DNA of 64,000 nt from an uncultured Acidobacteriota bacterium (GCA_963836075.1 CAWIIB010000001.1:1824001-1888000), one strand, 5' to 3'. Positions 1 to 64,000 are shown, counted from the first letter of the stretch. Program-made: numbers and translations. Notes: generated by a model from the letters alone, not told the origin.

Positions 1-1
1 G

Positions 2-1198
2 ATTGGCATTGATCCAGATGCAGTCGAGGAGGTTGAGGTCGGCCATCTGGATCTCGGCCTGCAGGTCGCCGAGGAGGCCGTTGAGAATCCGGCTGTGGGA
101 ATTGGTGCTCAGTTCCCTCGTCACAACTCCCATGTAGTGTTTGACACAGACGGTGGCGCCGTAGGTGGCGGCGTGCGATTTGAGTACCGGCAGGTTGATG
201 AACTTCAGCTTGTCGCGGTCGTAGCTGGAACTGGGGTTGTGCCAGATGCCGTGCTTGAGGCTGATCCGGGTGCCCGAGTCGCTGGTGAATTTGGGATAGG
301 AGATGCGGCCGGTGAAATCGGGGTGCTGGTCGTAGACGATGTAGCCGTCGTCGAAATCTCCGGCATCGAACTCCTCCACCGAGGTGTAGCGGTGGATGGT
401 CCAGTCAAAGTGCGACACGTTGTAACCCAGGCCGGCGAAGTGGACCACCGCGTCGTGGGGCGAATAGCCGTGGTCCTGGGCGTTGTTGTTCGACCGGTCA
501 AAACCGTTGATCGGGTTGAACTGCGAGTTCTCGCAGACCACGATCTCGCCGGTGAAGGTGTCCGGGTGGTCGACGATCCAGCGCATCAGCCCGGTGAGCA
601 CGTCGACGTTGGACCCCCCGCGGTCCCCCCACTGGTAATTGATCTTGATCACCACCACGTCGTCGGCGGCGATGATCCCGTCCGGCCCCGAGGTGGCGCC
701 AACGGTTGCCGACTGGTGGAACTTGAAGCCGTTCTCGCCCATCAGCCCCATCATGGTGTCCAGGCCGGGGAAGCGGTCGCCGGCCAGGTCCTGGGGGCAG
801 TCGGTGACCTGGAACAGCTCGGCGGTGTAACCCCGGGGGGGGACCACCTCCGGCCCGCGGTAGTCCGGCACATTTACCGCGTAGGCCCAGAAGCCGGCGG
901 TGGCCAGCAGGCCCACGGCACAGACGCCCGCGCCCACCGGGGTGCGCAGACCGGCCGACAGCCGGCGCCGGGCAGCCACCAGGGTGGCCACCAGCGGCCC
1001 GCCAAAGGCGATCCAGGCGGCGGAAAAGGCCGCCTGCTGGCAGGGGTAGGTAAAGCGGCTCGGCTTGAGCCCGCTGCGCAGGACCAGCCAGACCAGCGCC
1101 AGGAAGCCGCTGGCCACTCCCCAGCCCAGCAGCCAGACCCGGGACCAGCGGGGCAGGTTGAAGCGGCGTTCTCGATTGGTGCGGTTCTTCTCGGACAT
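2..1198 (-). CDS. DUF362-domain protein with N-terminal membrane segments (3' end runs off the window; absent from the ORF track)
   Basis: Manual translation from ATG 1198 (RBS AGGAGG) is open to the window edge: MSEKNRT...LVWLVLRSGLKPSRFTYPCQQAA...DVVVIKINYQW...FINLPVLKSH...VCVKHYMGV...DLNLLDCIW, which are DUF362-like motifs. Confidence 0.75.
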   Translation of the reverse strand, partial: MSEKNRTNRERRFNLPRWSRVWLLGWGVASGFLALVWLVLRSGLKPSRFTYPCQQAAFSAAWIAFGGPLVATLVAARRRLSAGLRTPVGAGVCAVGLLATAGFWAYAVNVPDYRGPEVVPPRGYTAELFQVTDCPQDLAGDRFPGLDTMMGLMGENGFKFHQSATVGATSGPDGIIAADDVVVIKINYQWGDRGGSNVDVLTGLMRWIVDHPDTFTGEIVVCENSQFNPINGFDRSNNNAQDHGYSPHDAVVHFAGLGYNVSHFDWTIHRYTSVEEFDAGDFDDGYIVYDQHPDFTGRISYPKFTSDSGTRISLKHGIWHNPSSSYDRDKLKFINLPVLKSHAATYGATVCVKHYMGVVTRELSTNSHSRILNGLLGDLQAEIQMADLNLLDCIWINAN

Positions 1199-1281
1199 CG
1201 GTCTCCTCCTGGGGTCACCCCCGTGATCCCTGCTCAGATAAAAATACGGATTCCGTTTTGTTTGATCAACGCTGACCGGGG

Positions 1282-2313
1282 CTATCCGCCCAGAGCGTCC
1301 AGGCGCGACTCCAGGCGCACCCAGAATTTCGACAACCACCAGCGGAGCGGCGATTCCAGCGGAGCGAAGAGGCGGCTGAAATACTGGGTCCGCATCACGC
1401 CCTGCCGGTTCATTTTCACCGACTGCTGGGACAGTAACGCCTCGTTGCCGAGGCAGAGCAAGATCGTTTTCAGAGCCATCACGTAGGGGATGATGCAGAA
1501 GGAGCGGATCCGCCGTTCGCCGGCGGGCAGGGCGAGGATATACTCGCCGGCGCCGCGGATGGCCGGCATCAGCCAGCGGATCATCCGCACGCCGGCCAGC
1601 AGCACCTGCTCCTTCATCTCCGGCGCCACCAGTTTCCGGGCGTCGAAACAGTCGAAGAGGCTGCGCGGGTAGAAGATGTGGCCGTGGGCATGGTCGTCGC
1701 GGACGTCGCGGAGGATGTTGGTGGTCTGCAGCACCAGCGCCAGGTGGCGGCGGTTGTCGAGGATCCGCCGGCGCCGCGATTCGGAGATGCCGTCCATGCG
1801 GGCCAGGAAGCGGTGGGTCAGGTAATCGCCCACCGTGCCGGCCACGTAGTAGCAGTATTCGTCCAGGTCCTTCTCGTCCTCCAGCACCACGTAGCCGTCC
1901 ACCGCCCGGCGGGTCTGGTAACTGGCCATGCCGCGGAACATCTTCTCCGCCTCATCCAGCAGCGCCGACCGGGCATCGTCGGTGAGCGCGGCGAACTCGG
2001 CGATCACCTGGTCGCTGTGGCCGAAGAGGCCCAGCTCCCCATCGGTGAGCGCCTGCCAACCGGATACGTCGTGATGGGCCAGTTCCTGCTGGAACGAGGC
2101 GCCACGCCGGAAGCAGTCCAGAAGCTGATCCAGAAGATGTTGTTTTTCAGCAATTTCCAGGGAGGAGGTGTCTTCGATGTTGTCGCCGAGACGGAAGAGC
2201 AGGTAGGCCACCTGGACCTCGCGCCGCAACGGTTCGGGCAGCCGGTCAATGACGAAGGCAAAGGAGCGCGAAACGTTCAATACCTGTTCATCGATGAGCT
2301 GTGACCTGTCCAT
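1282..2313 (-). CDS. Squalene/phytoene synthase family protein (squalene-synthase-like)
   Basis: Motifs VSRSF, DNIEDT, YCYYVAGTVG and LQTTNILRDVRDD. The start is reassigned to MDRSQL (ATG 2313); ATG 2367 is an alternative. Confidence 0.85.
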   Translation of the reverse strand: MDRSQLIDEQVLNVSRSFAFVIDRLPEPLRREVQVAYLLFRLGDNIEDTSSLEIAEKQHLLDQLLDCFRRGASFQQELAHHDVSGWQALTDGELGLFGHSDQVIAEFAALTDDARSALLDEAEKMFRGMASYQTRRAVDGYVVLEDEKDLDEYCYYVAGTVGDYLTHRFLARMDGISESRRRRILDNRRHLALVLQTTNILRDVRDDHAHGHIFYPRSLFDCFDARKLVAPEMKEQVLLAGVRMIRWLMPAIRGAGEYILALPAGERRIRSFCIIPYVMALKTILLCLGNEALLSQQSVKMNRQGVMRTQYFSRLFAPLESPLRWWLSKFWVRLESRLDALGG

Positions 2314-2428
2314 GACGTCCGACCCTGAAGCGCACTTCCGCAAATTTACCACTGATAATGCGGTCATTGTAACGCAGCAGCGTCCGTCCGTCGAATAAAA
2401 ATCCGGCCGGTGGATGACCCGGAGCAGG

Positions 2429-4861
2429 TCAGTCGAGGTAGCCCAGCGCCTTGAGCTGTTCCACCTGCTCGCCGGAAAGCGGGTGGTCCTCCCCCGTTTC
2501 CGGGCCACCCGGAGCGGCCTCCGGCTGGAGGGCGCCGGACATGGCCCGGCGGAGCAGCTGCCCCATCCGGGCGGCCAGGCCGGGATCGGCGGCGGCCAGG
2601 TTCTCCCGCTCCGCCGGGTCGGCGGAGAGCAGGAAGAGCCCGGGCACCGCCGGCGGCACCACGCCGGACAGCGGGCCTTCCTCCACTGCCGCACCGCCGG
2701 CCAGCGGCTCGATATACTTGATTCCGTCCGCGATGACACAGGCCTGGGGCGTGATCTCGGGGTGCAGCGGCGCCCGCTGCAGGTCGGCGAGGATGGGGAT
2801 GGTGCGGGAGACGGCGCCCCCGGCAATCAGCGGCCGCAGGCTCACCCCGTCGGCCGCGCCCGCCCAGGGCACACCCAGCAGGTCGGCCGCCGTTGGCGGC
2901 AGGTCCACCGTGCTCACCGCTTCGTCCACCACCACCAGGCCCTTGCCGGCGGTCTCCGGGCTGTGGACCAGCAGCGGCACCTCCAGCATCTCGTTGTGCA
3001 GCGAGTGGCCGTGGGCCCCGAACAGCTGGTGCCGGTCCCACAACTCCTCCCCGTGGTCGCTGAGGATCACCACCACGGTGTTGCGGCGCAACCCGGTTTC
3101 GGCCAGGGTGTCCAGCAGGTCGGCGGTGGCCTCGGTGGCGTGAAACACTCCGCTGTCGTAGGCCGCCTGGACATAGGTCCGCTCCTCAGCGGTGAGTCGT
3201 GCCCCGGTGTTTGCCTCGCGGTTGAGCAACGGCTCCCCGGCGGAGAGGTCCCCCAGGCGGCCCCGGGGCAGGCCGCGGCAGAAGGTGTCCCGGGTGTACG
3301 GCCGGTGGGTCTCGTAGGTGTGGACGAAGAGGAAGAACGGCCCGCCGTCCCACTGCCGGAGCCACTGCCCGGCCTGGGGAAAGGAGCCCTCCACCTTGCC
3401 GAAGCCGCTGCTCCAGCGGTATTCGTGAAAACCCTGCTCCATCCCGGGCACCGCCACCATGCCGCCGCCGGTGAAGGCGGCACAGTAGTAGCCCTGGTCC
3501 CGCAGGACCTCGGCCAGCATGGTGGTGCTCTGGGGAATCAGCCGCACCCCGTGGAAGTCGAGGTAGCGGGAGGACATGAACTTGGCGGTGGCCGGGACGG
3601 TCCAGGGCGAAGCCGACCAGGCCCGGCGGAAGAGCGCGAACCCCCACTCCTCGAGGGAGCGGTCCAGGCGCTCTGAAGTGGGCCGCCCGGTATAGCCGTA
3701 ACAGCCCAGACGGTCGGCGCGCAGGGTGTCCAGCACCACAAGCACCAGGTTCGGCGCCTCCACCGCACGCTTCTGCGGCGGCAGAAGCACCGGTTCGGCG
3801 ATGCCGATGGCCCCCTGGTACCCGGCGTGGGTCAGGCGAATCCGCCCGGCTTCACCTGTCCAATGCGGCAGATCGGCGGTGAGGGATGACCACTCCCCCG
3901 CCGGCAGGTCGTTCTTTCCCCAGTAGCGCACCCTGGTCCAGGCGCCGTCGATTTCCTGCTCCAGGTTGAGCCAGGCGTCCAGACCCGCGTCACCGGGGGG
4001 CCGCACGGAATGAAAGGCCAGCCGGCTCTCCGCCCCGCCGGGGGGCAGCTGAAACTCCAGCGCGTCCCCTGGGGAGAGCACGGCGCAGCGGGCGGTCATG
4101 CCGAAACGGGAGACCCGGACCAGCCGGCGGAACGCGGCGCCGTGGAAGAGCAGCGAGCTGTCGCCGCCGCCGAAGCGGAGGAAGTGCCGGGCCCGATCCC
4201 TCTCCTCGGATGACGTACCGGCGCCGGCCACCAGGACATCGACCGAGAGCAGTTTCAGGGGTGTGCCCGGCTCCTGCTTGTGAACGATTTCGATGCGCTC
4301 CGCCCCGCCTTGCGGTACCGGCCGGGAATGGGGATCACATTCACCGGGTGGACCGCCAATGTGCCACCGGCCTGCTTCCCCGTACTCCCGCACGATGCGG
4401 GCCGCCGTCCCCTCCTCCCCGTCGCCCAGCATGTAGGCCGCGGCCCCCTCGGGTTCCTGGCGCCCGGAAGAGCCGAGCCGGTTCTTCGGATAGCGGAAGC
4501 AATAGACCAGCCACTCTCCGGCCTGCAGTTGCACCGGCAGGCTGAGGGTGGACAGTTCTTTCGTCTGGATCAGCGCGCCGCTGCGGATCAGGGCGCGGAT
4601 GGCGGCCGGCTCCTCGTTGGCCAGCTCGGTGGCCGGCCGCCGGACCCCGTCCCGCACCACGGCCAGCCCCTGGGCCTCGGCGAACCAGGCGGGGTCGATC
4701 CCCGGCAGGGCCACCGGCCGCCAGGGGCCGGGCGGTTCGTCGGCGTCCAGCTGGCGGTCCAGGCTCGTGGTGGGAAACGGCTGGGGCGACGAACAACCGG
4801 CAGCGGCACAGAGAACAAAAACCGCCAGCAGCGCAGCCATGGCGGGGACCGGTGGGCTCAC
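2429..4861 (-). CDS. Sulfatase-like (alkaline phosphatase superfamily) lipoprotein
   Basis: Lipobox-like AAAGC; motifs NLVLVVLDTLRADRLGCYGY, SDHGEE and C-terminal LKALGYLD. GTG 4861 overlaps the upstream stop (GTGA). Confidence 0.8.
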   Translation of the reverse strand: MSPPVPAMAALLAVFVLCAAAGCSSPQPFPTTSLDRQLDADEPPGPWRPVALPGIDPAWFAEAQGLAVVRDGVRRPATELANEEPAAIRALIRSGALIQTKELSTLSLPVQLQAGEWLVYCFRYPKNRLGSSGRQEPEGAAAYMLGDGEEGTAARIVREYGEAGRWHIGGPPGECDPHSRPVPQGGAERIEIVHKQEPGTPLKLLSVDVLVAGAGTSSEERDRARHFLRFGGGDSSLLFHGAAFRRLVRVSRFGMTARCAVLSPGDALEFQLPPGGAESRLAFHSVRPPGDAGLDAWLNLEQEIDGAWTRVRYWGKNDLPAGEWSSLTADLPHWTGEAGRIRLTHAGYQGAIGIAEPVLLPPQKRAVEAPNLVLVVLDTLRADRLGCYGYTGRPTSERLDRSLEEWGFALFRRAWSASPWTVPATAKFMSSRYLDFHGVRLIPQSTTMLAEVLRDQGYYCAAFTGGGMVAVPGMEQGFHEYRWSSGFGKVEGSFPQAGQWLRQWDGGPFFLFVHTYETHRPYTRDTFCRGLPRGRLGDLSAGEPLLNREANTGARLTAEERTYVQAAYDSGVFHATEATADLLDTLAETGLRRNTVVVILSDHGEELWDRHQLFGAHGHSLHNEMLEVPLLVHSPETAGKGLVVVDEAVSTVDLPPTAADLLGVPWAGAADGVSLRPLIAGGAVSRTIPILADLQRAPLHPEITPQACVIADGIKYIEPLAGGAAVEEGPLSGVVPPAVPGLFLLSADPAERENLAAADPGLAARMGQLLRRAMSGALQPEAAPGGPETGEDHPLSGEQVEQLKALGYLD

Positions 4862-5937
4862 GGGGAAACCTCTTCCGTGGTCCGGGCCATACGCTGCGCC
4901 ATCCACGGTTCCTGGAGGATCCCGGCCTTGCGCATGCCGCGGAGGAACAGCTGGGCGATGAAGGCGTGCCCCTCGATGTTGGGGTGGCCGTCCTTGCCCT
5001 TGATGATCCAGTAGTCGGTGATGTCCTCGGTCTTGCGCCGCTTGAGCCGGCCCCGCATCTCCCCGAAGTAGTCGAGGTAGATAAAGCCGTTGTCGGCAAA
5101 GGCCTGGCGGAGGTCGGTGTCCAGCGGGCTGCGGGGGTGCTTCTTGTAGGAGAGGTCCACCTTGCTCACGTAGTAGGTGCCGATCACCGGGATGCCGCGG
5201 GGCTCGGTGAGCTCCCGCAGTTTCTCCAGTTCGTCCAGGGCGCGGCCCACCCCGCCCCAGGCCTGCTGCACCGCCTCGGTCTGGCCCCGCAGGAACCGCA
5301 GGGTGGCCAACCCCCGGGCCTCTTCCGCCGCCGGGGCGTCGACAAAGTTGGAGGTGGAAAAATCGTTGTCCACAAAAACCAGCAGCACCACGTCGGGGTC
5401 GTAGGCCAGGCCGCGGGCGGCGAAGTCAGCCACCTCCTGGGCGGTGTTGTAGGCCGGCACGCCGAAGTTGAGCACCTCGTACTGCTGCCCGTCCGGCCGC
5501 TGGTTGAGCCGCTGCTCCATTTTCTGGGTGAAGGTGTCCTCCAGGTGTACACCCCAGCCAAAGGTCACCGAGTCGCCCAGCACGGCAATACGCCAGGTGC
5601 CGGCCGGCTTCTCCAGGGTCCGTTCGCGGTCGCGGTAGCCGTGGCTGTTGATCCGGATCTGCACCCCCTTGAACAGGGCTTCCAGGCCGGGCTTGAGCTC
5701 GAAGATGGTCCCCGGTACGTCCGAGGCCCGCACCAGTCCCTTGACGCTGTGCACGTGGGTCCCGGGATCGGGCATCACCCGCTCCGACTCGGCCAGCGCC
5801 TCCTCCAGGGTCTTCCCCGCCCCGGGCCTGCGGCTCTCGAGGAAGTTCAGCACCGCTTCCAGGGCGATAAAACAGAGCAGCAGGGTAAAGCAGAGCAGGG
5901 CCAGATTCTTCAGCAGCTCTTTCGACCGTACCGTCAT
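4858..5937 (-). CDS. SGNH/GDSL hydrolase family protein, membrane anchored
   Basis: RIAVLGDSVTFG, EVLNFGV, NDF and DGHPN blocks; N-terminal hydrophobic anchor. Confidence 0.85.
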   Translation of the reverse strand: MTVRSKELLKNLALLCFTLLLCFIALEAVLNFLESRRPGAGKTLEEALAESERVMPDPGTHVHSVKGLVRASDVPGTIFELKPGLEALFKGVQIRINSHGYRDRERTLEKPAGTWRIAVLGDSVTFGWGVHLEDTFTQKMEQRLNQRPDGQQYEVLNFGVPAYNTAQEVADFAARGLAYDPDVVLLVFVDNDFSTSNFVDAPAAEEARGLATLRFLRGQTEAVQQAWGGVGRALDELEKLRELTEPRGIPVIGTYYVSKVDLSYKKHPRSPLDTDLRQAFADNGFIYLDYFGEMRGRLKRRKTEDITDYWIIKGKDGHPNIEGHAFIAQLFLRGMRKAGILQEPWMAQRMARTTEEVSP

Positions 5938-5948
5938 GCCCTATCCCC

Positions 5949-7649
5949 TCAAAAGTTCCCGCCCGCCACGTTCACACCGTGAGTGACGTACGGCGGAAAG
6001 GCGGAAAGCGAATAGTCGATGGTCACCGACCCGGCGTCATAGCCGAAGACCCGGATCATGCTGTCCCGCCCGGGGTCGGGCCCGCAACCGGCCAGGATCT
6101 CGGCCCGGCCGTCACCGTCCAGGTCGGCGCCGGCAAAAATCCGCGCCCCGTATCGCGCATCGTCCGGCAGCCAGGCCAGGAAGTTGCACCCGGCCAGCGG
6201 GGTCAGCGCGGAACCGTCGTGGTTCCACCCGCGGAGATGAGCGGCAAAGGCGGGGGATGGCCCCGGAGCAGTGACGATCTCGTCCATCCCGTCACCGTCC
6301 ACATCCCCGCAGCTGACCACTGCGCCGTAGTGTCTGGACCCGTAAGCCATGAAGCTCACCGACGGCATGGCGGCCGCGGCGCCGCCGTCCACGTTCCAGC
6401 CCCGGACGTGGGGGCCGAAGACACTCCCCGGGCCCGGCGCGGTGACGATCTCGTCGAACCCGTCACCGTCGATGTCGCCGGCCGCCACATTGACCCCCCA
6501 GTGCAGGGTGCCGTATGCCATCAGGTTGACCCCGGATAGCGCGTTCACCGGCGGCGTTCCGTCATAGTCGAAGGCGCGCAGGTGCGGGCCGAAAACCGCG
6601 CCCGGCCCGGCGCCGGTGACGATCTCGTCCAAACCGTCGCCGTCGATGTCGCCGACGGCCACATTGACCCCGAACTTCTGTGTGCCGTAGGCCGAGAAGT
6701 TCAGCCCGGGCAGCGGCGTGCCGTCCATGGCGAAGCCCCGGACATGGGGCCCGTAGATCTCGCCCGGCCCGGCGCCGGTGATGATCTCGTCCACCCCGCC
6801 GTCCACGTCGCCGCAGGTGACGTTGACCCCGTAGCGGGAGGCGCCGTAGGCCGGGAACTCGTAGTCGTAGCCGGGGTCCTGCCGCGCCTCGAAGACGCGA
6901 ACATTGGGCGGGTTGTCATACCCCGGGCCGGGACCGGCCACCACCGCCGCGCGCTCCACGGTCACCGGGCAGGCCCCCCAGCCGCTGAAGGCCGGCGCGG
7001 CCATCTGGCTCACCACCTGCCCCTGGTAATCGAAGCTGAAGATGCTGCCCACCGTGTCACCCGATTCGGCGGTCCAGAAATGCTCCCCGTCGAAGCTCAG
7101 ACCCCGGCAGCGCGTGGTGGGCGGCGCAAAAGCCCGCTCCGTCAGCTCGGTGAGCGCGGGCCAGCCCGAAACGTCCCAGCAGCGCATGGTTTCGCCGTCC
7201 AGGGTCCAGAGATACTCCCCGTCCCATGTGCTGCCGAAGACATCGCCGTCAAAAGAGGCGGTGGAGTCGTAGTCGCCCTCCAGGTTGTAGCGCCGAAAAT
7301 CCCACTCCTTGATGTAGAACCAGGTGCCGTCGCAGGCGACATCGTAAAAGACGATCAGCGAGATGTCGGTGATCAGCGGCGTGCGCTGGCCGGTGTCGAG
7401 GTTGAGGCGGACCACCTTGGGCTGGAACGACTCCACCACGTATACCTCGCCGTCCACCACCTCCACGTCCGCGGCGTAGAAGTTGAACGCCTCGTACATG
7501 TCGCGGATGGAGCCGTCGGGCCGCAGAACATAGATGCGGGAATCGAAACTCTGGTGAGCGGTGAAGACCACCAGTTCCTCAGCCGCAGCCGGGTCGGCAG
7601 CGGAGGAGAGGGTCAGCACGACCATCAGCAGAAAACTCCACCTGTTCAT
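5949..7649 (-). CDS. Secreted beta-propeller protein with C-terminal FG-GAP 'GPHVRG' module
   Basis: Signal peptide and RBS AAGGAGG; DGxxxW repeats in the N-domain; five GDxDGDG-type repeats in the C-domain. Confidence 0.85.
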   Translation of the reverse strand: MNRWSFLLMVVLTLSSAADPAAAEELVVFTAHQSFDSRIYVLRPDGSIRDMYEAFNFYAADVEVVDGEVYVVESFQPKVVRLNLDTGQRTPLITDISLIVFYDVACDGTWFYIKEWDFRRYNLEGDYDSTASFDGDVFGSTWDGEYLWTLDGETMRCWDVSGWPALTELTERAFAPPTTRCRGLSFDGEHFWTAESGDTVGSIFSFDYQGQVVSQMAAPAFSGWGACPVTVERAAVVAGPGPGYDNPPNVRVFEARQDPGYDYEFPAYGASRYGVNVTCGDVDGGVDEIITGAGPGEIYGPHVRGFAMDGTPLPGLNFSAYGTQKFGVNVAVGDIDGDGLDEIVTGAGPGAVFGPHLRAFDYDGTPPVNALSGVNLMAYGTLHWGVNVAAGDIDGDGFDEIVTAPGPGSVFGPHVRGWNVDGGAAAAMPSVSFMAYGSRHYGAVVSCGDVDGDGMDEIVTAPGPSPAFAAHLRGWNHDGSALTPLAGCNFLAWLPDDARYGARIFAGADLDGDGRAEILAGCGPDPGRDSMIRVFGYDAGSVTIDYSLSAFPPYVTHGVNVAGGNF

Positions 7650-8120
7650 CCTGTGCCTCCTTGTGCCCTGGTCCGCCGGCGCACCCGGCCCCCATCCCTG
7701 ATCACCCGATTATCGCAGGTCGCCACCCGCGGCCGCAAATCAGGCCGGGTCACCCGCCCCCGAGTTACCAGATCGTAATGCAAAAACCTGCTTTCGTAAT
7801 GGGATGAACTCACCCGCCGGAGCCGGCGGCCACAGAGGGGGATGGAGCCGCGCGAGCTAGTCGAGGGCAACTGACAAGGAATCAGCCCCTTGGAAACGGG
7901 ACGGCGACACGGCGGTCTTTCTGGAACACTTTTTGCTACTTTGATGAGCCGACATGTGACCCCGGCTCCCTTCAACCGGCCTCCTTATTCCCCCTCCGGC
8001 GACACGGCCGCAGCCAGCTGCACCGTGATCGGGCACAACCAGGAAGGGGACCCTGGCCGGCGGCGGTGACGGCCCCCGCCGGCCGGGAACTTTTTCTCAG
8101 CACAATGTGGCGGAGTGAAC

Positions 8121-8151
8121 CCGCGGGAGGGGGCCGTTCCCCCTCCCGCGG
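8121..8151 (-). terminator. 13-bp perfect GC hairpin after the protease gene
   Basis: ccgcgggaggggg-ccgtt-ccccctcccgcgg; no clear U-tract. Confidence 0.5.
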
Positions 8152-8163
8152 ACCTGGGGAGTG

Positions 8164-10698
8164 CTACTTCGAAGTGCCCACGATGTAGCAGGCGGAGCTG
8201 TCGGTGTCGCCCGCCGGCGGGTAGGGCGGCTGGTTGTACGGGCTGGCCGTGGTGTCCATGGCCAGCAGGGTGAAGACGTTGGTTCCCACCAGCGAACCGA
8301 GCGACGGCAGGTTTGTGTTCCAGGAGGTGTTGAAGACGCCGCCGGCGGCGACGTTGGTGTACCCCGCCCGCCAGCCGCCAATGTAGAGGCCGCCGGCGAG
8401 GTTGATGTTGATCCGCCCCGAGATGGTCCGGGTGAACCCGCCGTACAGGTTCTCCAGGGTGACATACATCGAGGTGGTGAAGGGCAGCACCCCGCTGTCC
8501 GGTATGCAGGCCATGGTGGCGCTCACCGTGTCGGTGATATCGGACGAGGTGGTGGCGCAGGCCGCCGATCCGTAAGCTGTCTCGATACCGTCCCCGTTGC
8601 GGGCCTTGACCCGGAAGCAGTACTGGACACCGGACGTCAGCCCCTGGGCGGCAATGGTGCCCCAGGCGGCGTCGGTCCGCCAGACCTCAGCGGCGCTGGG
8701 GTTCCCGGCCGCGTCCACAAAGCGGTTGAGCCAGGTCCCGTCAGCGGTGGAGGAGCACTGGATGGCGAACACGGTTCCCGAGGGGTTGCCGTTGGCGTTG
8801 ACGTTGATGTTCAGGGTGGAGGTGGTGGGGCCGTTCACCGTTGGGGTCGCCGGCGTGTTGGCCAGGGTGTAGGCCGATGCCGAACTGCTCCAGCTGGTCT
8901 CGTTGGGTGTGGCGGCACTGTCCCGGGCCTGCACCTGGTAGGAGTAGCTGGTGTTCACGGCCAGGCCGCCCTGGGAGAAGGTACGCGAACTCTGCCAGGC
9001 GCTGTTGCCGTTGAAGCTGGAGTTGAAGCGATACTCCACCGGCGGCGAAGCGGCGTCGGTGGCGGTGACGCAGAGCATGGAGAGCGAGGTGGTGCCGGTG
9101 GCGTAGGGCACGGTGGTCCACTGCATGGGGTTCGGCGTGGGCGGTGTGGTGTCGCCGCCGCCGCTGGTCACCGTGATGGTGTAGTCCTCCACCTCGCCGT
9201 AGCTGGTGGAGCCGCAGGCATACGGGGTCGGGTCGTATTCTCCGTCCATGATCCGCACCCGCATCCGGGTGGCGCCCAGCGCGGCCCCGCCCGGCGGGGT
9301 AACGGTGACGGTGTACGGCCCGAGGCCGATCCAGCTGGTGGTGATGGTTTCGCCGGCGTCATCGAAGTCCTCGTCCTGGTTCCAGTCGACCCACATCCCC
9401 CCGATGTCGGTAGGCCATTCGGTGTTGAGGGTGATCGTCGTCAGGTAGCCGCCGCCGATGTTCATCTCGGTGGACTGGCCGGTGTAGTCGCTGTACCCCG
9501 AGGCGCCGCTGCTGTTGTCAATGGTTCCCATCTGGACCCGCTCGATGTACTCATAGGACGAGCTGCTGGAGCTGGCCGAGCAGTAGCCCCCGCCTCCCCC
9601 TCCGCAGAGCGAATCGCGGGCCGCCTCGAAGGCCGAGAGGTCGATGCGGGTGGCGTAGTTCTCGCAGGAGAAGGAGCAGTGGGTGATGATGCCGATGATC
9701 TCGTCGTTCTTCAGCAGCGCCGAGCCGGAGTTGCCGTAGGTCATGTCGAGGTCGAAGCCGTAGTAGGTGCTGGTGCGGTAGAGGACGTCGCCGCTGTGCG
9801 TCTGCTGCACCTGGCTGCGGGTGGGGTCGCTGTTGTCCACGCCGTAGCCCCAGTTGTCACAGGGGTCGCCGGAGTTGGCCAGGGCGGCGGCGATGGGCCG
9901 CATCTCCCCGTAGCGCTCGTAGGGCGTCTGGCCCAGGTTGTTTGTGCCCACGGTCATCACCGCCCAGTCGGCGCCCACGCCGTTGTTGACGAACTGGTGC
10001 GCGGTGATCGGGAACTGGTCGGCCACCGGCGGGTTGTAGGTATAGCAGCTGGAGGAGGAGGCGGGCACGTTGAACTGCAGCGTGTCGTCGTAATTGCCGT
10101 CGGCGCAGTGGCCGGCGGATACGACGCAGCTGTCTTCAGAGACGATGGACCCGGTGCAGCCCACCGGCACGATCCGCCCGCACCAGAGTTCGCTGGACAG
10201 GGAACGGTTGTCAGCGCCGCAGATGCCGCAGTCGTCATCGGCGCAGGGCCCGCGGGTCACCTCGACGATGTGCACCGACACCCGGTCGATCACCACCCGG
10301 TTCTTTTCGGTGCCGGGCCAGGCGATCAGCTCGAGGTAAACCTCATTGCCGTTGAAGTAGGCCGAGGTGTAGTTCCACATCGCCAGGGCATCGGCGTCCA
10401 GCTCCTGCACTTCGCCGTCAAAGAGCGAGGTCATCCGGATCAGGCTGCCCTCATCCAGCTTGACCTTGCCGAAGTAGAGCCGCATCCAGGCGGCATCCTT
10501 TACCGTGATCAGCTCCTCGAAGGCGATCTCCGGCTGGGGGCCCCGGTTGGCCAGCACGCCGCTGTCCAGTTCATAGGTTTTGAACTCACCAGTGGGCCAG
10601 TCCAGCGTCGACTGGGCCGCAGCCGGCACCGAAACGGCGGCACAGAGCAGGCCGACCAGCAACACGTTAACCAATCCTCTTCGAATGCTCAGGTCCAT
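8164..10698 (-). CDS. Secreted trypsin-like (S1) serine protease with GEVED domain, FN3-like domains and C-terminal NQPPY-GDTD domain
   Basis: Signal peptide; catalytic motifs SAGHC, DWAV and GNSGS; YGEVEDYTITV; FN3-like YSYQVQARD and YCFRVKARN. Confidence 0.85.
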   Translation of the reverse strand: MDLSIRRGLVNVLLVGLLCAAVSVPAAAQSTLDWPTGEFKTYELDSGVLANRGPQPEIAFEELITVKDAAWMRLYFGKVKLDEGSLIRMTSLFDGEVQELDADALAMWNYTSAYFNGNEVYLELIAWPGTEKNRVVIDRVSVHIVEVTRGPCADDDCGICGADNRSLSSELWCGRIVPVGCTGSIVSEDSCVVSAGHCADGNYDDTLQFNVPASSSSCYTYNPPVADQFPITAHQFVNNGVGADWAVMTVGTNNLGQTPYERYGEMRPIAAALANSGDPCDNWGYGVDNSDPTRSQVQQTHSGDVLYRTSTYYGFDLDMTYGNSGSALLKNDEIIGIITHCSFSCENYATRIDLSAFEAARDSLCGGGGGGYCSASSSSSSYEYIERVQMGTIDNSSGASGYSDYTGQSTEMNIGGGYLTTITLNTEWPTDIGGMWVDWNQDEDFDDAGETITTSWIGLGPYTVTVTPPGGAALGATRMRVRIMDGEYDPTPYACGSTSYGEVEDYTITVTSGGGDTTPPTPNPMQWTTVPYATGTTSLSMLCVTATDAASPPVEYRFNSSFNGNSAWQSSRTFSQGGLAVNTSYSYQVQARDSAATPNETSWSSSASAYTLANTPATPTVNGPTTSTLNINVNANGNPSGTVFAIQCSSTADGTWLNRFVDAAGNPSAAEVWRTDAAWGTIAAQGLTSGVQYCFRVKARNGDGIETAYGSAACATTSSDITDTVSATMACIPDSGVLPFTTSMYVTLENLYGGFTRTISGRININLAGGLYIGGWRAGYTNVAAGGVFNTSWNTNLPSLGSLVGTNVFTLLAMDTTASPYNQPPYPPAGDTDSSACYIVGTSK

Positions 10699-10940
10699 GG
10701 TTCTCGAGACCTCCAGAAATTTGTGATAGACAGGGCGGCGAATACACTTACGGGACCGTCCAACCCACTCTGTTCGGAAAGCGATGGCTTCATCGAAAAA
10801 CAGAAGCGGCGGCCGGAAAGCTGGAAAAAGTGGCCGGATCTCACGGCGTCAAATTCCCGCTTACTTGCCACTAATATAGGGAAATAGCCGTGATTCCGTC
10901 AAGTTGACAGGAAAACAGGTGAGAAGAGCCGGCAGCGACG

Positions 10941-12029
10941 CTATCGGGGCTCGGATGAGGTCATGGAACCGCTTCGCGGCATTTCCTTGAGGTAGACGTC
11001 GTGCTTGTTGAAGGGGATCTCGATGCCCGCCGCCGAAAACGCCTTGTAGACCCGGGTGTTCAGCGCGTCCACCACCCGGCCGCGGAACACCGGTTCGTCG
11101 ATCCAGGCCAGCAGCTCGAAGCGGACCCCCGAATCGCCGAACTCGCGAAAGCGCACCCGCGGCTCGGGTGTGTCCGAAAGGTGCTCCACGCCCTCCACGC
11201 AGGAGAGCAGGAGCTCCCGAACCTGATCCACGTCGCTGCCATAGGCGGCATTGACGCTGACCCGCACCCGCATCTTCATGTGCGGGCCGCCGGCCTCGTT
11301 GACGATCTGGGCGTTGGCGATCAGGGCGTTGGGCACGATGACCTCGATGTCGTCCCGGGTCAGCACCCGGGTGGAGCGCACGCCGATTTCGGTGACCCGG
11401 CCACGGATCCGGTCGTCCAGATTGACGAAATCGCCAAGTTTGTAAGGCGTGTCGGCAAGGATGAAGACTCCGGCAAAAAGGTTGGCCAGGGTGTCCTTGG
11501 CCGCAAAACCCACCGCGATACCCACCACGCCGGCGGAGGCGATCCAGGAGGTGACATTGATGTTCCAGGCGACGAGGAAGAGGTAGAAGGCGCCGCCGAT
11601 GATGATCACCCGCGAGCTGATCTCGAACAGGGGCAGGGTCTTGGGCTGAATCCAGAAAACGCGGTCGATGGACCGGCTGAGCAGTTCGAGGACAATGCTG
11701 GCCAGCCGCGAGGCGCCCACCAGCCAGACCAGAATGGCCATGGTCTTGATCAGCCCCAGCAGGATGTAGCGGGTGGAGGGCTCGAACCCCAGGTCCAATA
11801 CCACCAGGGCCAGGCCGGTGAGGACGATGCTCGTGAACACCGGACCGCGGATCACCAGCACCATCTTGTCATCAACGTCGGTTGCTGTTTTGCGGCTCAG
11901 GGCCAGGACCACACGGGCCAGCACAAACCTGGAAATGATGGCCAGCAAAAGCGCCACGGCCATGATCAGCCCCGACCTGACCATCGGCAATTGCAGCATC
12001 GGCCGAAAATCCGCATAGAGTTGTTCCAT
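10941..12029 (-). CDS. mscS: Small-conductance mechanosensitive channel (MscS family)
   Basis: TM helices; GIAVGFAAKDTLANLFAG, PYKLGDFV, IGVRST, VPNA and GIEIPF. Confidence 0.9.
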   Translation of the reverse strand: MEQLYADFRPMLQLPMVRSGLIMAVALLLAIISRFVLARVVLALSRKTATDVDDKMVLVIRGPVFTSIVLTGLALVVLDLGFEPSTRYILLGLIKTMAILVWLVGASRLASIVLELLSRSIDRVFWIQPKTLPLFEISSRVIIIGGAFYLFLVAWNINVTSWIASAGVVGIAVGFAAKDTLANLFAGVFILADTPYKLGDFVNLDDRIRGRVTEIGVRSTRVLTRDDIEVIVPNALIANAQIVNEAGGPHMKMRVRVSVNAAYGSDVDQVRELLLSCVEGVEHLSDTPEPRVRFREFGDSGVRFELLAWIDEPVFRGRVVDALNTRVYKAFSAAGIEIPFNKHDVYLKEMPRSGSMTSSEPR

Positions 12030-12193
12030 GGTCCCCCCCCGTTCGGTGGCCTTGATCAATGAACGGAACAACTATAGCCCAAAACCTGTTTCCTGAGAAT
12101 TGACGTGTTTATTTTCACGTTGCCGCACGGTCGGTCGTTGGACAGTATGAAGCCGGAAGCAGTTCCGCTCCCGGCGTAAGGGAGGACAGGAAA

Positions 12194-12571
12194 ATGAAGA
12201 GCAGCAAACGTATCATGATCAGCACCGCCATCCTGGCGGTGGCCCTGGCCGTCACACTGTTCAGCGTTCCGGCGGTTGCCGATGACTTCGGGCCGGCCAG
12301 CAGGATCGAGCCGTACAGCGACACCATCGGCCCCTACGAACCGAATGACACCATCGGCCCCTACGAGCGACATGTCCTGGTCAACGATCCCTCGTTCCGG
12401 GCGGATGAGGGCCCACCGGGCAGCAAGAAGCCGGGGGCGTACAGCGGATCCGGCAAGGCCCTTGCCATGCTGAGCTTCAAGCTCGGGTCGATGCGCTGGA
12501 GAATCAAGCTCGTGCATCCGGTCTGGATTCCGGCGCTGAGCATCTTCAGCCGCCCCGGGATCTGCCAGTGA
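12194..12571 (+). CDS. Small secreted hypothetical protein with short DTIGPYE repeats
   Basis: RBS GGAGG; clear signal peptide (MKSSKRIMISTAILAVALAVTLFSVPAVA); 27-bp-period repeat. Confidence 0.6.
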   Translation: MKSSKRIMISTAILAVALAVTLFSVPAVADDFGPASRIEPYSDTIGPYEPNDTIGPYERHVLVNDPSFRADEGPPGSKKPGAYSGSGKALAMLSFKLGSMRWRIKLVHPVWIPALSIFSRPGICQ

Positions 12572-12817
12572 CCCGGATGCATTGCTGCCTGCCGAAGGTG
12601 TTGTCGATTCCCACCATCAGCCGGGGCGTCAGCTCCGGCTGATCTATTGGCTTATCCGCACCGGCACAGAAATATATCTCACGGGGATTCACGCAGAGCA
12701 GGTTCGGGATCGTAATCCCAGCCATGGTTTTCCTCACAATTTTCCCTGCAACTATCTGAAATACAATCTATTGCGCTAAATATAGAGCACATTGAGTGCC
12801 AGGATCTTTCACCGCCG

Positions 12818-12842
12818 GGAACTTTCCCCAAACCCGGGCGTT
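12818..12842 (+). promoter_or_regulatory. ECF sigma-type promoter (GGAAC-N16-CGTT)
   Basis: GGAACTT at 12818 and CGTT at 12839, upstream of an operon that encodes an ECF sigma factor. Confidence 0.65.
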
Positions 12843-12915
12843 GTGACAGGTGAATTGGGAATTGAAAATCGCGGCCCCGCAGGCCGCCGGCAAAAAACCG
12901 ACGGAGGAAAGAACG

Positions 12916-13779
12916 ATGCGGATCAAGACTCTGACCACCCTGTTCACCCTGACCCTGATGGCCCTGCTCTCCTGGAGCGCCGGGGCGGCGGTGCTGGCCG
13001 ACGACGAAGTCCTGGAACCGGTGCAGGAGGAGAGCGCGATCTTTGTCACCTCCGGCAACGAGGAGCTGAAGACCTGGACCACCGATGACGGCAAAGTGAT
13101 CGTCCTCAGCGGCGACTGCAAGGTGGACGCCTTCACCGAAGACGGTGAGAATGTGCTGGTCAAGGTCCACGGCTGCGGGGACGGTGATGTCCACCAGCTG
13201 ATCCAGATGGGCGGCGAACCGGTGCAGCGGACCTTCCTCGGCGTGGGGCTGAGCGGTCTGACCCCGGAGCTGCAGGTGCACTTCGGCTCCTCCGAGGGCA
13301 CCGGGATCCTGGTCTCCAGCGTGACCGAGGGGAGCCCGGCCCAGGCGGCGGGCCTCCAGGTGGGCGACGTGATCACCTCGATCAGCGGCACCGCGGCCAC
13401 ATCCGCCTCGGCGGTCCAGAAGGCGGTGCGCCAGTTGAACGAGGGCGACACGGCCCTGGTGGAAGTGCTGCGCAACGGCTCCCCGATGAGCTTCGAAGCG
13501 GTGCTGACCACCAGGGAATTCCCCGGTTTCGACTTCAACTTCGATTTCGACCAGATGCTGGAGGGGGTGGAGGGCGCCCACAAGTGCATCATCAAGATGA
13601 AGAACGGGGACAACGAGTTTTACTACGACACCGAAAACCTCGACGAGGCGATGGAAAAGCTCAACGAGTATCTGGAAGGGCCGGAGTTCAAGGAGATGAT
13701 CGAGAAGCACGAGGCCAACGGCGAAAACATCGAAAAGCGGATCGAGGTTCTCGAGAAAAAAGTCGAGGAAATCGAATAG
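12916..13779 (+). CDS. Secreted PDZ-domain protein (no protease domain), paralogue 1
   Basis: RBS GGAGG; signal peptide; FLGVGLSGLTPEL...GSPAQAAGLQVGDVITSI; acidic coiled-coil C-terminus. Confidence 0.85.
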   Translation: MRIKTLTTLFTLTLMALLSWSAGAAVLADDEVLEPVQEESAIFVTSGNEELKTWTTDDGKVIVLSGDCKVDAFTEDGENVLVKVHGCGDGDVHQLIQMGGEPVQRTFLGVGLSGLTPELQVHFGSSEGTGILVSSVTEGSPAQAAGLQVGDVITSISGTAATSASAVQKAVRQLNEGDTALVEVLRNGSPMSFEAVLTTREFPGFDFNFDFDQMLEGVEGAHKCIIKMKNGDNEFYYDTENLDEAMEKLNEYLEGPEFKEMIEKHEANGENIEKRIEVLEKKVEEIE

Positions 13780-13852
13780 AATAATACCTGTTGTGGATCT
13801 TCCGGGCCCCCCGCGGGGCCCGGCATCACCTGATTGACCCGGCGGAGACGAG

Positions 13853-14419
13853 ATGGTCGAGGCGAGCGAAGCAGAGTTGATGGCCCGCACCAGGGAGGGG
13901 GACGAGGACGCCTTCGCCCTGATCGTGGACCGCTACAAGGACCGGGTGGTCAACTACCTCTGCCGGCTCACCGGGGACCGCGACCGCGCCGAGGACACGG
14001 CCCAGGAGACCTTCCTCCGCCTCTACCGCAACACGGCCGCCTACCGTGAAGAAGGGCACCTGGCGGCCTTCATCTTCCGCATCGCCACCAACCTGGTGCG
14101 GTCGGAAGAACGGCGGAACCGGCGCTGGCGGCTGTTCCGGGCCACGGTGCCGGCGGGTGAGAACGGCAACGGCGGCCCGCCCAGCCCCCAGGCCCGGCTG
14201 CTGCAGCAGGAGGCCGCGGAACAGCTTGGCGCCGCCATCGGCGAGCTGCCGCTGAAATTCCGGGCGCCGCTGGTGCTGCGGGAGATCGAGGGCCTCTCCT
14301 ACCAGGCCATCGCCGAGGCCACCGGCTGCCGGGAGGGGACGGTGAAGTCGAGGATCAACAGGGGCCGGCACCAGTTGCGCGAGCGGCTGGAGCCATACTG
14401 GATCGGAGGGGTGGGATGA
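13853..14419 (+). CDS. ECF RNA polymerase sigma factor (sigma-70 group 4)
   Basis: AEDTAQETFLRLY, LVLREIEGLSYQAIA and GTVKSRINRGR. Confidence 0.93.
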   Translation: MVEASEAELMARTREGDEDAFALIVDRYKDRVVNYLCRLTGDRDRAEDTAQETFLRLYRNTAAYREEGHLAAFIFRIATNLVRSEERRNRRWRLFRATVPAGENGNGGPPSPQARLLQQEAAEQLGAAIGELPLKFRAPLVLREIEGLSYQAIAEATGCREGTVKSRINRGRHQLRERLEPYWIGGVG

Positions 14420-14832
14420 GCGACGAGCGGATCAACAGAGAGCTCAATGCGCTGCCCAGGGAAAAGGCGTCGGCGGATTTTACCCGGCGTGTTCTGGCCA
14501 ACCTCCCCCGCACGCCGAAGCGCCGGATTCCGGCCTGGGGCTATCGCCTGGCGGCAGCGGCCACGGTGATCATCCTGCTGGTGATCCCGATGAGCCTGCG
14601 GCGCTGGTCGATGTCCATCGACACCGGAAACGAGGCGAAGCTCGCCGAAATCGAGGCGGTGCGCTCGGAAAAGGCGCTGATCGAGAAGGAACTGCGTGAG
14701 CTGCGGGAGAAGGCCGCCGAAGACAGCCCGGTGGTCTTCCTCGGCGGCAACGAGGAGGTGAACCTGGTGCTCGACGTGGGCGCCCTGCTCAACCGGAGCA
14801 CCGAGGCCAACGAGGGAACATCGGCCTTTTGA
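14416..14832 (+). CDS. Putative single-TM anti-sigma factor
   Basis: ATGA overlap with the sigma gene; short cytoplasmic N-terminus (ADFTRRVL), one TM helix and a periplasmic coiled coil. Confidence 0.7.
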   Translation: MSDERINRELNALPREKASADFTRRVLANLPRTPKRRIPAWGYRLAAAATVIILLVIPMSLRRWSMSIDTGNEAKLAEIEAVRSEKALIEKELRELREKAAEDSPVVFLGGNEEVNLVLDVGALLNRSTEANEGTSAF

Positions 14833-14925
14833 GCGGCATTGAGAGAAGAGAACGAGAGCATCGGACAACGATGCCGGCACAGCACGATGCAACCAGGCCC
14901 TGAGGAACGACGGAGGATCTGAACA

Positions 14926-15807
14926 ATGACGTGGGATACATGGAAAAAAATGCTGGCCACCGGCTGCGCCCTGGCGGGCCTGGTGCTGCTCAGCGCTGCG
15001 GCGCCGGCCGCGGTGCTCCCCGACGACGAAGAGAGCGCCGCACCGGCGGTGCAGGGGAAGGCCGTGGGCAAGGTCAACGTCAAGGTCATCGGCGACGACC
15101 ACGGCGATCATGTGGTCCACTGGGTGGGCTCGGCGGCAAAACGGGGCTATCTCGGCGTGGCGCTGAACCCGCTGAGCGCCGAACTGCAAAAGCACTTCGG
15201 CGCCCCGGAGGGCAGCGGCGTGATGGTGGGTTCGGTGGTGGAGGGCAGCCCGGCCCATTCCGCCGGCCTCAAGGTGGGTGACGTGATCACCGCCATCGAC
15301 GGCAACGAGGTTGGATCACCCTCCGACGTCCAGCGGATCATCCGCGAAAAGGAGGAGGGGGAAACGGCAACCATCGCACTGGTCCGGGGGGGCGTCCCGA
15401 TGACCGTGGAGGCCACGGCGGGCGTGAAGGAGATGCAGGAGTTCGACATCGGCCTGCTGGGCGACATCGGTGACCTGAAGAAAAAGGCCTTCTTTATCTC
15501 CAGCGGCATGGAAGGCGGCAACATGGTCTTCGAGACCATGGACGGCGAGATCAAGGTGGACCTGGACGATCAGATGGAGCAGCTGGAAAACATCTTCATC
15601 GAAAAAATCGGCGATTCCGACGACCTGATCTACTTCGACACCGAGACGTTCAACGAGTCGATGAAGGAAGTGCACGAATACCTCGCCAGCCCCGAGTTCC
15701 AGGAGAAGCTCAAAGCCCTCCAGGAACGCGAAGTCGAGCTCCAGCAGCGGCTGGAAGAGCTGGAAGTGAAACTGGAAAAGCTGGAGGAGGTGCACGAAGA
15801 AGAGTAG
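14926..15807 (+). CDS. Secreted PDZ-domain protein, paralogue 2
   Basis: Signal peptide; GYLGVALNPLSAEL...GSPAHSAGLKVGDVITAIDG; C-terminus homologous to paralogue 1. Confidence 0.85.
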   Translation: MTWDTWKKMLATGCALAGLVLLSAAAPAAVLPDDEESAAPAVQGKAVGKVNVKVIGDDHGDHVVHWVGSAAKRGYLGVALNPLSAELQKHFGAPEGSGVMVGSVVEGSPAHSAGLKVGDVITAIDGNEVGSPSDVQRIIREKEEGETATIALVRGGVPMTVEATAGVKEMQEFDIGLLGDIGDLKKKAFFISSGMEGGNMVFETMDGEIKVDLDDQMEQLENIFIEKIGDSDDLIYFDTETFNESMKEVHEYLASPEFQEKLKALQEREVELQQRLEELEVKLEKLEEVHEEE

Positions 15808-15831
15808 CCCAGCCACTCCGTCGATCCCCTT

Positions 15832-15864
15832 AAAGCCCCCTGGTCCACCAGCCGGGGGGCTTTT
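15832..15864 (+). terminator. Intrinsic terminator of the ECF/PDZ operon
   Basis: aaagccccc...ggggggc-tttt stem-loop with U-tract. Confidence 0.7.
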
Positions 15865-15880
15865 CTCCGTACGGCGGCAA

Positions 15881-15908
15881 TTGACAGCGTCCGAATATCC
15901 ACTATGCT
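15881..15908 (+). promoter_or_regulatory. Sigma70-like promoter
   Basis: TTGACA-N16-TATGCT upstream of the C25-like gene. Confidence 0.5.
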
Positions 15909-15960
15909 GAGCAGTGGGATTTGAAGGTTTCACAATACATCTCTTCTGGTGGTGCAAAAG

Positions 15961-18252
15961 ATGACGAGTTTTCCCCGAACAGCCGGCCCCGGACACCGAA
16001 CCGGCGCTTTGATGCTGTCCCTGCTCCTGGCCCTGTCCATCCTTTTCTGGACCGCTCCGGCCGGTGCGGATCCATACGACGCCAGCGGGATCCAGACGCT
16101 GCGCTGGACCGGCCCCCAGCCGCCCCTGTCCTTTGCCCAATGGTCGGCGCGGCAGGTCCGCGAGCCGTTCCGGGTCCGCCACCTGCACTCCATGGACGGC
16201 GGCCGGGGCAGCGGCAACAAGGTCCTGGTCCTGGTCAACGAGGGGCTGCGGCCGTCCATCGAGGTCAACCTGGCCCGCTACGTGGCCGATATCGCCGGCC
16301 AGGGCTGGGACCTGGAGGTCTTTGAGACCGGCGGCGGCACACCGGAGACACTGAAGGCGTTCATCCTCGACCACTCCGCGGGGCTGGCCGCGGTGGTCTT
16401 CTTCGGCCGGATGCCCACGCCCTGGTATGAATCGGACGAGGAGTTCCCCTTCGACTACTTCTACATGGAACTGGACGGTCTGTGGATCGATGCCGACGAA
16501 GACGGGATGTACGACGCGCTGGAGGCCGGCGACGGCGACCAGGGACCGGAGATCTTCGTGGCCCACATCGACGCCTCGATGATGACCTGGTGGGACGAAG
16601 CCGACTCGGTGAACCGCTACCTGGACAAGGACCACGCCTTCTGGAGCGGCGCCATCACCTGCACCGACTACGGCCTGACCTACACCGAGGACGACTGGGC
16701 CAGCGGCGCCGACATTTGCACCGCCATGCGCTACGGCTACCCGGCCTACCACGAAATCCGCGCGCCCGAGACCCACCGCGACGACTACGTGCTGAACAGG
16801 CTCACCGAACCGGCCTACGAGTTCATCCAGCTGGCCTGCCACTCCTGGTCCGGCGGCCACGGCTTCACCCGGGGCGGCACCTGCAGCAGCTGGCGGGTGG
16901 CCAATACCGAACCCGAGGCGCTGTTCTACAACCTCTTCTGCTGCAGCGCCCTGCGCTGGGTCGAGGACAACCACCTGGGCGGGGCCTATATCTTCAACCC
17001 CGGCACCACCAGCCTGGCCACAGTGGGCAGCACCAAGAGCGGCTCGATGCTCAACTTCGAGTGGTTCTACGAACCCTGGGGTTCCGGCGTCTCGCTGGGC
17101 GAGTCGCTGCAGGTCTGGTTCGAGAAGGTGGCGCCCTTCGAACAGTGGGAGATCGACTGGCACATGGGCATGTCGATCACCGGCGACCCCTTCCTCAAGC
17201 GGACCAACCCCTCGCCGGTGAAACCGCAGATCCTCGTCGGCCCCGGCCCGCTGGCCGGCCAGGACCCCTTTGTCCGGGGCTACGGTACCGATGGCATGGC
17301 CCGCCCCTACACCGAGTTTGACCCCTATTCCTGGCTCAACGGCTGGGGCACGCAGCTGGCCACCGGTGACCTGGGCGGGGACGGGATGGTGGACATCGTC
17401 ACCGGCACCGGACCCGGTCCGGACACCCCGCCGGTGGTGCGGGCCTATGACCTGGGCGGCACGGTCCACACGGGTTTGAACTTTCGGCCCTACGGCACCA
17501 CCGGCTGGGGTATCGAGGTGGCCTGCGGCGACCTGGACGGCGACGGCCGTGACGAGATCGTCACCGGGCCGGGACCGGGACCGGTGGCCGGCCCGCACGT
17601 GCGGGCCTTCACCTGGGACGGCGATACGATCGCGCCCCTGACGGGAACGAACTTCCAGGCGTACGGAACGCTCAAATACGGGGTCAAGGTGGCCTGCGGC
17701 GACCTGGACGGTGACGGGTTCGACGAGATCGTTACCGGCGCCGGCGCCGGCGCGGTCTTCGGGCCGCATGTCCGGGGCTGGAACGTGGACGGCGGACCGG
17801 CCGCGGCCCTCCCGGGAATCAGCTTCTTCGCCTACAACACACTGCGCTGGGGCGTCAACGTGGCCTGCGGCGACCTGGACGGCGACGGCCGCGACGAAAT
17901 CGTCACCGGGCCGGGACCGGGGGATATCTTCGGGGCCCACATCCGGGCCTGGCGGGTCAGCGGCGGCAGCGCCTGGCCCCTGCCCGGAGCCAGCCTGCTG
18001 GCCTACCCGGCAAGCTGGCGCCGCGGTGCACGGGTCGCCTGCGCCGACCTCGATGGCGACGGCCGGGACGAGATCATCACCGCTCCCGGGCCCGATCCGC
18101 TGAACAGCGCGCACATCCGCGGGTTCCGCTACACCGGCGGGACCCTGGTCCCCCTGGACAACCCCGACTTCATCGCCTGGGGGGACGAGGGATATCGGGG
18201 AGGGGCGACGCTGGCCGCGGTGGACCTGGCCGGGGCCAGGATGGCCCGCTGA
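15961..18252 (+). CDS. Secreted peptidase C25 (gingipain)-like protein with C-terminal FG-GAP 'GPHVRG' module
   Basis: DYFYMELDG, PEIFVAHID, LACHS (His), FYNLFCCS (Cys), SLGES and ITGDP resemble C25 motifs; five GDLDGDG-type repeats. The start is uncertain (15949 or 15961). Confidence 0.7.
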   Translation: MTSFPRTAGPGHRTGALMLSLLLALSILFWTAPAGADPYDASGIQTLRWTGPQPPLSFAQWSARQVREPFRVRHLHSMDGGRGSGNKVLVLVNEGLRPSIEVNLARYVADIAGQGWDLEVFETGGGTPETLKAFILDHSAGLAAVVFFGRMPTPWYESDEEFPFDYFYMELDGLWIDADEDGMYDALEAGDGDQGPEIFVAHIDASMMTWWDEADSVNRYLDKDHAFWSGAITCTDYGLTYTEDDWASGADICTAMRYGYPAYHEIRAPETHRDDYVLNRLTEPAYEFIQLACHSWSGGHGFTRGGTCSSWRVANTEPEALFYNLFCCSALRWVEDNHLGGAYIFNPGTTSLATVGSTKSGSMLNFEWFYEPWGSGVSLGESLQVWFEKVAPFEQWEIDWHMGMSITGDPFLKRTNPSPVKPQILVGPGPLAGQDPFVRGYGTDGMARPYTEFDPYSWLNGWGTQLATGDLGGDGMVDIVTGTGPGPDTPPVVRAYDLGGTVHTGLNFRPYGTTGWGIEVACGDLDGDGRDEIVTGPGPGPVAGPHVRAFTWDGDTIAPLTGTNFQAYGTLKYGVKVACGDLDGDGFDEIVTGAGAGAVFGPHVRGWNVDGGPAAALPGISFFAYNTLRWGVNVACGDLDGDGRDEIVTGPGPGDIFGAHIRAWRVSGGSAWPLPGASLLAYPASWRRGARVACADLDGDGRDEIITAPGPDPLNSAHIRGFRYTGGTLVPLDNPDFIAWGDEGYRGGATLAAVDLAGARMAR

Positions 18253-18293
18253 CCAATCTTGACCGCACCGGGTCGATTCCCTACCCTTGAACC

Positions 18294-20105
18294 ATGCATC
18301 AAGGGTTCCGCAGCAACATCTCCGCCCTGATTCCGGCCGTGCTGGTGGGCTTCTGTCTCGCGCTGGCGGGCGCGGTCTGGGCCACGCTTCCCGACGCCCA
18401 CCTGTCCCACGGGATGTACTATCTGGCGGCACGGTCGGCGCTGCCCTGGTTCAACTTCACCGCCGCCATCCTCGTCTTCCTCACCGGCCTGGTGCTGGCG
18501 GAATCTATGGTGGTCAACCGGGCGGGACCGGGCAAAGTCCACCGGCAGCCGGTGATCGGAACCCCGGCCGGGGCCGCGGCCCTGCTCTTCATCGTTCTCG
18601 GGCGCTTCCTGCTGCACAACCTGCCCCTGCCCCGGCTGGTGCCGTTCCAGCGCCTGGCGGGCACCGTGGCCATCGTCATCGCCGCCGCCCTGCTCTGGTT
18701 TGTTCTGCACCTCATCTCCCGCTCGTCACGGGGCCGGATGCTCTCCTCCGGGCCGGTCCGCGCGGCGGCGGTTCTGGCCATCGCCCTCTTTTGCCTGCTG
18801 CAGCTCTACGGCCGCGGCCTGCTGCCGGTGCCCACCACCGGCGGGCCGAACCTGCTGCTGGTGGGAGTGGACACGCTGCGGGCCGACCACATGGGCTGCT
18901 ACGGCTACCACCGCGACACCACGCCGAATATCGACCGCTGGGCCTCCGGTGCCCTGATCTTCGAACAGTGCACCGCCTCCACGCCGCGCACCACCCAGTC
19001 CATGGCTTCGATTCTCACCTCCCGCTACCCCCGGGACATCGGGGTGCGCTACCTCTCGGACCGCCTGCCTCGGGAACAGCTCTCCCTGGCCGAGGTCCTC
19101 AGGAACCAGGGCTACAGCACCATCGCCGTCATCGCCACCGGCATCCCCCGCGGGAAGCTGGAGGACGGTTTCGACGTGGTGCTGGACACGGAGTCGGAAT
19201 GGACGGCGGCGGTGACCCTGGAGAAGACGCTGGAGCAGTTGGACAGGGTGAAGGGGAAGTATTTCCTCTTTGTCTTCTTCCGCGACCCCCACATGCCCTA
19301 TCGCCCCTCGCGGGTGGCCTTTGACACGGAGTATGAAGGCCGCTTCCAGCACGCGGCCGGCTACGTCCCGGACAAACAGAACTGCGTTTTCAACAACGAC
19401 TTCACCCCGCGGGAACGGGAGCATGTCACCGCGCTCTACGATTCGGAGATCCTCGACGTGGACCGGGCCTTTGGCCGGCTGCTGGAGGCGGTGGCGGAAA
19501 AGGGAGGAGAGACGATCACCGCCTTCTTCTCCGACCACGGCGAGAGTCTCGGCGAGCACGGCTACCACTATGACCACGGCGACTTGCTCTACCAGCCGGG
19601 CCTGCGGGTGCCGCTGATCATCGGCGGCATGCCGGTTGCCGCCGGACGAGTGGCCCGCCGGGTGCGCACCATCGACCTGGCGCCCACCCTGCTGGGCGGC
19701 ATGGGGATCGAGCTGCGCAACAGCCCCTTCCACGGGGTTGATCTGCGGCAGCACCACGGGCCCCTGCCGGCCTTCAGCGAGAGCGGCCATGCCATGATCC
19801 GGACGGCCTACACCAGCGGCAGACGCGTCCTCCCCGGCCTGCAGGGGCGGCTCCGCTCACTGATCCTGGGTCGGCGGAAGCTGATCTGCACGCCCACCCG
19901 TGACGGCTATGACTTCGAGTGCTACGATCTCGTGGAGGACGGGGAGGAAGTGGTGAACCTGGTGGAGAGCGGCGCCGGCTGCCGGGAGATGCAGGACCAG
20001 CTGCTGGACTGGATCGAGCAGGACCGGCCCAACTGGACCGGCCGGGTCAAGGTCTACGACGACGACACGCGCGAACGGCTGAGAAGCCTCGGGTATCTGG
20101 ACTGA
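18294..20105 (+). CDS. Membrane-anchored sulfatase-like protein
   Basis: Several N-terminal TM helices; NLLLVGVDTLRADHMGCYGY, DPHMPY, SDHGE and LRSLGYLD. Confidence 0.85.
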   Translation: MHQGFRSNISALIPAVLVGFCLALAGAVWATLPDAHLSHGMYYLAARSALPWFNFTAAILVFLTGLVLAESMVVNRAGPGKVHRQPVIGTPAGAAALLFIVLGRFLLHNLPLPRLVPFQRLAGTVAIVIAAALLWFVLHLISRSSRGRMLSSGPVRAAAVLAIALFCLLQLYGRGLLPVPTTGGPNLLLVGVDTLRADHMGCYGYHRDTTPNIDRWASGALIFEQCTASTPRTTQSMASILTSRYPRDIGVRYLSDRLPREQLSLAEVLRNQGYSTIAVIATGIPRGKLEDGFDVVLDTESEWTAAVTLEKTLEQLDRVKGKYFLFVFFRDPHMPYRPSRVAFDTEYEGRFQHAAGYVPDKQNCVFNNDFTPREREHVTALYDSEILDVDRAFGRLLEAVAEKGGETITAFFSDHGESLGEHGYHYDHGDLLYQPGLRVPLIIGGMPVAAGRVARRVRTIDLAPTLLGGMGIELRNSPFHGVDLRQHHGPLPAFSESGHAMIRTAYTSGRRVLPGLQGRLRSLILGRRKLICTPTRDGYDFECYDLVEDGEEVVNLVESGAGCREMQDQLLDWIEQDRPNWTGRVKVYDDDTRERLRSLGYLD

Positions 20106-21466
20106 TGAAACCGACACCGCACAACCGGTCAGCGGTCCTCCTCAGCATCCGGCTGGCGGCGCCGCTGCTGCTGGTGGGCTTCACCATCCTCTACATGACA
20201 TCCCTGGCCGGCAACGACCACCTGTTCAGGACCAGGGACAGCCTGTTCCACGCTGATTCCAGTGACTACGTGCTGGCCGCCCGCCAGCCCACCCTGGCCT
20301 TCGGTGACGTCGACTTCATGGAGCAGGACGGCTTCGTCCCCGCCGCCGACATGGCCCGGATCGGCCGGCTGGTCAACCGCTCCGCCCTGCTGAAAAAGGC
20401 GCGGAAGCACCCGCTCTTCTTCCCCGTCAACCACCTCTGCTACTCGGGTTTCAAGAAACTGGTCCGCCCCCTGCGGCCCGGCTGGACCATCGCCGACGAG
20501 CGCCGGGCACTGCTCTTCCCCTCCGCCCTGTTCGGCGCCCTGTCGGTGACCGGGCTCTACCTCTTCTTCTGCCGGCACAGCCGGGACCGCCTGCCGGCCC
20601 TGCTCTTCGCCCTGCTCTTCGGCTTCTCGCTGAGCAAGTGGATCTACTCCAGCCTGCCCGAGACCTACTCGCTGCAGATCCTGGTCGGTGTCGGCCTCAC
20701 CGCCCTGATCTTCCAGCTGCGCCGGCCGGGGTGGAGCCAGGCGCTGCTGCTGGCCCTGGCCACCGGCTTCGCCGTCCTGGTTGGGGTGAACAACATCCTG
20801 CTGGTGCTGCCCCTGTTCCTGCTCTTCCTGTTCAACAGGAGGCCGGGGCCCGGCCTGGCCTATGCCCTGCTCACCGCTCTGACAGTGGTCGGCGCCTACC
20901 TGCTGCTGGCCTGGCTGGTCAATCCCCTGCTCTCCTTCGGTGCGAGCGTCCAGATGGCCGGCGCCCAGGTGATCTCCCTCTCCGCCGGCAACCCGGCGCA
21001 GGTCTTCCAGCGGCTGATCTCCGTGGCCGGCAACCACTTCTTCTTCAGCATCGGCGCCATTCACGTGCCGCGGCCCGGCTTCACCCGTCCCGGGGCCCTG
21101 CTCTGCTACCTGCAGTCACCGCTGCCGGCCGTCTTTCTCCTCTCCTACCTGATCTTTCTCCTGCTGCTGGCCAAACAGCTGATCACCAGGGGCGCCCCGG
21201 TGCCCCGCGACCGCTGCCTGACTCTGGTCTGCTGGATGGCAGTGCACCTGCTCTTCTACTCGGTCTTCAACTCGGCGCAGCCGTTCCTCTACTCCTCCAC
21301 CTTCCTGGTGCCGCTGATCACCCTCTTCTTCTTCGGTTACAGCGGTGAGCAGGATGGTGAAACGCCGGGGAGGGACAGGCGGGACTTCAGCCGCGGCACA
21401 CTGATCCTGCTTGTGCTGGCCGTCTGGCTGGACAACCAGGTCTACGTGCTGACGTTTCTGCAGTGA
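20105..21466 (+). CDS. Polytopic membrane protein, possibly a GT-C-fold glycosyltransferase
   Basis: TGATG coupling to the sulfatase-like gene; many TM helices; DSSDY, KHPLF and PETY motifs reminiscent of ArnT/PMT-like proteins. Confidence 0.6.
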   Translation: MKPTPHNRSAVLLSIRLAAPLLLVGFTILYMTSLAGNDHLFRTRDSLFHADSSDYVLAARQPTLAFGDVDFMEQDGFVPAADMARIGRLVNRSALLKKARKHPLFFPVNHLCYSGFKKLVRPLRPGWTIADERRALLFPSALFGALSVTGLYLFFCRHSRDRLPALLFALLFGFSLSKWIYSSLPETYSLQILVGVGLTALIFQLRRPGWSQALLLALATGFAVLVGVNNILLVLPLFLLFLFNRRPGPGLAYALLTALTVVGAYLLLAWLVNPLLSFGASVQMAGAQVISLSAGNPAQVFQRLISVAGNHFFFSIGAIHVPRPGFTRPGALLCYLQSPLPAVFLLSYLIFLLLLAKQLITRGAPVPRDRCLTLVCWMAVHLLFYSVFNSAQPFLYSSTFLVPLITLFFFGYSGEQDGETPGRDRRDFSRGTLILLVLAVWLDNQVYVLTFLQ

Positions 21467-21994
21467 TCAGAACCCCACGCCCACGCCCACACGAAAGACC
21501 CACGGCGAGTCGTAGGGCCGGTAGGGATCGCCGCTGTCGTGCAACAAGTCATAGAGGATCGTGGCATTGAACGCCGCATGTGGTCCCATGGGCATGGAAT
21601 AGCCGCCGCCGCCCAGCAGGGCGTTGGCCGAGGTGCGAACCGTGTCATAGTCCAGGTCGATATACTCGTAGCTCAGATAGTCGTACTCCCCCTGGACGAA
21701 CAGCTGGGGGATCAGAAAGTAGCGCGCGAACAGCCCGCCGCCGTAGTCGCTGGTGGACAGCTCCGGAGAAAACCGGCTGTCATTGCGGTAGCGGTAAGTC
21801 AGCCGTATGCCCGTGGCCAGTTTCTCCATGGGGTAGATCCCGAAGGTGGGTGAAATTTCCACATAGTCGACAGTGCCGAAGCCGGCGCCGACCCAGCCGC
21901 CCCAGAACATGTTGTTCTTCCCCCCCTGCCCGGCGCCGGCCATCGAGCTGGCGGTGAGCAGGACAACAGCGACCAGCAGTATACGGCTTTTCAT
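21467..21994 (-). CDS. Small outer-membrane beta-barrel protein
   Basis: Signal peptide; alternating Gly/aromatic strands; C-terminal RVGVGVGF. Confidence 0.7.
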   Translation of the reverse strand: MKSRILLVAVVLLTASSMAGAGQGGKNNMFWGGWVGAGFGTVDYVEISPTFGIYPMEKLATGIRLTYRYRNDSRFSPELSTSDYGGGLFARYFLIPQLFVQGEYDYLSYEYIDLDYDTVRTSANALLGGGGYSMPMGPHAAFNATILYDLLHDSGDPYRPYDSPWVFRVGVGVGF

Positions 21995-22040
21995 GATCCG
22001 AACCTCCGTAATTGATGAACGGGTTCCGGGCAGGAGAAAA

Positions 22041-22116
22041 GGGGGACGTACATGAATTTATGACTTTTTCTGGATGTGCGATCTAAGAAAAAGTCATAAA
22101 TTCATGTACGTCCCCC
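22041..22116. repeat. AT-rich 76-bp palindromic element, copy 1 (31-bp perfect arms)
   Basis: gggggacgtacatgaatttatgactttttct-14 nt-agaaaaagtcataaattcatgtacgtccccc. Confidence 0.95.
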
Positions 22117-22124
22117 ATGCTAAC

Positions 22125-25100
22125 CTAGAACCTCCCGGCGGCCACAGTGGCGCCCTCGGTCAGCCCGGCAAAACTCTCCATCGCGGCCCAGGAGGTGACC
22201 TGACTGCCGTCGTAGCTGAAGACCGACACCGTGGTGCCGGCCGCCGGGTCCGGGCCCAGGCCGGCCACGATCTCGTCCCGGCCGTCGCCGTCCAGGTCGG
22301 CCCGGGCGCTGACCTTTGCCCCGAAGCGGTTCTCCGGCCAAGAGAAGGCGAAGAAGCTGAGGCCGGGCAGCGGGCTGATCCCGCTGCCGTCATGGTTCCA
22401 GCCGCGGACGTGGGCGCCGAAGACCGATCCCGGCCCGGGGCCGGTGACGATCTCGTCGATGCCGTCGCCGTCCACGTCGCCGCAGGTGACATTGACGCCG
22501 AACTGGTTCGTGCTGTAAGCGAAGAAGCTCACCGCGGAGATGGCCGTTGCGACGCCGCCGTCCACGTTCCAGCCCCGCACGTGGGGGCCGTAGACCGTGC
22601 CCGGACCGGCGCCGGTGACGATCTCGTCGTAGCCGTCGCCGTCGATGTCGCCGCTGCAGACGTTGACCCCCCACTTGGGGGTGCCGTAGGCGAAGTAGTT
22701 CACCCCGGACAGCGATGTCACCCCGGATCCGCCGTCATAGTCCCAGCCCCGCACGTGGGGCCCGAACACCGCGCCGGGGCCGGCGCCGGTGATGATCTCG
22801 TCGAAGCCGTCGCCGTCGATGTCGCCGGCAGCGGCGTTCACCCCGTACTTGTTGGTGCCGTAGGCCAGGAAACTGAGGCCGGGCAGCGGCGTGCCGTCGA
22901 GAGCGAAGCCGCGCACGTGGGGCCCGTAGATCGCCCCCGGACCGGCGCCGGTGAGGATCTCGTCCAGGTCGTCACCGTCCAGGTCGCCGGCAGCCACGTT
23001 GACTCCGTAGCCGTCGGCGCCGTACGCCGCGAACTCGTAGAGGTGCACCGCACCGTTCTCCGGCGGGAAGACCCGCACGTCGGGCGGGTTGGCCGCGGCC
23101 GGGCCGGGGCCGGTGATCACCCGCGGCGCGCTCAGGTCGCCGCCCGGCTCATAGAGCGGGCGCTCGTAGACGCCGTTGCCGTGGGTCGCCGCGCGGAGCA
23201 GCCGGCCCGGGGCGAAGACCTTGAGGTCGTTGATCATCGCCGGCCCCATCCCTTCCTGAAAGCGGTACCAGGTCTGACCGCTGTCCGGGGAGACGTAGAC
23301 CCCCAGGTCGCCGCCGACATAGACCACCTGCGGGTAGAGCGGGTCGACGATCACCGCCGAGGTGGGGATGTCGGGCAGGCCCTGGCCGATGTCGCTCCAC
23401 GTGTCACCGCCGTCGACGCTGCGGAAGACATGGCTGGTGCCGTAGCCCATGATGGTGGCGTAGACCACACTGCTGTCGGTGGGGTCCACGGCAAGATCGG
23501 AAATGTAGCGGTCGGGCAGACTGCCGGTGATCTCCTCCCAGTTGTTCCCGTTTATCGTGCGATAGAGACGAGGCCGGTCGTCATAGGCCGCGGTGGCGGC
23601 GAAGACCACGTTTTCATTGGAGGCGGACATATCCATGCAGATCGCCGGGTTGTCGCGGTTCAGCGGCTCCCCGCCATGGGTGGCCTCCCAGTCCCAACCG
23701 CCATTGGTGCTTTTGTAGACATGACACCGCCCGCCGTACAGCACGTCGGGATTGGAGGGGCTGAGCACGTAAGGGGCGATGAAGGCGTACGTTTCACCGC
23801 CGGTCACCGGCGGGTAGATCAGATTCCAGTAAGCACCGTCGTTTGAGGTGCGGTAGAGGTAGAGATACTGCCCCGAGTAATAAAAGATGTCGTCATCCTG
23901 CTGGTTCACAGCGGCCCAGGCTCCGTCCATGCCCTGCCACCGCTCCCAAGGCAGCTGGCCGCGGTAGCAGGCCGAGCCGTTGTCCTGCATCCCGCCGACG
24001 ATCTTGTCCCGGTCGGTGGCCGACATGGCCAGGCCGTTGTAAAACTGGGAGGTGACCAGGCCGCCGTTCAGGCTCTCGAAGGTGTCTCCTCCGTCGGTGG
24101 TCTTGAAGATCCCGCCGTCACCGGCGAAGAAGACGGTGTCCGGGTCGGTGGGATGCCAGAGGGCGGCATGCTGGTCGCTGTGGACATAGTGCGGGCCGCC
24201 AATGGGCCCCTCCGGCGGCGGCGTGCCGCTGAAAAACGAGGACCCGTCGCTGATTTCCGTCAGCGTTGCCCCCCCGTCGGTGGAGCGGTGGACCGCGATG
24301 CCGCCGGTGAAGAGGGTGTTCGCCTCGTGGGGGCTGGGCAACACGTAGTGCGAGTAGAAACCCTGCCACAACTGGTAGTCGGTGGCATTGACCTGCTGCC
24401 AGGTTTGACCGTTGTCGGTGGAGCGGAACAGCCCGAGGCCGTCCTCCGAGTTGGCGATGCTGGCATAGACCCGGTTGGGGGCCACGGGTGACAGGCCCAG
24501 TTTCGTCTTGCCGGTCCAGGAGACGGGAAGTCCGCTGGTCAGTTCGGCCCAGCTGCCGCCGCCGTCGGTGGAGCGGTAGATCCCCTGGCCCTCGGAGCCG
24601 AAGTTGCCGTGGGCGCTGAATACGGTGTCGGGATTGGTGGGGTGGATCCGCACGTCGGTGCCCATGATCACGTCGTGCACGAGGGTCCAGTCGCCGCCGG
24701 CATTGGTCGACTTGTAGATCCCCTCGGTGGTGGCGGCATAGACGATGTTCGAGTCGTCGGGGTGGATGGCGATCATCCAGACCCCGCGGTTCTGGTCGTA
24801 CGTCCAGTCGAGGCTCGAAGACCAGTTGGCCCCGCCGTCACTACTCTTGAGAATGCCGATGCCGTAGCTGCCGCGGGTCAGGCGGTTCAGCTCGCCGCCG
24901 TCGGAAGTCTGGTAGCGGTAGGCCTCACCGGTGCCGATATAGATCACGTCGCTGTCGGCGGGATCGAGGGCCACGGTGGCCACCGCCAGGACGGGGTAAC
25001 CCGTCTCCACCCGGTTCCAGGCATCGGCCCCCACCCCGCCCGTGGTGGACTTCCACAGCCCGCCGCTGGCGCTGCCGGCGTAGATGATCTGGGGATTGTC

Positions 25101-25424
25101 GGGGTCCACCGCCAGACACAGGGTGCGGCCGCCGATGTTGTTCGGACCGAGGCTGGTCCAGGCATCGTCGCCTCGGCCATCAGTTCCAGCGACCCGGGGC
25201 ATCCGCTTCGAATGCTGCCAGGCTCTGACATATCCATCCGCCGGAATGATCTTCCCGGGATAGGCTCGCTGGGCGGCCCAGGCATCGAGGGCCTGCATGG
25301 CTCCGCTGGGCCCATGTCCACCACTTTTTCCCCCGCTGCCAGCCGGTGGTAGAAGGAAGGCCAGGGCCACGGCAGTCAGAACCGCCGTCACCGCCCACAG
25401 GTGTCCGTCACTCATGCGTCTCAT
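22125..25424 (-). CDS. Secreted BNR/Asp-box (VPS10/glycosyl-hydrolase-like) propeller protein with C-terminal FG-GAP module, copy 1
   Basis: ATG 25424 with RBS GGGGAGG; many SxDGGxxW boxes; five GDxDGDG-type repeats; ends GATVAAGRF. Confidence 0.88.
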   Translation of the reverse strand: MRRMSDGHLWAVTAVLTAVALAFLLPPAGSGGKSGGHGPSGAMQALDAWAAQRAYPGKIIPADGYVRAWQHSKRMPRVAGTDGRGDDAWTSLGPNNIGGRTLCLAVDPDNPQIIYAGSASGGLWKSTTGGVGADAWNRVETGYPVLAVATVALDPADSDVIYIGTGEAYRYQTSDGGELNRLTRGSYGIGILKSSDGGANWSSSLDWTYDQNRGVWMIAIHPDDSNIVYAATTEGIYKSTNAGGDWTLVHDVIMGTDVRIHPTNPDTVFSAHGNFGSEGQGIYRSTDGGGSWAELTSGLPVSWTGKTKLGLSPVAPNRVYASIANSEDGLGLFRSTDNGQTWQQVNATDYQLWQGFYSHYVLPSPHEANTLFTGGIAVHRSTDGGATLTEISDGSSFFSGTPPPEGPIGGPHYVHSDQHAALWHPTDPDTVFFAGDGGIFKTTDGGDTFESLNGGLVTSQFYNGLAMSATDRDKIVGGMQDNGSACYRGQLPWERWQGMDGAWAAVNQQDDDIFYYSGQYLYLYRTSNDGAYWNLIYPPVTGGETYAFIAPYVLSPSNPDVLYGGRCHVYKSTNGGWDWEATHGGEPLNRDNPAICMDMSASNENVVFAATAAYDDRPRLYRTINGNNWEEITGSLPDRYISDLAVDPTDSSVVYATIMGYGTSHVFRSVDGGDTWSDIGQGLPDIPTSAVIVDPLYPQVVYVGGDLGVYVSPDSGQTWYRFQEGMGPAMINDLKVFAPGRLLRAATHGNGVYERPLYEPGGDLSAPRVITGPGPAAANPPDVRVFPPENGAVHLYEFAAYGADGYGVNVAAGDLDGDDLDEILTGAGPGAIYGPHVRGFALDGTPLPGLSFLAYGTNKYGVNAAAGDIDGDGFDEIITGAGPGAVFGPHVRGWDYDGGSGVTSLSGVNYFAYGTPKWGVNVCSGDIDGDGYDEIVTGAGPGTVYGPHVRGWNVDGGVATAISAVSFFAYSTNQFGVNVTCGDVDGDGIDEIVTGPGPGSVFGAHVRGWNHDGSGISPLPGLSFFAFSWPENRFGAKVSARADLDGDGRDEIVAGLGPDPAAGTTVSVFSYDGSQVTSWAAMESFAGLTEGATVAAGRF

Positions 25425-25511
25425 GGTCGCCCCTCCCCTGTTTTCAATAATGGCGGATCTATACCACGTATTGTAGCCGTACGAACCGGGGAATGTTTCC
25501 GGAAATTGTTT

Positions 25512-25585
25512 GGGGACGTACATGAATTTATGACTTTTTCTGAATGTGCGATCTAAGAAAAAGTCATAAATTCATGTACGTCCCC
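25512..25585. repeat. AT-rich palindromic element, copy 2 (30-bp perfect arms)
   Basis: Identical to copy 1 except one loop base and the outermost G; offset 3470 bp. Confidence 0.95.
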
Positions 25586-25594
25586 CATGCTAAC

Positions 25595-28500
25595 CTAGAA
25601 CCTCCCGGCGGCCACGGTGGCGCCCTCGGTCAGCCCGGCAAAGCTCTCCAGGGTGGCCCAGGAGGTGACCTGGCTGCCGTCGTAGTTGAAGACCGACACA
25701 GTGGTGCCGGCCGCCGGGTCCGGGCCCAGGCCGGCCACGATCTCGTCCCGGCCGTCGCCGTCCAGGTCGACCCGGGCGCTGACGTTGGCGCCAAAGCGGT
25801 TCTCCGGCCAGGAGAAGGCAAAGAAGCTGAGGCCGGGCAGCGGGCTGATCCCGCTGCCGTCATGGTTCCAGCCGCGGACGTGGGCGCCGAAAACCGATCC
25901 CGGCCCGGGGCCGGTGACGATCTCGTCGATGCCGTCGCCGTCCACGTCGCCGCAGGTGACATTGACGCCGAACTGGTTCGTGCTGTAAGCGAAGAAGCTC
26001 ACCGCGGAGATGGCCGTTGCGACGCCGCCGTCCACGTTCCAGCCCCGCACGTGGGGGCCGTAGACCGTGCCCGGACCGGCGCCGGTGACGATCTCGTCGT
26101 AGCCGTCGCCGTCGATGTCGCCGCTGCAGACGTTGACCCCCCACTTGGGGGTGCCGTAGGCGAAGTAGTTCACCCCGGACAGCGATGTCACCCCGGATCC
26201 GCCGTCGTAGTCCCAGCCCCGCACGTGGGGCCCGAACACCGCACCGGGACCGGCGCCGGTGATGATCTCGTTGAAGCCGTCGCCGTCGATGTCGCCGGCG
26301 GCGACGTTCACCCCGTACTTGTTGGTGCCGTAGGCCAGGAAGTTGAGCCCGGGCAGCGGCGTCCCGTCTACGGCAAAACCGCGCACGTGGGGCCCGTAGA
26401 TCGCCCCCGGGCCGGCGCCGGTGATGATCTCGTCCAGGTCGTCACCGTCCAGGTCGCCGGCGGCCACGTTCACCCCGTAGCCGTCGGCGCCGTACGCCGC
26501 GAACTCGTAGAGATGCACCGCACCGTTCTCCGGCGGGAAGACCCGCACGTCGGGCGGGTTGGCCGCGGCCGGGCCGGGGCCGGTGATGACCCGCGGCGAA
26601 CTGAGATCACCGCCCGGCTCGTAAAGCGGCCGTTCGAACACGCCGTTGCCGTGGGTCGCCGCACGCAGCAGCCGGCCCGGGGCGAAGACCTTGAGGTCGT
26701 TGATCATTGCCGGCCCCATGCCCTCCTGGAAACTGTACCAGGCCTGACCGCTGTCCGGGGAGACGTAGACCCCCAGGTCGCCGCCGACATAGACCACCTG
26801 CGGGTGGAGCGGGTCGACGATCACCGCCGAGGTGGGGATGTCGGGCAGGCCCTGGCCGATGTCACTCCAGCTGTCGCCGCCGTTCGAACTGCGGAAGACA
26901 TGGCTGGTGCCGTAGCCCATGATGGTGGCGTAGACCACGCTGCTGTCGGTGGGGTCCACGGCGAGGTCCGTGATGTAGCGGTCGGGCAGACTGCCGGTGA
27001 CCTCCTGGAAGGTGTCGCCGTTGGTGGTGCGGTAGACCCGCGCCCGGTCGGTGTTCGCCGCTGTGGCCACGTAGACCACGTTCTCGTCGGTGTCGGAGAT
27101 GGCCATGCACATCGCCGGGTTGACGCCGTTCAGTGTGCTGCCGCCGTGGATGGAGCTCCAGCCACTGCCGCCGTTGGTGCTCTTGTAGACCCGGGAGCGG
27201 CCGGCGTAGAGCAGGTCGGGACTGGAGGGGCTGAGCACGTAGGGGGCGATGAAGGCGGTGTTCTCTCCACCGCTCGAGGGCGGTTCAATCCAGTCCCAGT
27301 AACCGGAATCGTTGGTGGTGCGAAGCATTTGGAGATACTGCGCCGAACCGTAAAGGATGTTGTCGTTCTGCGGATTCACCGCGGCCCAGGAACCGTCGCC
27401 GCCGATCACCCGCTCCCAGGCCGGGCCGCCGCGGTAGATGGCGGTGGCGGTGTCCTGCATGCCGCCGATCAGCTTGTCCCGGCTGGTGGCCGACAGGCCC
27501 ACGCCGTTGTAGAACTGGGTGGTGATGTAGCCGCCGATCAGGCTTTCGAAAGTGGTGCCCCCATCGGTGCTCTTGAACACGCCGCCATCGGAGGCGAAAA
27601 AGATGGTGTTCGGGTCGGTGGGGTGCCAGGTGGCGTTATGCTGATCGGCGTGGGCGTAATCGGAACCACCGATGGGTCCTTCCGGGGGCGGTGTCCCGAA
27701 ATACATGCTGGTCCAATCCGACCGCCGGGAGAAAGAGCTCCCGCCGTTGGTGGAGCGGTGGATCTCGATGCCGGCCACGAAGACCAGGTTCACGTCAAAG
27801 GGGCTGGGCAGCACATAATGCGAGTAAAAGCCCTGGTATTGCTGGTAGTCATAGGAATAGGCCTGCGACCAGGTATCGCCGGTGTCGGTGGAACGCCAGA
27901 GCCCGCGGCCCGACTCGGTATTGCCGATGCTGGCATAGATCCGGTTGGGCTGCGGCAAGGTGATCGCCAGCTGGGTCTTGCCGCTCCAGGAAGCGGGCAG
28001 CCCGCTGGTCAGCCTGGTCCAGGACGTGCCACCGTTGGTGGTGCGGTAGATCCCGTGACCCTCGGAACCGAAGTTGCCGTGGGCGCTGAACACGGTGTCG
28101 GGATTGGTGGGGTGGATCCGCACATCGGTGCCCATGATCACGTCGTGCACCAGGGTCCAGTCGCCGCCGGCATTGGTCGACTTGTAGATCCCCTCGGTGG
28201 TGGCGGCATAGACAATGTTCGAATCGGTGGGGTGGACAGCGATCATCCAGATTCCGCGGTTCTGGTCGTAGCTCCAGTCGAGGCTGTGGGACCAGCTGGC
28301 CCCGCCATCACTGCTCTTGAGGATTCCGATACCGTAGCTGCCGCGGGTCAGACGGTTCAGCTCGCCGCCGTCGGAGCCCTGGTAGCGGTAGACCTCGCCG
28401 GTGCCGATGTAGATCACGCTGCTGTCGGCGGGATCGAGGGTCACACTGCTCACCGCCAGGATGGGGAAACCGGTCTCCACCCGGTCCCAGGCGTCGGCAC

Positions 28501-28895
28501 CCACCCCGCCCATGGTGGTCTTCCACAGGCCGCCGCTGGCGCTGCCGGCATAAATGATCTGCGGATCGGTGGGATCAACCGCCAGGCTGAGGGTGCGGCC
28601 GCCGATGTTGAACGGCCCGAGGACGCTCCAGGGGTCGGCGCCGCGGCCGTCGGTGGCCTGTACCCGGGGATATGCGCCGTGACTGCTGCCAGGCCCGGGC
28701 AAACCCGCCGGCAGGGATCACCTTGCCGGGATAGGCCCGCTGGGCCGCCCAGAGGTCCAGCGCCTGCAGGGCGCCGCTGTATTTTTCCAGCGGCTGCTCC
28801 TTCTCCCCACCGGCCGGAGGCAGCAGGAACACCAGGGCCACAAAGGTCAGAATTGCCGTGGCCGTCCACAAACGCCCGTCACTCACGCGTATCAT
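25595..28895 (-). pseudogene. BNR propeller plus FG-GAP protein, copy 2, interrupted by a +1 frameshift near 28670 (or a sequencing error)
   Basis: ORF 28575-28895 matches the copy 1 N-terminus and ORF 25595-28702 matches the remainder. The span is 3301 bp versus 3300 bp for copy 1. Confidence 0.8.
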
Positions 28896-29136
28896 CGTTA
28901 TCCTCCCGTTATGTCACAAAGACAAGGCCATACCCATTGTAACCGTACGAACCGGGTCTTTCCCCGAAAATTGATGGCTTTTTCGGTGTCATCGGCAGGG
29001 AGTAGCGGGATACGTCCGTTCCGGGATTCCCTGGGAAAGAGCCAACAACTGCCGGTTCGGTCACGTATAAAGTGACAGACCCACTGGAAATCCCGTCTCA
29101 GCCGGGGCAGAGAACCCCGGCCATGGGGTGCGCACC

Positions 29137-30177
29137 ATGATCGCATACAGGACCCTGGCCGTCCACATCATCCTGGCTCTCCTGCTCTGGACATGCCCGG
29201 CCACAGCGGAAAAGAGACCGGCCTCACGATGGTCGCTGGACGGCGTAAAGCTCTACGGAATCCACGACTTCAACAGCCTCCACTTCCATGGAGAAAAGCT
29301 GCTGGCCTTTCTCGATGACCTGCGGGGCTTCGGCAACTGCACCCTGATCGTCCTCGAGCGTTCGGACCGCGCCTGTGTCGGCGGGTGGTGGGGACAGGTC
29401 AGGGACGGGGGCCACGTGCCGCAGTTCGGCACCTATCTCCGCTTCCCGGCGGAAGATGGCGGATTCAATCCCCAGGCACTGGCCAAGCTGGAATGGTACT
29501 GGTCCGAGGCCCGGGTCCGAGGGCTGCGGGTGATCACCACCCTGTTCAACCCCTGGGACGTGAAGCAGTACGGGGCCTGGCCGGCGATGCACGGCAAGGG
29601 CGCGTGCGGCAGGGAAAAAGAACTGTTCCGCATCCCGGGCCGGCCTGAAACACTGGAGCGGCAAAAGGCCTTTGCCCGGCTGGTGGCCGCGGCCGCGAAA
29701 AAGCACCCCAACGTGATCCTCAGCGACAACTGGGAGGAGGGGTCACCCCGGGCGGGAGTGAACCTCGCCTGGAAGAAGGAGATCTACGCCACCGTGCGGG
29801 GCGCGGGATACAGCGGCCCCTATCTCGTCTACGTGGGTGACCGGCACGGCTTTGATGACCGGGAGAAAACCCTGGGCTGGGTGCGGGAAGAGCCGGGGAT
29901 CCACGGTATCCAGGTGCACTACGAGTATCCGTCCCCCGGCTCGCTAGGCCTGCGCCCGGACCAGCGGGTCGTCCACACCGAAGACCACCAGTTGCTCCTG
30001 GGACCCACAGACGAACAGCCGGAGAACCGCTGGATCCACCAGATCTTCGCCCACGCCCGCGAGCGGGGCGTGGAGTGCTGCTACTGTGTCTGCGACTGGC
30101 GCGACTTCATGCGCACCGACAGGGGCCCCGACCCTTTGGCCGGGATGCGTGAGCAAGCCCGCCGGCGGCTGGAGTGA
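29137..30177 (+). CDS. Secreted hypothetical protein, possibly a GH-A clan TIM barrel
   Basis: Signal peptide; GLRVITTLFNPW, KHPNVILSDNWEE and VVHTED weakly resemble GH5-like motifs. Confidence 0.5.
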   Translation: MIAYRTLAVHIILALLLWTCPATAEKRPASRWSLDGVKLYGIHDFNSLHFHGEKLLAFLDDLRGFGNCTLIVLERSDRACVGGWWGQVRDGGHVPQFGTYLRFPAEDGGFNPQALAKLEWYWSEARVRGLRVITTLFNPWDVKQYGAWPAMHGKGACGREKELFRIPGRPETLERQKAFARLVAAAAKKHPNVILSDNWEEGSPRAGVNLAWKKEIYATVRGAGYSGPYLVYVGDRHGFDDREKTLGWVREEPGIHGIQVHYEYPSPGSLGLRPDQRVVHTEDHQLLLGPTDEQPENRWIHQIFAHARERGVECCYCVCDWRDFMRTDRGPDPLAGMREQARRRLE

Positions 30178-30252
30178 ATGTGCGAAATACACTACTATCA
30201 GGTGGTTCCGGGTCAGGCCCATCGCCTGCCGGCACTGCCGCGTGGATGAAGC

Positions 30253-30720
30253 ATGAAGCACAGGACGACGCCAACCATCTACACCGTGGGCCACTCCTCA
30301 CTGGAGGAGGGTGCCCTGATCCGTCTGCTCTCGGTGCACGGGCTGCGGGCGGTGGCCGACGTGCGCAGCGTTCCCGCCTCGGGCAGGCACCCGCAGTTCA
30401 ACCGCCGGCACCTGGAACCGCTGCTCACCGCCGCCGGCATCCGCTACCTCTGGCTGGGACGTGAACTGGGCGGTCTGCGGGAGGGAACGACCTACGAAGA
30501 ATACATGGCCACCGAACAGTTTTCCGTCGGCCTTGAAGTCCTGGAATGCATGGGCCGGGTCCGCCGCACCGCCATCCTCTGCGCCGAAAGGCACTACACC
30601 CACTGCCACCGCCGCCACATCGCCGATACCCTGGTGCGCAAGGGATGGCGGGTGGTTCACGTGTCCGGCGAGGACCGGACGGAAGACCACGTGCTGCAGG
30701 AGGGGCTGTTCGGCGGCTAG
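30253..30720 (+). CDS. DUF488 family protein
   Basis: IYTVGHS, VADVRSVP, HPQFN and LCAERHYTHCHRRHIAD. Confidence 0.88.
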   Translation: MKHRTTPTIYTVGHSSLEEGALIRLLSVHGLRAVADVRSVPASGRHPQFNRRHLEPLLTAAGIRYLWLGRELGGLREGTTYEEYMATEQFSVGLEVLECMGRVRRTAILCAERHYTHCHRRHIADTLVRKGWRVVHVSGEDRTEDHVLQEGLFGG

Positions 30721-32060
30721 TCGGGATTCTCCACCACCACCAGAACGTATTTCCCGGCGTCGAGGAAGCGGCGGCCCGCCTCCAGCGCCGCGGCTCCGTC
30801 CACGGCCTCCAGACGCCGGTAGTGGTCATCGACGAAGGTGTCACCCAGGCCCAGCATCCGGGCGGAGATCATCATCCCGGCCAGGCCGTCCGGTGTGGCC
30901 TGGGACAGGCGGTAGCTGCCGATGAGGTATTCCCGCGCTTCGGTCAGTTCCTGATCGGTGATCCCGGCCTCGAGCAGACGCTTGAGCTCCTGCAGAATCA
31001 GTTCCACGGTGCTGTCGGCGCCGGCGCCGGCCGTGGCGGTGGCGATGGTGACCGGTCCGGCGATCAGGCCGGCGTTGGCCGATGAACCGATGCCGTAGGT
31101 CCGACCCTCTTCCACCCGCACCGCCTGCATCAACCGCGAGGCGAACCCGCCCCCGCCCAGCACGTGGTTGAAGATCTGGAAACGCTCCCAGTCCGGATCG
31201 GTGCGGGCGATTCCCGGCCAGCCAAAGATAATGCTCGACTGGGTCAGCCCCTTCATCTCCACCCGGACCACCCGTGAGTTATCCAGCATCACCTCCGCTG
31301 CCGGTACCGGGGGCAGCAGCTCTCCCGGGGGCCATTCCCCTGCCGCAGACTGGACCGCGGCACGGAAACGGTCGGCCCCGATATTGCCCACCACCGCCAG
31401 CTGGGCCCCGGCGGCGCCGTAGCAGCGGGCCAGCCGCTGCTCCGCTTCCTTCCTGCCGCTGCGGCCCAGGCTGCGCCAGCCGGCGCTGCGGCCCAGCGGG
31501 TGGTCCTCCCCATACAGTTCGGCCGTCAGCCGGCGCCGGGCCACCGGTCCGGGCATGCTCTGATCCAGTCTCAGTTCACCCCGCAGACGGTCCCGGGCCC
31601 GGGCCAGGTCGGCCTTGCTGATCCGCGGGTCAGCCACGGTCCGCACCAGCAGCTCGGTCAGCCGCTCGAAATCGGCGGCCAGCCCGCGGACCCAGAAGAC
31701 GGTGTAGTCGTTGGTTACATAAGCGCCTGATGCACCACCCAGCGCCTCCACCTGGCCCGCCCGCACGTCGCTGAGGGTGCGGGCCAGCAGCTCGGCCATC
31801 CCCTCCATGCCCTGGGGATCGTGCAGGCGTCCCACCGGCAGGCCGAGACGAAGGGTGACCAGGGGCAGGTCGATGTCATTGCGCAGGACGGCCGTGAGGC
31901 CGTTGTCGGTGGCGGCCGTGTGTCTCCACGCGGACGGATCCGATCCGGCCCGGGCCGGTACCGCAAGCAGCGTGCTGAGGCCGGCCACGATGAAGCAGAG
32001 CAGCACGGTGCTGGTGACCAGCCGTCCACAGCACTCGTTTCGTTTCCAGCGCATCACCAT
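30717..32060 (-). CDS. M16 family peptidase, inactive subunit
   Basis: M16 fold motifs (NHVLGGGGFASRLMQAVRVEEGRTY) without HxxEH; signal peptide. Confidence 0.85.
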   Translation of the reverse strand: MVMRWKRNECCGRLVTSTVLLCFIVAGLSTLLAVPARAGSDPSAWRHTAATDNGLTAVLRNDIDLPLVTLRLGLPVGRLHDPQGMEGMAELLARTLSDVRAGQVEALGGASGAYVTNDYTVFWVRGLAADFERLTELLVRTVADPRISKADLARARDRLRGELRLDQSMPGPVARRRLTAELYGEDHPLGRSAGWRSLGRSGRKEAEQRLARCYGAAGAQLAVVGNIGADRFRAAVQSAAGEWPPGELLPPVPAAEVMLDNSRVVRVEMKGLTQSSIIFGWPGIARTDPDWERFQIFNHVLGGGGFASRLMQAVRVEEGRTYGIGSSANAGLIAGPVTIATATAGAGADSTVELILQELKRLLEAGITDQELTEAREYLIGSYRLSQATPDGLAGMMISARMLGLGDTFVDDHYRRLEAVDGAAALEAGRRFLDAGKYVLVVVENPD

Positions 32061-32061
32061 G

Positions 32062-33528
32062 TCACTTCCCCAGCAGGCTCTTCATGATGCCGAAGAACCA
32101 GTACTTGAGGTGGAACTCCTCGGGCCGGATCCAGCCCACCACCACGTTCTCCTCCGCCAGATAGGTCGCCGCCACCCGCCGCACGTCCTCGGCGGTCACT
32201 GCCTCGATCCGGGCCGCCCGGTCAGCGAACCGCAACCTGTCCCCCTCGATCACCGCTGCCCACCCCAGGGCGCCGGCGGCACCCGCCGGTCCGGCCAGGC
32301 TGAAGAGCCGGCGTACCAGCAGCCGGCGGCGGGCCTGTTCCAGTTCATCCTGCGGCACGTCCTCCTCGCGCAGCCGGCGGATCTCCTCCCACATCGCTTG
32401 CTCCACGGTCTTTGAGCGCACCGAGGGGAGAAAGACAGCAAAGGCCACCAGGCCCGAGGGGTCGATGGTGCGCTCGAAGATGGTGTCCACGTAAACCGCC
32501 ACCCGCTTCCGGCGCACCAGGCTGTTGGTCAGCCGGGCCCGGCTGCCGCCGGTGAGCAGTTCGCGGATCACCTCCAGGGCCGGGTAATCGGGGTGCGCGG
32601 CCTCCGGGGTATGGAAGCCGAGGCCCACCACCGGCACCTCCACCGGCAGTTTCAGCGTGTGACGCACCAAAGCTTCGCCATAGGGCTCGGGGGTGGGTGA
32701 AGGACGCTCCTCCATATCCCCCGCCGGCACCGCCCCGAAGTGGTGACGCACCAGCTGATCCACCTGCGCCGGCTCCACCTGCCCGGTGATCACCAGCAGT
32801 GCGTTGCCGGGCTGGTAATAGCGGCGGTAAAACTCGCGGCACTGCTCCACGGTGAAGCTGTTCAGCTGCTCCGCGTCGCCCAGCACGTCGTGGCGGTAGG
32901 GGTGGACGGTGAAGAAGAGCTTCTTGTACCAGGAGTAGGCCGCGCCCAGCGGGTCGTTCTCCAGCCGCAGCCGCAGTTCCTCCAGCACTACCTGGCGCTC
33001 GGTGTCCAGCACCCCGGCGTCGAGGGCCAGGTTGGCCATGCGGTCCGCTTCCATCTCCAGGGCCAGTTCCAGGTGTTCCGCCGGCAGGGTCTCGTGGTAG
33101 ACGGTGACGTCCTCGCTGGTCCAGGCGTTGGCCTCCCCCCCTACAGCCTGGATCCGGCGGATGAACTCCTCCGGCCCCACGGTGGGGGTTCCGCGGAACA
33201 TCATGTGCTCGAAGAGGTGGGCCAGGCCGTGCTCACCCGGCCCCTCGTCCCGGCCGCCCACGCGGTACCAGACCTGCACCGCCGCCACCGGCGCCCGGCC
33301 GCCGGGCAGCACCAGCACACGGAGGCCGTTGTCCAGGGTATATGAATAAAGTTGAAGATCGGCCTCCAGGGCAGCGGGATCGAGGGGGGCACCGGTCTCC
33401 GCATGGAGCTCGGGCAGGGGGCCTCCGCCGCAGGCGGTGGAAGAGCATGCCGCCATCAACAGGGTGAAGAGAAGCAAAAATCGGGGACAGGCACCGATTT
33501 CCTGCTGAAATCGAGAGCCAGTCCCCAT
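32062..33528 (-). CDS. M16 family zinc peptidase, catalytic subunit (lipoprotein-like signal)
   Basis: GLAHLFEHMMFRG, NAWTS and EADRM; ATG 33528 with RBS GAGGAG; LMAAC lipobox-like. Confidence 0.9.
   Translation of the reverse strand: MGTGSRFQQEIGACPRFLLLFTLLMAACSSTACGGGPLPELHAETGAPLDPAALEADLQLYSYTLDNGLRVLVLPGGRAPVAAVQVWYRVGGRDEGPGEHGLAHLFEHMMFRGTPTVGPEEFIRRIQAVGGEANAWTSEDVTVYHETLPAEHLELALEMEADRMANLALDAGVLDTERQVVLEELRLRLENDPLGAAYSWYKKLFFTVHPYRHDVLGDAEQLNSFTVEQCREFYRRYYQPGNALLVITGQVEPAQVDQLVRHHFGAVPAGDMEERPSPTPEPYGEALVRHTLKLPVEVPVVGLGFHTPEAAHPDYPALEVIRELLTGGSRARLTNSLVRRKRVAVYVDTIFERTIDPSGLVAFAVFLPSVRSKTVEQAMWEEIRRLREEDVPQDELEQARRRLLVRRLFSLAGPAGAAGALGWAAVIEGDRLRFADRAARIEAVTAEDVRRVAATYLAEENVVVGWIRPEEFHLKYWFFGIMKSLLGK
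33483..33526. repeat. REP-like imperfect palindrome GGGGAC...GTCCCC inside the 5' end of the M16 gene
   Basis: ggggacaggcaccgatttc-ctgct-gaaatcgagagccagtcccc, flanked by A5/T5. Confidence 0.7.
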
Positions 33529-33554
33529 TTTTGTCTCCTCGAAATGAGGCAGGT

Positions 33555-33998
33555 TCAAGCGATATCCACCAGCTCGATGTCGAAGGTCAGGTCCTTGCCG
33601 GCCAGCGGGTGGTTGGCGTCGAGGGTCACCTCTTCGTCGGAGAGCCCGGTGATGGTGAAGATCACCCGCTGTGGATCGCCCTCAGCCTCGCCCTCGGAAC
33701 GCCCCTCGAGCTGGCGGCCCAGCTTCAGTTCCAGGCCTTCGGGCATCTCGGACCGCTTGGCCTTGATCACCATCTCGTCGCGGTGCGGTCCGTAGGCCTG
33801 GTCCGAAGTGATCTCCACGGTGCGGTTGTCGCCCACGGCCAGCCCCTCCACCGCCTTCTCGAAACCGGGGATCACCTCGCCCTTGCCCAATGTAAAGGAG
33901 AGCGGGTCGCTCCCCTTGCTGGTGTCGAATTCCATGCCGTCGGCCAGCCTCCCGGTATAGTGGATTTTGACCGTATCGCCTTTCTTTGCTTCACTCAT
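33555..33998 (-). CDS. FKBP-type peptidyl-prolyl isomerase (SlyD/FkpB-like, no His tail)
   Basis: GDTVKIHYTGRL, IPGFE, AYG and LDANHPLAGKDLTFDIE. Confidence 0.92.
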   Translation of the reverse strand: MSEAKKGDTVKIHYTGRLADGMEFDTSKGSDPLSFTLGKGEVIPGFEKAVEGLAVGDNRTVEITSDQAYGPHRDEMVIKAKRSEMPEGLELKLGRQLEGRSEGEAEGDPQRVIFTITGLSDEEVTLDANHPLAGKDLTFDIELVDIA

Positions 33999-34109
33999 AC
34001 GCTTGTTTTCCGGCCGGGCCTTTCCTGCCCGGCAGCAGAACACTCCTTTGCTGTGGTTCCGTAAACGCCTCTGGTGATCCCCGGCTCCGAATCGAGCCGG
34101 GAACCGGCG

Positions 34110-34901
34110 TCACTTGACAAAAATCTCGACTTTCTCCATCAGGTCGCCCTGGTCCCGCTGCTGCGGGCTCACTATTTTCAGGTTATCCACCACGTCCATC
34201 CCGTGAATCACCTCGCCAAAGGCGGTGTGCTTGCCGTTGAGGCCCTTGAACTCCTGCTTGCCGGTGACCAGGAAAAACTGGCTGGTGTTGGTATTCGGGC
34301 CGGCGTTGGCCATGGCGATCACACCCCGCTGCACGCGCAGCGAGGGCAGCGCGTTGTCGAACTTATAGCCCAGCGAAGTGTAGAACTCCTCGATGGAGCG
34401 CTCGCCGAAGGTCTCCAGCTGCTGCTTGGTCGGGGGGGGGATGATGAAATCTCCGTCCTTGACCTTGATCTTGTCCAGCCCCAGGGCGGTAGCGCTGATC
34501 TCGTTGGGATAGTGGTAGGGACCGCTGCTGATCCCGGGCAGGACTCCCCCCTGGGCCATGAAGTCCTTGATCACCCGGTGGAACCGGCTGCCGTCGTACA
34601 GGCCGTTGCGGGCCAGGTTGATGAAGCTGGTCACGGTGTACGGCGCGGCCGCCACGTCGAAACGGATGGTGATCGGGCCCCTGGTGGTGGTGATCACCGC
34701 GAAGTAGGCCCGGGCCGGGTCCACTTCGGGACCGGCGGGCTTGGAGATCATGCTCCCCGCCTTGGCCAGCTTCTCCGCCCCCTCGGGCACTCCCGGGGCC
34801 GGGCCTTCGCCGGCCGGCGATACGCAGCAGACCAGCAGCGCCAGAACGGTGGCCAGGGCAATACGGTTCAGGGAACGGCTGACGTTCATCCTCTGGAACA
34901 T
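34110..34901 (-). CDS. Cyclophilin-type peptidyl-prolyl isomerase, exported
   Basis: FHRVIKDFMAQGG, AMANAGPNTNTSQFF and HTAFGEV. Confidence 0.92.
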   Translation of the reverse strand: MFQRMNVSRSLNRIALATVLALLVCCVSPAGEGPAPGVPEGAEKLAKAGSMISKPAGPEVDPARAYFAVITTTRGPITIRFDVAAAPYTVTSFINLARNGLYDGSRFHRVIKDFMAQGGVLPGISSGPYHYPNEISATALGLDKIKVKDGDFIIPPPTKQQLETFGERSIEEFYTSLGYKFDNALPSLRVQRGVIAMANAGPNTNTSQFFLVTGKQEFKGLNGKHTAFGEVIHGMDVVDNLKIVSPQQRDQGDLMEKVEIFVK

Positions 34902-34983
34902 TCGATGAAAACTCCTTCTGCTTGAGTGGGCCGCTGGCTCAGCGGCCGGGAATCAGGGTCCTGACATCATGAACAGCTAGAGG

Positions 34984-37893
34984 TCACTCCCCCGCCGGCG
35001 GCCGGACAGGCGCCTCCTGCACCGTGCCCGGCACGAACCATACCTCACCGTCGGCGTTGCCTGCCAGTAGGTCGGGCAGCCCGTCACGGTTGAAATCCAT
35101 CACAAAGGGCACCGGGTCCCGGCCCAGATAGAGGGTGCCACGCTCGTAGGTCACCGGTTCGGCAGCGCCGAAGTTACCCTCACCGGACCGCTGCCCCCTC
35201 TCCCCCCGCTGGTTGAGAAAGAGGAACAGGCTGCCCTGGGCCGTCCCGAGCATGATATCCGGCAAGGCGTCACCGTTCCAGTCGGAAACGGCAAAAGGCG
35301 CCGCACCGCCTTCCGACCGGCCGGAGCCGGGGCGGGGGGAGGCATCGAACACTACCCGCGACGGCTCCAGCTCGGGCTGGCTGTCCTCACCCCGGTTGCG
35401 GTAGAGCAGCACCTGTCCCGAGCCGCTGCCGCAGAGCAGATCCTTGCGTCCGTCACCGTCCCAGTCCACCACCACCGGGCAGGCATCCTCGCCCAGATCG
35501 ATCTCCTTCGACCCGCTTGAGAGGTAGGTGCCGTCGTTGTATACCGGGCCGTCACTGGTGCCCATGTTGCGGTAGAGGGTGAGAAACCCGATGCCGTCCC
35601 CCACCAGCAGATCCTCCCGGCCGTCGTTGTCCCAGTCCACCGGGAAGGGCGAGGAAAAGCTCTCCACCGCCTCCCCCAGCCGGAGACCGGGTTCGAAACG
35701 GAGACCCTCCGCTTCGGGGTCCCGGCGGAAGAGGGTCAGATAGCCGAAACGGTCCCCACAGAGGATGTCGTAGAAACCGTCGCCGTCGTAATCCACCACC
35801 CGGGGCACGCAGGCGCCCTCCACCGTCAACGCTTTGCCGGTGTTGTCGGTGAGCAGTTCCGGAATACCGAGAGAGAAAGGTTCAAAGGGCGTGAGGGACA
35901 CCGAAAGGCTGCCCTTCGAGCCCTCGGGCACCACCACCGTCTGGATCCGCTCGGCATAGCCGGCGGCGATCACCCGCAGCCGGTGCACCCCGGCGGGCAG
36001 GTCCTCCAGCTCGAGGGGCGTGGCGCCGAGGTAGCGGCCGCGGTAGGCCAGGGTGCCGTCGAGATAGACATGGGCCCCGTCCGGGTTGGTGGTCACGGAA
36101 AGCGACCCGCCATCGAGGCCGAACCGCCGGGCGGTCTCCGCCGGCGACTCCTCCACCAGCGAGCCCACCCGGCCGCCCACCATGTTGGAGAGCATGCGGT
36201 CCATGGCCGAGGCGGGCATGCTCACCCTGCCGCCGCCCACCGCCTGGCCCTCCAGGGTCTTCATCGGCTCGCCGGCATCCCCCTCGGCCGGCAGTTCGGG
36301 CTCCGGCTCCGGCGGCGTCTGCGGCATATCGGGGGCGGGATCCGGCTCCACTTCGCAGCTGACGCCCCGCACGCCCCACCAGTAGCGCTGGGGCGGATTG
36401 AAGGCCGCGGAAAAGGTCAGGGTGTTCAGCCCCTCGTCGGCCACCAGCGTGTCGTCCACCCGCAGGACCTGCTCGTCGCTCCATTCCTCGTCACCGGTGA
36501 GCGGCCCGTAGGACCGGATCAGGGTGCCGTTGAGCAGCACCTCCAGCTCGTCGGCGGCGTCGATGTCCCACAGCTGGAAACGGAACAGTACCCCGCCCGG
36601 CCGGCCGGGAAAGGTGAACGAGGCCCGCTGCTCGTGCTCCATGTCTCCGCCGCCGGCCATCCGGCCCAGCGGCCCCGGCCAGGGCAATGGCCGGGCGGGC
36701 AGCACGCTGCGCACGCCCCAGATATAGCGGTGCGGGGGGTTGTAGGTGTTGCGGAAGACCAGACGGTTTGACCGGCCGGGCTGCACCAGGCCGGCGGGAA
36801 GGACCAGTTGCTGGGTCCGGCTCCAGCCGTCGTCGGAAACTCCAGGGCCCAGCGTCCGCACCACCGTTCCGTTGAAGATGATCTCCAGTTCGGCGGGAGA
36901 GTCGATGTCGTAGGCCTGGAAGGTGATCACCTGGTCCCCGGCCCCCTGGGGGACAAACTCGTAGGCCACCCTGGAGATGTTGCCCTCGGGCAGGCCCCGG
37001 GCATTGCCGTAAGCCCGCAGGCTGGGCAGCGGGATGGCCTGGCCCACCGCCACCCGGTTCACCCCCCAGAGGAGATTCCTCCGCGGGTCCTCGGGATTGA
37101 GGAAGCAGACCGTGTTGGGCCGTCCCGCCAGCAGCAGCTCCGCGGGGATGGTCAGCGACCTCAGGGAACTCCAGTTGTTGTTCCCCGGTACCGGGTCGGC
37201 CCGGGCCAGCCGCCTGCCGTTGACCAGAATCTCCACCTCGCCCCGGTAGTCCACATCAAAGAGGCGGTAGGTCAGCACCGTGTCGGTCAGGCCGGGCTCG
37301 GGGGTGAAGAGAAAGACCGCCGCCGGGATCTCCGGAGCGCCCACCTCCAGGTCGCCGGTCACCGTTTCCCCGGCGGGGAGCGGCAGGGCGTCGGCGGCGA
37401 GGATGTCCACCCCCCAGGGATAACGCTTGCCCGGCGGCGCGTTGTTGCGGAACATCAACATTGCCCGCCGGCCGGATACCTGCTCCGCGGGTATCTCCAT
37501 CGAGAGAACTTCCCCCCACTGCTCGTTGCCGGTGGGCGGGATGATGAAGACCGGTTTTCCGTCCAGCAGCAGGTCCAGCTCGCCCGGGTAGTCCACGTCC
37601 CAGACGCGAAAGGTGATCACCCGCTTGCGGCCCGGATCAGCCGACCCCACCGGAAAGGCGAGCATCGGCGACCAGGAGTCGGGGCTGCGGGTGAAACGGA
37701 CCTGCAGTTGCTGGGGGAACCCCCGCTCCGGCGGTGCCGGCAGCGCCATGACCGGGGGGCAGACCCAGGTCAGGCAGAGCAGCGCCGCGAGTATCGTCAG
37801 GAGGAGCCCCCCGGCGGTTTCCGGCTCGCGCTTTTCCGGGGACCCGGCCCGCTGCGGCAGGTGAATGGTGTACACGGAATTCCGCTCGGTCAT
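34984..37893 (-). CDS. Large secreted protein: four tandem ~115-aa repeats, a PEGA domain and FG-GAP/VCBS repeats
   Basis: Repeats D[VI]D..E.....NG....W; PEGA-like LSVTTNPDGAHVYLDG; several VDWDxDGxxDLL motifs. Confidence 0.8.
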   Translation of the reverse strand: MTERNSVYTIHLPQRAGSPEKREPETAGGLLLTILAALLCLTWVCPPVMALPAPPERGFPQQLQVRFTRSPDSWSPMLAFPVGSADPGRKRVITFRVWDVDYPGELDLLLDGKPVFIIPPTGNEQWGEVLSMEIPAEQVSGRRAMLMFRNNAPPGKRYPWGVDILAADALPLPAGETVTGDLEVGAPEIPAAVFLFTPEPGLTDTVLTYRLFDVDYRGEVEILVNGRRLARADPVPGNNNWSSLRSLTIPAELLLAGRPNTVCFLNPEDPRRNLLWGVNRVAVGQAIPLPSLRAYGNARGLPEGNISRVAYEFVPQGAGDQVITFQAYDIDSPAELEIIFNGTVVRTLGPGVSDDGWSRTQQLVLPAGLVQPGRSNRLVFRNTYNPPHRYIWGVRSVLPARPLPWPGPLGRMAGGGDMEHEQRASFTFPGRPGGVLFRFQLWDIDAADELEVLLNGTLIRSYGPLTGDEEWSDEQVLRVDDTLVADEGLNTLTFSAAFNPPQRYWWGVRGVSCEVEPDPAPDMPQTPPEPEPELPAEGDAGEPMKTLEGQAVGGGRVSMPASAMDRMLSNMVGGRVGSLVEESPAETARRFGLDGGSLSVTTNPDGAHVYLDGTLAYRGRYLGATPLELEDLPAGVHRLRVIAAGYAERIQTVVVPEGSKGSLSVSLTPFEPFSLGIPELLTDNTGKALTVEGACVPRVVDYDGDGFYDILCGDRFGYLTLFRRDPEAEGLRFEPGLRLGEAVESFSSPFPVDWDNDGREDLLVGDGIGFLTLYRNMGTSDGPVYNDGTYLSSGSKEIDLGEDACPVVVDWDGDGRKDLLCGSGSGQVLLYRNRGEDSQPELEPSRVVFDASPRPGSGRSEGGAAPFAVSDWNGDALPDIMLGTAQGSLFLFLNQRGERGQRSGEGNFGAAEPVTYERGTLYLGRDPVPFVMDFNRDGLPDLLAGNADGEVWFVPGTVQEAPVRPPAGE

Positions 37894-38207
37894 GCTCTTT
37901 CTCTCGAACGGTGTTCCCGGTTCCGTGGCCGGCAACCAGGCCGTTTCCCCGGATGAACTGGAGCTACAGGGCCAAGTTTGCCCCGATTCGGCCTCCGGTG
38001 CAAGCAACGCCGCTCCCCGGGCCGTGACAAAACCATGACTAAATCAGTCAACTATTGCTGGAAAGTCTTTTTTGCCGAACCTATATTGAAAACAGCCGTT
38101 AGTAAAATAAAACCGCTAAATGCCTTGCCTGAAAAAACCGAACACCGACCGGCACCGGATGGTAAGCTTTTACCAAGCCTTGCCTGCCGACCATGAGGGG
38201 GTCACCG

Positions 38208-41200
38208 ATGAAGAAGCACCCCGTTCCATGGCCACCAGCACGGAGTTCCGCGAGACTCGCCATGGCGACAGTCGTCTGCCTGCTGCTGGCCACCCCGGCC
38301 CTGACCGTCGATGACACCCCGGTGATGGAGATCCCCGGGGGGATGGACTCGGTGAGCCGGCTGCTGGGCCACGCCGACGAGACACCGGACGGATTCGCCC
38401 GCAGCGTCAACCGCATCCTGCTGGAGATCGTCCGGCCGGACAACGACTGGCGGCAGCACGAGGAGCGCGCCCTGCTCTCGGCGTTCGTCGCCACCGTCCG
38501 CGAGCTGGAAGCGAACTACGGGCCGCGCATCGAACTCTCGCCCGCCGCGGGACAGGGCCGGCGCGACTTCGCCCGGCTGGCCGCTCTCTGCGGCTACTCG
38601 GTGCACCGCAAACATGGCCGGCTGGTCTGTGACCAGCGCGGCGGCCCCACCGCCATGCACCGCCGCCGCACGGCACTGGCCCTGGACTGGGACCTGGCCG
38701 GCGAGGCGGAGAAACTGGATGCCGGCGAGACCGTGGTGCTGGAGATCCATAACGGCCGGGCCGAGGCGCCGCTGGACTTCCCTACCTGGGCATCGATCAC
38801 CGGCCGCCCGGTGGACAGCGCCACGGCTTTCCTGGAGCTGGTCCGTGACCAACGGCTGGGGCTGCTGCTGGAGGGTCTGCACCAGGTAACCGCGGAAACC
38901 AGAGACTTCTTCCGCGACGGCCAGCTGCCCTGGATCTACAGCGAGGCCCCCGCCCCCTTCTACCGTTACTCCGCCCAGCTGGAACTGCGCCACGGTATGC
39001 TGGTGGTGCCCGGCGGCAGCGGCGCCGAGGAAGGCTGGTCCAGACTGCTGGGGGTTCCGGTATCCGATACCGCTCCCTTTATTCGCGCCCTGCTGGGCAC
39101 CGCTGATGCCCGCGGCGCCTATCTCTGGCAGCTGCTCTCCACGGTGCCCCCCACGGTTCTGGACGAACTGGCCTCCGCCGGCCTGGACCGCGACCCGTCC
39201 TGGCCGGTGCGGTTGGAGAAGATGTTCCAGCGGCTGGGTGAGGAGTCCAGCCGACTGGCCTTTGACCGGCCGCGGGCCCCCGGCTTCGGCATCGGCGACT
39301 GGGAAGTGCTGGGGCTGGTCTTCCCTGCCGCGCCCGGTGACGAGTGGGACGGCGAGGAGCCGATCGCCAGGATCGTCCGGGCCTCGGGCTTTGCCGCCGG
39401 CTGCTCCGGCCAGGGACTGCTCAGCGACACCCGGGCCGACCTGCCGCTGCTGCTGCGGGCCGAGGACCGCACGCCCATGGCCCTCCACACTTTGGAAAGC
39501 CTCTGCATCTCCGACCCGGTTCTGCTCCGCGACTACCTCCAGCTGGTGGACCAGATGGACCGCCGGACCTCGGGCCGCGGCACATCGTGGCCGGCGGAGA
39601 ACTTCCAGGGCGGGGTGGTTCTGCTGCGGATCCTCTCCGAAGCCGGCTGGGTGGGACACGATTTCATCGAGGACCGGCTGCGGGACTGGGTCCAGATCCA
39701 CCGCAGCGCCGCACGGCCGGAAGAGGCCGGCTCGGCCCAGCTGCAGTGGCTGGCCGGCCTGCTCACCGACCTCCCCGCCACCGTGGATGACGCCCCGGGC
39801 CGCGGCGAGCGGGAGCGGGCATTTATCTCCGCACTGGTCCGGCGCCGCGACCCCCAGGCCTTCCACTGGGGCGGCCTCGACTACCGGGGCGAACGGGGCC
39901 GGGACCTGGCGGCCACCATGGCCCGCCGGATGGTGGATCAGCGGATTCCCTGCCCCGACCAGCTGGTGGAGATCGCCGCCCAGCTGAACCAGCTGACCGA
40001 GGCCTGCCGCCACCGTGACCTGGATCGGTCCCGGCGTATCGCCTCAGCCCTGGGCAGCCGTATCTCGGCCCTGCCCTACCCCCATTTTGAACCGCTGCCG
40101 GGACGGCAGAACCTCGATGACGGCCTGATGCCCGTGGAGCGGAAAAAAATACTCAACCGGCTGACCACCATCCGTGAAAACCGCGACCCGGGGCGGCTGG
40201 GGGCCATGGCCCGGGCGGCCGAGGCGGCATCGCGGATGATGGGCCCGGAGATCCGGCCGCTGCTGCTCTGCCCGGCCTATCTCGAGGCGATGGGCGAGGA
40301 GGAGCACTTCCTCTTTGCCGACCGCAACCTGATCCGGCGGCACGCGGTCAGTTCCGGCTGGGGGACCAGGGACCACCCGGTGACCCCCTGGCGCGCGGCC
40401 ATGGTGATTCCGGCAGCACACTCCGACCACGGGACCCACATCGCCGGGCACCTCACCGGGGTTCCCGCGGCCATGGCCGCGGTCCTCTCGGTGGGCAACG
40501 ACCCGGCAGCGGGAACCGGCACCGCGTATGCGCGTCTCGAGCCGGCGTGGTACGAGAACGCGGTGACCACACCGTGGCACCGCATCACCCCCGAGCTGTC
40601 GCGGTTCGTCTCCGCGGCGCTGGCGGCCGGCGACAGCCTGATCCACAACGCGCTGGCCGAGGGCCCGGGCCACCAGGCGCTGAACCCGGTGCGCCTGATC
40701 GTCCCCCCGGCCCGGCTGCAGCAGGAGGCCCAACGGCTGCGCAGTAACCACGGCAGCCCGTCCCTGATCTCACCCAGCGAGCGGTTCATGGCCGGCCTGG
40801 CCGTGGCGGAGAGCGGCCCGCTCACCGCGGCGGTCTGGGGCATCCCCACGGCCCACCGCGAGGAACTGGAGGCGTCGCGGGCAGTGCTGGGCGACGACTG
40901 GCGCCGGCTGGTGGACGAGGCCGGCGCCCCCACCCCGGCGATCAACGGCCGGGGCCGGCCCTGGGTCGGCTACTGGCCGACCTACGAGTCGCTGGTCCGC
41001 AACGGCCCGGTGGAGCGGCTGCGGGAACGGCAGCTGATCGACCTCCGGCTCTCGGTGATCGACTACCTGGGCCGCCACCAGCTGCCCGGCGAGGTGGGCG
41101 CCGATCTGTTCACCGACCTGCTCTTTGCCGTACCGCGGGAACTGCTGATGGAAACAGCCCGCGACTGGGAAGGGTTTCTTGCCTGGACCGCCATGCTGGA

Positions 41201-41267
41201 TGAAAAGAGCTTTGACGAAAGGATGAGAAAATGTTTCGCCTCCGGACGTTATTTTGCGCAGCTCTAG
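38208..41267 (+). CDS. Large secreted hypothetical protein
   Basis: Long ORF with GC-skewed third codon positions; RBS GAGGGG; signal peptide; overlaps the VWA gene. Confidence 0.75.
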   Translation: MKKHPVPWPPARSSARLAMATVVCLLLATPALTVDDTPVMEIPGGMDSVSRLLGHADETPDGFARSVNRILLEIVRPDNDWRQHEERALLSAFVATVRELEANYGPRIELSPAAGQGRRDFARLAALCGYSVHRKHGRLVCDQRGGPTAMHRRRTALALDWDLAGEAEKLDAGETVVLEIHNGRAEAPLDFPTWASITGRPVDSATAFLELVRDQRLGLLLEGLHQVTAETRDFFRDGQLPWIYSEAPAPFYRYSAQLELRHGMLVVPGGSGAEEGWSRLLGVPVSDTAPFIRALLGTADARGAYLWQLLSTVPPTVLDELASAGLDRDPSWPVRLEKMFQRLGEESSRLAFDRPRAPGFGIGDWEVLGLVFPAAPGDEWDGEEPIARIVRASGFAAGCSGQGLLSDTRADLPLLLRAEDRTPMALHTLESLCISDPVLLRDYLQLVDQMDRRTSGRGTSWPAENFQGGVVLLRILSEAGWVGHDFIEDRLRDWVQIHRSAARPEEAGSAQLQWLAGLLTDLPATVDDAPGRGERERAFISALVRRRDPQAFHWGGLDYRGERGRDLAATMARRMVDQRIPCPDQLVEIAAQLNQLTEACRHRDLDRSRRIASALGSRISALPYPHFEPLPGRQNLDDGLMPVERKKILNRLTTIRENRDPGRLGAMARAAEAASRMMGPEIRPLLLCPAYLEAMGEEEHFLFADRNLIRRHAVSSGWGTRDHPVTPWRAAMVIPAAHSDHGTHIAGHLTGVPAAMAAVLSVGNDPAAGTGTAYARLEPAWYENAVTTPWHRITPELSRFVSAALAAGDSLIHNALAEGPGHQALNPVRLIVPPARLQQEAQRLRSNHGSPSLISPSERFMAGLAVAESGPLTAAVWGIPTAHREELEASRAVLGDDWRRLVDEAGAPTPAINGRGRPWVGYWPTYESLVRNGPVERLRERQLIDLRLSVIDYLGRHQLPGEVGADLFTDLLFAVPRELLMETARDWEGFLAWTAMLDEKSFDERMRKCFASGRYFAQL

Positions 41268-42367
41268 CCATCGCCGCCCTCTGCTCCACGGTGGGCGCGG
41301 CCAACCTGGTGCAGTTCATCTCACCGCGACCCGGTGACCTGGTGACCGGCTTGACCCAGATCCAGCTGGCGGTGGGCAACGGCACGCGGCACATCGAACG
41401 GGTGGACCTCTATGTACGGGGCCGGCTGATCGGCACCGCCTTCCCCCCCGAGTGGTCGCTGACCTGGGACGCGCCCACCGACGTCTCGGCCGACGGTATC
41501 GACGCTGTGGTCTACGAGGACGGGGCGATGGTGGGCAAGGTGCGCCTGGACACCCGCGAGTTCTACTTCGGCGAGTCGATCAACGTCTCGGCGGTGCAGC
41601 TCTACCCGGTGGTGGTGGACCGCCGGGGCCGCTACATCAAGAACCTCTCCGCCGACGACTTCCGCATCTTCGACCAGGGGCGACAGGTGGAGATCGAGCA
41701 CTTCGCCACCGAGGCCACCAGCCTGAGCATCGCCGTGGTGCTGGACACCAGCAACAGCATGTCGAAGAAGATCGGCGTGGTGCAGAACGCCTCCTGCGGC
41801 TTCGTGGACAAACTGGGCGAGGAGGATGAGGTGGCGGTCTACGCCTTCAACCAGCAGCTGCAGCGGATCATGCCCCCCACCCGGCTCCGCGGCCCGGTGA
41901 AGCGCGGGATCCGCACCCTGGAAGCCGGCGGGGGCACCGCCCTCTACGACGCCCTGATCAGGGTCCTCGGGGACATGGAGGGGGTCACCGGCCGCAAGGC
42001 GATCTTCCTCTTCTCCGACGGTCTGGACGAGCTGAGCCTGGCCAGCCTGGAGATGGTGACCGACGCCGCCAGGGACCACGAGGCGATAATCTACACCGTG
42101 GGCGCCGGGCAGGACGAGAGGACCGCGCGGGCGCGCACGGACCTGCGGATGCTGGCCGAAGAGACCGGCGGCGAGGTCCACTTCATCGAGCGTTTCGAGG
42201 AGCTGCCCACCGTCTTCGACGCCATCCTCGACCACCTGCGCTCGCAGTACGTGCTGAGCTACCGCCCCACACCGGGCCCCCCGGGGACCCGTTCGCTGGA
42301 CATCCGCTGCGACAAGCGCTCGTACCGCGTGCGCTGCCGCAAGAGCTACTACCACCAGGGGTCGTGA
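41231..42367 (+). CDS. VWA-domain protein (acidobacterial VWFA-type) with N-terminal Ig-like domain
   Basis: VVDRRGRYIKNLSADDFRIFDQG; MIDAS DTSNSM; TALYDA; FSDG; LAEETGG; LRSQYVLSY. Confidence 0.88.
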   Translation: MFRLRTLFCAALAIAALCSTVGAANLVQFISPRPGDLVTGLTQIQLAVGNGTRHIERVDLYVRGRLIGTAFPPEWSLTWDAPTDVSADGIDAVVYEDGAMVGKVRLDTREFYFGESINVSAVQLYPVVVDRRGRYIKNLSADDFRIFDQGRQVEIEHFATEATSLSIAVVLDTSNSMSKKIGVVQNASCGFVDKLGEEDEVAVYAFNQQLQRIMPPTRLRGPVKRGIRTLEAGGGTALYDALIRVLGDMEGVTGRKAIFLFSDGLDELSLASLEMVTDAARDHEAIIYTVGAGQDERTARARTDLRMLAEETGGEVHFIERFEELPTVFDAILDHLRSQYVLSYRPTPGPPGTRSLDIRCDKRSYRVRCRKSYYHQGS

Positions 42368-42394
42368 GGAACCAGCAATCATCGGAAAAATTTC

Positions 42395-42423
42395 TTGATT
42401 TCTGCAATTTGTTGCCTTAAATT
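42395..42423 (+). promoter_or_regulatory. Sigma70-like promoter upstream of the structured leader
   Basis: TTGATT-N17-TAAATT in an AT-rich stretch. Confidence 0.4.
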
Positions 42424-42462
42424 GAATACGCTGCCACTCAGGCACACACCACACACAACTAA

Positions 42463-42671
42463 ACGACTGGTCGAAAACTCGCACTGATCCTGCGACAGGC
42501 CATCGATCCCGTCGATGACGGACTACGCAAACAGGATCCAGGGAGGCCGAGTCTTGCGTGGACACGTGCTGAAACTGCCTCAACCACGCCCCGGAGGGGC
42601 GGTAGTCCGTCCGGGGCGCGACACAGCAGTATGCGAACCCGCGTGAAGCTGCTTACGGTAGTACCAGTTGT
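42463..42671 (+). ncRNA. Candidate structured RNA or 5' leader element, family unassigned
   Basis: 9-bp closing stem, several internal stems and a 10-nt long-range complement, between A/C-rich linkers. Confidence 0.55.
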
Positions 42672-42711
42672 CACCACATTTCATACCAAGACAAAAACAA
42701 TGAGGGAGAAA

Positions 42712-44719
42712 ATGAGAAAGCTCGGATCCATGAGCCCCTTTAACGGCATCCTCCTCACCCTGATCTTCTTCTTGGTCACCGGCTGTTTCGCCGCCACCCA
42801 GGTTGCACTGGCAGAAAGCGGATCAGGCGTTGTCACGCCTTCGGTCTCGGCGACCGAGACCGCGAGCAATACGCCCCTCCCGCCGTCAGCTTCCACGGTG
42901 CAGGTAAAGAGAAGTGCCCATGCCGAAGAGCTGCACGCAGCGCGTCTGGCCGGCGATCTGGCGGCGGTACAGGCCCTGGAAGCCTCAGCGTCAATCCAGC
43001 CTGCCGTTGGCGAGAATTGCGGTCAGCCCGCACTGCGCACAAGCGGCGCCGTCTGCGGATCCGGCGAACCACAGGTGACGGCCACCTCGAACAGGAAAGC
43101 CGCTGCCCCGTCAGACGGAGATCGGGCGACCTTCGGCGCGGATATTAAGGTGAGAACGAGCGACTACGACACCATGGAGATCAATCCCTCCATGGCTTCC
43201 GATTCGGACGGCAATCTCTACGCGGCCTTCCAGACCGATCTCTCCACCACCGGCTACTTCTACATCCAGCTGTACAGGTCCATCGACGGCGGCGTTACGT
43301 GGGATGGATACGGATTCGTGCTCGCCACGGACACTCACCTGCTGACCCCCTCCATCGCCATCGGTGAGGGGACCGCGGATACGCTGCTCCTGGCCTACAT
43401 CGTTGACGATGGATCGAGCACCCCCTACCCTGAAGTGGCCACCGCTCCACTGGGATCAAGCACCTTCACCATCCAGAAGCGTACCGTACGTCAGCACCTG
43501 GGAAGAGTATGCCAAGCCGGTCATCTGGACCGATGCCTACGAGTATCCGGGTTGGTTTGCCTATCTGACCTGCGAAGGGATCTATGATTCATCGGTCGAC
43601 AATATCAATGTCTGCTTCTGGCGCTCCATCGACTTGGGTGTCACCTGGAACTATCCGGCCAGCGGCGGCCCGGCGGTGATCGGGAATCTGGATGCATTCG
43701 CCTGGCTCGATGCCGACGGCACCTACGGCACGACGCAGAACAGGGTATTCCTCGCCTGTTACAACCAGACCGACAGCACGCTCTACAGCCTGGCCAGTGA
43801 TGATTTCGGCAACAACTGGGACGATACCCTCGACCTGAAGGCCATCAGCACCCTGCCCTACGATCCGTATTATCCCGTTGATCCGGACATCGAGGCGGCC
43901 GTTGCCTACGACCACGTGATGCTGGTCTGCACCCACGACCACGATTTCGACGGCCAGGACGACGACGACGTCGGCCAAACCTATTCCACCGATGCCGGGG
44001 AGACCTGGCCTAATCCGCTGTGGAATCTCAATGGGGCAACGGATGATCACGAATTCGGCGCGGACCTGAACGCCAACGAGGGGGGAGGCAGCTGGCACCT
44101 GACCTACACCCGGTGGGAGACCCCCGTCAACGATCACTTCGTCCAGTACAGCCAGCGCCAGCAGGACCTCGGCGACTACTGGCAGTCCTTCCCGGACGTG
44201 GTGGATGACCTGGCCCTGGCCAGTATCGGCTATTCCAAGAAGGGCATCGCCAGCAACTGGTCCACCGACGTGGCGGGAATCTGCTGGGCCGACTACCGGG
44301 ACGGCACACCCGACTACGACCTTTATTTCGACTACGACCGGGGGGGGGCGTCGGGGCCCACGGTGGCCTGTAGCTATTCCTGCAGCCCGAGCTCCGGCCA
44401 GCTGCCCTTCAGCACCCAGATGACCGTGAACATGACCAACCTCTACACCGGTTTCACCCGCACCATTTCCGGACGGATCAATATCAGTACCGCCGGCGGC
44501 GGATACATCAGCAATTGGCGCGCGGGATTCACCAACATCCCGGCCGGTGGAACCTTCACCAGATCCTGGAACCAAAACCTCCCCGCCCTGGGAGCACTAT
44601 ACGGAACCAACTACTTCTACATCTACGCCATGGACACCACCGCGAGCCCGTATAACCAGCCGCCATACCCCGCCTCGGGGGATACGGATATCGCAACCTG
44701 TCTTATCGTGGGGAACTGA
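42712..44719 (+). pseudogene. Secreted BNR/sialidase-like propeller protein with C-terminal NQPPY-GDTD domain, split by a +1 frameshift at ~43477 (or a sequencing error)
   Basis: RBS GAGGGAG and signal peptide; Asp-boxes in both ORF halves (RSIDGGVTW, RSIDLGVTW, STDAGETW). Removing one A from cagAagc joins them; the span is 2008 bp (3n+1). Confidence 0.78.
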
Positions 44720-44736
44720 TCCTGTCGATCCATGGG

Positions 44737-44760
44737 GGAGGGGGCATTGCCGCCCCCTCC
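44737..44760 (+). terminator. GC hairpin after the CTD-bearing gene
   Basis: ggagggggc-attgcc-gccccctcc. Confidence 0.45.
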
Positions 44761-44892
44761 TCTGTATCACCCGTGCCCACCGGCTCAGAACTCCCAGTCC
44801 TGGCCCAGACCCGGCAGGTCCATGTCCCGGTTGTCGTTGAGGAGGCAGCTTCGTTCGCCGGCGGTTGGCGGGATCAAGGAATTGCACCCAAT

Positions 44893-44927
44893 AAAACAAA
44901 CGCCCCGGCAACAGGGTGCCGGGGCGT
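44893..44927 (-). terminator. Intrinsic terminator of the fadL-like gene
   Basis: acgccccggca/tgccggggcgt stem followed on the minus strand by a T-rich tract. Confidence 0.7.
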
Positions 44928-44960
44928 GAATCGGTCATTCGGGTGACGGTCCGAACCGTC

Positions 44961-46328
44961 CTAGAAATTCCAGCTCAACTGGACGCTGAGGATATCCACC
45001 GACGCCTTGTATTCGCCGTGTATCGCGCCGCGGGTCACTTCCTCGGACGCCACACCCTCCTTGTGGATCCCGGCATTGGAAACCATGATGTGGGCGTAAC
45101 CACCGCTCAGCGCGAAGGCATCGTTGATCCGGTACGTGGTGCCCAGGGTCAGCCACCAGCGGTCGTTGCCCGGCACGCGAACCGTGCGCAGCGAGGGGTT
45201 GGGAATGGGCGACTGGTCATAGGCCGCACCGAAACGCCAGTCCCACTTTTCGCCGGGGGTATAGGTCAGCCCCGAGGCAAGACGCCAGGTGTCGTTCCAG
45301 TCGAGGGTGGTCACCGCGTCGCTGGCGCCGCTGGCGAACTTGATGCGCAGTTCCTCGATGCTGCTCCAGCCGGTCCAGGTCGCATCAGCCATCAGCGCCC
45401 ATTCGTCCGAGAGCGCGTGGAAGACGCTGGCCGAAGCGCTCTGGGGCAGGGTGATGTCAGCCGAGGCCGGCCCGTCCACCAGGCCGGACAGCCCGGCCAG
45501 GATGTCGGTGTACGCATTGGGCGAAGTGAAGTCGGCGTCGCCCTCCAGGTCGTAGTCGATCTCCGAACGGTAGGAGAGCCCGTAGCGGGTCCCTTCCGTC
45601 TGCTCGAAGAGGAAGCCGAAGTTGAAACCGTAGCCGTAATCATCGGCCTCAATCTTCACGAACCCGTCATCACCCTGGGGAGTCAGCGGCAGGCCCGCGC
45701 CGACCAGGGTGTTGATCGTGCCGTAGTCGATGGCGTTGCTGAACGTCCCATCCAGCGCCTGGATATTGATCCCCAGACCCGCCGAGAACTTGTCGGTGAA
45801 TTTGAAGGCCACGGTGGGGTTGAAGTTGACGGTCATCACCTCGGAATCGACACCGTGGTAGCGCCCCTTCCAGTCCTCATCATACTTGGTGGCCAGGCCG
45901 AAGGGAACGTTGATGCCGAGACCGAGGAAAAGCTTCTCGCCAAACTGCCCGCTCCAATAGATATTGGGCACGAGCGTGAAACTGCCGGCATTCCCGCCGT
46001 CACCGCCGGTGAGCGGGATCTCCACCCCAAGCAGCGGGGTGAGCGTGGAACCGTCATCGCTGAACTTGGTTGACGGATTGATGCCGTGGAGGCCGACTTC
46101 AATATTCTGCCCCTTAAGCCGGGTCAGGCCGGCCGGGTTGAAGAAGATGGTGGTGGCGTCCTCGGCCACCGCCGCACCGCCGCCAAAGGCGTTGCCCAGC
46201 CCCCTCACCCCCTGCTCGATCAGCGCGAACCCCGAGGCGCGGGCATCCATTGCGCTGCCCCCGGCCAGCAGGGCCGCAGCGATGATGATCAGAACCAACC
46301 GGCATGAATTCGTCCCTTTTCTCGACAT
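44961..46328 (-). CDS. fadL: Long-chain fatty acid outer-membrane transporter (FadL/OmpP1 family)
   Basis: ASGFALIEQG, GNAFGG, DATTIFFNPAG, PFGL and a C-terminal F. Confidence 0.92.
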   Translation of the reverse strand: MSRKGTNSCRLVLIIIAAALLAGGSAMDARASGFALIEQGVRGLGNAFGGGAAVAEDATTIFFNPAGLTRLKGQNIEVGLHGINPSTKFSDDGSTLTPLLGVEIPLTGGDGGNAGSFTLVPNIYWSGQFGEKLFLGLGINVPFGLATKYDEDWKGRYHGVDSEVMTVNFNPTVAFKFTDKFSAGLGINIQALDGTFSNAIDYGTINTLVGAGLPLTPQGDDGFVKIEADDYGYGFNFGFLFEQTEGTRYGLSYRSEIDYDLEGDADFTSPNAYTDILAGLSGLVDGPASADITLPQSASASVFHALSDEWALMADATWTGWSSIEELRIKFASGASDAVTTLDWNDTWRLASGLTYTPGEKWDWRFGAAYDQSPIPNPSLRTVRVPGNDRWWLTLGTTYRINDAFALSGGYAHIMVSNAGIHKEGVASEEVTRGAIHGEYKASVDILSVQLSWNF

Positions 46329-46572
46329 TGTTCCCCCCTGAATTGTTAAGTTATTAATGATGCCTGCACAGTGCCGCCGCACCGTGCATTCATCCGCCAA
46401 CCGCACGCTACGGCACTCCGGGTTGCCCTCGGTAAAAATGTCTGAAACTGGGACTGCTTACACCAGAATTTTTTGAAATGTAGATGAAACGGGCACTTAT
46501 GTCAAGCGGGGCGGGCCTCCCGGCGGCGCCGGATCAGCGGCGGCGCCGGGAGCGCGTCTGAGGAGGAAATGG

Positions 46573-47223
46573 CTACTTCTGCTTCCACTGGCCGTCGGGC
46601 ATCTGGATCCAGTCTCCGGCCCTGGCATCCCCGCGCAGGGTGGCGGCGTAGGTTTCCTTGATCCGCTCCAGCTGGGAGAGATCCACGTTCTTCGCCGCGG
46701 CGATCTCTTTGAACAGCTGCTCGCGGTCCCGGTTCTCGTCCTTGATCAGCCGCTGCACCTCCGCCCGCTGCTTGAGATCCTTCATTGACTGCAGTTCCCG
46801 GGGAGCCAGCAGGGCGTCGTTGCCCTCACCGACCACGCCCATGTTCTTGAACTTCCTGATCCCCGGCAGGCGGGCGGCACGGGAATCGATGATGCGGCGG
46901 ATGGCCGGGTTGGTGATCTCGGGCCGCGACACCTCGTCGGCGTATGCCGGGGTCACGCCCAGCAGCAGGTCGAACAGACCGGCGGAGTTGGGGGCCGCCT
47001 CTCCTTCTCCGGTTGCCGGCACCGCGTCAACTTCACTCTCGCCCTGGGGCTCGGCAACGGCCGTCTCGGCGGCCTCGGCGGCCTTGAGCGCCACCTCCTC
47101 CTCGATCTGCTCCGAGATGTCCTTGATCGCCGCCTCGGGGAAATAGACGTTGATCGTGACGCAGGCGATGATCAACAGGGCGGCACAACCGGTGACGGTC
47201 AACAGGGTCATTCTGGTCTTCAT
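46573..47223 (-). CDS. Lipoprotein with DUF1318 (YdbL-like) domain
   Basis: IIACVTINVYFPEAA; GVVGEGNDALL, ENRDREQL and GDWIQMPDGQW. Confidence 0.82.
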   Translation of the reverse strand: MKTRMTLLTVTGCAALLIIACVTINVYFPEAAIKDISEQIEEEVALKAAEAAETAVAEPQGESEVDAVPATGEGEAAPNSAGLFDLLLGVTPAYADEVSRPEITNPAIRRIIDSRAARLPGIRKFKNMGVVGEGNDALLAPRELQSMKDLKQRAEVQRLIKDENRDREQLFKEIAAAKNVDLSQLERIKETYAATLRGDARAGDWIQMPDGQWKQK

Positions 47224-47265
47224 GGCAAGTCTCCTTTTCCTCCAGTGGGATATGTTCAGTATACC

Positions 47266-50200
47266 CTAAGGTTGTGTAACAGGTTTATCCCGGCGTTCGT
47301 TTCCGCTCTCACCGGTGTCAGTGGTGGCCTGTGAAAAATCGAGCGACTGCAGCCGGGCCAGCATGGTGCTGAAGGAAACGGTCTTGCCAGGTTCGGCATT
47401 GACCACGTCGATGCGGAAGGGCAGCCGGCCCTTGAGAAAGAGTTCCCGGTCGCCGCGCTGTTCGGTGCCGCGGAGATAGAACATATCCTTTTCCAGCCGC
47501 ATCTTCACCCCCAGTTGCTCGTAGGTGTAGCGGTCGAGCAGGGAGTGAATTCCACGGTCGAAGATGGTGATTCGGCCGCCGGTGCCGACGATGGCGATGT
47601 TGTTGATCGCCTTCACGTTTATGGTCTGCGGAACGCCCTTCCGGGGCACGGTCCGCATCTCCGCCCGGAACCCCACCGGCGTGCCGGCAAAAAGACGGCA
47701 CTCGATGACCGATCCCTCGAGAATGCCGGTGACCTCGCCGAAATCGAAGGTCCGGGTGAGCCGGGCCAGGTCGATATTGCTGAAATCGGCGGAGAAGGAG
47801 AGACGTGGATAGCGGGAGAGCACCTCCTCGCCGGAGATGTCGCTGATCTTCACCGTTCCGCCGAACAGGGACATCTCGCCGCCGCCGTCCACCCGCAGCC
47901 TGGTTGGCGAGAGGACAACCCGCGGGAGGCTCCCCTCCAGTTCACCTTCGAAAGGCGGCCAGTCCATGGCCCGGCTCAGCTCACCCAGCTGCAGCCCCGC
48001 GAGGGTGATCCCCGCTTCCAGCCGCCGGTCCGCGCCCCCCAGCCCGGCCAGGGTCATCCGGTGAAACATAACCGTGCCGCCGAGCAGCGAGATGCTCTGC
48101 GGCTCTTCGAGACTAACCGTATCGCCCTGCACCACCAGGCCGGAATCAGTCCGCTGGAAGGTGAAGGTTTCCAACCTCAGTTCGTCGAAGCCCATCCGTC
48201 CCCGCCGGGCAGGGCCGTCCACTGACCTCGTCCCGTCCTCGGCCGGCGGTCCCCAGACCAGGTCCAGCGGCAGATCGAGATCCAGCCCCCGCACCGCCAT
48301 GGTCCGTTCCGCCCCGGTAAGGTCCAACCCGGCCAGGTGCACCAGGCCATGGAGGGTGGCGCCCTCCCCGGCAACCTGTCCCTCGGCAAAGGCGTTGATG
48401 ATACCGCCGACATCCAGGCGCTCCAGCAGTGGCAGCGAGTCGCCCAAGGGCTGACGGGCGCAGCGATCGAAAGCCGCCGCCAGGTCTTCCACCACCAGGG
48501 CAGCGGAGAACCGGCGGTCCGGGCCCTCGGCGCCGGAGAGCGATGCCCGGAGCCGGAGACCGGGAACCGGTTGCAGTCCGCCCTCGGCCCACCAGCGGCC
48601 GGCACTCCCCTCCTCCTCTTCCAGGCCCGCAGCCAGACGGATCTGCGGTTCAAGATCCTCGAAGTCACCATAGACCGAACCCCAGAGCAGCTGGAAGCCG
48701 CCGGCGCTGGTGGTGGCCTCCCCGCGAAGGGATCCGTCCGCCCCGGCCTGCGCCGTGACCTGCCAGGTTGAGGCCAGGCCCTGGACCGCCCGGGCGCCGT
48801 CCTCCGAAGCGAACCAGGCATCGCCGATGTCGATGGTACCGGCGGCCGACCAGCCGGTGATGTCTGAATATGCCGCATCGCCCCCGCCACTCACCGCAGC
48901 CTGCAGTTCGTACCCCGGCAGCAGTTCCCCGGTGAGGGGCAGCAGTGCCTGGCGGATGGCCGGCAGGTCGGCTTGGTCCAGACTGAGGGTGGCGGTGACC
49001 TGCGGGTCATGGTCCGGGTTCCACCGGCCCTGGCCGCTGATCCGCACCAGGTCACCCAGTGTCGCCCCCTGGATCTCGAACCGGCCCTGCCATGTTGCCG
49101 GGTCGATCCTGCCCGAGCCGGAAAGGGACAGCGGCCGCGGGTCCAGCGGCCCCGTTTTGAGAGTTCCATTGAGACTCAGGCCGGGAACGCCCAGGCCGTC
49201 CTGCTCGCGGAAGCGGAAATCCACGGCCAGCGTCCCCTCGCTCAACTCCAGCGGACAGCCCGGCTGACCCTTCGATTCCAGGCAGAATGCCACCTCGTCC
49301 AGCTCCAGCCTGCCGCTCACCAGCGGCTGGTCCAGGGGCCCGCGGACATCCCCGGCGGCTCGCGGTGAACCGTCGAGGGCATATCGTTTCGAGATATGGA
49401 GGCCAAATCCCACGGCCAGCCGGCGCAATGCGGGGATGGCCGGCCCGGACCAGTTCCAGGAGGCGTCCAGCAGGTTGTCCGAGCCGCCCCCGAAGAGGAG
49501 TGAACCATCGGCCCGCAGTGTGCCGGCGGCTGCCGACACGACCCGGGCCCCGCCCGCGGTGCGCCAGTGGCCAGAGGCCTCGTCCCGTTCCACCCTCCCC
49601 TCGTAAGTCAGTTCCAACGGACAGAGGCTGTCCAGCTGCCGCGGTTCGCCGGGGCCCTTCACCTCGCCGCCCAGGGGCAGCGTCAGGGCCTCGGCCAGGG
49701 CGTCGATCCGGCAGAGCGGCCTCCCCTCAGCGGTCCGTTCGAGGATAAGTTCGGCCCGGCCCCGGCCGGCAACCCCTTCCCGCACCAGGCCCAGGGCGAA
49801 GAGGAACTGGATCGGGTCGGCGGTATCCACGATGACCCGGTCGAACCAGAAGTCGTCGCCGTCGGCGGTCACCCCTCCTTCCATCTCCAGGGTGGCCAGG
49901 TCGGGAGACTCGGCGTTGACGATGAAACGCCACCCATCCCCCGGTCCCTCCACCAGCCGCACGGTCCCGGCCGGGAACGGCAGCGGATCACGCCCCGGTT
50001 CGCGGAAGGGAACCACACCTCCGGCCCGAACCTCGACCAGCGCTGCCGCATCACCGCGGCCGAAACCGAGATCGATTTCCACATTCGCCACCGGCTGGCC
50101 CAGGTCGAGGGGCGTGCCATCGATGAAATCGGCCGCCTCATCCGATCCGGCGAGAATGGAGAGCAGCGGGACCAGCGGCAGCTGCCCTGAGCGCAACCGC

Positions 50201-50694
50201 ACTCCCCCCCCGAGGCCCGTGCCCAGGCCGGTGATCTCCCCGGCCACTTCAAACCGGCTCTCCCCGCCCCCGCCCCTGACGAAGAGGTCTGCATCGGAGA
50301 TCACCAGCCGCCCCACCTCCACACCGGCCGTCTCCTCCTTTTCCGGAGGCCGTTCCGCGCTCTCCCGCACCGTGGCGGTGACGCCCTCCAGGACGATCTC
50401 CTCGAAGCGGTTCCCCAGAATCGAGCCCGGGCTGCCGGTGACGGTGAGCCGGTCCACGCGGAGCGTCTCGAGCCACGGGTAGGCACGCATCCGGCGCACG
50501 CCGAAGCCGTGGAGGACAAAGATCCGCCGGCTCAGGATCTCCAACCGGTCCAGCTCCACCTCGGCATCCAGCGCCCGGGCCAGCGCGGACTGGACCTGCC
50601 GTCGCGGCCAGTCCCGGGCCAGCCAGACGGTGAGGGCCGCCCCCAACACCAGGGCCAGGAGAATCCAGAGCAGGATGTGGTACCGCTTCTTCAT
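47266..50694 (-). CDS. YdbH-like (AsmA-like) intermembrane lipid-bridge protein
   Basis: N-terminal TM anchor; long Gly-rich beta-repeat body; C-terminal DLARLTRTFDFGEVTG...YEQLGV; directly upstream of the DUF1318 lipoprotein. Confidence 0.65.
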   Translation of the reverse strand: MKKRYHILLWILLALVLGAALTVWLARDWPRRQVQSALARALDAEVELDRLEILSRRIFVLHGFGVRRMRAYPWLETLRVDRLTVTGSPGSILGNRFEEIVLEGVTATVRESAERPPEKEETAGVEVGRLVISDADLFVRGGGGESRFEVAGEITGLGTGLGGGVRLRSGQLPLVPLLSILAGSDEAADFIDGTPLDLGQPVANVEIDLGFGRGDAAALVEVRAGGVVPFREPGRDPLPFPAGTVRLVEGPGDGWRFIVNAESPDLATLEMEGGVTADGDDFWFDRVIVDTADPIQFLFALGLVREGVAGRGRAELILERTAEGRPLCRIDALAEALTLPLGGEVKGPGEPRQLDSLCPLELTYEGRVERDEASGHWRTAGGARVVSAAAGTLRADGSLLFGGGSDNLLDASWNWSGPAIPALRRLAVGFGLHISKRYALDGSPRAAGDVRGPLDQPLVSGRLELDEVAFCLESKGQPGCPLELSEGTLAVDFRFREQDGLGVPGLSLNGTLKTGPLDPRPLSLSGSGRIDPATWQGRFEIQGATLGDLVRISGQGRWNPDHDPQVTATLSLDQADLPAIRQALLPLTGELLPGYELQAAVSGGGDAAYSDITGWSAAGTIDIGDAWFASEDGARAVQGLASTWQVTAQAGADGSLRGEATTSAGGFQLLWGSVYGDFEDLEPQIRLAAGLEEEEGSAGRWWAEGGLQPVPGLRLRASLSGAEGPDRRFSAALVVEDLAAAFDRCARQPLGDSLPLLERLDVGGIINAFAEGQVAGEGATLHGLVHLAGLDLTGAERTMAVRGLDLDLPLDLVWGPPAEDGTRSVDGPARRGRMGFDELRLETFTFQRTDSGLVVQGDTVSLEEPQSISLLGGTVMFHRMTLAGLGGADRRLEAGITLAGLQLGELSRAMDWPPFEGELEGSLPRVVLSPTRLRVDGGGEMSLFGGTVKISDISGEEVLSRYPRLSFSADFSNIDLARLTRTFDFGEVTGILEGSVIECRLFAGTPVGFRAEMRTVPRKGVPQTINVKAINNIAIVGTGGRITIFDRGIHSLLDRYTYEQLGVKMRLEKDMFYLRGTEQRGDRELFLKGRLPFRIDVVNAEPGKTVSFSTMLARLQSLDFSQATTDTGESGNERRDKPVTQP

Positions 50695-50778
50695 CGAACG
50701 CTTCCGAGAAGTGGCAGGCGTGAATGCAACAGTATGAGGAGGTGCACTCTTATGATTATCAGGCCCCCTTTGTTGCAA

Positions 50779-51450
50779 CTAGTCCTGGTTCCCGGCCGAG
50801 GGGCAGATGTCGGCGAGGACACACTCACCGCACTTCGGTTTACGCGAGGGGCAGACGGCGCGGCCATGGTCGATGAGCAGGTGGCTGAGCAGGGTCCAGT
50901 CCTTGCGGGGGAAAAGCGGCATCAGGTCCTGTTCGATCTTGTCCGGGCTGCTCTGGCTGCTGAACCCCAGGCGGCCGCTGAGCCGTTTTACGTGGGTGTC
51001 CACCACCACGCCGATGTTCCGGCCAAAGGCGTTGCCCAGCACCACGTTGGCGGTCTTCCTCGCCACTCCCCGGAGGGCGGTCAGCTCTTCCATGGTCCGG
51101 GGCACCTGGCCGCCGTGCTGCTCGACGATGGCCCGGCTGCAGGCGATCAGCGATGCGGCCTTGTTGCGGTAGAAACCAGTGGGGCGAATCAGTCCCTCCA
51201 GTTTCTCCCTGTCGGCCCGGGCCATGGCTTCCGCGTCGGGGTAGGCGGCGAAAAGGGCCGGGGTCACCTTGTTCACCATCACGTCGGTGCACTGGGCGGA
51301 GAGAATGGTGGCGGCCAGCAGGCGGAAGGGGCTGTCGTGCACCAGGCCGCAGGCCGAATCGGGGTAGGCCTTTTTCAGCCGCCGCAGGGCCAGACGGGCG
51401 CGCTGGTCCGCCGGGGAACCGCTGCGGGTCTTCACTTTTCGTGTGGCCAT
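50779..51450 (-). CDS. nth: Endonuclease III
   Basis: LLAATILSAQCTD, GVARKTANVVL, VDTHVKR and a C-x6-C-x2-C-x5-C Fe-S motif. Confidence 0.95.
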   Translation of the reverse strand: MATRKVKTRSGSPADQRARLALRRLKKAYPDSACGLVHDSPFRLLAATILSAQCTDVMVNKVTPALFAAYPDAEAMARADREKLEGLIRPTGFYRNKAASLIACSRAIVEQHGGQVPRTMEELTALRGVARKTANVVLGNAFGRNIGVVVDTHVKRLSGRLGFSSQSSPDKIEQDLMPLFPRKDWTLLSHLLIDHGRAVCPSRKPKCGECVLADICPSAGNQD

Positions 51451-51452
51451 GC

Positions 51453-52247
51453 TCACCCGAGGATCGAATAGCCGCCGTCCACGATGATGGTCTGACCCAC
51501 GATCTGGTCGGTACAGCGGTTGCAGAGAAAGAGGATCACGTCGGCCACGTCGTCGGGGGTGGTGAGCCGGCCCGAGGGGGTCCGCTCCCTGGCAGAGCCG
51601 ATCAGCTCGTCCCGATTGGGGAAGTGCTTCAGGGCATCGGTGTCCACCACCCCGGCGGAGACGCAATTGACCCGCACGCCCCGCGGGGCCAGCTCCACCG
51701 CCAGGTGGCGGACCAGCGACTCCAGTGCGGCCTTGGAGGCACCCACCGCGGTGTAGTTGGGCAGGGCGCGGATGGCGCCCAGGGAGGAGACGGCGATGAT
51801 GTGGCCCCGGCGGCCCTCCATCAGCGGCACGGCGTGGCGGGCCAGGGGGATCATGGTCCCGGCGTTGATGTCCATGGTCCAGTGCCAGTGGCGCTCGGTG
51901 AGTTCCAGGGCCGGCTTGAGCACCCCGGAGGCGGCATTGGAGACGAGGATGTCCAGCTGGCCGAACTCCTCCTTGATCTGCCGGAACATCTCGGCCACCG
52001 CGTCCTCGTTGGCCACGTTGGCCTTGACGATCAGGGCTTTCATCCCCGCCGCCCGGACTTCCTCGGCCACCTCCTCGGCGGCCTTTCGCTGGCGGAAGTA
52101 GTTGACCACGATGTGGCAATTGGCCTTGGCCAGCCGGACGGCAATTGCGCGGCCGATGCCCCGGCTGCCGCCGGTGATCAGGGCCACCCGGCCGTGCTGG
52201 TGCAGCCCGCACCCTCCGCTTTCGCAATCCCTGGAAACTGTTTTCAC
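51453..52247 (-). CDS. fabL: SDR oxidoreductase, FabL-like enoyl-ACP reductase
   Basis: TGGSRGIG, NAASGVLKP, NYTAVGASKAALE and VDTDAL; GTG start at 52247. Confidence 0.8.
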   Translation of the reverse strand: MKTVSRDCESGGCGLHQHGRVALITGGSRGIGRAIAVRLAKANCHIVVNYFRQRKAAEEVAEEVRAAGMKALIVKANVANEDAVAEMFRQIKEEFGQLDILVSNAASGVLKPALELTERHWHWTMDINAGTMIPLARHAVPLMEGRRGHIIAVSSLGAIRALPNYTAVGASKAALESLVRHLAVELAPRGVRVNCVSAGVVDTDALKHFPNRDELIGSARERTPSGRLTTPDDVADVILFLCNRCTDQIVGQTIIVDGGYSILG

Positions 52248-52403
52248 CTGGCACCCCCTTAAGGTCACCCGGACCGATGCCGCCGCCATCCGCCCGAAAT
52301 CCTGTTCTGCACAATCGATAGATATGGACCAACACTCCTATTGTATCCAATTTACCACAGGATACCAGTCCGCCGGGGCGCAGAAACCGGGGCCGTTATT
52401 CTC

Positions 52404-52464
52404 TTGACAGTGGGGGTGCCCCGCAGTATTCTTAGCCGGCTAAAATAATGTTCGGTTGGTCTAA
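52404..52464 (+). promoter_or_regulatory. feoAB promoter with putative DtxR-family operator(s)
   Basis: TTGACA-N17-TATTCT; palindrome TTAGCCGGCTAA (52432-52443) and TTCGGTTGGTCTAA (52451-52464). Confidence 0.6.
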
Positions 52465-52529
52465 ACCAGCGGAATGAACCGGCCGAACAGAAGAGTGGGC
52501 CGGAAGTTGCCACCAACGAAGGAGCCGGG

Positions 52530-52820
52530 ATGAAAGGGCGTCGTCAAAAGCACCAGCGCGGCGGCTGCAGGAAGGGGCTGAAAGGCCCCTCTATCCCGCT
52601 CGATACGATCCGGGTTTCCCAGGAGGCGGTGATCACCTCTTTCGACGCCCTCAACGGTGAGGCCGCACGGCTTCGCGACCTTGGGATTCGGGAGGGAAGC
52701 CGGGTGCGCATCATCCTCAGCAGCCCGAACCAGATGATCGTGGCCGTCGACCAGGCGCGTGTGGGGCTGCCCAAGAAAGTGGCCAGCCTGGTTCTGGTGC
52801 GCCAGGTCGCCCCGGCCTGA
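52530..52820 (+). CDS. feoA: Ferrous iron transport protein A
   Basis: RLRDLGIREGSRVRI motif; directly upstream of feoB. Confidence 0.85.
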   Translation: MKGRRQKHQRGGCRKGLKGPSIPLDTIRVSQEAVITSFDALNGEAARLRDLGIREGSRVRIILSSPNQMIVAVDQARVGLPKKVASLVLVRQVAPA

Positions 52821-52864
52821 TCCCCTGCCCGCCTTTTTGACCCGTTTCACCACGAAACAGGAAC

Positions 52865-55150
52865 ATGTTCGACAGACCCAGCCGGCCCAGGGATGAGCAG
52901 ACCAGCACGGGCGGGATTCCGCCCGGAAACGATACGGCTCACACCGGGGACACCGTTCTGGTGGCCATCGCCGGCAACCCCAACGTGGGCAAGACCACGG
53001 TCTTCAACCAGCTCACCGGTCTGCGGCAGAAGGTGGGCAACTACCCCGGCATCACCGTCGAACGCAAGACCGGCTATCTCACCGCCGCCGATGGACGGCG
53101 GATCGAGGTGGTGGACGTTCCCGGCACTTACAATCTGCACCCCAAGGCGCTGGATGAGGAAGTGGCCTACCGCGTGCTCATCGGCGCCATCGAGGGGGGC
53201 CGCGCCCCTGACCTGGCGGTCTGCGTGGTGGACGCGGCCAACCTGGAGCGGAACCTCTACCTCGTCTGTCAGATTCTCGATCTCGGCCTGCCCACCGTGG
53301 TGGCGCTGAACATGATGGATGCGGCGGAAAACGCCGGGATGAAGATCGATGTTGACCGGTTGAGCCGCGATCTGCAGGTACCGGTAATCCCCATGGTGGC
53401 CTCCAAAGGGGTCGGGATTGCCCAGCTGAAAGACGCGGTGACCGGAACGCCTCCCCCCTGCCCGCCGCGGCGGTGGCACCTCGAGCCACAGGTGCAGCAG
53501 GAGGTGGACGCCCTGAGTGACCGCCTGGGCCGCGAGCTGACCGAGCTGACCGAGGCCCAGCGCTTTGTGGACGCGCTCCGGGCGGTGGCCCACGAAGGAG
53601 CGGCTTTCTTCGAAACGCACCATGACCAGGCCTTCTGGGATGAGGTGAAGCAGGCCCGCCAACGCCTGGAAGACGCGGGAGTGGCCTACGAGCAGGCCGG
53701 GATCAGCGGCCGCTACGCCTGGATCTCACCGCTGGTGAACAAGGTGGTCCGCCACCGCCAGGCCCCGCAGCTCACTGCCAGTGACCGGGTGGACGCGGTG
53801 ATCACCCACCGCGTGGCCGGGCCGCTGATCTTCATGCTGCTGCTGATGCTGATCTTCCAGTCGGTGTTCACCGCGGCCGTGCCGCTGATGGACGGCATCG
53901 ATTTCGGGGTCAGCGCGCTCAGCGAGTGGCTGGAGCAGGTGCTCCCCGGCGGCATGCTGACCAGCCTGCTGGTGGACGGGGTGGTGGCCGGGTTCGGGGC
54001 GGTGGTGATCTTCCTGCCCCAGATCCTGATCCTCTTCTTCTTCCTCGGACTGATGGAGGACAGCGGCTACATGGCCCGGGCCGCCTTCATCATGGACCGG
54101 TTGATGAAGCGCTTCGGGATGAGCGGCCGCTCGGTGGTGCCCCTGGTCAGTTCGTTCGCCTGCGCCGTTCCGGGGATCATGGCCACCCGGAACATCGAGA
54201 ACCACCGCGACCGGCTGGTAACCATCCTGGTGGCGCCGCTGCTCACCTGCTCGGCCCGGCTGCCAGTCTACACCCTGCTCATCGGCGCCTTCGTCCCCCA
54301 GGCCTACTTCCTCGGTGTCTTCGGCTACCAGGGCACGGTGCTGCTGGGCCTCTACCTGATGGGCATCCTTTTCGCCGTGCTGGCCGGCGCCATCCTGCGC
54401 CGCTTCGTGATCCGGGGCAAACAATCGCCGTTCATCATCGAGCTGCCGCCCTACCGGGCACCCCGCCTCCGCGACGTCCTCTACCAGATGGTGGAACGGG
54501 CCTGGCTCTTTGTCACCCGCGCCGGGGCGATCATCATCTCCATCAGCATCGTCCTCTGGTTCCTGGCCAGCTTCCCCGACGCGGGCAGCAAGCCGGGGCT
54601 GGAAGCGGCGCGGGACGAACTTCTGGCAGCCCACCAGGCATCCATCGCCACAGCCGCCAGCCCCGGAGCGGAGACGGAACTGGCCGCGGCACTGTCGGCG
54701 CTGGACGGGGAGCAGGCCCGCTACCGGGTGGCCCACAGCTACATCGGCCGCATGGGGCGGCTCATCGAACCGCTGATCGCCCCGCTGGGTTTCGACTGGA
54801 AGATCGGCGTGGCCCTGATCTCCAGTTTCGCCGCCCGGGAGGTGGCGGTGAGCGCCCTGGGCACCATCTACAGCATCCAGGACGCGGACGAGGGCAGCGA
54901 GAGCCTGCGTGAAAGGATCCGCAACGACGTCAACCCGCGCACCGGCAAGCCGGTCTTCACCCCACTGGTGGCCTACAGCCTGATGGTTTTCTACGTGCTG
55001 GCCTGCCTCTGCATGAGCACCCTGGCCATCGTCAAGCGGGAGACCAACAGCTGGCGCTGGCCGCTGTTCATGCTCGGCTACATGACCGTGCTGGCCTATG
55101 TCGCCTCGCTGATCACCTACCAGGGCGGCCGGCTGCTGGGATGGGGCTGA
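52865..55150 (+). CDS. feoB: Ferrous iron transport protein B
   Basis: GNPNVGKT, GNYPGITVE, DVPG, NMMD, EDSGYMARAAF and CSARLP. Confidence 0.97.
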   Translation: MFDRPSRPRDEQTSTGGIPPGNDTAHTGDTVLVAIAGNPNVGKTTVFNQLTGLRQKVGNYPGITVERKTGYLTAADGRRIEVVDVPGTYNLHPKALDEEVAYRVLIGAIEGGRAPDLAVCVVDAANLERNLYLVCQILDLGLPTVVALNMMDAAENAGMKIDVDRLSRDLQVPVIPMVASKGVGIAQLKDAVTGTPPPCPPRRWHLEPQVQQEVDALSDRLGRELTELTEAQRFVDALRAVAHEGAAFFETHHDQAFWDEVKQARQRLEDAGVAYEQAGISGRYAWISPLVNKVVRHRQAPQLTASDRVDAVITHRVAGPLIFMLLLMLIFQSVFTAAVPLMDGIDFGVSALSEWLEQVLPGGMLTSLLVDGVVAGFGAVVIFLPQILILFFFLGLMEDSGYMARAAFIMDRLMKRFGMSGRSVVPLVSSFACAVPGIMATRNIENHRDRLVTILVAPLLTCSARLPVYTLLIGAFVPQAYFLGVFGYQGTVLLGLYLMGILFAVLAGAILRRFVIRGKQSPFIIELPPYRAPRLRDVLYQMVERAWLFVTRAGAIIISISIVLWFLASFPDAGSKPGLEAARDELLAAHQASIATAASPGAETELAAALSALDGEQARYRVAHSYIGRMGRLIEPLIAPLGFDWKIGVALISSFAAREVAVSALGTIYSIQDADEGSESLRERIRNDVNPRTGKPVFTPLVAYSLMVFYVLACLCMSTLAIVKRETNSWRWPLFMLGYMTVLAYVASLITYQGGRLLGWG

Positions 55151-55371
55151 TGATGAAGATGGACCTGCAGTTTATCGCTGTCCTGGGGATCGTGATCCTG
55201 GCTGCCGTCTACGCCGGCTGGCGCTTCCTGCGGCAGTTCTTCCGGGCCGACGACGAGGCGGCGGCCTGCGCCAGATGCCCGGCCGCCAAGCCTGATTTCT
55301 TCAGCGCTACGGACGGTGAAGCAGCAGCACCGTCGAGTGACGGGCCACCGTCAGACGAGCCCCGGGGCTGA
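55150..55371 (+). CDS. FeoB-associated Cys-containing small membrane protein
   Basis: TGATG coupling to feoB; TM helix followed by CARCP. Confidence 0.7.
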   Translation: MMKMDLQFIAVLGIVILAAVYAGWRFLRQFFRADDEAAACARCPAAKPDFFSATDGEAAAPSSDGPPSDEPRG

Positions 55372-56323
55372 ACCCGGCGTCCCCGAGCCAGCCCAGCACC
55401 TCTTCCTCACTGTACGACCGGCCCTCTTCGGTGCCCACCAGCATGTTGATACTGAACACCGCCGGCCAGAGCGGCCCGGTGCGGTCCCGCTCCACAAAGA
55501 AGTCCTTGAGGATCAGACGGCCTCCCGGCTCCAGCGACCTGAAGATCCGGCCGAACAGGTTCCGGTTGGCCTCCGGCCCCAGGGAGTGGATGATGTTGGA
55601 GAGCAGCGCCAGCTGGTTGCCTGCCGGCAGCTCATCCCGCAGGTAGTCGCCCCCCACGGCGCTGACCCGCTCTCCCAGACCGCGGGCAGCGACCTGTTCC
55701 TCGGCGATGGGCACCACCTCGGGCAGGTCGAAGACCACCGCACGGAGCTCCGGATTGTGCTCGGCGAACTGCAGGGCGTAGGTGCCCGGACCGCCGCCCA
55801 CGTCGAGCAGAGTCATCGGGCCCCGGGGGTCGAGGGCCCGCACCAGTTCCCGGGCACCCTGGGCACCGATGTTGGCCATACCGAGGATGAAGTCCCGCCG
55901 CGCCCCTTCGTCCTCCCGGGCGCCGGGCGCCTCCTTCCGCGGCACCGGCTTGCCGCTGGTCACCACTTCGGTGAGTTTGGACCAGCGGTCCCACAACCGC
56001 TCGTGGTGCCCGAGAATGTCTCCCACATAGTGTGCCCCCCCGGGAACCAGGTAGTCCTCCCGGCCGGTGGCAACCCGGTAGCGCCCGTCCTCCTTGGCCA
56101 GGAAACCCATGGCGCAGAGAGCGTCCAGCAGCATGGCGCAGGCCCGCGGGTCGGCCCCCGCCGCTTCGGCCACCTCACCGGCCTCCACCGGCCCCCGGTG
56201 GCCGAGAATGCCGAAAAGGCCCAGACGGATCGCGGTGAGCAGGATCCTCGACTGCATATACTGAGACCCGACGGTGGTGATCGCTTCGATATCGAGACGT
56301 GCTTTGTGACTGGTCATCTCCAT
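55307..56323 (-). CDS. SAM-dependent O-methyltransferase (Methyltransf_2 with dimerisation domain)
   Basis: LLDVGGGPG, VFDLP, GGDY, SNIIH and LEPGGRL. Start at 56323 or 56317. Confidence 0.88.
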   Translation of the reverse strand: MEMTSHKARLDIEAITTVGSQYMQSRILLTAIRLGLFGILGHRGPVEAGEVAEAAGADPRACAMLLDALCAMGFLAKEDGRYRVATGREDYLVPGGAHYVGDILGHHERLWDRWSKLTEVVTSGKPVPRKEAPGAREDEGARRDFILGMANIGAQGARELVRALDPRGPMTLLDVGGGPGTYALQFAEHNPELRAVVFDLPEVVPIAEEQVAARGLGERVSAVGGDYLRDELPAGNQLALLSNIIHSLGPEANRNLFGRIFRSLEPGGRLILKDFFVERDRTGPLWPAVFSINMLVGTEEGRSYSEEEVLGWLGDAGFSPGARLTVARHSTVLLLHRP

Positions 56324-56409
56324 CCCCCATCCAGCTGTCCGTTGTTCCCGGTGCGAAGGTTGAGAGGACCTGCTCCGCATCCCAAAGGCAATGCCGCGGC
56401 CTTTCGTTC

Positions 56410-56454
56410 TTGACAAATCGCGTGATGGACGTATATTTCTTAGGCAAGCCGTAA
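56410..56454 (+). promoter_or_regulatory. Promoter of the DtxR-family gene with putative auto-operator
   Basis: TTGACA-N16-TATATT followed by TTAGGCAAGCCGTAA. Confidence 0.55.
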
Positions 56455-56484
56455 ATTGTTGGGGACATTTGACAGAGGATTGCC

Positions 56485-56997
56485 ATGGCCCGGGAGGAAT
56501 CACTGAGCGCCAGCCTCGAGGACTACCTGGAGGCGATCTACCTCATCATCGCCGAGAAGAAGGTGGCCCGGTCCAAGGACATCACCCGCAAGCTGGGGGT
56601 CAGTGGGTCCTCGGTCACCGGGGCGCTCCGGGCCCTGGGTGAACGCGGCCTGATCAACTACGCCCCCTACGACGTGATCACCCTCACCGACCACGGTGAA
56701 GATCTGGCCCGCAACATCGTCCTGCGCCACGACACGCTGAAGAACTTCTTCCACAAGGTGCTGTTCATCGACGAGGCCGAAGCGGAACGCTCGGCCTGCG
56801 AGATGGAGCACTCCCTCTCCCGCCCCATCCTGCATCGCATGGTTTCCTTCATCGAGTTCATGGAGAACTGCCCGATGGCCGGTGTGGAGTGGGCCGAAGG
56901 CGTCGGTTTCCGCTGCTCCCACGGCGAGAATATCGAAAACTGCCAGCGCTGCCGTGACGAGTGGAAAACAGGGCGAAAGCGGGCGAGTCGCCCGTAG
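56485..56997 (+). CDS. DtxR/MntR family metal-dependent transcriptional regulator
   Basis: LEDYLEAIY, SVT, LT..G, RH and ACEMEH; Cys-rich tail. Confidence 0.93.
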   Translation: MAREESLSASLEDYLEAIYLIIAEKKVARSKDITRKLGVSGSSVTGALRALGERGLINYAPYDVITLTDHGEDLARNIVLRHDTLKNFFHKVLFIDEAEAERSACEMEHSLSRPILHRMVSFIEFMENCPMAGVEWAEGVGFRCSHGENIENCQRCRDEWKTGRKRASRP

Positions 56998-57199
56998 TTT
57001 CAAGTCCTGACCAGAGCCGCCTGACCCTGTCCTCATTACCGCCGGCATGGCGAATCCTGTCCGGAATTTTTTAACCGAAAAATTCCATTGACAGCATATA
57101 ATATCGACAGTTAATATAGACTATAAGCTGGTGGTCTATCTCACTAGCGAAGTTGCGCCTGGTGCGTCTTCGTTACATCGTCACGGGAATGTTCGAACA

Positions 57200-57859
57200 A
57201 TGATCAGTTCAGCCGCCCTGGATATCATCGCCGGCCAATATGAAGTTATCGGAAATTTGCCGCGGACAGCCCTGGATTCGCTGAGAGCAGAGGCCCGGAC
57301 ATTCCAGGCGTCGGCAGGCACCCGGATGTTCGAGGTGGGTGATCCCTGCCAGGGTTTCCCCCTGCTCATCGAGGGTGAGATACAGGTGGAGCGCATGTCA
57401 GCCAGCGGACGCCGGATTCTCCTGTACACACTGGCGCCGGGAGACAGTTGTATCCTCAGCGTCAGCAGCCTGTTGGGCCAGGGCAGATACCCGGCCAGCG
57501 GCATCGTCTCCGCCGATGCTGTGGGCGCAACCATCCCGCGCCCGGAATTTATCCGTCTCCTGGAGAAAGAGGAGCTTTTTCGAACCTATGTCTTCCGGTT
57601 TTTCTCGGAGCGGATCACCAGCCTGATGTCGCTCATCGAAGACCTCGCCTGCCACAAGATCGGTCATCGGCTGGGGCGCATCCTCGCCGACGGCCCCGCA
57701 AAACTGGAGATGACTCACCAGGACCTGGCCAGCAGGCTAGGCACGATCCGCGAAGTGATCAGCCGCAACCTGAAAGAATTCGAAGATAAAGGATGGATCA
57801 AACTCGGCCGTGGCCGAATTGAAATCATCGACGCCGCCATGCTCAAAAAAAATCGATGA
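57200..57859 (+). CDS. Crp/Fnr family transcriptional regulator
   Basis: cNMP-binding-like domain (SGRRILLY, GDSC) and HTH THQDLASRLGTIREVISRNLK. Confidence 0.9.
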   Translation: MISSAALDIIAGQYEVIGNLPRTALDSLRAEARTFQASAGTRMFEVGDPCQGFPLLIEGEIQVERMSASGRRILLYTLAPGDSCILSVSSLLGQGRYPASGIVSADAVGATIPRPEFIRLLEKEELFRTYVFRFFSERITSLMSLIEDLACHKIGHRLGRILADGPAKLEMTHQDLASRLGTIREVISRNLKEFEDKGWIKLGRGRIEIIDAAMLKKNR

Positions 57860-58014
57860 AATGTATCCACAGTCACTGACTTTTGCCCCGGAAAGACATA
57901 AATATTCCACTACAGCCTGAATCAAACTATTTCAACAGACCGCACCGCAACCGTGCTGTCCTGAAACTTTAGGCATTTGATCATGAATGCCCTTCTGCAA
58001 TACTGGAGTCCACA

Positions 58015-60528
58015 ATGAAGACCGTTCTCCGGATCTTTTTTGTTCTCGCCATGACCGCGGCGGCCATGCTTCCGGCCCAGGCACAGGGCCCCTCCACTGG
58101 GATCGCCGGAGAAGGCCCTGATGGCTACCTGGATGCAGATTTGATCAGACCGGTGTCCGACCAGGATCCTGGTGTTCCCGCCGCCTCGCGCCTGGAGCTG
58201 CCCGGGGACTGGAGCTGGACCTATTACCGCCCGACAAACACCGGCATCCAGGGTGATTGGAGTGGAGCGCTCTGGATCGACCCCGAAGGCGCACCTTATA
58301 TCGCGGCCTACAATCCCTTCTGGGAAGAGGGGGGCCTGGCTCGTTTCATCGAGGCCGAAAACCGCTGGGAGAATTTTTCCAATGTCGACTACCCGGAGAT
58401 CGGGGATCCGGATATCACCGGATCCGCCCGGATCGAGACCATCAGCACCGCCGAGGACGGCTCCCTCTGGATGGTGACCTGGAACTCCGTGCTTCATTTC
58501 GATCCCGACGGCGGGGCGGCCCCCTTCCGGCGTTACGATGAGTTCAACTCCCCCTTGCCGGGCGGCAGGGCCGGAGACATCGGCATCGCACCCGACGGCA
58601 CGGTCTGGAGCGCATGGCAATCGACCAGCGGCGGCGGGGGTCTGGTGCGTCACGATCCGGCCACCGATGACTGGACCGTCTGGGATGCGGTCTCCACCGC
58701 CAACGACTGGCCGGGCTGGGCCCACATCACCCATGCGGCGATCCAGCCGAAACCGGGCGGCGGCTACTACGTTCGGCTGAAAGACACCTTCTACGGTCTT
58801 GCGGTCTTCGACAGCGATACTCAGCTCTTCAGCCTGCTGCCGAGCAGCGGCACACCGGGCGAAATCGGAGGGCTGCTGCACAACAGCGTCGACGAAGCCG
58901 GCAACGCCTGGATGTTCCGGGAGCAGTCCGGCTCGGGTTGGTCCCTGGACTACCGGCGCCCTGACGGCAGCTGGGTGACCCCCCCTGCAGTCTACCCGGC
59001 CTACTATGGACTGACGGCCTTCCAGGCCTTCGGCGACACGCAGGCCCTGATGGTCGCCGCGGGAGCCGAGGTCTGGCACTTCGACGGCCTCAACTGGTCG
59101 AGCCTGGGCGACTGGCCCTCGCTCTCCTCAATCGTGGGGGGACTCGGCATGGATGCAGACGGCAACGTCTGGGTCTCGGGGTCCGGCGGCGCCGCGCGCC
59201 TCGACGCCGGAACCGGCCAGTGGCAGCGCCACCGGATCACCAACTCGTCGCAGATCGACATGTGGGTCCGGGACATCAGTTTCGGGGAAAATGGCGACGT
59301 CTGGGTCACCGGCAACGCCGGTCCGGGCTATGGAGGCTTCGGCGTCTTCGACGGCCTTCGCTGGTACAACTTCAACGATTACACCTACGGCCTGGGCGGT
59401 GACTGGGGCTTCAACACCGACAATACGGACGCCATCACCTATCGCCCGTCCACCGGGGCCGTGGCACTCAATCCCATGTTCAATGGAATCCACGAATGGG
59501 ATGGCTCGGCCTACAAAATGCTCGAGCCCGGATCTCAGATCGACGGCCTCACCGAGGACTCCCTCGGCCGGCTCTGGATCATGGGCAACTACTTCAGCCT
59601 GCGCTACCATGACGGAACCGGCTTCACCGACGTCCCCATCCTGGGCTGGGGCGCCAACGTGGTGCCGGATCCGGACCGGCCGGGCACGGTCTGGGCCTGC
59701 GCCAACGGCGAGGTGGTCCGCACCGATGGCGAGTACCTTTTCTCACGCACGACCAGCGACCTGCCCGAACTGAACCCGCTGCACGACGTCTTCACCACCG
59801 TGGCGGTGGACCGCAACGGCGTGGCCTGGGTCGGCAGCACCGAGGGCCTGTTCCGTCTCGATGCGGAGACCGGCACGCACCAGTGGTGGCACTCGAGCAA
59901 TTCCGCACTGCCCGGCGACCAGGTCACGCCATTGGCGGTGACGCCGGACGGACGAGTGTGGTTCACCAATTTCAACAGTTTCGGCATCGAAGCCTCGCTG
60001 GTCTGGTTCGACGGCAACGAGTTCGGCACGATCACCCGGGACGAGGGCTTGCCTCACGCCCAGATCTACGATGGCGAGGCACGCGCCGTGCCGGGCGGGT
60101 ACGAACTCTGGATCTCCTGCGCCAGCCGCGGCATCGCGGTGCTCAACGTACCCTTCAGCAATACGGTGGCAGCCGGCTACAGCTGCACCCCGGATTCGGG
60201 AACGGTGCCCTTTGCCACCACCATGACCGTCCGACTGGACAACCTGTCACCCGACTCCAACCGCCGGATGGCGGCCCGGCTCGACGCGGCGCTGGCCGGC
60301 GGAATGACCGTCACCGGCTGGCGCAACGGATTCACCAACATCTCCCCCTCGAGCTCGTTCCAGACCTCGTGGAACCAGGCCATTCCGGCCGTCGGCGGTG
60401 TGATCGGCAACAACGTGTTCACCCTCGTCGCCGAGGACGTGACCCCGCCGCCGTTCAACCAGCCGCCGTATCCTCCCGCCGGGGATACGGACAGCGCGGC
60501 CTGCACCGTGACGGGCGTATCGCCATAA
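58015..60528 (+). CDS. Secreted multi-propeller protein (two-component-regulator-propeller-like) with C-terminal NQPPY-GDTD domain
   Basis: Signal peptide; repeated DxxGxxW blades and NSxLP motifs. Confidence 0.85.
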   Translation: MKTVLRIFFVLAMTAAAMLPAQAQGPSTGIAGEGPDGYLDADLIRPVSDQDPGVPAASRLELPGDWSWTYYRPTNTGIQGDWSGALWIDPEGAPYIAAYNPFWEEGGLARFIEAENRWENFSNVDYPEIGDPDITGSARIETISTAEDGSLWMVTWNSVLHFDPDGGAAPFRRYDEFNSPLPGGRAGDIGIAPDGTVWSAWQSTSGGGGLVRHDPATDDWTVWDAVSTANDWPGWAHITHAAIQPKPGGGYYVRLKDTFYGLAVFDSDTQLFSLLPSSGTPGEIGGLLHNSVDEAGNAWMFREQSGSGWSLDYRRPDGSWVTPPAVYPAYYGLTAFQAFGDTQALMVAAGAEVWHFDGLNWSSLGDWPSLSSIVGGLGMDADGNVWVSGSGGAARLDAGTGQWQRHRITNSSQIDMWVRDISFGENGDVWVTGNAGPGYGGFGVFDGLRWYNFNDYTYGLGGDWGFNTDNTDAITYRPSTGAVALNPMFNGIHEWDGSAYKMLEPGSQIDGLTEDSLGRLWIMGNYFSLRYHDGTGFTDVPILGWGANVVPDPDRPGTVWACANGEVVRTDGEYLFSRTTSDLPELNPLHDVFTTVAVDRNGVAWVGSTEGLFRLDAETGTHQWWHSSNSALPGDQVTPLAVTPDGRVWFTNFNSFGIEASLVWFDGNEFGTITRDEGLPHAQIYDGEARAVPGGYELWISCASRGIAVLNVPFSNTVAAGYSCTPDSGTVPFATTMTVRLDNLSPDSNRRMAARLDAALAGGMTVTGWRNGFTNISPSSSFQTSWNQAIPAVGGVIGNNVFTLVAEDVTPPPFNQPPYPPAGDTDSAACTVTGVSP

Positions 60529-60682
60529 GGGAGACATAGTAAACAGACACGTCTCGAGGACGTGAAATCGCTATTGAAGCAAAAGAGAGTAAAACCCGTT
60601 CAACCGATCTTCGTGCGATCCCGGCACTGGCCCTATCGGCCCCGATTGTCCCGATCGCCGACAGTATGAAGGAGTCAGTACC

Positions 60683-62263
60683 ATGCGCACCACCCATTTC
60701 CTTTTCATCGCCATAATGACCGGTCTTGTCGCCATTGCGCCTCCGGCCTGGGGGCAGGTGATCAACGAGGATCTCAAGGTAGTGGGAAGCGGCGGAGCCA
60801 CAGGTGACGAGTTCGGCTATTCCCTCGCCATCGACAACGGCCTCCTCGTCGTGGGGGCGCCCTACAGCGACGACAACGGTCTCGATTCCGGTGCGGCGTA
60901 TCTGTTCCAGGCCTCCACCGGAGCCGAATTGTTCATGCTGACCCCGGCCGACGGCGCGGCGGGAGACGGGTTCGGCTTCTCCGTCGCCATCGCGGGCGGC
61001 ATCGTCGCGGTGGGTACGCCCGGAAAGGGTGACAACGGCGCCGACTCCGGCGCAGCTTACCTGTTCGACGCTTCCACCGGGGCGCAAATCGCCAAACTCC
61101 TGCCCAGCGACGGCGCGGCGGGGGACGAGTTCGGCAATTCAATTGCCATCGATAATGGCATCGTTGCCGTCGGAGCCTGGCGAGCTGACGAGTATGGCGA
61201 CGGCTCTGGCGCGGCGTATCTCTTTGATGCGTCAACGGGGAATCAGCTAGACAAACTGTTGCCGGACACGGGCAACAACTATCAGACCTTCGGCGTATCG
61301 ATCGCCATGGACGCCGGGATCGTTGCCATCGGAGCGCGTACATACTTTGTCCTTGGTGAGGGCTATACCTTTGCCAAAGCGTATCTGTTCGATGTGTCTT
61401 CGGGGAATCAGCTCAACGTGCTTCAGGCGGATATCGAGAACTACAACGGAGATCTGGGTGGCCAGTTCGCCGATAGCATCGATATCGATAACGGCTTGGT
61501 CGCCGTGGGAGCTCCGTTCAGGAGCGTCTTCTTCGACTTCTCTGGCGCTGCATACATATTTGATGCCTCGACGGGAGAGCAACTCCACTTCATCTTCCCC
61601 GCCGACGGCCACGACCGGGACCACTTCGGCGCCTCGATTTCCATCGACAACGGCGTCCTTGCGATTGGTGCGGATGAGGACGACGACAGCGCCTGGAGCG
61701 CCGGCTCCGCGTATCTCTATGACGCCGCCGACTTCACGCTGATCGACAAGCTCCTCGTGAGCGACGGGGCGGAATTCGATCTCTTCGGATCTTCCATTGC
61801 CATCGACAACGGCCTTGTTGCTGCCGGGGCGATTGGTTTTGGAGGCAGCGGAACCGAGACAGGTTACGTGGGCGTGTTTTTTGCACAGCCCACGACCACC
61901 GTCTCCGCCTCGCTGAACTGCCTGCCGTCCTCGGGCATGGTGCCCTTTGCCACCACCATGACCGTGCAGCTGGAGAACCAGTCCCCTGACTCCACCCGCC
62001 GGGTGGCGGCAAAGCTCAATGCCGCGCTGGCCGGCGGGCAGACCGTCGCCGGCTGGCGCAGCGGGTACACCAACATCGCCCCCTCGGGCTCGTTCCAGGC
62101 CTCGTGGAACCAGGTCATCCCGGCTGTCGGCGGTGTGATCGGCATCAACGTCTTTACCATCGTTGCCGAGGACGTTACCCCCGCACCGTTCAATCAGCCG
62201 CCGTACTCTGCCGCCGGGGATACGGACAACGCGGCCTGCACCGTGACGGGCCTGGCTCCCTGA
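60683..62263 (+). CDS. Secreted integrin-type FG-GAP repeat protein with C-terminal NQPPY-GDTD domain
   Basis: RBS AAGGAG; signal peptide; seven FGxSxAID...VGA...GAAYLF-type repeats. Confidence 0.88.
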   Translation: MRTTHFLFIAIMTGLVAIAPPAWGQVINEDLKVVGSGGATGDEFGYSLAIDNGLLVVGAPYSDDNGLDSGAAYLFQASTGAELFMLTPADGAAGDGFGFSVAIAGGIVAVGTPGKGDNGADSGAAYLFDASTGAQIAKLLPSDGAAGDEFGNSIAIDNGIVAVGAWRADEYGDGSGAAYLFDASTGNQLDKLLPDTGNNYQTFGVSIAMDAGIVAIGARTYFVLGEGYTFAKAYLFDVSSGNQLNVLQADIENYNGDLGGQFADSIDIDNGLVAVGAPFRSVFFDFSGAAYIFDASTGEQLHFIFPADGHDRDHFGASISIDNGVLAIGADEDDDSAWSAGSAYLYDAADFTLIDKLLVSDGAEFDLFGSSIAIDNGLVAAGAIGFGGSGTETGYVGVFFAQPTTTVSASLNCLPSSGMVPFATTMTVQLENQSPDSTRRVAAKLNAALAGGQTVAGWRSGYTNIAPSGSFQASWNQVIPAVGGVIGINVFTIVAEDVTPAPFNQPPYSAAGDTDNAACTVTGLAP

Positions 62264-62285
62264 ACCGGCCGGTAACTTGACATAC

Positions 62286-62328
62286 AAAAAGCCCCCGGAC
62301 CGGCACACGCCGTTCGGGGGCTTTCTTT
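62286..62328. terminator. Bidirectional intrinsic terminator
   Basis: aaaaagcccccggac...gttcgggggctttcttt between convergent genes. Confidence 0.75.
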
Positions 62329-62339
62329 ATTACGTCGAT

Positions 62340-64000
62340 TCACTTTTCCCGGCGCCAGCTGCCCAGGGCCAGGCCGGCTGCGAAAAAGGCGACGAGGTTC
62401 AGCGAGAACCAGTAGAGCCCGTCGAAGAGCAGCATGCTCGCCGAGAGGCCGGCCAGGCCGTAGATCATGGCCGTGGCCAGCTGGCGGCCCTGCTCGCGGG
62501 GGCTATGGCGGCGGCGGGCCAGCAGGCTGCGGAAGAGGAAGAAGAGGAAGAGCAGGAAGCAGGCAGCCCCGGTGACGCCGGTCTCGGCAGCGATGCGGAT
62601 CATCATGTTGTCCGGCGTGTTGTACTGCTCGTGGAGAAACTCCTTGCCCTTGTGCCCGCCGTAGTTCAGCGCCTCCCGGGAATAGTTTCCCGGCCCCACA
62701 CCGAGCAGCGGGTTCTGGGCGGTCATGGCCAGCCCGCTCTGCCAGCCGGCCAGCCGCTGGACCACCGCCGCCGACCGCGAAATGGAACCGAGATCGACAA
62801 AGCGGTCCCGCAGCTGGCTGCGGGCCGTACCGGAAACCAGGGCCAGGCCGCCGAGGGCCAGGACGAGGAGGATGGCCGACGCGGCCAGCAGCGCCGGCTT
62901 GCGCCGTCCGAGGAACAGGGCGGCGAAGAGGGCGAGGATGACCAGGGCCCCGCGGGAGAAGGTGAGCACCAGGGCCGCCACCATCAACAGCGAGCAGGCG
63001 CTCCAGAAGATGCGGGACAGGATGCAGCCGCCCTTGCGCCAGCCGAGCCAGACCCCCAGGGGCAGGACCAGCAGCAGGAAAGTGGCCAGGGCGATGGGCA
63101 CCACAAAGGTGGACGCGGCGCGGAAGACCGGCACCTCGAAGTAGAACGGGGCATAGACCTTGAGGATGTTGTGCAGCAGCGGGTTGTAGCCCAGGGCGTA
63201 TTCGGCGACGGCCAGCAGCGAGACGGCGGTGGCCGAGAGGGCCAGTGCCCGCAGCAGCAGGCCGGTCCCGCGCCAGGTCCCGCAAGAGGCGAGCAGCAGC
63301 AGCAGGAGCAGAGCGGGCAGGATGAAGAAGAGGATCGTCTGCAGGCTGGGCAGGGGCCAGGCGGAGAACGTGCCCCCGGCCAGGGCCGCCAGCAGGAAGA
63401 GGCCGAAGGCGATCAGGGCCCGCCGGGCCGCTCCGCCGCCGGGTTCCTCCGCCGCCGGGAATGAGAGCTCACGGCCGATGAGCAGGCGGAAGGGCACCAG
63501 CAGGACCAGCAGCAGGTGCAGCGGTGTAAAGCTGATCCCGCCGGCCCAGGTGCGCATGCCGGTGTAGTGCTCGAAGGGGAAACAGGCGGCCAGCACCACG
63601 AAGAGGACCAGCAGCAGCCGGAGCGGTGTGACCGTCAGCCCGGGGACGGCAGGCCCGCCCCGCTGCCGGCGCAGCCGGCCGATGAGCGGCAGGATCAGCA
63701 GCAGGGCCACGGCGGTCAGGAGCCACTGGTCCCAGCCGAGGCCCAGGGGCCGGGCGCGGCAGAGCTGCAGCACCGGCGCCCGGACCAGCCGGATCCGCTG
63801 CACGCCGGTGCGCACCGGGTGGTTGGCCGGTTCCAGGCGCAGCGCGGTGATCTCACCGTCCCACAGCGGGTGGGAGCCCACATCGAGGTAGTAGATCTCG
63901 TCACCGCCGTAGCGGTTGAGGCTGAACGTTATCGAGCGGCGGCGGCTGAACCGCGGGCCGCTGCCGGTGGCCCAGTAGAACCGCCCCTCCCCCACCCCGC
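62340..64000 (-). CDS. O-antigen ligase/Wzy_C family membrane protein (5' end outside the window)
   Basis: RAASTF, LTFSRG, QRL..W, PLLGVGPGNY and AAETG; many TM helices. Confidence 0.82.
   Translation of the reverse strand, partial: GVGEGRFYWATGSGPRFSRRRSITFSLNRYGGDEIYYLDVGSHPLWDGEITALRLEPANHPVRTGVQRIRLVRAPVLQLCRARPLGLGWDQWLLTAVALLLILPLIGRLRRQRGGPAVPGLTVTPLRLLLVLFVVLAACFPFEHYTGMRTWAGGISFTPLHLLLVLLVPFRLLIGRELSFPAAEEPGGGAARRALIAFGLFLLAALAGGTFSAWPLPSLQTILFFILPALLLLLLLASCGTWRGTGLLLRALALSATAVSLLAVAEYALGYNPLLHNILKVYAPFYFEVPVFRAASTFVVPIALATFLLLVLPLGVWLGWRKGGCILSRIFWSACSLLMVAALVLTFSRGALVILALFAALFLGRRKPALLAASAILLVLALGGLALVSGTARSQLRDRFVDLGSISRSAAVVQRLAGWQSGLAMTAQNPLLGVGPGNYSREALNYGGHKGKEFLHEQYNTPDNMMIRIAAETGVTGAACFLLFLFFLFRSLLARRRHSPREQGRQLATAMIYGLAGLSASMLLFDGLYWFSLNLVAFFAAGLALGSWRREK

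Follow-up and report, generated by a model that had tools for sequence, protein, structure and literature searches.

Whole secretion and surface-display systems, including the type IX secretion system (T9SS), cellulosomes and exosortase systems, are defined by the tags at the C-terminus of their cargo. Type A cargo of the T9SS ends in a C-terminal domain (CTD; PF18962 Por_Secre_tail or the PF13860 FlgD_ig type), a single-copy Ig-like sandwich carried by signal-peptide proteins of many enzyme classes, at tens to hundreds per genome. These CTDs are export signals and not anchors; they are removed by the PorU sortase, and the protein is attached to anionic LPS.

Other C-terminal modules work differently. 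Dockerins (PF00404), which include the GC-type dockerins of Phycisphaerales, are small Ca-binding helical modules that join diverse exoenzymes to a common receptor through cohesin (PF00963). PEP-CTERM, LPXTG and TM-tail signals consist of a short motif, a TM helix and a basic cluster. In one lineage of the phylum Acidobacteriota, an uncharacterised C-terminal domain, Soli_cterm (NCBIfam TIGR03437), is hugely expanded. CARDB domains (PF07705), by comparison, are usually internal or repeated and do not form a terminal tag.

In this study, we analyzed a stretch of 64,000 nucleotides (the window) from the genome of an uncultured Acidobacteriota bacterium, in which four genes end in the same domain of about 120 residues. 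This new CTD is probably a C-terminal address label on exported proteins. It resembles the T9SS CTD in its single-copy C-terminal position, its predicted Ig-like fold, its signal-peptide cargo of many enzyme classes, its abundance, and its occurrence at the same slot on homologous cargo. Unlike the T9SS CTD, it has about 120 residues, eight predicted strands, a long invariant loop, almost no preceding linker and occasional tandem copies.

Four genes of the window share a C-terminal domain

The four copies lie at 8164-8529 on the minus strand and at 44360-44719, 60163-60528 and 61898-62263 on the plus strand. Their translations agree with the initial annotation, and each runs to a stop codon after 121 residues (119 in the second copy). 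They align without gaps, have pairwise identities of 50-66% and share 45 invariant columns, the P[YF]NQPPY...GDTD loop among them. A profile built from the four copies and searched against the genome recovered all of them at E values of about 1e-66 (1.9e-66, 2.2e-65, 2.7e-66 and 4.9e-66 in the above order), well beyond chance.

The N-terminal parts of the carriers had been described as unrelated, and Pfam matches bear this out. The first gene (8164-10698, minus strand) encodes 844 residues with a signal peptide, a trypsin-like peptidase, GEVED, FN3 and the CTD (GEVED 8e-20; Trypsin_2 and fn3 weak). The third (58015-60528, plus strand) encodes 837 residues with a signal peptide, a Reg_prop-type beta-propeller region (1.1e-10) and the CTD; as a candidate PorZ analogue it was rejected, with a local match of 16.9 bits versus a cut-off of 260. 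The fourth (60683-62263, plus strand) encodes 526 residues with a signal peptide, seven FG-GAP_2 repeats (7.9e-68) and the CTD.

The second gene is split by a frameshift. Its 5' ORF (42631-43587, plus strand) has a signal-peptide-like hydrophobic N-terminus and the first part of a BNR-like propeller, gave no Pfam match, loses its frame near the 3' end and overlaps the next ORF. The 3' ORF (43364-44719, plus strand) holds the rest of the propeller, with a weak BNR match, and the CTD; its initial 45 or so residues look out of frame. The proposed signal peptide on all four proteins was found on the first, third and fourth, and for the second on the 5' ORF, the CTD-bearing ORF itself lacking both a start and a signal peptide. 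Some signal-peptide FG-GAP and sortilin proteins of the window have no CTD. The window also contains genes for FadL (44964-46406) and Wzy_C (62343-63995), which are linked to CTD genes by adjacency alone.

Copy number, position and distribution

Many copies had been expected genome-wide, and the 6.23-Mb genome contains 209 ORFs with the CTD, far above the earlier guess. In 196 of these, a single copy stands at the C-terminus, no more than 10 residues from the stop, in line with the proposal that the domain is always last; the internal copies in the other 13 are mostly in truncated or frameshifted ORFs. By a crude heuristic, 140 of the 196 have a signal-peptide-like start, and among the remainder many appear to be split by a frameshift, which agrees with the carriers being exported. 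About 4% of the genes of the genome carry the CTD, mostly exported hydrolases and repeat or adhesin-like proteins. Among 239 carriers in the database, the domain is C-terminal in 235 and internal in 4; one copy is present in 225 and a direct tandem pair in 8.

Two congener genomes have more than 100 copies each, and the CTD was absent from all 398 other genomes of the phylum that were searched. Two signal-peptide FG-GAP proteins with the CTD occur in a 1-Mb metagenome-assembled genome (MAG; G401) of 34-39% GC. Their FG-GAP cargo has many homologues at 40-45% identity and no specific tie to the CTD genus. A search of G401 for Omp85 gave no match, while the same search was positive in seven diderm controls and recovered 10 matches from the host genome (G000); possibly incomplete, G401 may nonetheless have an outer membrane.

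Three outcomes had been named beforehand as grounds for dropping the proposal: a described family, frequent internal or N-terminal copies, or only the four copies of the window. None of them was observed.

Sequence and predicted fold

As the initial annotation suspected, the family is uncatalogued: the CTD had no match in Pfam, NCBIfam or PDB sequence families. HMM tests used E<=1 for the four CTDs and the four full proteins and E<=10 for 32 CTD copies. The T9SS models PF18962 and TIGR04183 matched none of these sequences at the respective thresholds. The dockerin model PF00404 was likewise without a match, the CTD being predicted as all-beta; true dockerins are found on 8 other ORFs of the genome. 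The Soli_cterm model, of 225 positions, matched neither the CTD nor anything else in the host genome, and PF07705 (CARDB) had no match in the 32 copies at E<=10. Instead of a short motif and a TM helix, the CTD has 120 residues in a predicted all-beta fold and ends in [IVLM]AP; a regular-expression search for PEP-CTERM-like tails in the called genes returned 0.

The predicted structure is an eight-strand Ig-like sandwich (pLDDT 96.3), in agreement with the proposed beta-sandwich without a TM helix. Its closest folds are RbmA, of FnIII type (PDB 4be5/4kkq; Z 12.2, rmsd 2.6, 105 aligned), and CARDB (PDB 3idu, VIA; Z 10.1, rmsd 2.4, 98 aligned). The match is generic because 78 of 48,161 chains compared, many of them Ig sandwiches, reach Z>=8. 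In a protein atlas, the nearest clusters were also CARDB, with a score of 0.88, under the 0.9 line.

Two cysteines, reported as invariant, are present in all four window copies. This did not extend to the genome, where 173 full-length copies contain two (108), three (25), one (21) or no (15) Cys. Position 1 is Thr in 152 of the 173, with small residues at -1, and the linker preceding the domain is almost nil. More than 170 paralogues share a nearly invariant loop of 16 residues, the ending [IVLM]-A-P-stop is conserved, and T1, T58, S69, T94 and T109 are near-invariant.

Known tags occupy the same slot in cargo homologues

Tag-like behavior was apparent from close homologues of two unrelated cargo families, in which T9SS-type CTDs, dockerins or TM tails are found where the new CTD would be. 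Among 120 listed homologues of the FG-GAP_2 cargo (63-78% identical over the cargo), the terminal module is a T9SS-type CTD (PF18962/PF13860) in 20, the dockerin PF00404 in 5 and the new CTD in 2. For an M28 peptidase cargo, the 120 listed homologues include 91 with T9SS-type CTDs and 9 with the new CTD, and dockerin-like and TM-tail forms occur too, so that dockerins share the slot in both families. Cargo homology ends at the CTD boundary. Since known tags stand at its position in both families, the CTD is a genuine "choice-of-anchor" tag.

In 51 ortholog-like pairs from congeners, conservation is lower in the CTD than in its cargo (median 75.2% vs 81.5%), and in some pairs cargo that is 84-91% identical carries CTDs that are only 52-71% identical. 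As far as sequence comparison can tell, the CTD is generic and interchangeable between cargos.

Searches for a T9SS and for a dedicated partner

The new CTD could be a divergent T9SS CTD, with which it shares a C-terminal Ig-like sandwich on Sec-exported cargo. This was ruled out at the sequence level by the HMM results and by hhalign, which gave 3.1% and 0.2% for the CTD against two T9SS CTD alignments from close cargo homologues and 86.8% for a T9SS versus T9SS control. A PF18962 search of the whole genome gave a single sub-threshold match, located elsewhere. T9SS core parts were not found either. Two models detected no PorV in the genome, with a positive PF19572 control. SprA and GldM had no match, but the controls for both searches were also silent; the absence of a T9SS therefore rests mainly on the PorV control and on the four largest ORFs (at least 2000 residues), none of which is SprA according to a direct hmmscan. 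A PorU-like C25 peptidase (G000 C1:1027241-1029985; 201.7 bits vs a cut-off of 420), itself without the CTD, was set aside as a CTD sortase: it lies in a RiPP-like operon with PqqD/radical-SAM-SPASM, an HprK-related kinase A and an S24/S26 peptidase. The part of the literature that we surveyed contained nothing relevant on acidobacterial sorting signals, the T9SS or its CTDs in Acidobacteriota, the NQPPY motif, or secretins with cohesin.

No specific partner of the CTD was found, every tested candidate being phylum-wide or from another context. Among 4356 crudely called genes, 170 have the CTD and 63 of these lie no more than two genes away from another CTD gene. Enriched neighbor families were largely the N-terminal halves of frameshift-split carriers or were inconsistently arranged, and a conserved operon partner was rejected. 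The genome has a T2SS-type cluster, and no genus-specific outer-membrane translocon was detected. The cohesin module on a T2SS-type secretin was rejected as a receptor, as 24 of 41 genomes have it, 21 of them among the 38 that lack the CTD; a complex prediction for this module and the CTD (score 0.00, mark 0.32) speaks neither for nor against binding. Dockerins are present in 21 of the 41 genomes and overlap with cohesin tails in 13, at chance level (12.3 expected). TamB-POTRA-Omp85 fusions, considered as a translocon, are also present in at least seven CTD-less relatives. TMEM260-like GT-C glycosyltransferases were not specific as partners, occurring in 16 of the 41 genomes.

Discussion

We tentatively favor a lineage-specific, interchangeable C-terminal tag, with a predicted CARDB-like Ig sandwich, for non-covalent docking to the surface or matrix after T2SS-type export. 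In this scheme, Sec would export the precursor by means of its N-terminal signal peptide, and the tag would fold once in the periplasm, in most cases with a disulfide as a clamp between its first and last strands. The outer membrane would then be crossed by a general route, such as the T2SS-type system whose cluster is present, and the tag would keep the protein attached to the cell surface or within the matrix. Docking may occur through the nearly invariant region W-R-x-G-Y-T-N / P-[YF]-N-Q-P-P-Y-P-x-x-G-D-T-D, with a lineage-specific protein or glycan as the putative receptor.

We infer docking, in preference to a translocation signal, because tandem CTDs are found in 8 of 239 carriers, as is often the case for binding modules; because two carriers belong to a MAG without an Omp85 match; because a T2SS-type cluster exists and no genus-specific translocon was found; because the nearest predicted folds are the adhesion and matrix Ig domains of RbmA and CARDB; and because dockerins, which are anchoring tags, share the same slot. 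However, most slot-equivalent tags in the homologues are T9SS CTDs, i.e., export signals. The strict terminal single copy and the [IVLM]-A-P-stop are no less compatible with a recognition signal than with a binding module, the tandem forms are a small minority, and the fold matches are to generic Ig sandwiches.

The CTD may itself be an export signal, a possible but doubtful reading in which either an unrecognised outer-membrane pathway replacing the T9SS, or the T2SS-type secretin, would read the folded domain in the periplasm, after which the domain might be cleaved. With no T9SS parts found, another route must carry about 200 exoproteins, and the share of genes with the CTD is like that of T9SS cargo sets. 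In favor of this reading, the domain starts sharply at Thr1 and has the AP-stop end, and, like signal domains, it evolves faster than its cargo. On the other hand, no genus-specific outer-membrane machine emerged, the cohesin-tailed secretin and the TamB-POTRA-Omp85 fusions extend beyond the genus, and the PorU-like peptidase has its own operon; tandem copies, the two G401 carriers, and untagged signal-peptide FG-GAP and sortilin proteins in the window also argue against it. A broader form appears unlikely: the CTD would be the cargo signal of an undescribed pathway for both export and attachment, e.g., a universal folded targeting domain read by the T2SS-type secretin, and G401 could have borrowed the tag to dock on such cells.

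The generic Ig fold, with many matches at Z 8-12, also fits a domain with no dedicated partner, a CARDB-like stabiliser, spacer or substrate/particle binder spread by 3' domain shuffling, whose C-terminal position would reflect the copying mechanism rather than sorting. Our searches yielded no partner, and the unrelated small genome G401 has the CTD on just two proteins. This is nevertheless quite improbable, given that Ig spacers are usually internal and repeated, that the CTD replaces known sorting tags exactly at their slot in two cargo families, and that a 16-residue loop so well conserved suggests one common ligand. By analogy with animal TMTC/TMEM260 enzymes, which act on cadherin and IPT Ig-like domains, the near-invariant Thr/Ser could make the CTD a folded acceptor for periplasmic O-glycosylation by GT-C glycosyltransferases. 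Genomes of the CTD genus have 2-4 TMEM260-like genes versus 0-3 in the other 38 (mostly 1 where any); such genes occur in 13 of the 38, so co-occurrence is not specific, and we regard this function as very improbable.

In summary, about 4% of the genes in a deep-branching, uncultured genus of Acidobacteriota, represented here by a soil-type bacterium, bear this uncatalogued tag. In a genome without a detectable T9SS, it has taken over exactly the slot that T9SS-type tags fill on homologous enzymes. Its receptor or machine, once found, would show by what means these bacteria put their very large set of exoenzymes to use, and a secretin-read form, if true, would give T2SS-type channels their first clear cis-acting signal. 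A compact, interchangeable tag of 120 residues with a confidently predicted fold could also serve as a display handle. Its reach is narrow, the CTD being essentially confined to one genus. In the phylum as a whole, different lineages each expand a C-terminal domain of their own: the new CTD in this genus, Soli_cterm with at least 49 copies in one relative (G016), and dockerins on 33-50 ORFs per genome in another family.

The C-terminal domain and its four host genes

An uncatalogued domain of ~120 aa was reported in the initial annotation to end four genes whose N-terminal parts are unrelated. Translation confirmed that the four stretches encode this C-terminal domain (CTD) as described and that each ends at a stop codon. 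The four copies align without gaps at 50-66% identity and share 45 invariant columns, which include the C-P-x-S-G-x-x-P-F start, the W-R-x-G-[YF]-T-N and S-W-N motifs, and the P-[YF]-N-Q-P-P-Y...G-D-T-D loop. The parts preceding the CTD (cargo) indeed differ among the CTD-bearing proteins (carriers). Translation and Pfam searches identified GEVED with weak Trypsin_2 and fn3 matches in carrier gene 1 (8164-10698, minus strand), a weak BNR match in the 3' ORF of carrier gene 2 (43364-44719, plus strand), Reg_prop propeller repeats in carrier gene 3 (58015-60528, plus strand), and seven FG-GAP_2 repeats in carrier gene 4 (60683-62263, plus strand).

A signal peptide, said to be present on every host, is clear in genes 1, 3 and 4, but ORF 43364-44719 has none of its own. 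The ~45 initial residues of this ORF appear out of frame, and an ORF overlapping it from upstream (42631-43587) encodes a signal peptide followed by the beginning of the propeller; carrier gene 2 is therefore a single frameshift-split gene. The frameshift may be an assembly indel rather than the mark of a pseudogene.

Two neighboring genes encode membrane proteins, each associated with a carrier by adjacency only: a FadL/TodX-family outer-membrane barrel (Toluene_X, E 5.8e-102; 44964-46406, minus strand) immediately after carrier gene 2, and a Wzy_C protein of the O-antigen-ligase family (62343-63995, minus strand) immediately after carrier gene 4. The CTD is absent from three large window proteins with FG-GAP or Sortilin-Vps10 plus FG-GAP domains, all encoded on the minus strand (5952-7649, 22128-25523 and 25598-28702). 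These share as a common ending a similar FG-GAP repeat closing in G-x-F-stop; the first has a clear signal peptide and the other two are close paralogues.

Occurrence of the CTD

An HMM built from the four window copies was run against every stop-to-stop ORF of 80 aa or longer in the genome holding the window (G000; 6.23 Mb, 10 contigs, 64% GC) at a domain E-value below 1e-5. It detected the CTD in 209 ORFs, so the anticipated abundance of copies was borne out, as was their terminal position: the domain ended within 10 residues of the stop codon in 196 of the 209. The 13 exceptions were mostly truncated or frameshifted, one being mid-ORF, and one ORF contained two copies. Co-occurrence with a signal peptide, judged by a crude heuristic, held for 140 of the 196 C-terminal carriers and failed for the other 56, many of which have an out-of-frame-looking start as in carrier gene 2; this suggests frequent indels among the carriers, either assembly errors or pseudogenes. 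Among 173 full-length copies, position 1 is Thr in 152, the preceding residue is mostly Ser, Asp or Gly and the domain is not set off by a long linker, the copies most often finish in IAP, VAP or MAP directly before the stop codon, and 108 copies have exactly two Cys.

Of 401 evenly sampled genomes of the phylum, all three from the genus (including G000) carried the CTD and none of the 398 others did. Every non-congener in a set of 41 relatives belongs only to the same phylum, which leaves the genus phylogenetically isolated among the genomes sampled. A scan of a species-level genome collection with the pattern P[YF]NQPPYP yielded four metagenome-assembled genome (MAG) records, G401-G404. G403 and G404 had at least 138 and at least 112 matches, respectively, and one of them is recorded as an Acidobacteriota MAG; they were not counted as extra lineages because their matches fall at the same coordinates as the ones in genomes G026 and G007. 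G402, a Candidatus Sulfomarinibacteraceae MAG according to its record, had three matches, one on a 4.2-kb contig. G401, a MAG of ~1 Mb, had two, on contigs of 34-39% GC; each is the C-terminus of an FG-GAP repeat protein with a signal peptide, one of 515 aa (L093:1810-3357, plus strand) and one of 532 aa (L111:1498-3096, minus strand), and both proteins have the same architecture as carrier gene 4. Many other FG-GAP_2 proteins are at least as close to their cargo as are those of the CTD genus.

A search of a representative library of 1.84 billion proteins with the CTD profile returned 500 proteins at E<=1e-3, 370 of them at E<=1e-30. Among the 239 database carriers listed, the CTD was C-terminal in 235 and single in 225; eight had two CTDs in direct tandem at the C-terminus, five belonged to a ~1040-aa family with a diverged internal copy and a terminal copy, and in one the second copy was partial. 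Overall, the CTD is confined essentially to one genus, in which each genome has about 200 copies, strictly C-terminal and borne on Sec-type precursors.

Family status and predicted structure

The CTD had no match in Pfam and NCBIfam at E<=1, and none of the relevant Pfam families matched 32 CTD copies even at E<=10. A sequence profile of these copies found no relative among PDB chains, its lone match (E 0.56) being irrelevant. Soli_cterm (TIGR03437), an analogous C-terminal domain of Acidobacteria, matched neither the CTD nor anything else in G000, and the portions of the full-text literature that were retrieved held nothing relevant on the NQPPY motif or on such a domain in Acidobacteria.

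A beta-sandwich had been proposed, and AlphaFold2, run on the 32-copy alignment, likewise predicts one, with eight beta-strands (mean pLDDT 96.3, pTM 0.85). The CTD is thus a new family with a confidently predicted Ig-like fold. In the model, residues 93-108, a stretch of 16 that includes P-Y-N-Q-P-P-Y-P-P-A-G-D-T-D, form the loop joining the last two strands; Cys8 belongs to the first strand and Cys114 to the final one, and a disulfide between them is plausible. Fold searches with the model matched generic Ig/FnIII-type sandwiches: RbmA, the Vibrio cholerae biofilm scaffold (Z 12.2, rmsd 2.6, 105 aligned residues), the Ig domain of AlkC (Z 11.3), CARDB (3idu, Z 10.1) and PKD (Z 9.6), as well as transglutaminase barrels and macroglobulin MG domains. 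Since 78 of 48,161 chains reached Z>=8, the fold alone says little. The nearest clusters in a protein-language-model atlas were CARDB, which at 0.88, below the line of 0.9, is a lead only.

Cargo and exchange of C-terminal tags

The cargo repertoire was surveyed with precomputed Pfam accessions of the listed carriers. Enzymes included M28, S8, C25 and C1 peptidases, a GH5-type cellulase, GDSL and PAF-AH-type lipases, and metallophosphatases. Beta-helix/pectate-lyase-like, arylsulfotransferase-like and CotH/LTD proteins were also present, as were glucose dehydrogenase-like propellers, BNR/sialidase domains and FG-GAP/VCBS repeats. The cargo is a repertoire of exoenzymes and adhesins.

We compared ortholog-like pairs between G000 and fetched loci of its two CTD-rich congeners (n=51), requiring a minimum cargo identity of 50% across 80% or more of the final 300 residues of the cargo. 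Median identity was 75.2% for the CTD versus 81.5% for the cargo, and only 11 of the 51 had a CTD better conserved than the cargo. Some pairs combined cargo 84-91% identical with CTDs only 52-71% identical, which suggests exchange of CTDs between genes. Lower conservation and apparent exchange indicate that the tag is generic and not cargo-specific.

Homologous cargo was then examined for what occupies the C-terminal slot. When residues 25-400 of carrier gene 4 (CTD excluded) served as the query, 20 of the best 120 listed FG-GAP_2 homologues carried PF18962 (Por_Secre_tail) and/or PF13860 (FlgD_ig) after cargo 63-78% identical, five carried the dockerin PF00404, one was named in its source as a GC-type dockerin-anchored protein, and only two had the new CTD. 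Cargo similarity reaches the CTD boundary, with a linker of ~17 residues in a type IX secretion (T9SS)-tagged homologue versus about 5 in gene 4. With residues 30-465 of P0046, a G000 carrier with an M28 peptidase, the CTD was found on nine of the best 120 listed homologues (cargo 65-100% identical) and PF13860, with or without PF18962, on 91 (cargo 45-65% identical), several of which are Candidatus Krumholzibacteria MAG proteins by their NCBI names. A PNPFNP...KLNL-type domain is visible at the end of at least four unannotated homologues; a dockerin-like repeat closes one homologue, and a hydrophobic helix with a basic tail closes two.

Thus, in two independently tested cargo families the CTD precisely replaces T9SS-type CTDs, dockerins and transmembrane tails, which upholds the tag-like behavior first proposed for it. 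Such a choice of anchor is known for sorting signals and is the concept of the NCBIfam choice-of-anchor families; swapping at the CTD slot follows the same pattern. P0102, another G000 carrier, has a near-threshold choice_anch_J match directly before its CTD. Descent of the CTD from T9SS CTDs was rejected at the detectable level: hhalign gave probabilities of 3.1% and 0.2% against two T9SS CTD alignments, versus 86.8% between these two sets.

Search for machinery and partners

In G000, neither NF033710 nor PF19572 detected PorV (the PF19572 control was positive in Bacteroides thetaiotaomicron), and no canonical Por_Secre_tail scored above its cut-off. SprA (TIGR04189, PF14349) and GldM (TIGR03517) were detected neither in G000 nor in 201 genomes of the phylum with models that were silent in controls as well. 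Direct hmmscan of 16 of the largest G000 ORFs, including all four of at least 2000 aa, revealed two TamB-POTRA-Omp85 fusions and two giants, one C25 and one S8, and no SprA.

The best PorU-model match in G000 is a PorU-like C25 peptidase with a signal peptide and no CTD (201.7 bits, cut-off 420). In its operon (C1:1026742-1032534; L107:9743-15535, minus strand) it is flanked by an HprK-related kinase A and a PqqD/radical-SAM/SPASM enzyme to one side and by an S24/S26-type peptidase to the other; the operon looks like a maturation system for an exported peptide in a RiPP-like context. The PorU model had 22 matches in G000, and at least five of these ORFs also carry the CTD. A 2096-aa protein (C1:1561828-1568115, minus strand; L116) combines a C25 propeptide and peptidase with Ig-like, CarboxypepD_reg, BACON_2 and FG-GAP domains.

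Among 4356 crudely called G000 genes, 63 of 170 carriers had another carrier within two genes, and no neighbor family was consistently associated with carriers once the N-terminal halves of split carriers were discounted. Two further partner candidates are not specific to the genus. A TMEM260-like GT-C occurs in 16 of 41 genomes, and the TamB-POTRA-Omp85 fusions, single ORFs of ~2180 aa (C9:2267510-2274076 and C9:1011951-1018484; L114 and L115), have full-length counterparts of 2100-2700 aa in at least seven CTD-less relatives in the phylum. One genome, G024, is counted only in tallies out of 41, such as these.

The genus has two secretins, one in a pilMNOPQ cluster and one in a type II secretion (T2SS)-type cluster with a T2SSE/MshEN ATPase, T2SSF, PilM-like and PilN-like proteins, and two prepilin-type genes. 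The latter secretin (834 aa; C1:2169994-2172495, minus strand; L132:9995-12496) has a lipoprotein-like signal peptide, TPR, FecR_C, Secretin_N and Secretin domains, then an acidic Gly/Asp/Glu-rich linker of ~85 residues and a C-terminal Cohesin module (PF00963, 33.5 bits, cut-off 24.1). As a candidate CTD receptor this module gained no support. It is not genus-specific, cohesin tails being matched in 24 of 41 genomes, for the most part at the ends of ORFs of 750-970 aa. A complex prediction of the module with the CTD scored 0.00 (mark 0.32), which speaks neither for nor against binding. Its partners could be the classical dockerin ORFs, of which CTD genomes have 8-12 each; across the 41 genomes, dockerin and cohesin-tail presence overlap at chance level. 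No paper on a secretin with a cohesin domain in type II secretion appeared in the full text available. A second cohesin-like module, 30% identical to that of the secretin, lies in an ORF of ~278 aa (C1:1016984-1017820, minus strand) with counterparts in the congeners.

Possible functions of the tag

We infer that the CTD is an address tag, and it may well serve docking. Use as an export signal, a somewhat unlikely alternative, would agree with T9SS CTDs being the commonest occupants of this slot in homologues and with the strictly terminal position and conserved end. Docking is favored over it by the tandem forms, the occurrence in G401 and the general T2SS-type route, together with the finding of no genus-specific translocon and with nearest folds that are adhesion or matrix domains. 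The Omp85 search, which was positive in seven of seven diderm controls and gave 10 matches in G000, found no match and no first-look candidates in G401, a MAG that may be incomplete; if this organism truly has no outer membrane, the tag there cannot be a signal for outer-membrane translocation. It is improbable that the CTD is a structural module that has no partner, and a role as a glycosylation handle is very improbable.

Within the 41-genome sample, other members of the phylum have expanded different C-terminal domains: G016, a relative, has at least 49 Soli_cterm matches, and family f17 has 33 dockerin ORFs in one of its two genomes (G017) and 50 in the other (G035). The phylum thus repeatedly shows lineage-specific expansions of C-terminal domains, to which the CTD adds a third, uncatalogued case.
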